From a virus (lineage: Duplodnaviria; Caudoviricetes): 64,000 nt of DNA. Below are positions 1 through 64,000 of this stretch, piece by piece. The notes below the pieces were generated by a model. It was not told the origin of the DNA and did no database searches. It was given only the letters and a program-made list of their open reading frames with translations. Where the stretch lies: IMG/VR virus record IMGVR_UViG_3300042301_004035; one strand, given 5' to 3'. The translations under genes and the position numbers were made by a program. Positions within the stretch are counted from its first letter, which is position 1. Each line of letters starts with the position of its first letter.

Positions 1-9919: not shown

Positions 9920-11995
9920 TCATGAGTTTAGTCTAGACTCAAGTTCTTCTACTTTAGCTGATAACTCTTGAACTGCCTTAACTAAAAGTGGTATAAAATC
10001 CATTTCTTTCCACATTTTTGGTTTCCAAGCTGAAAAATCAAATGCTCCACCTGGTTGATCGTGTGGCAACGATGCGTCTGGAGATTCATAAACTGTTAGC
10101 AAGGGTTGATCTTCAGCCATTTCTTCAGCTATAAAACCATATGATTTATTAAATTCATTTATTGCTTTAGCTTCTTCTGTCCAAGGTTCTCCAGTCCAAG
10201 GATCAACTTTATCAAAGGCATCTATGTTCCAATTGAAAACTCTTGGTCTAACTGTCTTTAAGATATCTAATGCGTCTGGTATATTTTCTATATTGTACTT
10301 GTATTCTCTTTTTGAAGAAGGAGAACATAATGCCTCTACTGAACCTGCGCCATGGACTCTTGCATTTGTACTGCTTCCAGTAGAATTAAAAACTCCACTA
10401 CATCTATATCTAAATCCTGCATCTATCTCAATATTAGTTGCCTGAATAAATCCACCTGTATCAACATATAGATCACCCAGGAGTATGGCAGATCCGCTTA
10501 TGGTTCCACCAAATAAACGATCTGCGCTTAATGTTCCAGCGGTAATTAAATCGGCGTTTATTGTGCCTGTCGTTATTCTATCTCCGCTAATTATGGTAGT
10601 GCCATTATCTATCGAAACTTGTATTTCTCCAGCTGTTATTTTTGTTTCAGCTAATGCATATGCGGTGTCTGCATCCGATTGCGCAGCAGTTGCGGCATCT
10701 TGTGCGGATTGGATTAAAGATAATGTACTACCACCAGTAATGGTAACGTTACCCGTTATACTTAATGTTGAGCCATCCCAAGTTAATTTATCACCTAAAG
10801 AAAAGTTAGCTTGTCCACCAGAATTTTTACCAACAAAGAAAGCAGTGTTACCGCTAGCAAAAGTTCCGTTTCCGTAATACATTGTATTAGCAGATATTGT
10901 TAAGCCACCTATGAACCCATCTTCATATATCGTGACCCCAAATTCATCCACAAGATCTTGAGCTATATTGCCGACTTCTTCAGCGTCTACCACATCTGAG
11001 CCATCGCTAAGCTTCAATACACCTTGTACTGTCAATATGCTATTTGCCCATGTTAGCTTATTGCCCAAAGAAAACTTGTCAGTAGCATCAACATAGAATG
11101 CTGTATTCGCATCACTATAAAGACCTATGCCATCAACATTATTGGTTAAAAATATAGAAGCGTTTCCACTATTGTTTAAAGATGTCCTACCTGTTAAAGT
11201 GAGACTATTAGCCGTGACATCGCCAGTGTTAGTAACCCTAAATGGAGCCACTGAAAAGCTAGTGCTATTTGAACCGCTCCACATGTTTCCATTCGAATCA
11301 ACATGGAATGACGTCGCGTCTGATGTTCCTTGATCTTCGCCAATATCTAAACTAGACCTGATGCTAGCGTCATTAAACACAGCTTTTCCATCGCCACTTA
11401 TCTTCCAACCAGTTCCACCAAATGTAGTATTCGCTGCGGCATAGTTGTTAGATTTTAGAATGGAGTTAGCCCCAGACAAGGTTATTGTTTGTGCGCCTAT
11501 TGTTCCAGCTGTTATTTTTGATGCAGTTAAGCTGCTGATATATTGGCTATCAATTAGCGGTGTTGATTGATCAGTTTGAGTTAAAGCTGTCCATGGACCA
11601 AGATTACCAGTCGTGTCTACTGATCTAACTCTGCCCCAATAAGTTTTAGCGACCGTGTCTGTACTGTTTGGTACCGCTACCGTAAAAACGTTTGCGGAAC
11701 TAAAACCTGTTGAAGTAGCTGTCCCCGTGCCGGCACCATTGTCGTATAATTCATATTCATATTTGTCTATATCTAAATCATTACTAAAGTCAAAAACAAA
11801 CATGACATTTTCAAATGATGCATATAGAGCTAAATTAGATATGGCGTCTGGTATCGTGGTATCTTTAGGAATTGAAACTAATATAGAATCTACGCTTTCT
11901 GAATAAGCGTTAATGTCGGTATTTTTGGTTCTGACACTAAATATATAATTCTTGCCTGGTTTTAAGTTTTCAATTTTTTTTATAATCTCAGCCAT
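9920..11995 (-). CDS. Tail fibre/tail protein with N-terminal FN3-like domains and a C-terminal S74 intramolecular chaperone
   Basis: 'YWGRVRSVDTTGNLGPW' (FN3-like), 'ASKITAGTI' repeats, C-terminal 'SSKREYKYNIENI..ALD..YGFIAEEM...LLVKAVQELSAKVEELE'. Confidence 0.8.
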   Translation of the reverse strand: MAEIIKKIENLKPGKNYIFSVRTKNTDINAYSESVDSILVSIPKDTTIPDAISNLALYASFENVMFVFDFSNDLDIDKYEYELYDNGAGTGTATSTGFSSANVFTVAVPNSTDTVAKTYWGRVRSVDTTGNLGPWTALTQTDQSTPLIDSQYISSLTASKITAGTIGAQTITLSGANSILKSNNYAAANTTFGGTGWKISGDGKAVFNDASIRSSLDIGEDQGTSDATSFHVDSNGNMWSGSNSTSFSVAPFRVTNTGDVTANSLTLTGRTSLNNSGNASIFLTNNVDGIGLYSDANTAFYVDATDKFSLGNKLTWANSILTVQGVLKLSDGSDVVDAEEVGNIAQDLVDEFGVTIYEDGFIGGLTISANTMYYGNGTFASGNTAFFVGKNSGGQANFSLGDKLTWDGSTLSITGNVTITGGSTLSLIQSAQDAATAAQSDADTAYALAETKITAGEIQVSIDNGTTIISGDRITTGTINADLITAGTLSADRLFGGTISGSAILLGDLYVDTGGFIQATNIEIDAGFRYRCSGVFNSTGSSTNARVHGAGSVEALCSPSSKREYKYNIENIPDALDILKTVRPRVFNWNIDAFDKVDPWTGEPWTEEAKAINEFNKSYGFIAEEMAEDQPLLTVYESPDASLPHDQPGGAFDFSAWKPKMWKEMDFIPLLVKAVQELSAKVEELESRLNS

Positions 11996-12936
11996 TACAA
12001 AGTTGCTCCTGTGACGATTCTTCCTAATAATGAAGAACTTACTTCCTCTTTATTCAAAGTTAAATAATTATTTAAAGAAAAACTATATTTTTTTATATTT
12101 ATTTTTCCATCTGAAGATAGTATATTTTTTTCATAGTTAGAAACTATTTCAAATACATAGTTTTTATACGATAAATCTGTCTTAGAAAAGACTAGCGCAT
12201 CTGTGCTTTTGTTTTGATTGTACAGATCAATTTCTTGCCAATCTAAAACAACTTTATTGTCTATATCTTGATCCGAACCATAGGCTGTGATTCTTATTCT
12301 GAACTTACCGTAGTCAGGACCTTTGTCAGAGTATATCTTTATGCTTGGTCCAGTAAAAGTTCCTATTAAAGAAGCCCCTGGATTTTTAGAAACACCAGAA
12401 TCCCAATTAGACTCACTGTTGACAAATGATAAATTATAGTAATTATTTGAATTTAAATCCCTTATATATGAAGAAACATTTACATCTTCTTCAGAAGAAA
12501 CAAATTGTGATTCTGATTCTTCGCAAGCTTGATACTGATTATCTTGGGTTCTCTTTTTAATTAATTTTAAATTTGGAGTTTTATAATATAAACTATATTG
12601 TTTATTAATATCAATATCCTTTGAGTGATTTTCCGCTGCTTTAAAATATAAAAGATTATCAACAATTTGAGTTATTACCGGAGTTGAATCATAATTTTCA
12701 GAAGACTTATCTTCATAAACAACTAAATAAGAATCTGGATCAACGGAAGCTGTTTTGGTAAAAATTGAACCTTCTTTATTTAAAGCGTAGTAAATGTCAA
12801 CATCTAAATTTTCTACATCAATAAAAAGCCAAGAATCTTTAACAATGTTTTCTTTAGCTATTGGAAAAGTTATTTTTTTCCTTAAATTAGGATAAACATA
12901 ATTTCCATCTAAATCATAATATCTAAACCAAGCCAT
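11995..12936 (-). CDS. Putative tail/structural protein with a beta-sandwich domain
   Basis: 313 aa, coupled to the tail fibre gene. Confidence 0.45.
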   Translation of the reverse strand: MAWFRYYDLDGNYVYPNLRKKITFPIAKENIVKDSWLFIDVENLDVDIYYALNKEGSIFTKTASVDPDSYLVVYEDKSSENYDSTPVITQIVDNLLYFKAAENHSKDIDINKQYSLYYKTPNLKLIKKRTQDNQYQACEESESQFVSSEEDVNVSSYIRDLNSNNYYNLSFVNSESNWDSGVSKNPGASLIGTFTGPSIKIYSDKGPDYGKFRIRITAYGSDQDIDNKVVLDWQEIDLYNQNKSTDALVFSKTDLSYKNYVFEIVSNYEKNILSSDGKINIKKYSFSLNNYLTLNKEEVSSSLLGRIVTGATL

Positions 12937-12938
12937 AA

Positions 12939-14504
12939 TTAAACCTCATAAACAAAAACTTCATATTCGTGATTGACAGCAACATCGCCATCTTCTATCT
13001 CTATCGTTATTACGGCATCAACGACCGGTATTCCACCATCTATTATATCCTGTTGTATGTTCGTAATCTGTATAGACTTAGCTTTAGGTACAACTACAGT
13101 AGTATCTGTTCTCACAATATCATAATCAATGTCTGTTGATTTAATTTTTTGGCTACCGTCATTACCCGTATGCGCGTGACCAGATAGTGAAACTCCGTCT
13201 ATCTTCATGCCAGGATCAACGGAAATATTCCCAGTTATTGTTCCGCCATCTTTTAGTAAATATTGTGGGTGATGATTTTCAGTTAGGTTATGTAAGCTTG
13301 CATGATCAGAAATTAAATCACTTTGATCTTTATAAGTTATATGAGAATTCTTATATATTTCAGAATAATTATCTTCTGTTATTGTTTTGCGAATAACTTT
13401 TTTATTTTGTCCCTTAAATGAAAGTTGAAATATATAATTAGAATATCTTCTCTTTTGTTGAATTAGGTCTAACAATTTTTCTACTCTAGATCTTATAATT
13501 TGATTTCTTTGTATCAAGTCGCTGAGTATCATGCCGAAGTTTGCATTTATTACATTTGTGGCGATAACTAACTCTTCTGTTAAAGTTGGGAATCTAGATG
13601 CAAATGTTGTTGTATAGAAGTTTGCCTCCATAGGAGAAACTATCTTTGTTTTAAAATTTAGTGTTTGTGATAAATACCTATCATAAAAAATACTGCAGTT
13701 ATCTACGTAATCTCTTTTTAGATTATTTAATAAACTGGCGATTTCTTCGTTTAAAGCTTCTAGTCTAATCGAAAAAAATGCTTGGAATTCAACGGCTTGT
13801 TTTTCTGTAATTTGATCCAGTTCGGAAGCTGTGATTTCTCCTGGTGATGAAGAGATCGATTTGACAATGCGTTGCGTGCATTGTGCTGCGACCTTTGCCC
13901 ATGCGTCGAATTGTACTGCAACTTCTTTTTGTGAGTCATCTTCATACTGCTCCTGGAAATTTATTAATATAAAATTTTTAATATAAAAAGCTTCATTTAA
14001 CATTGCGTTTAATAAATTCCTATAATTTAACAAATAAGAAAAAACGCTTTGTGAACAAATTTGGTTAAACTCGGCTATAAATCTTCTGGCAACCGTAGAC
14101 ATAGATCTTTCGGCGTATTTATATTCTTCAAAGGAAACAAAATCTGGTTCCGGCAGTTTGACGTCGTTATATTTGCATAATTCCTCCCAAAGTTTTGTGT
14201 GACATTCTTCCATATTTGGAGTTAATTTTTGATCTAGATAAACTTTATATAATATATTATCTATGGACTTAATTGTTTCTTGAATGTAATTATATGTTTG
14301 AAAAGATTGATTTTTTAAAAAGTTTAAATCAACTGTCATACTTGGTATTAAGCTGTAATCAAGATTTGTTGGGATACTATTAGCGTATTTATTTACAGTA
14401 ATGTCGTCTCTTGTTTCTTCTTCAAAAAAAGATACGTCCGTTTTATAGCCACCAAATATGTCACTGGTTGGACCAAAATTATTTTCGATGTTGTTAATAG
14501 ACAT
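12939..14504 (-). CDS. Putative structural protein; helical N-terminus and tail-fibre-like C-terminus
   Basis: 521 aa; 'HPQYLLKDGGTITGNI..HAH' motif near the C-terminus. Confidence 0.45.
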   Translation of the reverse strand: MSINNIENNFGPTSDIFGGYKTDVSFFEEETRDDITVNKYANSIPTNLDYSLIPSMTVDLNFLKNQSFQTYNYIQETIKSIDNILYKVYLDQKLTPNMEECHTKLWEELCKYNDVKLPEPDFVSFEEYKYAERSMSTVARRFIAEFNQICSQSVFSYLLNYRNLLNAMLNEAFYIKNFILINFQEQYEDDSQKEVAVQFDAWAKVAAQCTQRIVKSISSSPGEITASELDQITEKQAVEFQAFFSIRLEALNEEIASLLNNLKRDYVDNCSIFYDRYLSQTLNFKTKIVSPMEANFYTTTFASRFPTLTEELVIATNVINANFGMILSDLIQRNQIIRSRVEKLLDLIQQKRRYSNYIFQLSFKGQNKKVIRKTITEDNYSEIYKNSHITYKDQSDLISDHASLHNLTENHHPQYLLKDGGTITGNISVDPGMKIDGVSLSGHAHTGNDGSQKIKSTDIDYDIVRTDTTVVVPKAKSIQITNIQQDIIDGGIPVVDAVITIEIEDGDVAVNHEYEVFVYEV

Positions 14505-14506
14505 AA

Positions 14507-16357
14507 TTAAAACATCTTTCTTTTACCGTTAGATATAACAGAACTTTTTTTTCTAAACTTAGTTGCAGCCAAACCATCATTTCTGCCAACTATTGCATAC
14601 TTTGGTTTTTCTTCTTCATCTTGGACCGTATTAACCTTTGGCATGTAAAAGTCGTTAGAGAAAGTTTCGGTATTCATAGCATAGTTACCTTTTGAAAATT
14701 CTCCATAGTTTTGGGTTATAGCTAAAAGTGCTAACATTAAAGCGTCGTGCGCGTGGTCCATTGCGGTTCCGCTTGCTTCAAATATTGGTCTCCCAATTTG
14801 AGTTGTTCTTATCACAACATATGAAATTAATTGGAGATAAAGTTCTTCGTCCGATTCTGGAAAAACTATTTTTTCTTTTTCCAAGAACTGACGAAGATTA
14901 TCTACCATGTACGGTTTTATTTCTTTTTTAACCAACATTTTTGTGTATGGGTCTCTCACCTCTATCGCCTCAGCAAAAGATACGCCTTTAACCTTTTCTT
15001 TAAGACCGGATCTAGGATTCTCAACGCCATATTTGTGCAGTAGTTCGACCTGGACTTCTCCAAATCCTCTGTCAACATAAATATGTTTTGGTTTGAATAT
15101 TTCGTTAAGCTCAAATATTCTGTCTACAGCTTTAGTTAAAGTATATTCAGACCTATCTATTTCTTCCCTATATGCCACTCTGGATCTTCCTCTAAATCTT
15201 GGATCCTCGTGGTTATCTGAGCATGCTTCAACAACAACTATGTTAGTCCCAGCTCCGTATTTGTCCCAGTCAACGCCTATAACATGGAAAGATCTTGCCG
15301 AAGTTATCTCTGGCTCATAAGTCCACGAAGGGCTAAGAAATGCTTTGTCCACAAATTTTCTTGGGTATACGCCTTCTGAGTCTTCGCCCCAGTCTGCTTC
15401 TATTTCATGGCGATAACCCATTTCGGTGTATTGTTCTCTAAACTCATCTTCTTGATCTTTAGAAAAATAAGGGTTGCAATATGATGGAAACCAAAATTCT
15501 TGGAACCTTTCAGACCTGCACCATTCCCAAAATTTTTCTCTTCTACCAGTTGGGGTAGAAGCACCAATCATCATTTTGTCTGGTTGATCTTCTGCAGTTT
15601 TCTGCAACATAGCATACAATGCATCTAGGTCATCCGTATGCATGTAGTCCATTTCGTCTAACACAATCACGTGTGCTTCCTGACCACGAGCTACGTCTGA
15701 CTTACCACCGGAACGCATACCAGATGTAAAGAATCTAATAGTTGAACCGTTAGAAAATTCCATCATAAATTGAGGGCTGCTAACTTTTCTTGTTATTGAA
15801 TTCATAACAACTTCGTTTTTGCCAGCTATTCTTCCAATTTCCTGGTAAATAAGTTCTACCTGTGTTTTCATTGGAGCAATAACAAGACACCTACCATCTT
15901 TATGCGTGTAACTGTAATGCAAAAGTGTAATGGCAAGTGTAAAAGTTTTCCCTAAACGACGACCAGCTCTTAATACTTTTCTTAATGATGGATCTCTTAG
16001 TATTAATATTTGATAAACTCTAGGTTGAACCTGTAAAAAGTTTTTTGCCCAAACAACAGGATCTTTAGCTAAATGCATTTGCCTTTGTTGTTCGCCAGAT
16101 ATTCCAACATCTAAAAGTTCTCTATCTATCTCAAATGGTTCATCAATTAAGAAAGATAATTCTCTATTAGTTAGAGGTCTTCCAGTTATGGGTGTCCCAT
16201 CAGCCCAGTTAATGTGTTGTAGTTTATTTTCAAAAACCCATTCAATTCTATTAACCTGTTTAAACAATTCTATATCTTGATCTTTAATTAATTCTAAAAG
16301 ATCTTCTCTAGAAAGTTTTTCTAGTCTTCTTCTAAATTCTTTAGTTTTATGATCCAT
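14507..16357 (-). CDS. Terminase large subunit
   Basis: Walker A 'AGRRLGKT', Walker B 'VIVLDEMD', motif III 'GASTP', RNase H-like 'IGVDW' and 'DHAHDALMLA'. Confidence 0.9.
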   Translation of the reverse strand: MDHKTKEFRRRLEKLSREDLLELIKDQDIELFKQVNRIEWVFENKLQHINWADGTPITGRPLTNRELSFLIDEPFEIDRELLDVGISGEQQRQMHLAKDPVVWAKNFLQVQPRVYQILILRDPSLRKVLRAGRRLGKTFTLAITLLHYSYTHKDGRCLVIAPMKTQVELIYQEIGRIAGKNEVVMNSITRKVSSPQFMMEFSNGSTIRFFTSGMRSGGKSDVARGQEAHVIVLDEMDYMHTDDLDALYAMLQKTAEDQPDKMMIGASTPTGRREKFWEWCRSERFQEFWFPSYCNPYFSKDQEDEFREQYTEMGYRHEIEADWGEDSEGVYPRKFVDKAFLSPSWTYEPEITSARSFHVIGVDWDKYGAGTNIVVVEACSDNHEDPRFRGRSRVAYREEIDRSEYTLTKAVDRIFELNEIFKPKHIYVDRGFGEVQVELLHKYGVENPRSGLKEKVKGVSFAEAIEVRDPYTKMLVKKEIKPYMVDNLRQFLEKEKIVFPESDEELYLQLISYVVIRTTQIGRPIFEASGTAMDHAHDALMLALLAITQNYGEFSKGNYAMNTETFSNDFYMPKVNTVQDEEEKPKYAIVGRNDGLAATKFRKKSSVISNGKRKMF

Positions 16358-16359
16358 AA

Positions 16360-17766
16360 TTACCCAAAATGAGCTGCCATCATAGACGCTTCCGAACCCA
16401 ATGCGCTTCTTGCATTTAACCTAGAATTTTGTATAGCCATAACGCCTCTTGACCTCGATGTAGCAGCTGCTTCAGTGTCTCTATATCCCATCCCAAACAT
16501 AGGTTTACTAAATGATCCTTGTAAGGATTTTTCTGCGTCTCTAGCTAAGTTTATACCACTTTTGATTACTTCGCCACCCATTTTGCCAATATCATAAACT
16601 AAAGATGCTGTAGCTAATAAATTAAGCCCAGGGATAGCCATTGCTGCACCTCTTGCCCCAAGCACCTTCATGCCGGCTTTAGTGCTAAAGGCTTCCATCG
16701 TACCTTTTGCTCCAAGAGTTTTGAATGCACCTTCTTTAAGAATTTGTTTTGCAGCAGTTTCTCCTGCAAGTTTTTCTCCAGCTTTACCAGCAATTCCCTC
16801 TGTGCCTAAAGCACTAGTCATGTTGGCTATCGCCTTTTGAGCACCAGCGAAAGCTTCGCCTTCAAGCCCAGCTACACCAGCAAATCCTTGTGCTCCTCTA
16901 AAGTACCCAGACATATAGCGGGTACCTTTACCTGCCATAGAAGATGCCAATAGGTTTCCCCTAGCTCCAATCTCACCACTTCTTGCAGCCACCATTCCTT
17001 CTGATAATGCTGTTCCAGAACTTGTCATTCTTTCAAGCATCGGTATTCCAGCTGGAGACCCCATTGTCATTGTCGTCATTCGTGCATTATTCATTCCAGC
17101 CATTCTTTGTATACCGATATCTGATTGACTCAATCTTGACATGGCTCTTGCATTTCCGCTTAGCGCTTTACGTTCTAATAAATCCATTTTTCTTCCAGCG
17201 GTTATTCCAGAAAACAAACCAGGGCCAAGAAGAGCTTCATCTCTTGCCGTTCCACTTGCTTCTGCCAATTTTCCCAAAGGACCGAACCTTGCCTTAGAAA
17301 GAGGACCCCTTATACCTTGTGCGTAAGTGTACGTTCTTTGGTCTTCAGCAAATGCACTTAAGCTTGACATCCTTCTTAGTGCTCTAGGTCTAGCTGTTAC
17401 AGTGTTAACTCTTGCACCATAATAAATTGGTTGTCTTCCTGCTTCCCCTGCGAGTCTAGCTCCCCTTTTACCCCTTCTACCAAAAGAAAGAAATTGTTGT
17501 CCAGAACTCAAATCATTTGGGTCAAGACTCATTGCCCCACTTCTAAAAGCTCCATACCTTTGAGCCTTTTTGTCTACCCCAAACCTCGAGGCGTCGTCCA
17601 TGAATCCGCCGCCAGCCATAATTGTTCTAGCACCACGGCCAGCCTGGAACCCAATACCCGCAGTTATCCCAGGAAGATTTTCTAACGTTCTTGCATACAG
17701 AGGAGTTTCAAGCATCTCGTCTTGAGTATAAGGCTTTGGCATTCCTGTCATTGGATCGATTGGCAT
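16360..17766 (-). CDS. Gly/Ala/Arg-rich putative internal virion protein
   Basis: 468 aa, Gly/Ala-rich, coupled to its neighbours. Confidence 0.45.
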   Translation of the reverse strand: MPIDPMTGMPKPYTQDEMLETPLYARTLENLPGITAGIGFQAGRGARTIMAGGGFMDDASRFGVDKKAQRYGAFRSGAMSLDPNDLSSGQQFLSFGRRGKRGARLAGEAGRQPIYYGARVNTVTARPRALRRMSSLSAFAEDQRTYTYAQGIRGPLSKARFGPLGKLAEASGTARDEALLGPGLFSGITAGRKMDLLERKALSGNARAMSRLSQSDIGIQRMAGMNNARMTTMTMGSPAGIPMLERMTSSGTALSEGMVAARSGEIGARGNLLASSMAGKGTRYMSGYFRGAQGFAGVAGLEGEAFAGAQKAIANMTSALGTEGIAGKAGEKLAGETAAKQILKEGAFKTLGAKGTMEAFSTKAGMKVLGARGAAMAIPGLNLLATASLVYDIGKMGGEVIKSGINLARDAEKSLQGSFSKPMFGMGYRDTEAAATSRSRGVMAIQNSRLNARSALGSEASMMAAHFG

Positions 17767-18509
17767 TAGTAACTCTTCCTTGAATTATGCATTCCGAGAA
17801 CTATATCTCCTGAAGCGTTTAATGCTTGAGCTGCTGCAAGTGAAGTGCTGTATGGGCTACTTGATAGTAGTTGTCTATTATCTCTTACTCTTGACATCGC
17901 CATGCCAGGCACTACAGCAGCGCCCCCGAGGCCGCCTATTGTTGCCCCGATTGCAGTTCCTATGGCTGCTTTTTTAAAACTTTTTCCATAGCCATAACCC
18001 AAACCACCTATTGCCCCACCTAAAGCTGTCCCGATGCCTGCTGTAGCAAGATTTGCACCAACGGTAGGATCTGGACCATAAACACTTAAAGTCTCACTCA
18101 TGCCACCGCCTGAAGCTCCAACCGCTGCTCCGATTGCCCCTGCTCCAGCAATCATAGTTCCTCTCCCCATGCCATACCCAGCTAATTTGCCAAGTTCTGC
18201 GCCTTTAGGTATTAACTTTGCTGCTGCCCCGCCACCAATTAATCCGCCAATTGCCATAGCTCCAAGGCCAAGGCCAACAGCACCAGCTGTACCGTGAGTC
18301 GCTGCTGCTCCCAAAAACCCACTAGACATAGGTCTCCCCATGAATGTTTCATCTGCATACGGATCGTTGAAGGCTGCATCTAAAACTGCTTCTTTAGCTG
18401 ATGGGCCTATACCTTTAGCAACACCGGCCAAACCAATTGCGCCCATAGCTAAGCCAGTCGTTCCGCCAAACTTACTTCCAACTTTTGCTCCAACATTTAA
18501 TAAACCCAT
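17766..18509 (-). CDS. Glycine-zipper hydrophobic protein (putative virion/ejection membrane protein)
   Basis: 247 aa with several GxxxG hydrophobic segments. Confidence 0.45.
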   Translation of the reverse strand: MGLLNVGAKVGSKFGGTTGLAMGAIGLAGVAKGIGPSAKEAVLDAAFNDPYADETFMGRPMSSGFLGAAATHGTAGAVGLGLGAMAIGGLIGGGAAAKLIPKGAELGKLAGYGMGRGTMIAGAGAIGAAVGASGGGMSETLSVYGPDPTVGANLATAGIGTALGGAIGGLGYGYGKSFKKAAIGTAIGATIGGLGGAAVVPGMAMSRVRDNRQLLSSSPYSTSLAAAQALNASGDIVLGMHNSRKSY

Positions 18510-18514
18510 TTAAT

Positions 18515-21500
18515 TTATCCTCCAAATAAATGAGCGTGTTTTTTTGAACTCATATTATGATGGCCAATTTTATTTCTATCCAAATTCCCAACAACTCCAG
18601 CAGTAACAAGCGGATCTCTTCTATATGAAGAAAGACTAGCTTGAGGTTGCATTGTTTGTCTCATCATTTCACCATTAGACACCTTTTGTGTTATTGGCTG
18701 TTGCTGTATTGTTTCGTCGTAAATTTGGTTTTCTTTATGCTTACCATACATATAGTAACCAACTCCTGCTGCAAGTATGCCAGCACCAGTCCCATAAATT
18801 GATTTTTTATTTTCTATAAAAAAGTTTAAAGCTTTATTTTCACCAAAACCAAGCCTAGATCTAGTCATAACTTTTCTAGCTTCTGCAGCCGTACCATCCT
18901 GGCTTAAAATGTCTGCTGCTTTATTAAGCGAGTTAATGACACCCTTATTGGTTTCTTCCATTCTTCCGGAAACTCCAGCTGCTGCCAATGTTGCTTCATC
19001 GGCAAAAGCTGAAACCCTAACGGTATCGCCAACTACATCTAAGTGTGATGCTCTTTCTGTTATTAGTTTATCGTTGATTAAATCCCAGCCAGCTCTTAAT
19101 AAACTCTTAATTGTTCCTTCTGCCCTTTCTCCACTCTGAGTAGCGTATCCTATTCCTCCTTCTTGGAAGCTTGACGCCAAAACTGAAACTAAATGACCTT
19201 TATCTTTCCCAGATAAATCCATAGATGCTTGAAATTCTGCCCCTAAATTTTGGAGAGCTCTTACCTTACTAACACCTTCTTCTACTCCAACATCTGTTGC
19301 TCTTGCGGTGTGTGCTGCCAAAGCGTCATCTACAAGTTGCGCTGCTATTGCTTCATAATCTGTAGATTTTGCTTCTGAACCTAATTGCCAAAAAAGATTT
19401 ATTGTATTTTGATTTTCATTATTTTTAAGTACGCTTAAAGAAACTTTTCCTTTTTGCATTGCGTTTTCGCCAATAGTAGATTTTATTGATTCACTATTTA
19501 ATACATCTTGCAAAACTTCTGTTGGCAAAAATACTCTTGATCCAACTTCTATAGAAGATCCTGTTGAAGTTTTTAATCCGAGGTAAGCTTCTTTTTGTGC
19601 TTGGAAATGTGATACACCTGTTTCAGATAATATGTCCATATAAGAAGAATAATTTAGACTTTCTAATTGAGCTTTCAAAGATGCTTTTACTTCCTCACTT
19701 ACTCCTTCTTGAGTAAGTTTATTTGCAATAGTTGTTCTAGCTAACTCTGCGTTAGCTTGTGTGCCTTCCGACATAATCGTACTAAATACTCTACTTTTTG
19801 CGTCGAGGAAATCATAACCGATTCCACTTTTACCAGCTGCTTTCGATGCATCTAGTGTTCTCACCAAATAGTCATCTAGGTTATTGACACCAAAACCGAG
19901 CTGGAAAGGCGCTTCTGCCGATCTTCCGCCTATGCTTATTTTTACTGCTTCAGATAAAGTTGGAGCAGAAGAAAAATTCTTATATACTTTTCCTATAGAT
20001 CCGAGTATGCTTTCTTTGGTTATTTCTCCAGAAGCTGATTCCCCAACAGCTTGTGTTATTTTTCTTATTTCTTGTATTCTACTTTCTTGTCCATATGTAA
20101 TGCCAAAGTTAGCAATTGAATTTATTGCGTCTGCATTACCAGCCCTTGCTGCGGCTATAGTTTTTCTAACCTCATATGCTCCTCTGTCTGCACTACCGCC
20201 CATGTAGTCCACAACGCCTTCTGGAGAATGTTGAACAAATTTAGCTTGAGTTGTATCATATCTAATGTAACCTTTTGTTACATCTTTATCTGCAAACATT
20301 GTTACACTTTTAGTTCCTTCATCTGTTAAAAGATAATTAAAAGTTGCTTCAGACAAATGTTGTACATCAGCTATATTTTTGGTTGGAACATTAGCGCTAG
20401 ATCTATAAATTTTTCTTCTCATATTGTCGGCTATTTGCTTTGCGTCTTCTGACAAAGCTTCGTATACGGAACTACTTCTTCCTCCTCCTGGCCTAGCCAA
20501 TTGAAGTCTTTCCTTATCTGACGTTGTATATCTAAAAATAAAACTTTGCAAAAGTGTGTCATTATCTGCTAAGTGAGAACCTCTTTGCATTTTGTCAAGT
20601 AACATTTTTGCTGCTTCATCTCCGGCTTCTGCGTCTCTTACTATTCTAGCTGTGAGATCGGTATTTAAAGACATTGCTTCCACAGATGAATATGCTGCTC
20701 CGCCACCGACTTTTACATCAGCCATTGTTTCTGGAGAATACATAAACTGCCTATGAAGTTCAGCTACTTTAGAATCAGTTCTTGTTATGCCAGTTCTTGC
20801 AAATTCATCATCGACAGCTTTGTTAACTAAATCATTCATGTATGATCTATTATATTCTAGTGTGTCAACAAGTAAAGTTTCCCCACTTTTAATTCTAGAA
20901 TGTAATCTTTCAATTGCAGCTTTTGCTTCAGAATGAGAAGAGTAACCCCCCATTTGTTTCATTGTTCCAGTTAACTTTTGAATATCAAAATTAATATTAT
21001 GACCTGCAATAACTGAATTGGATTCAACTAGATTATTGATTAATTTTACTCCTTCATCAAGAAAGTCTTTTCCACCATTTTCTGAACCAACAACTTTTCC
21101 AGAAGAAAATAAGTTTACAAAAGGATTACCTTCTCCATACATTAACCCATTGAGTTGCGGTGATTTAAAGCTTGTATTTAATCCTGCTGATATCTTTCCA
21201 CTGCTTGCTATATCCGCTGTAGCCATTTGAACTATTTGTGAATTTCTAAATATTCCAGAAGTTTCAACGTCAAACATTTTTACTGATCTACCAGCAATAA
21301 CTTCTGACATATTCCTCAATACAGTTTCACCGGTTATTTCATCTATCTTAAACATCTGGCTTAAAGCTCTATGTCCCATAAGATTAGAAGTTCCAACATT
21401 AAATGCTTCAAAACCAGATTTATTTGGATTTACGTTAAACATTGTTCTATTCAAAACAACTTGAGCTGGATTCAATAATCCGTTCTTCTGTGTCTACGCC

Positions 21501-29827: not shown

Positions 29828-30139
29828 ATGGACTTTTTCAAAAAATTGTTTGAACTTATAATCTATAATAGGGAAAACGGGGAAGAGTTAGAAGAACAGG
29901 TCTTCTTGCTTGATGATGATGACTTAGAGACTGAGAGTGTGGTTACCTTCCATCCTGATGGCAATGGTAACTTAGTATTCAATGTTTTTAGTATTGAAGT
30001 GTGGGAAATGATCGATGATATTTCCGAGCTTACCGGTAGGGATAAATTTTCTATCATAGAGGGCTTGTGCGAAGAGGATGGTATTGAATCCTGGGTTATC
30101 GATCCTAGGGAGTTTCCTAACGATTTAAATGATCTATAA
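29828..30139 (+). CDS. Hypothetical acidic protein, probably leaderless
   Basis: TAGAAT at 29815-29820, ATG 7 nt later (MDFFKKLFELII...). Confidence 0.5.
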   Translation: MDFFKKLFELIIYNRENGEELEEQVFLLDDDDLETESVVTFHPDGNGNLVFNVFSIEVWEMIDDISELTGRDKFSIIEGLCEEDGIESWVIDPREFPNDLNDL

Positions 30140-30159
30140 TAATACTTATATAAGGATAT

Positions 30160-30197
30160 AAAAAAACCCCCCGGTATATCCAGGGGGTTTTTCTTTT
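30160..30197. terminator. Bidirectional intrinsic terminator between convergent genes
   Basis: A7-C6...G5-T5 hairpin flanked by A and T tracts. Confidence 0.8.
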
Positions 30198-30211
30198 ATA
30201 TACGTTAAATA

Positions 30212-30406
30212 TTAGTCATTATAGCCGTAGTTGTCGAAATCATAATCTTCAACCTCAACGTAAGCTGACTTAGCTCCATAGTATGTCTTAGCGTTAAACT
30301 GATAGAAGACATCATCTTCCACGTCTAACCCTTCATAATCCTCGAACATATCCAGTTGAATATCATCCTGTGATTTTTGTGTCAACGTACTCTTGTTGTT
30401 ATTCAT
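30212..30406 (-). CDS. Hypothetical acidic 64-aa protein
   Basis: AAGGA RBS before MNNNKSTLTQK... Confidence 0.5.
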   Translation of the reverse strand: MNNNKSTLTQKSQDDIQLDMFEDYEGLDVEDDVFYQFNAKTYYGAKSAYVEVEDYDFDNYGYND

Positions 30407-30728
30407 TTTCTTATCCTTTTGTACTAGGCATTGATGGTTATATGATTCTTGTACATGATATGTATATGGCAACAAAGATAATAGCAAAGCATGTTTACCT
30501 TTGACAACCTCTATCACAATATATTCCAAACTTTTTTTGCCGGCCGATTTCCTATATAGGTATAAAAATAAGGGAAAAATTTTTGATGTAAAAACATATA
30601 TAAAAAAAAAACTAATAGGCTAAAAATATGGAAAAAATATGGGCCAGTAGTAGTGGGTATATACACACCCTTAAGATCTTTAACGTGCCCACCCGGGTAT
30701 GGGGTCTTAACTAACAATAAGGAGCATC

Positions 30729-30902
30729 ATGTCAGTTACATTGAAGAACAAGATAACAGGAGAAGTATATCCTGCTATTGGTCATTACGAGTGGGTATTG
30801 ATCAACCACATCGTAAGCAGTAAGTGCAAGGATCGTTCGTGGCACCATTGCCCTGAACACAGAGCAGAATTCATTGCTCTATTGGAAGAAGCAAGCATAT
30901 AA
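30729..30902 (+). CDS. Hypothetical 57-aa protein, first gene of the early-type region
   Basis: AAGGAG RBS; MSVTLKNKITGEVYPAIG... Confidence 0.55.
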   Translation: MSVTLKNKITGEVYPAIGHYEWVLINHIVSSKCKDRSWHHCPEHRAEFIALLEEASI

Positions 30903-30911
30903 ATAAGTAAG

Positions 30912-30960
30912 AGATTTCCCGGGATGGTAACCCCCTGCCATCCTGGGAATCTTTTTTTTT
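30912..30960 (+). terminator. Intrinsic terminator
   Basis: TTCCCGGGATGG...CCATCCTGGGAA hairpin followed by a T run. Confidence 0.85.
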
Positions 30961-31081
30961 AATGACTAGTGAACAGATCACTAATCAATGTCCATTGGTG
31001 GACACTAAACAACATGAACCATACGATAGCCATGGTATGTAAAACATTGGGCTTTATTCACTTCAAACATAGGAGATAGTC

Positions 31082-31231
31082 ATGGACCATAACAGGACAT
31101 CATATGCACGTACGTACCGTAAGTACCTACTGCATTGTGTAAAGCACAACATACCAGTAAATGCAAAGACATGTGCCTATGTAAGGGCATACCTAGTAGA
31201 AACATCAATCACCAATAAGGGAGGAAAGTAA
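31082..31231 (+). CDS. Hypothetical 49-aa protein
   Basis: AGGAG RBS; MDHNRTSYARTYRKYLLHC... Confidence 0.45.
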   Translation: MDHNRTSYARTYRKYLLHCVKHNIPVNAKTCAYVRAYLVETSITNKGGK

Positions 31232-31233
31232 CC

Positions 31234-31587
31234 ATGTTACCAGTAACACTAACCACGTGTGAGCAGATGGCTCAGGCGTACAACACACATGCACAGTATG
31301 CCGAGGTTATTGGCAAGTACGTGTGCCATGATGGCCAGGCAGTGTGGATACAGCTTGTTGGGTGCGGTGCATCTGATAGCCATACATTCACACACACCCA
31401 TAACATCCCAGAGTACATGAATAAGATGTACAATGGAAAGATTGTCCGCCTTCTAGGTGAGCGTTCATGGGATTCACGTGCACGCATGTGGGGCTACCGC
31501 TGGACCCTTCATTCAGTAAACCTATGGGAAGAGTCAGTAAAGGCTTCTCCTGCAGGTATTAAAGCCTTGTGCGGCACTAACTGCTAA
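31234..31587 (+). CDS. Hypothetical protein
   Basis: 117 aa, GGAGG RBS. Confidence 0.55.
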   Translation: MLPVTLTTCEQMAQAYNTHAQYAEVIGKYVCHDGQAVWIQLVGCGASDSHTFTHTHNIPEYMNKMYNGKIVRLLGERSWDSRARMWGYRWTLHSVNLWEESVKASPAGIKALCGTNC

Positions 31588-31692
31588 TTAAGTACATTGT
31601 CTATTGGTAGACGTTAACTTCATGACCCAACCGTTAATCAAGAGGTTGTAAATCACATGGTTATTTATCCAATATCAATTAAGGAGAAAGCA

Positions 31693-31968
31693 ATGAGTAA
31701 AGCAACAAAAATGTTCGTTGTTCTTATTGTCGCAATTGCGGCTTTAATAGCATCGGGCTTGCTAATCAATAAGCCAACATACTGTTACGTAAGTTCAGTT
31801 GTTGCATACGAAGGAGATACTCTTTGGAGTATAGCCAAGGCCAATTGCTACGGCAATAGCACCACAAATATGGTTGGTGATATCGTGGACCTCAATCCAG
31901 AATTGAAGACTCGTTATTTGCGAATCGGTGAATCAATTAAGCTACCAACAGAAAACGCAGGAAAGTAA
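31693..31968 (+). CDS. Membrane-anchored LysM-domain protein
   Basis: N-terminal TM segment; 'EGDTLWSIA...IVDLNPEL...LRIGESIKLP'. Confidence 0.8.
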   Translation: MSKATKMFVVLIVAIAALIASGLLINKPTYCYVSSVVAYEGDTLWSIAKANCYGNSTTNMVGDIVDLNPELKTRYLRIGESIKLPTENAGK

Positions 31969-32004
31969 ACATGTCAACAAACAACAATCCAAAAGGAGAA
32001 ACGA

Positions 32005-32208
32005 ATGCCTGAAGAAAATGTACCAAAACCAAGAGTGTTCACTGCCGAAGAAATTGTAGCAAAAATACTACAAGAAAAATTAAGCAAGAAAGCACTCATC
32101 AATGAATTGGTTTTTGCATTGAATGATGCAGAGGCAAACAAGCAAGAAAAAGATGCAGACATCTACTGGAATGCAATTATGGTCTTGACGAAAGGCCGAA
32201 TGCTCTAA
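32005..32208 (+). CDS. Hypothetical protein
   Basis: 67 aa, AGGAG RBS. Confidence 0.5.
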   Translation: MPEENVPKPRVFTAEEIVAKILQEKLSKKALINELVFALNDAEANKQEKDADIYWNAIMVLTKGRML

Positions 32209-32267
32209 GATAGATTTTTGCAATCAACAGAAAACAGTAAGCCAAAAAACAACAAAGGAGAAAAGTA

Positions 32268-32795
32268 ATGTTAGAAAACAATAATAAATTCCAGTCAAGG
32301 CTGGATTTAATCTCAAAAGCTGAAATTGTGTTACATCACATGGGAGAATGGCATGAGGTTAAAATCCAATCAAATGACAATCGGCTAACAAGTGGAGCAT
32401 TGACGTATACCCAATACGAAAATGTGTGTGATGAAACAAAATCATCATATTCATTTGTTGGCATTTCAGATGATGGTGCAATTGTTAATGGCTTTATCCA
32501 TGATGGATCCAATAAAATTGGTCGTGGTTATGGAGGCCAGTCATTTGAATTGACAATGCAAGATGGATCACACAGGGTTCTTACCGGACCATGGAGTGGA
32601 AGGCCATCAGTCCACACTGCCAATAGCGGTATTCAATACACCGAGGTTAACGTTAATAATACTTTGTATGGATTCTCGAAAGAATTCATTGAAGCCATAA
32701 TTGATCGGTTTAACCTCAACGCAAGCCTTGAATTGACATGCCGAGACATGGAAATTGAATTACGAGTAACAAACAACAACCAAGGAGAAAAGTAA
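32268..32795 (+). CDS. Hypothetical protein
   Basis: 175 aa, AGGAG RBS. Confidence 0.55.
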   Translation: MLENNNKFQSRLDLISKAEIVLHHMGEWHEVKIQSNDNRLTSGALTYTQYENVCDETKSSYSFVGISDDGAIVNGFIHDGSNKIGRGYGGQSFELTMQDGSHRVLTGPWSGRPSVHTANSGIQYTEVNVNNTLYGFSKEFIEAIIDRFNLNASLELTCRDMEIELRVTNNNQGEK

Positions 32796-33022
32796 TGAGT
32801 GATATATTCAAATTAGGTGTGCTTGATTTAGACAGGCAAGCATACTTTGATTTCTGCGAAAAGAACAATGGCGGATATCTTTTAAGTTCTCGCCAGCAGA
32901 AACAGTTAGAAAAGCATCTCATAATCTGGAAATTAAACACGCACATTCAGAAATGTGGTTCGTGTGGTTGGTGTGAGAAAAATGCAAAACAATTCCTAGA
33001 AGAAAACATAAAGGGGGAGTAA
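32795..33022 (+). CDS. Hypothetical protein with CxxCxxC
   Basis: 75 aa, translationally coupled. Confidence 0.5.
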   Translation: MSDIFKLGVLDLDRQAYFDFCEKNNGGYLLSSRQQKQLEKHLIIWKLNTHIQKCGSCGWCEKNAKQFLEENIKGE

Positions 33023-33273
33023 TGGCAAGGTTACATTGGAAGAACTATTCCCGTTTTGCTCGGGATTCAGAGAAAGAGGTGTGGTGTGCCCTAGGCAAAC
33101 ACTATGTTCACATAGCTAATGCTTGGATTACGTTTTACCCAGTAAAGCGTGTGTGGTGCACCGAATGCAAAGCAGGCAGTGAAACTAGGGTCGAGAAGAA
33201 GAAACTAGTATCTCAAGCAAAGCAAACAATGAAAGACAACCAACTATCACTATTCAACGAGGGAGGAAAGTAA
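33022..33273 (+). CDS. Hypothetical zinc-finger-like protein
   Basis: C-x4-H...CTEC. Confidence 0.5.
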   Translation: MARLHWKNYSRFARDSEKEVWCALGKHYVHIANAWITFYPVKRVWCTECKAGSETRVEKKKLVSQAKQTMKDNQLSLFNEGGK

Positions 33274-33275
33274 TC

Positions 33276-34079
33276 ATGAAGCCATTTAATCCAGGGGACA
33301 AGGTACGTTCCAAGGCAAAGCCTCATATAACAGGCACTGTAAAGTGGGTTAGGTTTGAACCCAATGGAGTATCTGTTAATAGGCAAAATTCACGTGGAAA
33401 ATGGAACTATGTCCAGAAGATACCAAAGGGAGGTTATACCGTATCTATTAACTGGGATCCAGTCCCACAACTTGGTTACTACCCAGAGCGTCCTTTGCAC
33501 GGTCTACAGGGGTCTACCGCAATTGAGTTAGTGCCGCAAGAAAATGTCAATCAAGAAACAACAAACAACGAAAGGAAAGAAGCCATGTCAAATCAACCAA
33601 CAACAATTCGGGAGGTAAATCCGATGAAGCAGTGCAAACACCAAGTCTGGGATTGGAAATTAATTCCAGGACAAGTAAACACAGACTACAAGGCAGTTTA
33701 TTGTGAACTGTGTGGAGAGCAACTGGCTCAACTTGCACCAAAGAACAAACCAATGACAGATAAGCAGATAAAGTTTATCCGGTCTTTGTTCTTGGAAGTT
33801 AAATCAAACATGACAATTGATGAGCAGGAGTCTTTGACAACAAAGATGAAAGCACATATCGATGGGACAAATGTACTCACCACCAAGTGGGCATCAGCAG
33901 CTATTGACAAGCTTAAGGCATACAAGCCTAAGCCCGTTAAGCCTGTCCAAGTTATCGATGAGGATGAGCCATTTGGCAAAGTTGAATGTCATGTATGTGG
34001 CACGAAATACCAGCCAGAAGAAATGGGCGGATCAGGCACTGAAGTATTCACCAACGGATGCATCGCATGTCTGTATTAA
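33276..34079 (+). CDS. Multidomain hypothetical protein (SH3-like N-terminus, zinc ribbons, 'TDKQIKFI' helical motif)
   Basis: 'GDKVRSK...GTVKWV', CELC, CHVC...CIAC. Confidence 0.5.
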   Translation: MKPFNPGDKVRSKAKPHITGTVKWVRFEPNGVSVNRQNSRGKWNYVQKIPKGGYTVSINWDPVPQLGYYPERPLHGLQGSTAIELVPQENVNQETTNNERKEAMSNQPTTIREVNPMKQCKHQVWDWKLIPGQVNTDYKAVYCELCGEQLAQLAPKNKPMTDKQIKFIRSLFLEVKSNMTIDEQESLTTKMKAHIDGTNVLTTKWASAAIDKLKAYKPKPVKPVQVIDEDEPFGKVECHVCGTKYQPEEMGGSGTEVFTNGCIACLY

Positions 34080-34123
34080 ATCAATCAAACAATCAACCAA
34101 CAACAAATGGGGAGGTAAAACCC

Positions 34124-36799
34124 ATGGAAACACCACAACAAAAGCTCAATCGTTTAACGACAGAGCCTCAACAGAAAGGAGCAGAAGTGATTGCATTCAT
34201 GCATGACTTCTTCCACACCATCACCAACGACCCAACAGAGCGTGAGTCATTGGCCTATTCAACCGTAAAGAAGACGGGCAAACCATTCAAGATGGGGACA
34301 ACAGTTCGCACTGGTGAGAATGGTGCATACAACCACCATATCTGGCTTATGCCAATCAACAACAACCCTACTTGGAAGTATGGACTCTTGGAGCACAAGC
34401 TTAACAGCCGCGGTAAGAAGTTCAAGCTTAAGATGATCACAATCAATGAGCTGAAGCAGTGGATCAGCAAGGACAACGGAGACTTAGATGCACTCATCGA
34501 AGAATCCAACTTTGCCTGGGCTAATGCAACACATGCTTTCTTCTTGAAGATGCGTGAAGACAACAACTGGTCATTGGATGATCTTGGTGTCAGCGTAATC
34601 GACATGAAGAAGACATCAAAGCGACTTCAAGAAATCACACGGTTTACTCAGGTATATCGTTCAAGGTCAATGAAGTCAGTCACCACTAAGGCTTATACGA
34701 ACGAATGGCTTGAGCAATACTACTCTAGCTATGGATTGAAGTATGATCCAGCAGATGAGGTGATGTTTGATGGACCAGCCTTTATGCGCAAATCAGCATT
34801 CATCAAAGCTTGTTTCCCTATCAAAGATGCGGAAGTAAGAGGCAGGATGATTGGTGGTGTGCACGGTGACAATCGTACTTGGTTGTTCCGTATGAAAATG
34901 GAAAGCTTCATGCTTAAGGGCTTGTTGCACATTGTTGAGGATGATGAAATCCCAGCAGATATTGTGTACCACGAATCAATGGAGAAGAAGGAATTGTCCA
35001 CAACAGATGGTAATTATACATTTGTAGCGTGGCCGATGCCAACTCTGTACGAAGTAACGATTGACGATCAATCAATGATCAACAATCCATGGTTGTACAC
35101 CACTGAACACCTCAAAGCTACATGTGACAGTCTTTTGTCTGACTTCAAGAAAGAAATCGAAGTGGGCAATATGCCAGAATGGATGACTGTTAGCATGGAT
35201 GATCAAGAGGATCATGGAGTAGTCAACGAAGACAATGAACTCCAAGAGTGGCAAGCAAACTACATCAAGTGGCAAAAGGCTGGGTTCTCATTGTATGACA
35301 GCTCAAACTTCATCCACATGGCGTATGGTCAGCTTGCTAATCGCATGAGTGCATCAGTTAAGCGTGGTAACATCTGGTTGCCAATGTTTAATGCATTCAT
35401 GGCTCCTGTCATTACTCATGAGGCATTGCAAATCATGGGTGGACAAGAGCTGCCAGAGTCAAAGTCAAATGTTGTATGGTATGACAAGCGCTTCGGTGCA
35501 ATCATCCCAGGCAATCGCTTTGTTGAGACAGCAGACCTCCACGATACATGGGATCAAGATGGTGACATGGCTAGGTTCATTCGCATTAAGTTGTGGAGCT
35601 CTTCGCCAGTTGTAACTCTCTATGGGTTGTCACACCAGGAATTCAGGGATGGATTTGTTATCCCAGCTGACCTGGAAGTACCAACCACACCAGAAGAAGC
35701 AATCGACATGGTTGTTATCATTCGTTCACCAAACGGACCTGGTGGTTATTCAATCGAGCGTTACGATGCAGAGACAATGCCATTTATGCGTGTAAACGAG
35801 GACATGGTACAGGTAATTGACCTTAGCAAAGCAACATTGCCGATGAGCACACTGCTTAAAGACACTATTGTTGACACTAAGCTCAATGAAATCCTGAACT
35901 CAACACAGTACACCAAGAGGGGATTCACACGGGATAACGCCAAGGACATGATTGATGCACAACTGCACAACCCTGGGTTTGGTTCATTCTCGAACTTCAT
36001 GATGGTGCATGCAAGTGTGTTCGGTCCAAGCTACCCAACCTACATGCCAGCTAGTGGTAATGACATTATCGATGCAAGCTCTCAGACAGCAAACATTGAG
36101 GCATTCCGCTTTATCAGTGGCAGCGTATCAACCATGTGGCAATCAATGATCGATGATATCATCAAGCAAGATATCAGGGTTGACAGCTATATGATGAGTC
36201 GTATCCCTGATCGGTTCAAGCATGAGTTGGAAGGTAATGTCTACGATGGACCATTGGCAGAGCTCAGTGAGCACTACATCAAGGTACTCAAGGATGTACG
36301 CGAAGAGAAGAAGAACACTATCTATCTCCGCATGCGTTCTGAGTTAATCCCTCAACTGCAACAGTTAATTCCTACGCTGTCAGATCAAACACAGGCTGTC
36401 TGTGAAGCATTCAACACCAAGTACATCCACATGTTGCGTGCATTTGACGAACGTAAGGCAGAAGCTAAGGCAGAAGAGACAAAGTGGTCAAGCCGTTACT
36501 TCAAGGCATGGAACGCTGTGTATTCTTCAACCGAGTTGGAAGCCATTGTCAAGATGATGGTCGATGAGATTGAAACGTCCAAGTCACCAACCAAGATGGC
36601 TGTTGCTATCTACCGCTGGATGACTGATCCAAAGATGAGCTACGAGAAAGTATATCACGAAGGTCGTGGTGAATACATCAAAGCTAATGCTCATCTGCGT
36701 TATGGTCTTATTGACCGTGTAATGTTCCAAGCCGGCAAGCGTGGGCAGAAATCAATGATGGATCTGCTTATCCAGGGGCTCAAGGATCTGGGCCTCTAG
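34124..36799 (+). CDS. Putative single-subunit two-barrel (DPBB) RNA-polymerase-like protein, paralog A
   Basis: 'MLKGLLHIV...DIVYHESMEKKE', intact DxDGD (WDQDGD, 35552-35566), 'IIRSPN', 'FGSFSN'; start at 34124 from the GGAGG RBS. Confidence 0.6.
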   Translation: METPQQKLNRLTTEPQQKGAEVIAFMHDFFHTITNDPTERESLAYSTVKKTGKPFKMGTTVRTGENGAYNHHIWLMPINNNPTWKYGLLEHKLNSRGKKFKLKMITINELKQWISKDNGDLDALIEESNFAWANATHAFFLKMREDNNWSLDDLGVSVIDMKKTSKRLQEITRFTQVYRSRSMKSVTTKAYTNEWLEQYYSSYGLKYDPADEVMFDGPAFMRKSAFIKACFPIKDAEVRGRMIGGVHGDNRTWLFRMKMESFMLKGLLHIVEDDEIPADIVYHESMEKKELSTTDGNYTFVAWPMPTLYEVTIDDQSMINNPWLYTTEHLKATCDSLLSDFKKEIEVGNMPEWMTVSMDDQEDHGVVNEDNELQEWQANYIKWQKAGFSLYDSSNFIHMAYGQLANRMSASVKRGNIWLPMFNAFMAPVITHEALQIMGGQELPESKSNVVWYDKRFGAIIPGNRFVETADLHDTWDQDGDMARFIRIKLWSSSPVVTLYGLSHQEFRDGFVIPADLEVPTTPEEAIDMVVIIRSPNGPGGYSIERYDAETMPFMRVNEDMVQVIDLSKATLPMSTLLKDTIVDTKLNEILNSTQYTKRGFTRDNAKDMIDAQLHNPGFGSFSNFMMVHASVFGPSYPTYMPASGNDIIDASSQTANIEAFRFISGSVSTMWQSMIDDIIKQDIRVDSYMMSRIPDRFKHELEGNVYDGPLAELSEHYIKVLKDVREEKKNTIYLRMRSELIPQLQQLIPTLSDQTQAVCEAFNTKYIHMLRAFDERKAEAKAEETKWSSRYFKAWNAVYSSTELEAIVKMMVDEIETSKSPTKMAVAIYRWMTDPKMSYEKVYHEGRGEYIKANAHLRYGLIDRVMFQAGKRGQKSMMDLLIQGLKDLGL

Positions 36800-37028
36800 G
36801 ATAAGTATTATCTTAATGTTATATTCTAAACAAGTACCGTGCTCTGCCTAGTCCCCAAGACTTGGTTCCACTTTGATTCTAAACACGGTTCAAGAGATTT
36901 TCCGCGGTCTGGCCCCCATCACGGGTCTGGCCGTTGAATAAGTCGGGGTCTTTCGGGACTTCGCCTACTGGTAACATCGGGTTGCTGGTAGTTTATGTGA
37001 CTACGGTCACAGAAAGGGGTTGGGTCTA

Positions 37029-37556
37029 ATGACTCTTCTCATCACTAAGGTTGGTGCACCTACAACGCACACACATAACTTGAAGGACGGCTCAGGCTCG
37101 TTCAACAAGACCGAAATTCCTGTAACACTACAGGCCAAGTTCGGTGAGGAAGCAGGCTTTCAGATTGGTGTAAACTACACTATCTGGATGGACGCTGCTC
37201 GTGCAAGCAAAGTCGTCGCGATTGCTCAGGCATTCATTGATGGCACAGCCACTGACAGTAACGGTGAACTGTATCACCCAAGTTGCCGTCTTGCTGTACT
37301 CAACGACAGCGAATGCTTTACTGCGGGCGAACTGCGGACGAAGGAATTGACCAACAAGTTTGGTGGTACATACACTGTTACCAACCAGACCATTTGGTTG
37401 AAGGACGACACGGCTTTGACTTATGACATTGCCGAGTTGGCTGTTTCCCCTCAGCGTGGCAATATCGATGACCTCGATATCCTCGTTGACTTCCGTGGTG
37501 CTGCTTTGGTTGCGCCAGTTGTTACATCCACTGCTACTGCTGAAGTGCCTTTCTGA
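37029..37556 (+). CDS. Putative single-stranded DNA-binding protein with an SSB-like C-terminal tail
   Basis: Beta-rich 175-aa protein ending ATAEVPF; follows the RNAP-like gene; structured leader. Confidence 0.45.
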   Translation: MTLLITKVGAPTTHTHNLKDGSGSFNKTEIPVTLQAKFGEEAGFQIGVNYTIWMDAARASKVVAIAQAFIDGTATDSNGELYHPSCRLAVLNDSECFTAGELRTKELTNKFGGTYTVTNQTIWLKDDTALTYDIAELAVSPQRGNIDDLDILVDFRGAALVAPVVTSTATAEVPF

Positions 37557-37577
37557 CACTTTAGTTTTAGCCCGTTT

Positions 37578-37632
37578 TGTCAGTCAGGTCGGTATGCCCC
37601 CCCGCATATCGGCTTGACTGACATTTTTTTTT
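37578..37632 (+). terminator. Strong intrinsic terminator
   Basis: ~20-bp hairpin TGTCAGTCAGGTCGGTATGC/GCATATCGGCTTGACTGACA followed by T9. Confidence 0.9.
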
Positions 37633-37708
37633 GCAACTAGTTCCCTAATCTTTTTTTTGTTCCTAGTATTCTAATCCTTAGGAATAAGTCGGAGAAAAGG
37701 AGAATAGC

Positions 37709-37867
37709 ATGAGTGAACCTTACATTTGCGGAACAGCAGCACCTGATCCTTGCGAATTTGAAAGCGTAGAACATCATGACGCTACTTGTCAAGAATGTCT
37801 ATCTTGGTTTCCAACATGGACAGCAGCTCAAGAAGCAGCTAAAAAAGCAAGAAATCTGTGTAAATAA
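37709..37867 (+). CDS. Hypothetical Cys-rich 52-aa protein
   Basis: AGGAG RBS; MSEPYICG...CQEC. Confidence 0.45.
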   Translation: MSEPYICGTAAPDPCEFESVEHHDATCQECLSWFPTWTAAQEAAKKARNLCK

Positions 37868-38132
37868 TCATAGGACACATATAAAAGCCTATGTACTGGT
37901 AGCCTGTAAACCAATGGATGTCGAATCAGGCTGAGTAATCAACACTTATATATACATACGGTCGTTCTACCGATGTAAAGTTGATGATGAACAGTCGAGT
38001 TACAGCGACTTTTAAACATTTAGGGTAACCTAGGCCACTGGTACAAGGGCGACATTATTGTACTGTCTGACATATGCAGGAATAGCGTTGTATCAATATG
38101 TTATATTATTCATCTCAATTGAAAGGATTGTT

Positions 38133-38411
38133 ATGGGAATTCAAGACGACTCATTTGATGTTAATCTTATTGCGACTAAAGAAGGTCTAATAAAGATTAG
38201 TCAGATGACTTTGCTAGAAACGGTCAAGGAAATGAACCGCCGTACAGACTCATTGCTTGAGATCTGTGAATCACACCAAATACTTATTGAGCAGTTGTCC
38301 GATAAAGTTATTTCTTTACAGGATGCACTTGATAATCTCAAGCCTTGCCAATGCTGTGGAAGCAACCCATGCCTCGAATCACTCGATGCAGCTAAACATG
38401 GAGACTACTAA
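38133..38411 (+). CDS. Hypothetical coiled-coil protein
   Basis: AAGGA RBS before ATG 38133. Confidence 0.45.
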   Translation: MGIQDDSFDVNLIATKEGLIKISQMTLLETVKEMNRRTDSLLEICESHQILIEQLSDKVISLQDALDNLKPCQCCGSNPCLESLDAAKHGDY

Positions 38412-38653
38412 TGGACATCATCTTACCTCTCGTCATTCTAATCCTCATATCGGCTGTATTCGTGCGAGGCATTGTGCGATATGTTGCCGGCAACCCATGG
38501 AAATTACATCGTTGTATGAACCACCAGTTCTACTTTGAAGAAATAGATTGTCGTGGAATATATTGTGGCGTATGTCACAAGGACATAGACATTGAATATT
38601 ATTCTAAAGGAATAAGTCGGGAGGGAATAACCCATGAAAATACAAATGATTGA
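38411..38653 (+). CDS. Hypothetical membrane-anchored protein with a Zn-finger
   Basis: TM segment, C..H...CGVC. Confidence 0.45.
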   Translation: MDIILPLVILILISAVFVRGIVRYVAGNPWKLHRCMNHQFYFEEIDCRGIYCGVCHKDIDIEYYSKGISREGITHENTND

Positions 38654-38810
38654 TGACATACCACGCAAAGGTTTGTGTGCCATATGTCACAAGACCAAAC
38701 TCACAGTAACAGTATCCATCATATCCAAAGGAAGTCCTATAATCACCACTGAAGATTGGTGCTTAGAAGATTTCCACACTCTACAAGATAAAACACTCAC
38801 ACTACGCTGA
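38634..38810 (+). CDS. Hypothetical 58-aa zinc-ribbon-like protein
   Basis: Manual translation, CAIC...C; GGAGG RBS. Confidence 0.4.
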   Translation: MKIQMIDDIPRKGLCAICHKTKLTVTVSIISKGSPIITTEDWCLEDFHTLQDKTLTLR

Positions 38811-38821
38811 AAGGCAAAAAC

Positions 38822-39115
38822 ATGATATCAAAATATGAAACAAAAGATGAAAACTGGGAATCCTATGGTTTTCTTAATGTACTAACCGAATATCACACAC
38901 GCCCTCAAGGTATGATCAGTTCAATGCGAGCTGAAAAATACAACGATGGTAGTGTTCATATTGAATTCAACATTCAAAGCCCAAGTGGTACACCAGATTC
39001 ATCTGACTTCCTAACCTACACTATGCTAGAAATCAATTCATTTGAACGCGCTAAAGCTATTGTAGATATGTATGCAACCATGTTAGACTCTTACATTCTA
39101 AAGATGTCAGCATGA
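38822..39115 (+). CDS. Hypothetical protein
   Basis: 97-aa ORF. Confidence 0.5.
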   Translation: MISKYETKDENWESYGFLNVLTEYHTRPQGMISSMRAEKYNDGSVHIEFNIQSPSGTPDSSDFLTYTMLEINSFERAKAIVDMYATMLDSYILKMSA

Positions 39116-39310
39116 AAACATTCGGGCTAATCTCAATATCATTTGCAGCAGGCAGTATCACCATGATGATGTGGCTTCGCAAGATATTCAATAAAACAAT
39201 GAAAGGAACCTTGTGAAGAAACTTGCAATAATCACTACAACAATAGCATTCGTTATTGCCGGCTTAGCATTATACATCAAAAAGATGACATTGTTCAAAG
39301 GAGAATAAGC

Positions 39311-39577
39311 ATGAACTATAAGAAACTATTCTGGGGCTACATGGCATTTAGTGCTATCACTGGCTTTGTCATTGGCATTGTGCGCGGCATTGAGCAACAA
39401 AAAATCAAGCGTCGCTTACGCAATAACCCATTGTCTGCCAGTAAAGCATTTCAAGAAGTGTACGGACACTATCATAATCAAGACTTAGATTTCCCTGAAT
39501 GGGTAAACACTGATGAAGACGCTAGATTCAATAGCATTGTAGGCCGTCTAAACCATCCAACGAACCGACAGAAGTAG
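39311..39577 (+). CDS. Hypothetical membrane-anchored protein
   Basis: N-terminal TM segment, AGGAG RBS. Confidence 0.5.
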   Translation: MNYKKLFWGYMAFSAITGFVIGIVRGIEQQKIKRRLRNNPLSASKAFQEVYGHYHNQDLDFPEWVNTDEDARFNSIVGRLNHPTNRQK

Positions 39578-39682
39578 GAATAAGTCGGGATATTTTCGGA
39601 GGGGGGTGACCGTTGTTTGATTGGCTATTCGATATTATCCAAGATATATTAGATTCAATATTCAACTAAGGAGAAAAACATT

Positions 39683-39862
39683 ATGTTAGGTAAATTTCTA
39701 GGTAAAGTTACTGGCAAATCAGTGGAAGTAGTTACTGCTACGCCAGAATTTCTAAAGACGAACACTAAAGCGACTATGGAAGCACTCAAGGGTGCAAAAG
39801 ATGGATTCGTAACTGATTTCAAGGCTGAATACAACAAGCCTGAAGTAACTAACGAGGACTAA
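39683..39862 (+). CDS. Hypothetical 59-aa protein
   Basis: AAGGAG RBS; MLGKFLGKVTGKSVEVV... Confidence 0.5.
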   Translation: MLGKFLGKVTGKSVEVVTATPEFLKTNTKATMEALKGAKDGFVTDFKAEYNKPEVTNED

Positions 39863-39941
39863 TACAAAGATTTGGGCTAGTCCCAAAATAAGCAATAAAC
39901 ACATATCATATCCACATAATAAACACATAAGGAATAAACAC

Positions 39942-40985
39942 ATGTCATTACTCGAAAAATTCGGTTACAAGAAAGACGAGTTCGCAATCGCTTTGGAAAA
40001 CCCAGAGTTGTTTGCATCAAACTCAACTACCACCAAAATCACTGTTGGTACACCAGCCAAAATTGCTGGTTCTATCAATGGCGTTGCTGTTCCAACCACC
40101 ATTCTAGTAAAGAATGCTAACTGGAGCCGTCTCACCGTGCGTGACCATGTTATCCGTCGTCAGGACGCAGAGCCACGCATCAGCCAAGTATTCGGTGGTG
40201 TATTCAATAACTTCCAAGCAGACATCACGCTTGAAGTTGATGGTACTGAAATGTCATTGTATGAACTCATGAAGCAGTTCTGCATCGAATCGTTCGGTAC
40301 ATCCCTTACAGATGACCAAGTAAACAAGATGTTGGAGAGCAACCTTTCGCTCAACGGCATTCGTAACGGTGGCCCTCTGATGTTCCAACAAATGGGTGCA
40401 AATCCTGCTGGTATCGCACACGCAGTAGAAGCGTTCCGTACAGCTGGAGCAATTGACGATATGAAGTCTGTTGCATCAAGCAAGTCATTCAACACTGCTT
40501 ACAAGATTCCTGGCGATGGTGCTGGTCTTGAAGTTGTATCGTTTGAACTTGGTACATCTGACCGTTCACTCTCAAAGACAGGACAAGGCTTCATTGACAT
40601 CGTCAGTGCAGTGACCGAAAACTTTGAGCGTGTAAAGAACCACAAGTCTGTTGCTAAAGTATTGCAAGACAAGTTGAACACAAACATCGGTTCAATGAGC
40701 CAAGAAGCAATCAAGAAGGCACAGACAGAAATCAAGATTGAACTTGACATGGCTAAAGACTATGCTAACTGCTGGTCTGGTGCTGCTCGTCAAACCAAGA
40801 TTGACAATGGTCGCAAGATCGTTGAGAACAAGTACAACGCAGTAAACGCCCCATGTGGTCGTTGGTCTGCCGTAGTTGCTGGTCAAACCATCGACTTCGA
40901 TGTATGGTCAAACTCGACAAAAGCACCAGTACAGACCGCAGAACAGCAGATCAGCGATATCGCAACCGCTGAGGTACCGTTCTAA
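39942..40985 (+). CDS. Highly expressed hypothetical protein with an SSB-like C-terminal tail
   Basis: 347 aa, strongly biased codons, ends ATAEVPF. Confidence 0.55.
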   Translation: MSLLEKFGYKKDEFAIALENPELFASNSTTTKITVGTPAKIAGSINGVAVPTTILVKNANWSRLTVRDHVIRRQDAEPRISQVFGGVFNNFQADITLEVDGTEMSLYELMKQFCIESFGTSLTDDQVNKMLESNLSLNGIRNGGPLMFQQMGANPAGIAHAVEAFRTAGAIDDMKSVASSKSFNTAYKIPGDGAGLEVVSFELGTSDRSLSKTGQGFIDIVSAVTENFERVKNHKSVAKVLQDKLNTNIGSMSQEAIKKAQTEIKIELDMAKDYANCWSGAARQTKIDNGRKIVENKYNAVNAPCGRWSAVVAGQTIDFDVWSNSTKAPVQTAEQQISDIATAEVPF

Positions 40986-41000
40986 GGTTATCTAAATTTG

Positions 41001-41040
41001 GTGGGGTTGGCCTGACTGATCGCGGGTCAACCCTACTAAT
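41001..41040 (+). terminator. Probable terminator hairpin
   Basis: GTGGGGTTGGCCTG...CGGGTCAACCCTAC after the stop of 39942-40985. Confidence 0.5.
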
Positions 41041-41155
41041 AAACTTTTAGTGGGTAGTAAGTGTGCACATTCCCGATGAATGCTGCGAACCAACCATTTG
41101 CTACCCACTATTTAAGTATAATAAAAAAAATTTTATTAACTCAAAAAGGATTAAC

Positions 41156-41419
41156 ATGAGCACCCCACTTGAAATGCTAAATATCCAGCGTTGGATGAAA
41201 GACGCCGCATGTAAAGGAAACACTGAAGGTGACTGGTTCCCAGAAGCCCCAGGCAATTACCCTACAGTAAAAATAGCATTAGCCATATGTAAAGATTGTC
41301 TAGTCAAACAAGAATGTTTAGATTATGCTATGTCACGACCAGAACTACAGGGCATCTGGGGTGGAGTAACAGCACGCAAGCGTGGCAGAATGCGAGCCGA
41401 AGGAAAAAAAAGTGAATGA
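41156..41419 (+). CDS. whiB: WhiB-family transcription factor
   Basis: W...AAC...FP...C..C.V...C...GIWGG. Confidence 0.9.
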   Translation: MSTPLEMLNIQRWMKDAACKGNTEGDWFPEAPGNYPTVKIALAICKDCLVKQECLDYAMSRPELQGIWGGVTARKRGRMRAEGKKSE

Positions 41420-41789
41420 ATACCCAACAAATTATCCTCGTCATGGCTTTCACATGTGTCATGGGTGCGGGTCTATGGCTCCGCATCATACTCAAGAAAA
41501 CTTTCCAGATAATGGATGGGCATTTAATCTCAATCACTTCGGATACTATGCCGGCTTCACAGATCCAATCGGAGAACCAGAACAACTAGTCAGACTATGT
41601 CACGACTGCGTAATAAAGTTCCTAGACGCCTTCCCACTACTCAGTGTACTAGTAGGCAAAGGATGCCACAGCCAGTCAGGCCCCAATGAAAAACCATGCT
41701 GTCAATATGCATGGAAAGCAGAATGGATAGGCAACAGTGCCATAAACTATTTAGCTTCAGAAGATGGCCAACAATGGATCATCCAATAA
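41412..41789 (+). CDS. Hypothetical Cys/His-rich protein
   Basis: CHGC...CHDC...CC. Confidence 0.5.
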   Translation: MNEYPTNYPRHGFHMCHGCGSMAPHHTQENFPDNGWAFNLNHFGYYAGFTDPIGEPEQLVRLCHDCVIKFLDAFPLLSVLVGKGCHSQSGPNEKPCCQYAWKAEWIGNSAINYLASEDGQQWIIQ

Positions 41790-42018
41790 CACTCTCTATT
41801 ACTCCCTCTATAACAATACTACTCCCCAAACCTTTTTTCTTGGGGGGCCGAGCGAAGCGAGGCCTCCCTTACCCTAGTAGACTTCCGTATGGAAGCTTAT
41901 AAAAAAATTCGAGGTAGTCCTCAGACCGCCGAGAAAAAAAGAGTACAGATGTTGCAAGTGAGTACACGAGACTGCTATACTGATATCCTAGGAAATAAAC
42001 ACTAAAAGGAGATTATGT

Positions 42019-42234
42019 ATGCCTCGGCAGCATCAATCTAAAGCTGTTCGGAAAGTTCTCGCAGAACTAACCAGACTAGGCTTTAACGTTGAACAAAAGA
42101 AATCAGGTGTCTATCGGATCACTCCACCCCCAGGGGTAGATGGTCCACTGTATACGACACATGGCACGGAATCAGCATTGCATCCGATGCGCCGTGACTT
42201 TAAAAAATATTATAACATAGATATCAACGTTTAA
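42019..42234 (+). CDS. HicA-fold-like small protein (no canonical GSH motif)
   Basis: 'LAELTRLGFNVEQKKSGVYRITPP...TTHGT'; own promoter TTGCAA-18nt-TATACT with an extended -10. Confidence 0.4.
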   Translation: MPRQHQSKAVRKVLAELTRLGFNVEQKKSGVYRITPPPGVDGPLYTTHGTESALHPMRRDFKKYYNIDINV

Positions 42235-42697
42235 GGTGTTTGCTTCCATGGGAGAGCTCATCTCGTATCTCTACTAGGTGGTGGTAGCTATACTTGGGTG
42301 GGTGGGCTCTCCCGCCCCCCTACACTATAAGTATTAAAATAAGATTAATAATAAGATTAAGCTTACACTACCCCTACCACACACACACAAAACCTAAACC
42401 CAACCCAACAAAAATGTTAGACAAACCAATAAATGGAACCCTCTCGCCCCAGCACCCATTATAACTTATATAACTCAGTATAAATCGATATAAACATATA
42501 GATACACATGTGTACACACATCTATTCCTTATACAGTACACTTGTGTACACAATAAAGAATTCTCCCTATAGGATTTGTCTCTCTCAAATCCACTGAATT
42601 CTGATATAGGAATAAGACAGATCAACAATGCCTAGTCCGTATAGGATAGTATTAGAATAGTATTAGACTAAACAATGTATCGTGAAAGGATACTTAT

Positions 42698-43129
42698 ATG
42701 CTCTTTATGATGATGATATGGTTAGCTGTAGCTTCTACCGTAGTAGAAATGATGTTCGCGGCGAGGATCCCAGCCTGGCGTAAGAACGCACACAAATACA
42801 AATGGGTTAACATGACCCTCTCCCTACTGTTATCATTCATCCTAGGTGTAATGTTCGGTGCAGCCGGACTAATCGCCTTAGGTGCAGCCATGATATCCAC
42901 CGTCCTATCCATCCCAGGCTATGCTATCCTACACTGGAATTATGATTCCAAGGAAGCACAAAAGCATGGTGGTAACATGACGCATTACCTTCGCGGCAAA
43001 TGGATGCAAGCATTCAAAGACCTAGCAAAGGTTATTTACGGAATCATTAGAATAATCACATTCCCAATATGGGCTACCAGAGCAGCTATACAAAAGATCA
43101 ATTCCATTAAAGCACGCAGGGCTGTATGA
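42698..43129 (+). CDS. Integral membrane protein
   Basis: Three to four hydrophobic segments. Confidence 0.55.
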   Translation: MLFMMMIWLAVASTVVEMMFAARIPAWRKNAHKYKWVNMTLSLLLSFILGVMFGAAGLIALGAAMISTVLSIPGYAILHWNYDSKEAQKHGGNMTHYLRGKWMQAFKDLAKVIYGIIRIITFPIWATRAAIQKINSIKARRAV

Positions 43130-43197
43130 AATTAGCTATAGCGGCAGCCCTATTCTTAATCTGGTACATAACAATACAGCTATAACAAAGGACAAAC

Positions 43198-43449
43198 ATG
43201 ACAACCAAAGAAGAAATAAACAAACAAGCTGACCAGCTTATCACCAACACACAAGAATTTGTAAAGATCTTCAACCAAGACAATGACGACCAAGTAATTA
43301 ACCTCTTTGACGTTTTAGATTACCTGGGAATAACAGGTCTAAAAATAGTCAAAATTACCCAAGAAGACATTGACCAAGACGGCACACCCGTCACCACATA
43401 CGCTTACATCAAAGCCCTACAGGAAACTAAACAACTTAAAACTATATAG
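43198..43449 (+). CDS. Hypothetical protein
   Basis: 83 aa, AAGGA RBS. Confidence 0.5.
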   Translation: MTTKEEINKQADQLITNTQEFVKIFNQDNDDQVINLFDVLDYLGITGLKIVKITQEDIDQDGTPVTTYAYIKALQETKQLKTI

Positions 43450-43508
43450 ACATCCTGTCAGCGAAAGCAATATAACAAAAAATTACAAAAAAATTTCGCG
43501 CCGAACGG

Positions 43509-43581
43509 GCCTTGGTAGCTCAGGGGATAGAGCAACGGACTTCTAATCCGCAGGTCGTAGGTTCAATTCCTACCCAAGGCG
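43509..43581 (+). tRNA. tRNA-Arg(TCT)
   Basis: Cloverleaf: GCCTTGG/CCAAGGC acceptor, CT-TCT-AA loop, GGTTCAATTCC T-arm. Confidence 0.92.
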
Positions 43582-43626
43582 CCCACTCAAAATCAAAGAA
43601 GTGACAACCAAAGCAAAGGACATGTA

Positions 43627-43992
43627 ATGGCCAAATACTCTATGACATGGGAAGACCACTACTTTATCTTCTACAAGATGAACCGCAACAGAACCATAAC
43701 TTCTGTCGGTACACCAAAGGAAATAACCCTTTGTAATAACAAATACAACGAAGCATTCTACGGCGTTCGAGCCGGCAAATACGGTATTTTTATACCGTCA
43801 GACGCAGAACGCTGGGGAGTCTTCAGTTTTATCAATAACATATGGACACCACAATTTGGTGACCTTATACCTAAAGAATATGAACGCCAACTGTACACTC
43901 TGGACCAAGGACGCTTTGCGCTCCTCAGAAGAAGTACAGTGAATATTAATTTCTCAATAACCACCAAAACAAACACAAAGGCTAAATCATGA
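43627..43992 (+). CDS. Hypothetical protein
   Basis: 121 aa, AAGGA RBS. Confidence 0.5.
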   Translation: MAKYSMTWEDHYFIFYKMNRNRTITSVGTPKEITLCNNKYNEAFYGVRAGKYGIFIPSDAERWGVFSFINNIWTPQFGDLIPKEYERQLYTLDQGRFALLRRSTVNINFSITTKTNTKAKS

Positions 43993-44633
43993 GTACCGTC
44001 CGAATCAACCTCCCAAATGACATCACTATTGAAGCAACACCCGACCAAGCAGTTGCCATCCTAGCCAAGCTGTCTACCCCTAACGCAGAGACTGAAGATC
44101 AGCGTATTAGCAGAATTAAAGCTCAGAATGCGGCAATTAAACCTAAGCTTGAAGCCGAACTAAAAGAGCTTGAAGCCAAGATTGTCAAAGACAAGAAGGC
44201 CCCAGCTAATAAAACAATCATTGCTGACCTTCCAGTATCATCACAAATCAGTCGTCCACAGCGTGAAGTATTGGACTCAATATTCTTCTACGCCCCAAGC
44301 AGAACAAAGTCTAAAGGCAAAGCAGCTTATGTGGCGGCCATCTTAATGGATCGCGAAATACACAGCATGCAAGAGCTTAAGCGTCTTTCTAATGCGCCAA
44401 CAACCACAGTAACATTTGCTATACGCCGTCTACGCGAAGCTGGTAGCACCGTTGAAGTTAGCTCGCAAGTAATGAGTAAGAATACTTTAGTACAGCTTAC
44501 TCGTCTTGCTAAACCTAAGTTTAAAGTTAACAGAACACTTACGCGTACTAAAACAAAGACACAGAATTCCTCTGCGCCAGCAAAGAATTCACCAATCATA
44601 ATCCCTAAAGGATTCACAGAACTAACCGTGTAA
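43989..44633 (+). CDS. Putative DNA-binding protein with a C-terminal HTH
   Basis: Basic; 'HSMQELKRLSNAPTTTVTFAIRRLREAG' HTH-like segment. Confidence 0.5.
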   Translation: MSTVRINLPNDITIEATPDQAVAILAKLSTPNAETEDQRISRIKAQNAAIKPKLEAELKELEAKIVKDKKAPANKTIIADLPVSSQISRPQREVLDSIFFYAPSRTKSKGKAAYVAAILMDREIHSMQELKRLSNAPTTTVTFAIRRLREAGSTVEVSSQVMSKNTLVQLTRLAKPKFKVNRTLTRTKTKTQNSSAPAKNSPIIIPKGFTELTV

Positions 44634-44787
44634 ACGGTTAACAAGTTGTCAGTACTGGGCTATGTAATCAAGGTTGTTCATGGTCTGATTGCACAGGGTC
44701 CCTTTCAACTTAAACTTCCTGAGAGTTTAAGTCCGCTCCGCTTCCCCAGGCGTGAGCCCCAGTCTGGCATTTATTTAAAGGAATATT

Positions 44788-45249
44788 ATGACCATAACAC
44801 AAACAGAAATACCAGCACATATAGAGCAATTACTTGATGTACACAATACATTATGGGATGCTCTCTCAGACTCCTATGCCGGTTTAAAATTAGACTATAA
44901 AGGCAGTAAGTATGATATATACAAGCCAGAACATAATGGCTTTACATCTACTGTTCTATCTAATGACAACGGCAAAAACTTTTTGTGGATTACACAAAAT
45001 TTAAACAAGTCATCTTACGGTTCATTCGAAATTAAAAGAGCTCGCTCTCAAGGAGACGATAAACGTATCACTTGGATAGTTGATAACAGCAATGATAAAT
45101 TTTATTATTGCGCTCTTATTAAAACTTGTGTTTATTTTGATGGCAAAAAAGATATTCTTGTCGAAAGATATATCAACGATAACACAGAAGTTGTTTATTG
45201 TACCAATCCAACTTATGCAAGTTACGTTACACACAAATCAAAATATTAA
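44788..45249 (+). CDS. Hypothetical protein
   Basis: 153 aa, AAGGA RBS. Confidence 0.55.
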   Translation: MTITQTEIPAHIEQLLDVHNTLWDALSDSYAGLKLDYKGSKYDIYKPEHNGFTSTVLSNDNGKNFLWITQNLNKSSYGSFEIKRARSQGDDKRITWIVDNSNDKFYYCALIKTCVYFDGKKDILVERYINDNTEVVYCTNPTYASYVTHKSKY

Positions 45250-45439
45250 CTCAAAAATGTTGGACACCTTAATTTATACACCTTAGGTGTTCACGCATAC
45301 ATTATATATATATTTCTTGTAATGTTGCATTCTAATAAATTAAGTGTTATACTATATTTCTAGTAAAAATAAGATATTATTTATATACCTATATATACCT
45401 TTCATAACTCAAATTAACTCACATTAAGGACATATTATC

Positions 45440-45643
45440 ATGGCTAAGCCTTCAAAAACACCTCTTATTCAGGAATTCATTTCAATGAATAATGGAAAGA
45501 CATTTTCCACAAAAGAAATGTGCAAAGAAATCGGAGTAAGTCTTCCTACTCTTCTTGCATTCATCAAAAACAATCCAGACACCTTTAGCTCAATGAGCTA
45601 TGGCGTCTACAAGATCGAAGTAAACATACAGGCTACATACTAA
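45440..45643 (+). CDS. Small HTH DNA-binding protein
   Basis: 'FSTKEMCKEIGVSLPTLLAFI'. Confidence 0.6.
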   Translation: MAKPSKTPLIQEFISMNNGKTFSTKEMCKEIGVSLPTLLAFIKNNPDTFSSMSYGVYKIEVNIQATY

Positions 45644-45780
45644 AACATATATACAAATAAAGAATGAAACTTAACTTTTATTCTTTATACAGGTACTATT
45701 CATCTATCGTTAATAAACGATAGCGCAGGTAAGTTAACACTTACCCATCCCCTAAACAAGGATATGTATTGAATAGATAC

Positions 45781-45809
45781 TTGTTACACCACCATATATG
45801 TGATAGAAT
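45781..45809 (+). promoter_or_regulatory. Sigma70/SigA-type promoter
   Basis: TTGTTA-17nt-TAGAAT with TG at the extended -10 position. Confidence 0.6.
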
Positions 45810-45815
45810 AATACC

Positions 45816-46009
45816 AATGCCCGTAACCAGCGGGCAGGGGAATAATCCCTAACGTAACAGAGAAATACTGTGAAGTCGGAGATGGCTAACCTTGCCACTG
45901 TGACGGGCATTTCGTATATGTCCGCACATCTTCGGTTTCGCAACCTGCGCCGTACTAATGGTTTCCATTTCGGAAATCAGACAAAGACGAAAAGGAGCGA
46001 ACACGGAAT
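45816..46009 (+). ncRNA. Structured 5' leader (riboswitch-like candidate) of the transglycosylase gene
   Basis: A 9-bp closing stem (45816-45824/45903-45911) begins at the predicted TSS and encloses three hairpins; a second multi-hairpin domain lies before the RBS. Confidence 0.45.
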
Positions 46010-46606
46010 ATGCAGAATAAATATAACAAATCAATTATAGGTGTTATAGCTATATTTTTAGCTTTAACAACTGGAGCCAATGCGCTACTTGCGCAAAAAG
46101 TTCCTGACATGGAACCTCCCAGTACCCCTTGGGTACTTAGACACATTCCCGACATAATTGAAAGTAAAACAGCACAAGAACCAATTGCCTTTAAACATGG
46201 TGATGTATCATGGTTGGCAGACCTAGCTATTAAAGTAGGCTGGCCCAAGAAAACAATACCTCGCTTAGAGCACATTGTTCTTCGCGAATCAGGCGGTTGT
46301 CCTAACCGCATTGGTGGATCCATAGTTGATAAGAACTGTAATATTATTGGACACACAGGTGCTACCAATAAATCCGACTCAGGATTATTACAGATCAACG
46401 GTGTTAACTGGGATCCTAAAAGACCAGGAACACAAATTGCTTGTGCTCGACTTAGGATATGTACACAGGAAGCTATATTAGATCCTGTCAACAATCTTAA
46501 AGTGGGACTTCTTCTTTATGAAGAAGCTGGTTGGGGACCTTGGGACCCATGTCAGTGGGGCCCAGAGTACGCAAGCAGATGCAAAACAATGCCTAAAATG
46601 CCTTGA
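46010..46606 (+). CDS. Secreted lytic transglycosylase (SLT/Rpf-like lysozyme fold)
   Basis: Signal peptide; 'IVLRESGG', 'DSGLLQIN', 'DPVNNLKVG', 'GWGPW'. Confidence 0.8.
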   Translation: MQNKYNKSIIGVIAIFLALTTGANALLAQKVPDMEPPSTPWVLRHIPDIIESKTAQEPIAFKHGDVSWLADLAIKVGWPKKTIPRLEHIVLRESGGCPNRIGGSIVDKNCNIIGHTGATNKSDSGLLQINGVNWDPKRPGTQIACARLRICTQEAILDPVNNLKVGLLLYEEAGWGPWDPCQWGPEYASRCKTMPKMP

Positions 46607-46640
46607 TGATAATAATCATTTAGGTTTATAGGAATAAGAC

Positions 46641-46666
46641 GGGGGGCCGAAAGGCCCCCCTTTTTA
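46641..46666 (+). terminator. Intrinsic terminator
   Basis: GGGGGGCC-GAAA-GGCCCCCC followed by a T run. Confidence 0.9.
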
Positions 46667-46732
46667 GTTAACCCAAAAAACATCTTTTTTTGCTAATTCA
46701 AAAGTATAGCAAAAACTTAAACTGAAAGGTAC

Positions 46733-49366
46733 ATGAACATGCCAATATATCAGCCTGCCGTCCGTTTACAAACAATGCACAACGGACCATTGCGAAGCAT
46801 TAACGATTATCAATTTGGATTCTATGATGTCGGCTTCGGTCGGCAAGCTCTTCAATATCTTCACGAAGTAGAAGGTCTTGAAAATCCAATCTTTAGAATG
46901 GCTACAATGCCAATTCCTTCCAATAAGATTGAAGCAAAGATTGCAGAAGCATACATTCGTAACCCCAACATCTGCTATTCCATAGTAGATAAAAACAAGA
47001 TTGTACTAGTACACATCAATGGCAACGATGGTTGGCTTGATGTATACAAAAAACTTGGTTATGAGATCCTTAGCGGCGATAAGACAGCTAAGCGACTCAA
47101 AACCTTTCACCGTGCAGCACTACTAAATGCTCACTTTACCAAAGACGAAATCAATGTTCAGATCGTAGAGCCAGATAAGTATTCATCCTGGTCATTTGAA
47201 GATCCATTCTTTCAGCAATGGGCTGCAAAAGAATATCCTAATATCGACGTTACAGATCCTAAAGTCATCGAGCGTTTGCTTGATGGCGGTTTCGTAATCT
47301 CTCGTAAGTTTATTCAGCGTGCAGCTGAGAACTTACCAGTATACGAACCACACAAAACTTTAGATACTAAAGAATATTATTACGACTGGCGTGTTCGTAA
47401 GAACTTTATTAAAGATATGATGGAATGCTCTATATTCAATACTCGTATTGTATTCGAAGAGGGTTTCCTCAAGGGCAATGCCATCGTATCTGACAACATG
47501 CCAGAAGGTGTAGATATTATCACTACACGCACAAATATAAAGAACGAAATCAAGTATCACAATGGCTTTCAGTTTCTAGCTGAGCCAGTGGGATCGTATG
47601 ATTCTGTTCTTACTGACACCCAAACTGTTATTAATCTTCCTAAACTATTCCCTAACGCTGATCTAGAGTATTGGCTTGACGAAGAATACAAAAAGATCTT
47701 TGATCTTGCTGTATCCGACAAGCTACTCACTAACTGGCGTGCAGTTTACAAGCGTCAGTTCCGCAAAATCCACGAAGCAGAAGACGAAGAGGCATATGCC
47801 CGCATGAACTATGTGGGCTATCGTTGGCGTAAGCTTGGCATGAAGATCACTGATTCACCATGGTTGTTTGAAACCTTGGCGATCAGTCATGCCCGACCAT
47901 TTGCCGATTCATCTAAGCCTCGTATACCAGTTCCATGCGCAATAAGTGAACAGGTTATTCCTGAGTCACTTTCTCGTATGGCTGGCTATGACCTCGATGT
48001 AGACCAAGGCAAGATACGACGTATCGAAGAACTTGGTGTACACGTAGTTAGTGACCTTGACTGGCTAGAAATGTATGAGAGCCATGGCGGTCACGACGAG
48101 GACGACTACTTCAAGCTGTTCTATCGCACCATGCGTGGTGGCGAATACGACGGCAAGAAGGTAGTTATCATCTGCCGTTCACCCAATGACCTTGGTGAGT
48201 ATTCAATCTTTGAATACACCGAAGGTGATTGGTCTCCAGTATGGCACAACGCTGCTGGGATTCCAACAGAATTTCCAGAAATAAGCGGACGTGACTGGCC
48301 AAAGCGTTTAAGTAAAGCTATCTTTGATGGCGACATTACTTATTCAGGTTTGCCATCTAAATCACTACCTAAAACTAAGCCTGAACAAGCACCCTATACA
48401 CCTGACGACGTCATTCGAGATATGAATATCGCAATGGCTGGCGGTCAAATCGGTGGATATGTAAATGCTTGCATGCTTTATTCTTCGGTGATTCACCGTC
48501 ACCGTCCAATCCAATTGTGCACTTTAGAGACTGCTCTCGACAAATGCATTAACCCAGATTCTATAGAAGATGTTATAGCAATTGACAACGAAGCTAAAGC
48601 TATTGTTCGTCAAGTTATCGAAAGCAAAACCCCAATCGATCAATTCGTTTGGAGTACTCGTGGTTCAGCCCGTTTACTTGAAGAAGATGATGATCTTCTG
48701 ATAGATGAAAACGGCAAGCTAACCATGATGTCTAAATTATGCTATGATAAATTTGCAGAACACACTGCTCGCGTTCGTGAATGGGCGCAAAATAATGCCC
48801 GTCCATCCGATCCACGCATAGCAGAATTGGGCAATAGCCAATTGCAAATGTTCTATCATGCACTACCAATTGTCAACCAATTCCGCTCAGGCATATGGTC
48901 AATCAACACATCTGAAGCAACAGCTGAAAATGGATCTATTGTACGCAACTCTTGGGAATATTTATATTCCAAACAAGTTGACATCATTAATTCATTTGAA
49001 CTTGAATCTGATCGTCATGACTTCGTACTTGCACTATATTCTGTCTGTCTTAATGTGCCAACTAAAGGCGGCAAAATTACAGACCATTATATGATGAACA
49101 GATTTGTTTATCCATATCTAGAATCTGCTTTGCAGTATTATGGTTTGGGCAAATCTGTCAACTTCCTGATGCAGGAAGATGGTGATGTTAAGATTCTCGA
49201 AACATTAGTTACCGAATGGAAGTTTACCGATCCTGAAGGCAACTCAACTTTATTCAATGATCCAATTGAATTTCAACAAGCTCAGTCTGTTTATTCTAAA
49301 GTTCAATTTGTTACAAATTCTGCTTCGTTACTTTCTTCGGAAGTACGAACTACTTCAAAGTATTAA
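46733..49366 (+). CDS. Putative two-barrel RNA-polymerase-like protein, paralog B (variant catalytic loop GGHDEDDY)
   Basis: Collinear motifs with 34124-36799: 'FLKGNAIV..DII...NIKNE', 'ICRSPNDLGEYSI', 'IGGYVN'. Confidence 0.55.
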   Translation: MNMPIYQPAVRLQTMHNGPLRSINDYQFGFYDVGFGRQALQYLHEVEGLENPIFRMATMPIPSNKIEAKIAEAYIRNPNICYSIVDKNKIVLVHINGNDGWLDVYKKLGYEILSGDKTAKRLKTFHRAALLNAHFTKDEINVQIVEPDKYSSWSFEDPFFQQWAAKEYPNIDVTDPKVIERLLDGGFVISRKFIQRAAENLPVYEPHKTLDTKEYYYDWRVRKNFIKDMMECSIFNTRIVFEEGFLKGNAIVSDNMPEGVDIITTRTNIKNEIKYHNGFQFLAEPVGSYDSVLTDTQTVINLPKLFPNADLEYWLDEEYKKIFDLAVSDKLLTNWRAVYKRQFRKIHEAEDEEAYARMNYVGYRWRKLGMKITDSPWLFETLAISHARPFADSSKPRIPVPCAISEQVIPESLSRMAGYDLDVDQGKIRRIEELGVHVVSDLDWLEMYESHGGHDEDDYFKLFYRTMRGGEYDGKKVVIICRSPNDLGEYSIFEYTEGDWSPVWHNAAGIPTEFPEISGRDWPKRLSKAIFDGDITYSGLPSKSLPKTKPEQAPYTPDDVIRDMNIAMAGGQIGGYVNACMLYSSVIHRHRPIQLCTLETALDKCINPDSIEDVIAIDNEAKAIVRQVIESKTPIDQFVWSTRGSARLLEEDDDLLIDENGKLTMMSKLCYDKFAEHTARVREWAQNNARPSDPRIAELGNSQLQMFYHALPIVNQFRSGIWSINTSEATAENGSIVRNSWEYLYSKQVDIINSFELESDRHDFVLALYSVCLNVPTKGGKITDHYMMNRFVYPYLESALQYYGLGKSVNFLMQEDGDVKILETLVTEWKFTDPEGNSTLFNDPIEFQQAQSVYSKVQFVTNSASLLSSEVRTTSKY

Positions 49367-49375
49367 GGAGACAAC

Positions 49376-49606
49376 ATGAAAATATCATCTAAACTTGGCA
49401 AGTACACAGGTAAATTCTGTCGTTTTATGAAACGAAGAGAAACACGCGCAGCGTGGCTAACAGCAGAATGGGCCGCAAGTACTTTAGCATTTGCTACAAC
49501 AGTCTACGCATTGCTTGTAATTGGTTCCCCTTTACTAGCATTGCTCTTTTTAGCTATTTACGCTTACGGTAGTTACGCATTGTTTTCAATAATGCTATCT
49601 AAATAG
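49376..49606 (+). CDS. Small membrane protein
   Basis: Two C-terminal hydrophobic segments, AGGAG RBS. Confidence 0.5.
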   Translation: MKISSKLGKYTGKFCRFMKRRETRAAWLTAEWAASTLAFATTVYALLVIGSPLLALLFLAIYAYGSYALFSIMLSK

Positions 49607-49617
49607 ATTGGATTTAT

Positions 49618-50220
49618 ATGTCTGATATTAAATATTCTAACTTAGAAATGTTCTGTAAAGAACCACAACAAGAAATAACCAACATAAAGAAATCATTCGA
49701 AGAACACGTATCACTTGTTCCCGATACAAAGTTTAGGCCTAAACTTATGTTGTTTGATTTCTTTGGAAGTAAGAAATTTGGTATATCATCTAAACAATAT
49801 GACACCGAAAAAGATTTCTATATTTCAATTTCAGAAATGCTTTACGCTTATTCTGGCTTTAATGCTGGTTCATGTCTTTTAGTATTAGATTCTAATTCTA
49901 AAATAAATGATCATTCTTCTGGCGCTTTAGTTATCTACTTTGCGTCAGACGATGCAGCTGCAAGCATCAAACTTTATTACCACCAAACTGAGTCTAACTC
50001 AATTGAATGGATTGAATCTGAAGATGAGCATGAAGTAATAGATCTAAAATCTAAAGATTCACCGAATAGAATAGTTGAACTACTATTTGTTCACACTCAT
50101 CTTGACAGAGAACCATTCACTCAATCTGAATTACTTTCCTACTATTCATTGAAAGGTTATAACTTTAGATCTTTTAAAGATTTAAAAACTTTTTATATAG
50201 ACTATAGTTTTAAAAACTAA
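49618..50220 (+). CDS. Hypothetical protein
   Basis: 200-aa ORF. Confidence 0.55.
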   Translation: MSDIKYSNLEMFCKEPQQEITNIKKSFEEHVSLVPDTKFRPKLMLFDFFGSKKFGISSKQYDTEKDFYISISEMLYAYSGFNAGSCLLVLDSNSKINDHSSGALVIYFASDDAAASIKLYYHQTESNSIEWIESEDEHEVIDLKSKDSPNRIVELLFVHTHLDREPFTQSELLSYYSLKGYNFRSFKDLKTFYIDYSFKN

Positions 50221-50222
50221 TT

Positions 50223-50390
50223 ATGAAACATAAAGAATATAAAAATAACGCAAAACAAAACAACAAAAAAATCTGTTCTATTTCAGACAAGTCTGTGTTA
50301 ATTTCTACTATAATTAATGAAGACGAAGATGATGAAATAGACAAGCTAATGGCAACCCACAAAACATTTCATTGGACGGAGTCCTACTAA
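50223..50390 (+). CDS. Hypothetical 55-aa protein
   Basis: Manual translation; fills the gap between flanking genes. Confidence 0.35.
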   Translation: MKHKEYKNNAKQNNKKICSISDKSVLISTIINEDEDDEIDKLMATHKTFHWTESY

Positions 50391-50391
50391 A

Positions 50392-52071
50392 ATGACTTTA
50401 ACTTTAAGACCTTATCAGATAGAAGCACTTGAATCTATTCAAAATCATCTAGACAAAGGCATAGTTAAACAACTTGTCGTGCTCCCAACTGGAGCCGGCA
50501 AGACTGTAATTTTTAGTAATATTCCTCAGACCATAAAAGACAGTTTACCTATGCTGGTTTTAGCTCACCGTGGTGAGTTATTAACCCAAGCTAAAGATAA
50601 AATTCTTTGGTCTAATCCTCAACTGGATGTTCAAATTGAAAAAGCTGAAGACACAGCTGATCTATGTGACGTTGTCGTAGCATCTGTACCCACTTTGGGT
50701 AGAGCTGATTCTCAAAGAATATTAAAATATCCTAAAGACTATTTTAAAACTATTATCATTGATGAAGCACACCACGCTGCTGCTGAAACATACCGTAGAA
50801 TACTTGATTACTTTACTCCTAAATTTCTATTGGGTGTTACAGCAACTCCTCAGAGATCTGACTCTGTTAGATTAACTGATGTATTTGATGAAATCACCTA
50901 CTATAAAACTATTCAAGACTTGATCCAAGAAGGATACTTATGTAGACTTGTTGGCTATAGAATAAAGACCGACACTGACATTTCAGAAGTGGAGACTTCG
51001 CATGGCGACTACATGGCATCCCAGTTGGAAGATACTATCAATACTCCTACTCGTAACGCTATTGTTGTTAAATCTTATTTTGAGTTTGCGCAAAACAAAA
51101 AAGCAGTCGTATTCGCATCCGGTGTTAAGCACGCCAGAGACTTGGCCGCATCCTTTGCGCAAAAGCAGATACCTGTACGAGTAATACTTGGAGACACTCC
51201 AGATGATGAACGAAAACAAGCACTTGCTGACTTTGCATCTGGTACTATCAAGGTAATAGTTAACGTTGGCGTACTAACAGAAGGGTTCGATGAGCCTTCT
51301 ATCGGTGCGATTATACTTGCCCGACCAACACGTTCTTCCCTACTGTATACACAAATAGTAGGTCGTGGTACTAGACTTTACGAAGGTAAAGACAACTGCA
51401 TTATCATAGATATTGCTGACACCACTAAAGGCAAGAAGCCTTTGGGATTACCAACTTTGTTGGGAATGCCACCTGAATTCGACCTGAAGGGTCAAGACCT
51501 AGTTGATGTAGCAGAAAAATATAAAGAGCTTGAAGACTACTGTCCTGGTGAAGCTGTTCGTGTTTTATCTTTAGATGATATAGAACTAGCTTACAAACGT
51601 ATCGATCTCTTTATGCCACCACCACCTAACGAAATAGTTCAAACCTATTCTCGTTTTGTTTGGGCCGAAGTAGCCGAAAATGATTTTCATTTAGGTATCA
51701 ATCAAGATGAATCTATTAGAATTCATGTTGATGCTTTAGGCAGATGGACTACCACTCTAAAACAAAAAATAAAAGACGGTTCTAAAGATACTGTGCTTGG
51801 TCATCCAGAAGATATGCGTGAAGCATTTGTTCGTACCGACAGGTGGATTACAAGTAACAGATCTTATAACCTAAACCTTTTAGATAATACTGCTGCTTGG
51901 AGATCTGATTCTCCAACAGATAAACAGCACAAGATGCTTAAGCGCATGGGTATCCCAATCACTGCTGATATGACTAAAGGAACTGCTAGTCAGATTATAT
52001 CTAAATACTATGAAGCTAATCCCAAGCCTAAATGGCTTGAAAACAAGATAGCTTCTAAAAAATGGAATTAA
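50392..52071 (+). CDS. Superfamily 2 DEAH-box helicase (ResIII/UvsW/Irc3-like)
   Basis: Q motif 'LRPYQ', 'LPTGAGKT', 'IIDEAHH', 'TATP', 'VLTEGFD', 'QIVGRGTR'. Confidence 0.92.
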   Translation: MTLTLRPYQIEALESIQNHLDKGIVKQLVVLPTGAGKTVIFSNIPQTIKDSLPMLVLAHRGELLTQAKDKILWSNPQLDVQIEKAEDTADLCDVVVASVPTLGRADSQRILKYPKDYFKTIIIDEAHHAAAETYRRILDYFTPKFLLGVTATPQRSDSVRLTDVFDEITYYKTIQDLIQEGYLCRLVGYRIKTDTDISEVETSHGDYMASQLEDTINTPTRNAIVVKSYFEFAQNKKAVVFASGVKHARDLAASFAQKQIPVRVILGDTPDDERKQALADFASGTIKVIVNVGVLTEGFDEPSIGAIILARPTRSSLLYTQIVGRGTRLYEGKDNCIIIDIADTTKGKKPLGLPTLLGMPPEFDLKGQDLVDVAEKYKELEDYCPGEAVRVLSLDDIELAYKRIDLFMPPPPNEIVQTYSRFVWAEVAENDFHLGINQDESIRIHVDALGRWTTTLKQKIKDGSKDTVLGHPEDMREAFVRTDRWITSNRSYNLNLLDNTAAWRSDSPTDKQHKMLKRMGIPITADMTKGTASQIISKYYEANPKPKWLENKIASKKWN

Positions 52072-52085
52072 CCTGATATACTTTC

Positions 52086-52547
52086 ATGGTGAATAGATTT
52101 GATATTAAACATCCTCAAATAACTCCTGAAAAATATATCTTAAATAAATCAGATAAAAGATATAATTATTTAAAAGGATTATACATTCCATCTGATCCTG
52201 TAGAAACTCCTAAAATAATATACGCTGATCCCAACGATGCTTTAGAAGAATACATATCTTATGATAGCAAGCTTGATATAATTCCATTACATAGCCGCTA
52301 TCATATGTACGTTGATTTACTGTATTATGTTGATCCCGATTCTATTAATATTATTGCAACAAAAATATATAGATTAGCTTTTGCTAATAACATTGGAAGA
52401 AACAGTACAGAAATAATACATGGACCTGTAATGATTTACGGAACTTCAATTGATTCACTTAATTCTAAATATAAAAATTGTTCTGTTCCTTACGAAGTAA
52501 TAGAACAAGCATTTAGATTATATGACAATTATTGTTACGAAATTTAA
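52086..52547 (+). CDS. Hypothetical protein
   Basis: 153 aa; 'N..AT...IHGPVMIYG' pattern. Confidence 0.5.
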   Translation: MVNRFDIKHPQITPEKYILNKSDKRYNYLKGLYIPSDPVETPKIIYADPNDALEEYISYDSKLDIIPLHSRYHMYVDLLYYVDPDSINIIATKIYRLAFANNIGRNSTEIIHGPVMIYGTSIDSLNSKYKNCSVPYEVIEQAFRLYDNYCYEI

Positions 52548-52603
52548 GTTACAGCAAAACCTCGGGGATAGACACAAACCCATACAATAAATAAGGAAAC
52601 AAT

Positions 52604-52804
52604 ATGTTAAGTGTAGTTATAGGTAACGACATCAAAGATGTAGAAAAATTAAATACTGCTATTGATAAATTACAGCAACTTAATAACGACAATCAAACAG
52701 ATGAAGTTATTGATTGGTTAAAGGGTATACATAGCATCTTGACTGATAAAAACTTTGGTCAAGAAATGTATGACACGTCTGAATTATTAGACGAAACATT
52801 ATAA
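52604..52804 (+). CDS. Hypothetical protein
   Basis: 66 aa, AAGGA RBS. Confidence 0.5.
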   Translation: MLSVVIGNDIKDVEKLNTAIDKLQQLNNDNQTDEVIDWLKGIHSILTDKNFGQEMYDTSELLDETL

Positions 52805-52812
52805 CCGGTTAT

Positions 52813-52898
52813 GCCCAGGTGGCGGAACCGGTAGACGCAAGGGGCTTAAACCCCCTCGATTAGAAATGATCGTACGGGTTCGATCCCCGTCTTGGGCA
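52813..52898 (+). tRNA. tRNA-Leu(TAA)
   Basis: Type II cloverleaf: AGGGG-CT-TAA-AC-CCCCT, long variable arm, GGGTTCGATCCC. Confidence 0.93.
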
Positions 52899-52918
52899 CA
52901 AAAGAACAAAGGAACTCT

Positions 52919-54358
52919 ATGCGGAATAAGAGCCACTATCTAAAACTGTTGTTAACAACAGCATTAATGTTAACAGTTCTTGTTAACTCAAAAACTAATA
53001 CAGCTAACGCAGGCGATGTCGCCCCAGCTGTTTCAACAGTTAAGTTTTATCGAAAACTTATCAACTATTACTCTCCCAACTTATCATCTGCAATCCCAAG
53101 AATGGGTGCAGATATAGCTTACAATAATAACTACAAAGGTCAGGATTCCTATATAGTTATTCTTGATACTGGCATTGAAACTGTCCACTCGTTCTTTGGT
53201 GGCAGAGTAGCACTTGAAGCTTGCTTCACTACCAAATGCCCTAACGGTCAAAACTCTATGGTAGGCCCTGGTGCAGCAGCCCCAGTCCACTGGCACGGTA
53301 CCCATACCGCAGGCATCGCAGCTGGGTTTAATTCATCCATTCGAGGTGTAGCCCCTAGTGCAAAGATCATTGCTGTCAATGTATTTGCTTTTGACGGTTC
53401 TGCGTCAGATGACGATCTTATCCGAGCACTACAATGGATTGATTCTATATCTGGCCAATATAACATTGCAGCTATTAACATGTCTCTTGGTACACCAGGA
53501 ACATTTAAATCTTCATGCAACTCTTATATACCAGATTTAACTTCAATTATTTCTACATTGAAGTCTAAAAATATTGCTACTGTAGTTTCGGCCGGCAACG
53601 AAGGCCAGCGTGGAATGAGTTCCCCAGCATGCATTACAGACACTGTCAGTGTTGCTGCAACGTACACTGCTGGAGACGGTAGTGACAGAGTTACTAGCTT
53701 TAGCAATGTCAACGAACTAACTGATCTATCAGCTCCCGGCTACAACATAGTGTCTTCCAAACTTATGGGTGCATATGGTGCATCTTCAGGAACATCTATG
53801 TCAGCACCTATGGTTGCTGGCGCATTTGCAGTATACCGTTCTAAGTTTGGCGTACAATCAGTAGATAAAGTAGTATCTGACTTTCAATCTACTGGAATCA
53901 ACGCAGTAGATGATTACACCAAAATTGTTACAAAAAGAATAGATTTTAGATCCCTGTTTTCAACAGCTGGATCTACACCCCCACCACCCACCACAACTAT
54001 TCCCTCACCAACTACAACAACTCCATCACCTACTACCACCGTACTTGATGAAGATGATGAATCAGAAGACTATTTAAATATTCCTTACATTATAACTTTG
54101 AAAAAGTTTGCAACTAGACTATCTTATATTCGATTAGACTTTACATACAGATATACAAATATACCTGTGTCTAATTTTATTTTAAGGTGCAGATATGCAG
54201 ACAATAAAATTGTTGATAAAGTTATTAGCAATAGAAACAGAACAACTAATTCTTACTTTATATCAATATCTTCATTAAATATTCGCTCATGTAGAATGGC
54301 CGCAGTATCAACAGATGGTACTGTCGGTCAATTCTCCAAATACATATTGGTGAAATAA
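52919..54358 (+). CDS. Secreted subtilisin-like S8 serine protease with a Pro/Thr linker and C-terminal beta domain
   Basis: Signal peptide; triad motifs 'ILDTG', 'HGTHTAG', 'GTSMSAP'; oxyanion 'SAGN'; start moved to 52919 to avoid overlapping the tRNA. Confidence 0.9.
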   Translation: MRNKSHYLKLLLTTALMLTVLVNSKTNTANAGDVAPAVSTVKFYRKLINYYSPNLSSAIPRMGADIAYNNNYKGQDSYIVILDTGIETVHSFFGGRVALEACFTTKCPNGQNSMVGPGAAAPVHWHGTHTAGIAAGFNSSIRGVAPSAKIIAVNVFAFDGSASDDDLIRALQWIDSISGQYNIAAINMSLGTPGTFKSSCNSYIPDLTSIISTLKSKNIATVVSAGNEGQRGMSSPACITDTVSVAATYTAGDGSDRVTSFSNVNELTDLSAPGYNIVSSKLMGAYGASSGTSMSAPMVAGAFAVYRSKFGVQSVDKVVSDFQSTGINAVDDYTKIVTKRIDFRSLFSTAGSTPPPPTTTIPSPTTTTPSPTTTVLDEDDESEDYLNIPYIITLKKFATRLSYIRLDFTYRYTNIPVSNFILRCRYADNKIVDKVISNRNRTTNSYFISISSLNIRSCRMAAVSTDGTVGQFSKYILVK

Positions 54359-54430
54359 TTATGTATATACTTCCATTAATTGGCATATTAATTATACTTG
54401 TTGTACTTTTAACTTAACTAACGGAGTTCT

Positions 54431-54745
54431 ATGAACTGGCAAGACAGAGCTTATTGCAAAGGGTTTACCCATATATTTTATGGTAAACTTGCTGAAAGAC
54501 CACAAACTACAGCTCGTAGAGAAGCAATTGCATATTCTATTTGCGCAAAATGTCCAGTCTTTAACGAATGCAGACAACATGCTAGAGCTCATGGCGAGCT
54601 AGGATATTGGGCTGGAGAAAATGAATATGATAGATATTTGTTAGGTTTTAAACCAAGAGTTTCATTTGGTGCTTTTTTAAGATCTGCTCAGATTTATTTA
54701 GAAAGAAAACAAAAATTAATTAAAAAGGAAAATAAAACATCATGA
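54431..54745 (+). CDS. whiB: WhiB-family transcription factor
   Basis: WQDRAYC...C..CPV...C...GYWAG. Confidence 0.85.
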   Translation: MNWQDRAYCKGFTHIFYGKLAERPQTTARREAIAYSICAKCPVFNECRQHARAHGELGYWAGENEYDRYLLGFKPRVSFGAFLRSAQIYLERKQKLIKKENKTS

Positions 54746-54984
54746 CTAAGAACAAAAAAATTGATTCTAAAATTAATGATATCAAAGATCATTTAGCAAC
54801 GGCTATTTACACTAGAAGAACTAGTCTCGGATATACACAACAACAGCTTGCTGATGTTTGTGCTATAGACCGCAAAACAATTAATCGTATTGAAAATGGA
54901 CATTTTTCCCCAAACCTTGATACATTAGTGCGCATCTTTGATATACTAGACATCAAATCAAAATCAGTGTTTGAAGCTAAGTAG
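54742..54984 (+). CDS. XRE/Cro-family HTH regulator
   Basis: 'RTSLGYTQQQLADVCAIDRKTINRIENG..SPNLDTL'. Confidence 0.9.
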   Translation: MTKNKKIDSKINDIKDHLATAIYTRRTSLGYTQQQLADVCAIDRKTINRIENGHFSPNLDTLVRIFDILDIKSKSVFEAK

Positions 54985-55103
54985 TAAAACATTATGAATT
55001 GGTTTGACTGGCTTAGAATTGCACTTGTTATTCCAGCTACTTTAGCTGTTATTGGATTAATTTTAGTGTTAGTTGATGACATTAAACAAAACAAATAAAT
55101 ATT

Positions 55104-55160
55104 AATAGGGGATCCGTTAGCGTATAGCTCGGCTTAAACGACACTGTGGTGTGCCCTATT
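55104..55160 (+). ncRNA. Small three-way-junction structured RNA candidate just 5' of tRNA-Asn
   Basis: AATAGGG/CCCTATT closing stem, CGTT/AACG stem, ACAC/GTGT hairpin. Confidence 0.35.
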
Positions 55161-55164
55161 ATAT

Positions 55165-55240
55165 TGGCGAGTAGCTCAGTTGGCAGAGCAAGGGACTGTT
55201 AATCCCTGGGTCGTAGGTTCGAGCCCTACCTCGCCAGCCA
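55165..55240 (+). tRNA. tRNA-Asn(GTT), CCA encoded
   Basis: Canonical 76-nt cloverleaf. Confidence 0.95.
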
Positions 55241-55398
55241 TGATAGAAATTATAAAAAAAATATTTTTACCTGGTCCATTTGATCCAGACTTAAGACTAC
55301 TAATTATTATTTTGGCATCAATGATTTTTTATATGAGAAATTATATAAAAAGAAATTGGGATTACATTCAAGATGAACTTGATAGTGATTGGGAATAA
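55240..55398 (+). CDS. Small membrane protein
   Basis: 52 aa; the A of the ATG is the last base of the tRNA CCA. Confidence 0.35.
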   Translation: MIEIIKKIFLPGPFDPDLRLLIIILASMIFYMRNYIKRNWDYIQDELDSDWE

Positions 55399-55411
55399 CA
55401 TTTAATAGATT

Positions 55412-55484
55412 GCGCTTTTAGCTCAGTCGGTAGAGCACCGGACTTTTAATCCGTTGGTCCTGGGTTCGAACCCCAGAGAGCGCA
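55412..55484 (+). tRNA. tRNA-Lys(TTT)
   Basis: Canonical cloverleaf, CT-TTT-AA loop. Confidence 0.95.
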
Positions 55485-55549
55485 CAAGTGCTCGAAATAA
55501 AAACATACTGTGATATGTCTTTTGGCACAAGAACTACAAAAGGAACAAT

Positions 55550-56254
55550 ATGAAAAACAAAATTAAATTATCTTTAGTTACATCTTTATTAATACTAGGA
55601 TCTTTATCTTTTCCAACAGCTTTACTTGCTAATAATCAGGAGCCTATATTGATTCAAATATATGATACTGATATTGGCACTGAAGCTTTTGAGCAGTTGG
55701 TTAATTACGGCAATGGCGGTCATGCTGCATTAGGTGCTATACTTGGGGATGCCCAAAATATGCAACAGAACCCAGGTATCGGCCTTGGCATTGGTTCAGG
55801 TGGCCTCGGTTATAGGCCTTCTGTTACTATCGCCGTATGGACTGATGCAGTCTTTGACAAATCTTTTGGATTGGCTACTATTAAAAGTTACTTTAATGTA
55901 CCTAGCAGTCCAGTAACTACCAACGGTGATTGTGCTATAGCTTGCGATGGAACAGTTCAACAACCTGAACCTGTCCAACAAATAGTGGAGATTGTTGTTC
56001 AACAACCTGTTTTAATTCAACAGCCAGAACCGCAAGAACAAGCACCAGCACCACAAATATTATTAGATAATACACCACAGCATATAGAGCCCACAGTATT
56101 TCTTGAGCCACTTTCTTCATATGTTGCTCCAGTTGTTTTAACTCTTCAGCCATCTATTATTAACAAAGCTATTTTTAATAAAAAAGTTATTAACAAAAAG
56201 AAAATTATTCTTAAGAAAGTAGTCCGACATGCCGCCAATAAAACAACCCGTTAA
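55550..56254 (+). CDS. Secreted Gln/Pro-rich protein with a basic C-terminus
   Basis: Signal peptide, QQP repeats. Confidence 0.55.
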   Translation: MKNKIKLSLVTSLLILGSLSFPTALLANNQEPILIQIYDTDIGTEAFEQLVNYGNGGHAALGAILGDAQNMQQNPGIGLGIGSGGLGYRPSVTIAVWTDAVFDKSFGLATIKSYFNVPSSPVTTNGDCAIACDGTVQQPEPVQQIVEIVVQQPVLIQQPEPQEQAPAPQILLDNTPQHIEPTVFLEPLSSYVAPVVLTLQPSIINKAIFNKKVINKKKIILKKVVRHAANKTTR

Positions 56255-56564
56255 AGATACACGTACTCCAGAAGAAATTGCCATCCAATCGGCAGTGACT
56301 TCACACTATACTATTTTGGTTCCAGGCTATAAAGCTAAAAATGTACGCATTAAAAATCCACTTACTGGTAAAGACCCACTCTTTAGCGTAGAAGATCCAC
56401 AATTCTTTGAGTTGTTTTATGATCTTGCTCAAAAAGGTCTTAAAGAAAAAATGATGCGCGAGATTGAAACATTTGCTGCCAATCTAGATCCTGATTGGCA
56501 AGCTGTTTATTCTGCTCTTGAAGGTTACTTCAAAGCAAAAGAATCTTCTAATGAGATTGCTTAA
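56229..56564 (+). CDS. Hypothetical protein
   Basis: 111 aa, coupled. Confidence 0.55.
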   Translation: MPPIKQPVKDTRTPEEIAIQSAVTSHYTILVPGYKAKNVRIKNPLTGKDPLFSVEDPQFFELFYDLAQKGLKEKMMREIETFAANLDPDWQAVYSALEGYFKAKESSNEIA

Positions 56565-56763
56565 ATCTTTAGTTACACGTAATATCCAACATGCTAGAAC
56601 AAGACGATCTGAAATTTTAGAAAATGATATTTCAACTATTCGTTATTGGGATGGATACATAAGTGCTTTAGAATCCATAGTGCACGTTTTACCTGATGAT
56701 GAAGAATTACATGAGCCAGAACAGGAAGAAATGAATGGACACCAAACAGATCAAGCAGGGTAG
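56551..56763 (+). CDS. Hypothetical protein
   Basis: 70 aa from ATG 56551. Confidence 0.4.
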   Translation: MRLLKSLVTRNIQHARTRRSEILENDISTIRYWDGYISALESIVHVLPDDEELHEPEQEEMNGHQTDQAG

Positions 56764-57067
56764 TTCTACAATTCTTATTTTAAATTACTTAGGTATGCGA
56801 AAGCGTATGGATAAACCTTGGGCAACAGATTTAAATATAGCTCAGTTTTTTTCACATAAGTTACAAAAAAGAACTAAGCAGGGCGCGGATGCTAGACATG
56901 CTTTAGATAATTTACTTAAAGCAGATTATGTTGTCAAAAAAAAAATTAAAGGTATTGATTATTATTCTATTACAGAATTAGGTTCTCGCATACCTTATAT
57001 AGTTGCAAACCGTCTAGCTAGCAGCCCTACTTATCAACACAGAACTAAACATCACAACGATGATTAA
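56735..57067 (+). CDS. Winged-helix-like protein
   Basis: 'ALDNLLKADYVVKK...YYSITELG' wing pattern. Confidence 0.5.
   Translation: MDTKQIKQGSSTILILNYLGMRKRMDKPWATDLNIAQFFSHKLQKRTKQGADARHALDNLLKADYVVKKKIKGIDYYSITELGSRIPYIVANRLASSPTYQHRTKHHNDD

Positions 57068-64000: not shown

What the first reader, a model, noticed from the sequence alone, without database searches (positions are those of the whole stretch)
34124..49366. Two paralogous ~890-aa proteins with two-barrel RNA-polymerase-like motifs, one with an altered catalytic loop
Seen: 34124-36799 and 46733-49366 share collinear blocks (LKG..IV...DI....K.E; D.Q..IN.P.L; W.K.G....DS; RSPN..G.YSI; G...N..M...SV). Paralog A has WDQDGD (35552-35566) and paralog B has GGHDEDDY (48095-48106). 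Established: a KG..S..K barrel, a DxDGD loop and a G..N helix are hallmarks of QDE-1/YonO-type single-subunit double-psi-barrel polymerases. Unusual here: the RxP motif comes after the DxDGD loop rather than before it, and B lacks the Gly spacer. Inference: a divergent, possibly permuted phage RNAP family with an active and a variant copy, or two stage-specific enzymes.
Basis: partly seen in the sequence, partly recalled or inferred. Interest (0 to 1): 0.8.

Follow-up and report, generated by a model that had tools for sequence, protein, structure and literature searches.

The report
Two phage two-barrel RNA polymerase paralogs
A roughly 200-kb lake phage carries two very distantly related copies of an unnamed single-chain enzyme built on the same catalytic core as cellular RNA polymerase; both look active, so the phage probably transcribes part of its own genome with enzymes from an abundant family for which I found no annotation or publication.

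Summary
Observation confirmed. 34124-36799 (A, 891 aa) and 46733-49366 (B, 877 aa) are true paralogs (hhalign E 1e-30) and carry the stated motifs. AlphaFold models (pLDDT 92) significantly match only single-chain two-barrel polymerases: RDR2/QDE-1 (Z 10-13.6 over about 600 residues), gp64-type phage RNAPs, P23-45 gp96 and YonO. There is no significant Pfam, PHROGs or PDB sequence hit; this is an unnamed superfamily (518 clusters at 50% identity). Ten residues are invariant across 136 members and follow the order of QDE-1's catalytic set.

The motif order is not permuted: E. coli beta' also has SPxNGE after NADFDGD, and R/W-x-P precedes the loop here. B is not the odd copy: DxDD is the family norm (123/136), and A's DxDGD is a nested minority.

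Complete relatives keep the pair and add a giant third paralog. A motif, GGAATAAGWCGG, occurs only between A and B (6 copies here; all 5 in a 216-kb relative), the last about 100 nt before B. It is a candidate promoter class.

Most likely these are two active phage DNA-dependent RNA polymerases with separate promoter sets; template and timing are untested. The scan met this family before on other DNA (e1-5343035, e1-5337955, e1-5368655, e1-5368672).

The parts
34124..36799 (+). Gene A, 891 aa: single-chain two-barrel polymerase paralog with a DxDGD loop
   Evidence: ORF and start; 49 homologs; AF2 pLDDT 92.2, pTM 0.91; Foldseek QDE-1 E 3.4e-7; VIA RDR2 Z 12.4 and QDE-1 Z 10.8
34610..34624 (+). 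A K163-R167 (K..KR) on helix 164-172: invariant/near-invariant basic helix before the first barrel, placed like QDE-1's auxiliary helix with R671
   Evidence: K166 invariant, K163 and R167 in at least 90% of 136 sequences; DSSP; QDE-1 residues from PMC9508822; equivalence inferred from order only
34769..35035 (+). A residues 216-304: first (beta-like) barrel region with invariant D216 and K265, and near-invariant G217... R256, G266, K288
   Evidence: Conservation; strand pattern in the model; order and spacing match QDE-1 D709, R738, K743, K767
35381..35758 (+). A residues 420-545: second (beta'-like) barrel carrying the acidic loop
   Evidence: The pattern strand-strand-strand-helix-loop-strand...strand in the model follows the order of E. 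coli beta' 418-505
35552..35566 (+). A acidic loop D477-Q-D479-G-D481 (predicted Mg-binding triad)
   Evidence: All three Asp invariant in 136 sequences; local pLDDT 92-98
35723..35734 (+). A R534-S-P-N537, start of RSPNGPGGYSI, after the acidic loop
   Evidence: R534 and P536 invariant; positional counterpart of beta' LSPANGEP, which follows NADFDGD by about 30 residues
35930..36022 (+). A helices 603-633 with near-invariant G620 and N624: candidate bridge-helix region
   Evidence: Conservation; helices in the model; assignment inferred, not superposed
46733..49366 (+). Gene B, 877 aa: paralog with a DxDD loop, the family's majority form
   Evidence: ORF; 247 homologs; AF2 pLDDT 91.7, pTM 0.90; Foldseek RDR2 2e-8, QDE-1 3.5e-8; exhaustive VIA RDR2 Z 13.6, P74 gp62 10.7, QDE-1 10.0, gp96 8.4; YonO 6.6e-5
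47282..47587 (+). B residues 184-285: first barrel region with D184, G185, R238, K247, G248, K270
   Evidence: Invariant or near-invariant
47927..48217 (+). B residues 399-495: second barrel, from R397-I-P399 through the acidic loop to RSPN
48095..48106 (+). B acidic loop D455-E-D457-D458
   Evidence: All three Asp invariant; DxDD in 123 of 136 family members
48176..48187 (+). B R482-S-P-N485
   Evidence: R482 and P484 invariant
36936..36946 (+). Motif copy 1 (GAATAAGTCGG), 137 nt after A's stop
   Evidence: G002 has a copy about 120 nt after its A homolog
37682..37692 (+). Motif copy 2; follows terminator 37578-37623; ribosome-binding site and ATG 27 nt downstream
38610..38620 (+). Motif copy 3; ATG 24 nt downstream
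39578..39588 (+). Motif copy 4
42610..42620 (+). Motif copy 5 (GAATAAGACAG)
46632..46642 (+). Motif copy 6 (GAATAAGACGG), 101 nt before B's ATG; same position in L001 and L002
46641..46665 (+). Terminator-like GC hairpin plus T run between motif copy 6 and gene B
   Evidence: conserved in relatives

Best explanation
A and B are two anciently diverged paralogs of an unnamed, abundant family of single-chain two-barrel (double-psi beta-barrel) nucleotide polymerases. Structurally they are nearest to eukaryotic cellular RdRPs (RDR2, QDE-1), then to the phage enzymes of the P23-45 gp64/gp96 type and to YonO. Each keeps the full catalytic set. One barrel supplies three Asp (A: D477, D479, D481; B: D455, D457, D458). 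The other supplies a fourth Asp (D216 / D184) and basic residues (R256, K265, K288 / R238, K247, K270). Both are therefore most likely active Mg-dependent RNA polymerases (shown: fold and conservation; inferred: catalysis). By analogy with the characterised phage members named here (YonO, gp64, gp96, crAss gp66), they most likely copy DNA and transcribe phage genes independently of host RNA polymerase, each with its own promoter class (inferred). The roughly 10-kb block between the two genes is marked by a motif, tAGGAATAAG(T/A)CGGg, found nowhere else. Its first copy lies just after A and its last about 100 nt before B. So B belongs to a small regulon that begins where A ends. A relay is the simplest reading, in which an earlier polymerase makes A, A reads this motif class and so turns on B, and B reads a further class (speculative). 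Relatives also carry a giant third paralog and a small sigma-r4-like protein, so the full programme probably involves more than these two enzymes.
For: Paralogy. Confident models: pLDDT 92.2 and 91.7. Fold: for both proteins the only significant PDB matches are two-barrel single-chain polymerases. VIA second look for A: RDR2 Z 12.4 over 592 residues, QDE-1 Z 10.8 over 623, gp64-type Z 10.0, gp96 Z 8.2, unrelated rows at most 5.5. An exhaustive search of 48,161 chains for B gives Z of at least 8 only for RDR2 (13.6), P74 gp62 (10.7), QDE-1 (10.0) and gp96 (8.4, 8.1). In Swiss-Prot models the top 12 hits are RDRs and YonO is 13th at 6.6e-5, followed by noise. Conservation: 10 columns are invariant in 136 sequences, namely K166, D216, G217, K265, D477, D479, D481, R534, P536 and D650 in A numbering, and every member has three Asp in the loop. 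These residues follow the order of QDE-1's R671, D709, R738, K743, K767 and D1007/1009/1011, with a K-to-K gap of 23 against 24, and fit the definition of the superfamily in PMC7824862. Pairing: six complete or near-complete relatives (G002, G003, G004, G012, G013, G014) carry two strong copies on one strand, 9-16 kb apart. No beta', T7-type RNAP or sigma region 2 was detected in complete relatives. Motif: 6 exact copies here, all on the + strand between A's stop and B's start. In the complete 216-kb relative G002 all 5 copies lie between the A and B homologs and none lies elsewhere. The flanks are diverged while the motif is kept.
Against: No sequence-level link to any characterised polymerase. 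Whether a DxDD loop binds metal like DxDxD is untested. The nearest structural relatives are RNA-templated enzymes, so the template is not settled. There are no transcript-start data. Motif copy 6 is directly followed by a terminator-like hairpin, which is awkward for a promoter. Relatives encode a Sigma70_r4_2 protein, so host RNA polymerase may serve some gene classes. Which enzyme reads the motif is unknown.
Confidence: 0.75

Rival explanations
1. One of the paralogs (B is the better candidate, as it lies upstream of helicase genes) is the phage's replicative primase. It would make RNA primers on unwound DNA instead of, or as well as, mRNA.
For: Five complete relatives have a DnaB-type helicase but nothing detectable with four primase models: DnaG zinc ribbon, Toprim_2, Toprim_4 and Prim-Pol. 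Some family members are fused to an N-terminal PIF1-like helicase (P0220, P0227, P0310), an arrangement reminiscent of primase-helicase fusions. B is followed two genes later by an SF2 helicase.
Against: Absence under four Pfam models does not show that a primase is absent; divergent or host primases remain possible. The characterised phage two-barrel enzymes considered here are transcriptases. The gene next to B is an SF2 helicase, not the DnaB-type one. The motif regulon points to transcription control. Nothing tested here bears on primer synthesis.
Confidence: 0.1
2. They are RNA-dependent RNA polymerases like their nearest structural relatives (QDE-1, RDR2), copying phage or host RNA, for example to make antisense or double-stranded RNA.
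For: The top structural matches are cellular RdRPs. The nearest named language-model clusters carry PF05183, at a score of 0.84, which is only a lead.
Against: QDE-1 itself also copies DNA (PMC9508822). The phage members with known activity are DNA-dependent (PMC5467207, PMC10770324). The Pfam RdRP model does not match. A double-stranded DNA phage with no other detectable RNA polymerase core of its own has an obvious use for DNA-dependent enzymes.
Confidence: 0.07
3. B is a catalytically impaired or regulatory copy and only A is an active polymerase.
For: B's loop departs from the canonical DxDxD spacing.
Against: DxDD is the form in 123 of 136 family members, including whole clades where it is the only form. 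All three Asp and every other invariant residue are kept in B and in 247 B-type homologs. The B model is as confident as the A model.
Confidence: 0.04
4. The fold resemblance is not functional, and these are not polymerases at all.
For: No sequence-level match to any known family.
Against: Matches cover about 600 residues collinearly, stand well above unrelated rows in two independent aligners, and coincide with invariant residues of the expected kinds in the expected order.
Confidence: 0.03

Closest known systems
QDE-1 (Neurospora) and plant RDR2: eukaryotic cellular RdRPs (PDB 2J7N, 7Y7P, 7W82, 7W84; Pfam PF05183)
   Same: Single chain of similar size with two double-psi barrels. These are the best structural matches (Z 10-13.6, about 590-620 collinear residues). 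The order of catalytic residues is the same: basic helix, Asp, Arg/Lys, Lys, Asp triad.
   Different: No detectable sequence similarity; PF05183 does not match at E up to 1. The loop is mostly DxDD here, against DxDGD there. These are phage-encoded and present in 2-3 paralogs per genome. Any RNAi role is irrelevant in a phage, and the likely template is DNA.
P23-45 gp64 (non-virion) and gp96 (tape-measure-fused virion) RNA polymerases and their homologs P74 gp62 and P32 gp64 (PDB 8F5M, 8F72, 8H2M/N; PMC10770324)
   Same: Phage single-chain two-barrel RNA polymerases, with two paralogs in one phage and distinct promoter motifs and time classes. Structural Z is 8-10.7, covering most of the smaller target.
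   Different: About 590-aa enzymes from a 'thermophilic virus' against about 880 aa here. No sequence similarity. Neither A nor B is fused to a structural protein. The possible virion-type copy in this clade is a separate giant paralog seen only in relatives.
YonO of Bacillus prophage SPbeta (Swiss-Prot O31945; PMC5467207)
   Same: A single-chain DNA-dependent RNA polymerase of about 100 kDa, homologous to multisubunit enzymes. It is a significant fold match to B (E 6.6e-5, probability 1.00).
   Different: A weaker match than the eukaryotic RdRPs. tblastn found no match in 50,697 phage records. In PMC7824862 YonO-like enzymes were noted in only two jumbo phages.
crAss-like phage phi14:2 gp66 virion RNA polymerase (PDB 6VR4)
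   Same: The same two-barrel core; 441-523 residues align.
   Different: Only Z 5.2. It is a 2,166-residue virion-packaged protein.
Multisubunit RNA polymerase beta/beta' (E. coli rpoB/rpoC; jumbo-phage split versions)
   Same: The same motif order within the catalytic barrel: x-x-P, then the acidic loop, then SP-N-G-E. A basic pair about 8-9 residues apart in the other barrel.
   Different: The two barrels are on separate subunits. hhalign of the family profile against rpoB and rpoC is not significant. PF00623 is absent from complete relatives.

Membership tests
Two-barrel (double-psi beta-barrel) polymerase superfamily | Catalytic core fold with two barrels in the order seen in single-chain members | tested here: met
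   Both models match only such enzymes at significance. A: RDR2 Z 12.4, QDE-1 Z 10.8. B: RDR2 Z 13.6, gp62 10.7, QDE-1 10.0, gp96 8.4 in an exhaustive search. Foldseek probability 1.00.
Two-barrel (double-psi beta-barrel) polymerase superfamily | Triad of metal-binding Asp in a DxDxD signature in one barrel (PMC7824862, PMC10770324) | tested here: met
   For A: D477-Q-D479-G-D481, invariant, after the helix and before the strand, as in beta'.
Two-barrel (double-psi beta-barrel) polymerase superfamily | The same Asp triad signature, in B | tested here: inconclusive
   B has three invariant Asp in the homologous loop, but spaced D-x-D-D (D455, D457, D458). Whether the shifted third Asp binds metal cannot be tested with these tools.
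Two-barrel (double-psi beta-barrel) polymerase superfamily | Two basic residues supplied by the other barrel | tested here: met
   R256 (at least 90%) and K265 (invariant) in A, R238 and K247 in B, 9 residues apart, against 8 in E. coli beta K1065/K1073; also K288 / K270. Equivalence is by order and spacing, not by superposition.
Two-barrel (double-psi beta-barrel) polymerase superfamily | Bridge helix and trigger loop after the catalytic barrel | tested here: inconclusive
   Long helices 603-633 (A) and 557-587 (B) carry near-invariant G and N, and an invariant Asp follows (D650 / D603). Structural alignments run through this region, but I could not inspect residue-level superpositions.
Eukaryotic-type cellular RdRP (Pfam PF05183) | Match to the family's sequence model | tested here: not met
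   No PF05183 hit for A or B at E up to 1. No hit of the family profiles to QDE-1 or RDR2 sequences in the PDB at E up to 10.
YonO family | Detectable sequence homology to YonO | tested here: not met
   tblastn of A against 50,697 phage records found nothing at E up to 1e-5. Only the fold matches.
P23-45 gp64/gp96 family | Detectable sequence homology | tested here: not met
   Family profiles find no PDB sequence of 8F5M, 8F72 or 8H2M at E up to 10. Fold Z is 8-10.7.
Multisubunit RNA polymerase beta/beta' | Sequence homology to rpoB/rpoC or Pfam Rpb1 domains | tested here: not met
   hhalign of the family profile against E. coli rpoB and rpoC gives probability under 1%. No Rpb1-domain family appears among the Pfam hits for A or B at E up to 1.
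DNA-dependent RNA polymerase used for phage transcription (functional class) | Promoter-specific RNA synthesis on phage DNA | not testable with these tools
   Only indirect evidence: a motif class confined to the A-to-B block. RNA contigs cannot show starts.

The most novel reading that the evidence does not exclude
One of the paralogs is the replicative primase of this phage clade, that is, a two-barrel, RNA-polymerase-type primase working with the phage's DnaB-type helicase. Five complete relatives show no conventional primase under four Pfam models, and some family members are fused to PIF1-like helicases. The other paralogs (A and the giant third copy) would then run a host-independent transcription relay.
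Probability: 0.1. Interest if true: 0.85.

Novelty: new variant of a known kind. Interest (0 to 1): 0.6.

Why it matters
Single-chain two-barrel RNA polymerases are known from only a handful of phages (YonO, crAss gp66, P23-45 gp64/gp96). They are central to ideas about how RNA polymerases, and the eukaryotic RNAi polymerases, arose. This window documents a large family (518 clusters at 50% identity) that no searched database annotates and for which my literature searches found no description. It is carried in two to three paralogs by common freshwater phages of about 200 kb. It lies structurally closer to eukaryotic RdRPs than to the known phage enzymes, and it uses a non-canonical DxDD acidic loop. 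If both copies are active, the DxDD loop widens what counts as a two-barrel active site. The motif confined to the A-to-B block gives a direct handle for testing promoter specificity in vitro, without a cultured host.

Tried and rejected
Sequence-level searches that found nothing useful:
- Pfam and PHROGs scans of A and B found nothing significant.
- tblastn and megablast against 50,697 phage records found no match.
- Profiles of family A, family B and the whole superfamily against PDB sequences gave only chance hits.
- phmmer of A's catalytic-barrel segment against PDB sequences gave chance hits only.
- hhalign of the family profile against single E. coli rpoB and rpoC sequences was not significant. 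I used those sequences only to read motif order.

Gene structure:
- I tested whether the upstream 267-aa ORF is fused to A through a frameshift, because close homologs are about 1117 aa. tblastn shows that their N-terminal roughly 210 residues (NADAR, or a weak 2OG-Fe(II) oxygenase match) are not encoded upstream of A here.
- The whole genome of the window is not held, so genome-wide statements rest on relatives.

Regulatory signals:
- Sigma-70-like promoters are not enriched in 29600-49500 (49 found, 51 expected).
- k-mer enrichment found no second motif class on the + strand.
- The palindrome GTCyATTGGTrGAC upstream of A's block is absent from G002 and G005.
- TTACTATW in late intergenic regions is not enriched overall.
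- Lineage-specific repeats upstream of B in distant relatives (e.g. TTCATACAAAG) are suggestive, but they were picked as the best of many k-mers.

Expression:
- Four lake metatranscriptome runs hold only short contigs inside the A-to-B interval and almost none over A or B. The runs were chosen by that interval, and contigs show no starts or strands, so I draw no conclusion on expression.

Not attempted:
- A complex prediction was not run. A plus B exceeds the size limit, and no interface is implied.
Full report
**Setting.** The window is part of a large phage genome. The - strand (1-25300) carries major head, portal, large terminase and tail-fibre genes. The + strand (25800-64000) carries a UvsX-like recombinase, an SF2 helicase, a subtilase-like protease, six tRNA genes and many small unannotated ORFs. 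DNA runs labelled lake-water or freshwater metagenome hold at least 93% of the region's sampled words in 14 runs. Relatives in IMG/VR are contigs of 170-270 kb, several with terminal repeats.

**The observation.** Gene A is 34124-36799 (891 aa). ATG 34124 sits behind a GGGAGG ribosome-binding site, and a 99%-identical database protein is also 891 aa. Gene B is 46733-49366 (877 aa). Profiles of the two families align over 566 columns with probability 99.85% and E 1e-30. The acidic motifs are at the stated coordinates.

**What they are.**
- Pfam returns only sub-threshold matches for A and none for B, and PHROGs returns none for either. tblastn finds no match in 50,697 phage records. Family profiles find no credible PDB sequence.
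- A profile search of 1.84 billion representative proteins finds 518 clusters at E up to 1e-3, of which 199 are at E up to 1e-30. This is a large unnamed superfamily.
- With 86-sequence alignments, AlphaFold gives very confident models: A has pLDDT 92.2 and pTM 0.91; B has 91.7 and 0.90.
- Foldseek against the PDB returns only single-chain two-barrel polymerases at significance. These are QDE-1, maize and Arabidopsis RDR2, and P74 gp62 and P32 gp64. P23-45 gp96 and crAss gp66 appear lower in the lists, at non-significant E-values.
- A second aligner gives, for A, RDR2 Z 12.4 (592 residues), QDE-1 Z 10.8 (623), gp64-type Z 10.0 and gp96 Z 8.2, with unrelated rows at 5.5 or less.
- An exhaustive alignment of B to 48,161 representative chains, run without Foldseek, gives Z of at least 8 for five chains only: RDR2 13.6, P74 gp62 10.7, QDE-1 10.0, and gp96 8.4 and 8.1.
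- Against Swiss-Prot models, B's first 12 hits are plant and fission-yeast RDRs. The 13th is YonO (E 6.6e-5), followed by noise.
- The closest viral models are two 'uncharacterized' proteins of uncultured Caudovirales.

**Catalytic residues.** Across 136 superfamily members ten columns are invariant. In A numbering they are K166, D216, G217, K265, D477, D479, D481, R534, P536 and D650. In B they are K120, D184, G185, K247, D455, D457, D458, R482, P484 and D603. K163, R167, R256, G266, K288, Q316, G540, G620, N624, D687 and D864 are present in at least 90%.

The QDE-1 structure paper names its functional residues as R671 on an auxiliary helix; D709, R738, K743 and K767 in the first barrel; and D1007, D1009 and D1011 in the second (PMC9508822). 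The family's invariant residues come in the same order. The Lys-to-Lys gap is 23 residues, against 24 in QDE-1. The basic pair is 9 residues apart, against 8 for E. coli beta K1065/K1073.

This fits the published definition of the superfamily: an Asp triad from one barrel and two basic residues from the other (PMC7824862). The equivalences are inferred from order, spacing and the models' secondary structure. I could not superpose coordinates.

- *The order is not permuted.* The structural alignments are collinear along the whole chain. In the real E. coli beta' sequence the order is LNRAP (about residue 425), NADFDGD (458-464) and LSPANGEP (about 493). An SP-N-G-E element after the acidic loop is therefore canonical. 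Here an x-x-P element also precedes the loop (R397-I-P399 in B, W418-L-P420 in A), with the Pro kept in at least 90% of members.
- *B is not the aberrant copy.* Of 136 members, 123 have D-x-D-D and 13 have D-x-D-G-D; none lacks an Asp. In a maximum-likelihood tree the B-type clade (49 tips, support 1.0) is entirely DxDD. The other clade (87 tips) is mostly DxDD. A's DxDGD group is a nested clade of 11 tips (support 1.0), and there is a second independent pair. Within this family the canonical-looking loop of A is the minority, and probably secondary, state.

**Genomic pattern.** The window holds only these two copies. Six complete or near-complete relatives (G002, G003, G004, G012, G013, G014) each carry two strong copies on the same strand, 9-16 kb apart. 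Several also show a weak third match inside a giant ORF. In G005 this is a 1441-aa protein with GGFDLDD followed by YRQPSGPQE and a hydrophobic C-terminal segment. It has homologs in all four complete relatives tested, about 120 kb from the pair in G002. It is not in this window. The same relatives show no beta', T7-type polymerase or sigma region 2, but all five tested have a small ORF with a Sigma70_r4_2 domain.

**A block-specific motif.** GAATAAGWCRG has six exact copies in the window, all on the + strand. They are at 36936, 37682, 38610, 39578, 42610 and 46632, that is, only between A's stop (36799) and B's start (46733).
- In the complete 216-kb relative G002 the 12-mer GGAATAAGWCGG has five matches within one mismatch. 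All are exact and forward, and all lie at 61827-71834, between the A homolog (ends 61707) and the B homolog (starts 71933). None lies elsewhere on either strand.
- G005 has three exact copies upstream of its B homolog.
- Across 14 copies the consensus is tAGGAATAAG(T/A)CGGg, with unrelated flanks, while the A genes of the two phages are only about 72% identical in DNA.
- Five copies (two in the window, two in G002, one in G005) sit 24-29 nt before an ATG, with a ribosome-binding site between.
- The copy before B is followed at once by a conserved terminator-like hairpin. That fits a unit boundary but is awkward for a simple promoter.
- Sigma-70-like sites are not enriched.

I read the motif as a candidate promoter class for a small regulon that starts where A ends and includes B. 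Which polymerase reads it is unknown.

**Mechanism.**
- Shown: fold, conservation, paralog pairing and motif distribution.
- Inferred: both proteins are active Mg-dependent RNA polymerases. By analogy with YonO, gp64, gp96 and gp66 (PMC5467207, PMC10770324), they transcribe phage DNA with separate promoter specificities.
- Speculative: a relay in which A switches on the block that contains B.

**Rivals.**
- *Primase role for one paralog.* No DnaG zinc ribbon, Toprim_2, Toprim_4 or Prim-Pol is found in five complete relatives that do have a DnaB-type helicase, and some family members are fused to PIF1-like helicases.
- *RNA-templated synthesis*, like the nearest structural relatives.
- *An inactive B.*
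- *A non-polymerase.*

The last two are poorly supported.

**Novelty.** Phage single-chain two-barrel polymerases are a known kind, and paired virion and non-virion enzymes are known. What is new here:
- a family that no searched database annotates;
- its size;
- its DxDD loop;
- two to three paralogs per genome in common freshwater phages;
- greater structural closeness to eukaryotic RdRPs than to YonO.

My four literature searches turned up no description of this family. Earlier agents of this scan reached similar conclusions for relatives on other DNA. I used those notes as leads and re-tested the claims here.

Noticed in passing
L050:1810-6132 (- strand; G005:C1, a close relative), not in this window: A giant third paralog (1441 aa, P0319) with GGFDLDD followed by YRQPSGPQE and a hydrophobic C-terminal segment. 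Homologs are in all four complete relatives tested; in G002 it is split into two ORFs of 660 and 955 aa. It may be a virion-type polymerase.
   Followed up: partly
G002:C1:133004-133138, G003:C1:5176-5310, G012:C1:132122-132259, G013:C1:86072-86206, G004:C1:103784-103912: All five complete relatives have a small ORF (168-206 aa) with a Sigma70_r4_2 domain, above Pfam's cut-off in four. No sigma region 2 was detected. This suggests a phage sigma-like factor and some use of host RNA polymerase.
   Followed up: partly
G002, G003, G004, G012, G013 (whole records): No DnaG zinc ribbon, Toprim_2, Toprim_4, Prim-Pol or family A DNA polymerase domain was detected in five complete genomes of about 200 kb, although each has a DnaB_C helicase. 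The source of replication primers is unexplained.
   Followed up: partly
P0220, P0227, P0310, P0308, P0013, P0250, P0282 (superfamily members from metagenomes): Some family members carry N-terminal fusions: a PIF1-like helicase (three), a NADAR domain (three), DUF4326 (two). Close homologs of A have an extra roughly 210 N-terminal residues that this window does not encode.
   Followed up: partly
window 33591-33626 and 34091-34126: A 36-nt translation-initiation region (AATCAACCAACAACAA...GGGAGGTAAA.CC.ATG) is duplicated at 89% identity. The second copy gives A's start. The first gives an in-frame internal ATG (33624) inside the 267-aa ORF 33276-34079.
   Followed up: no
window 30989-31004 and 31598-31613: There are two exact copies of the palindrome TGTCyATTGGTrGACr in intergenic DNA at the head of the gene block that ends with A. 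It is operator-like. It is absent from relatives G002 and G005.
   Followed up: yes
window 25271-25428: The divergent intergenic region between the late (-) and early (+) blocks holds a long TATATA-rich stretch and three tandem AGGGGGT units (25370-25390).
   Followed up: no
window 2090, 5785, 23839, 25363 (- strand): TTACTAT[AT] recurs in four of the few intergenic regions upstream of late genes. It is not enriched in the window as a whole (12 found, 9 expected), so it is only a weak candidate late-promoter element.
   Followed up: partly
window 34640-34642 (A R173) and 46841-46843 (B R37): CGG codons in A (residues 173, 603, 697) and B (residue 37) are read as ordinary Arg. R173 and R37 are conserved Arg columns, so the CGG-N frame breaks reported for late genes of this genome do not affect these two genes.
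   Followed up: partly
window 50392-52071: The gene two ORFs downstream of B's small neighbours is an SF2 helicase (ResIII / Helicase_C / SNF2-like), not a DnaB-type replicative helicase. It could be a transcription-associated motor.
   Followed up: no
L009, L016, L036, L012 (about 45-60 nt upstream of the B homolog): More distant lineages lack GGAATAAG but show their own + strand-only repeats shared between B's upstream region and the preceding 10 kb (e.g. TTCATACAAAG, 5-6 copies). This would be expected if polymerase and promoter co-evolve.
   Followed up: partly
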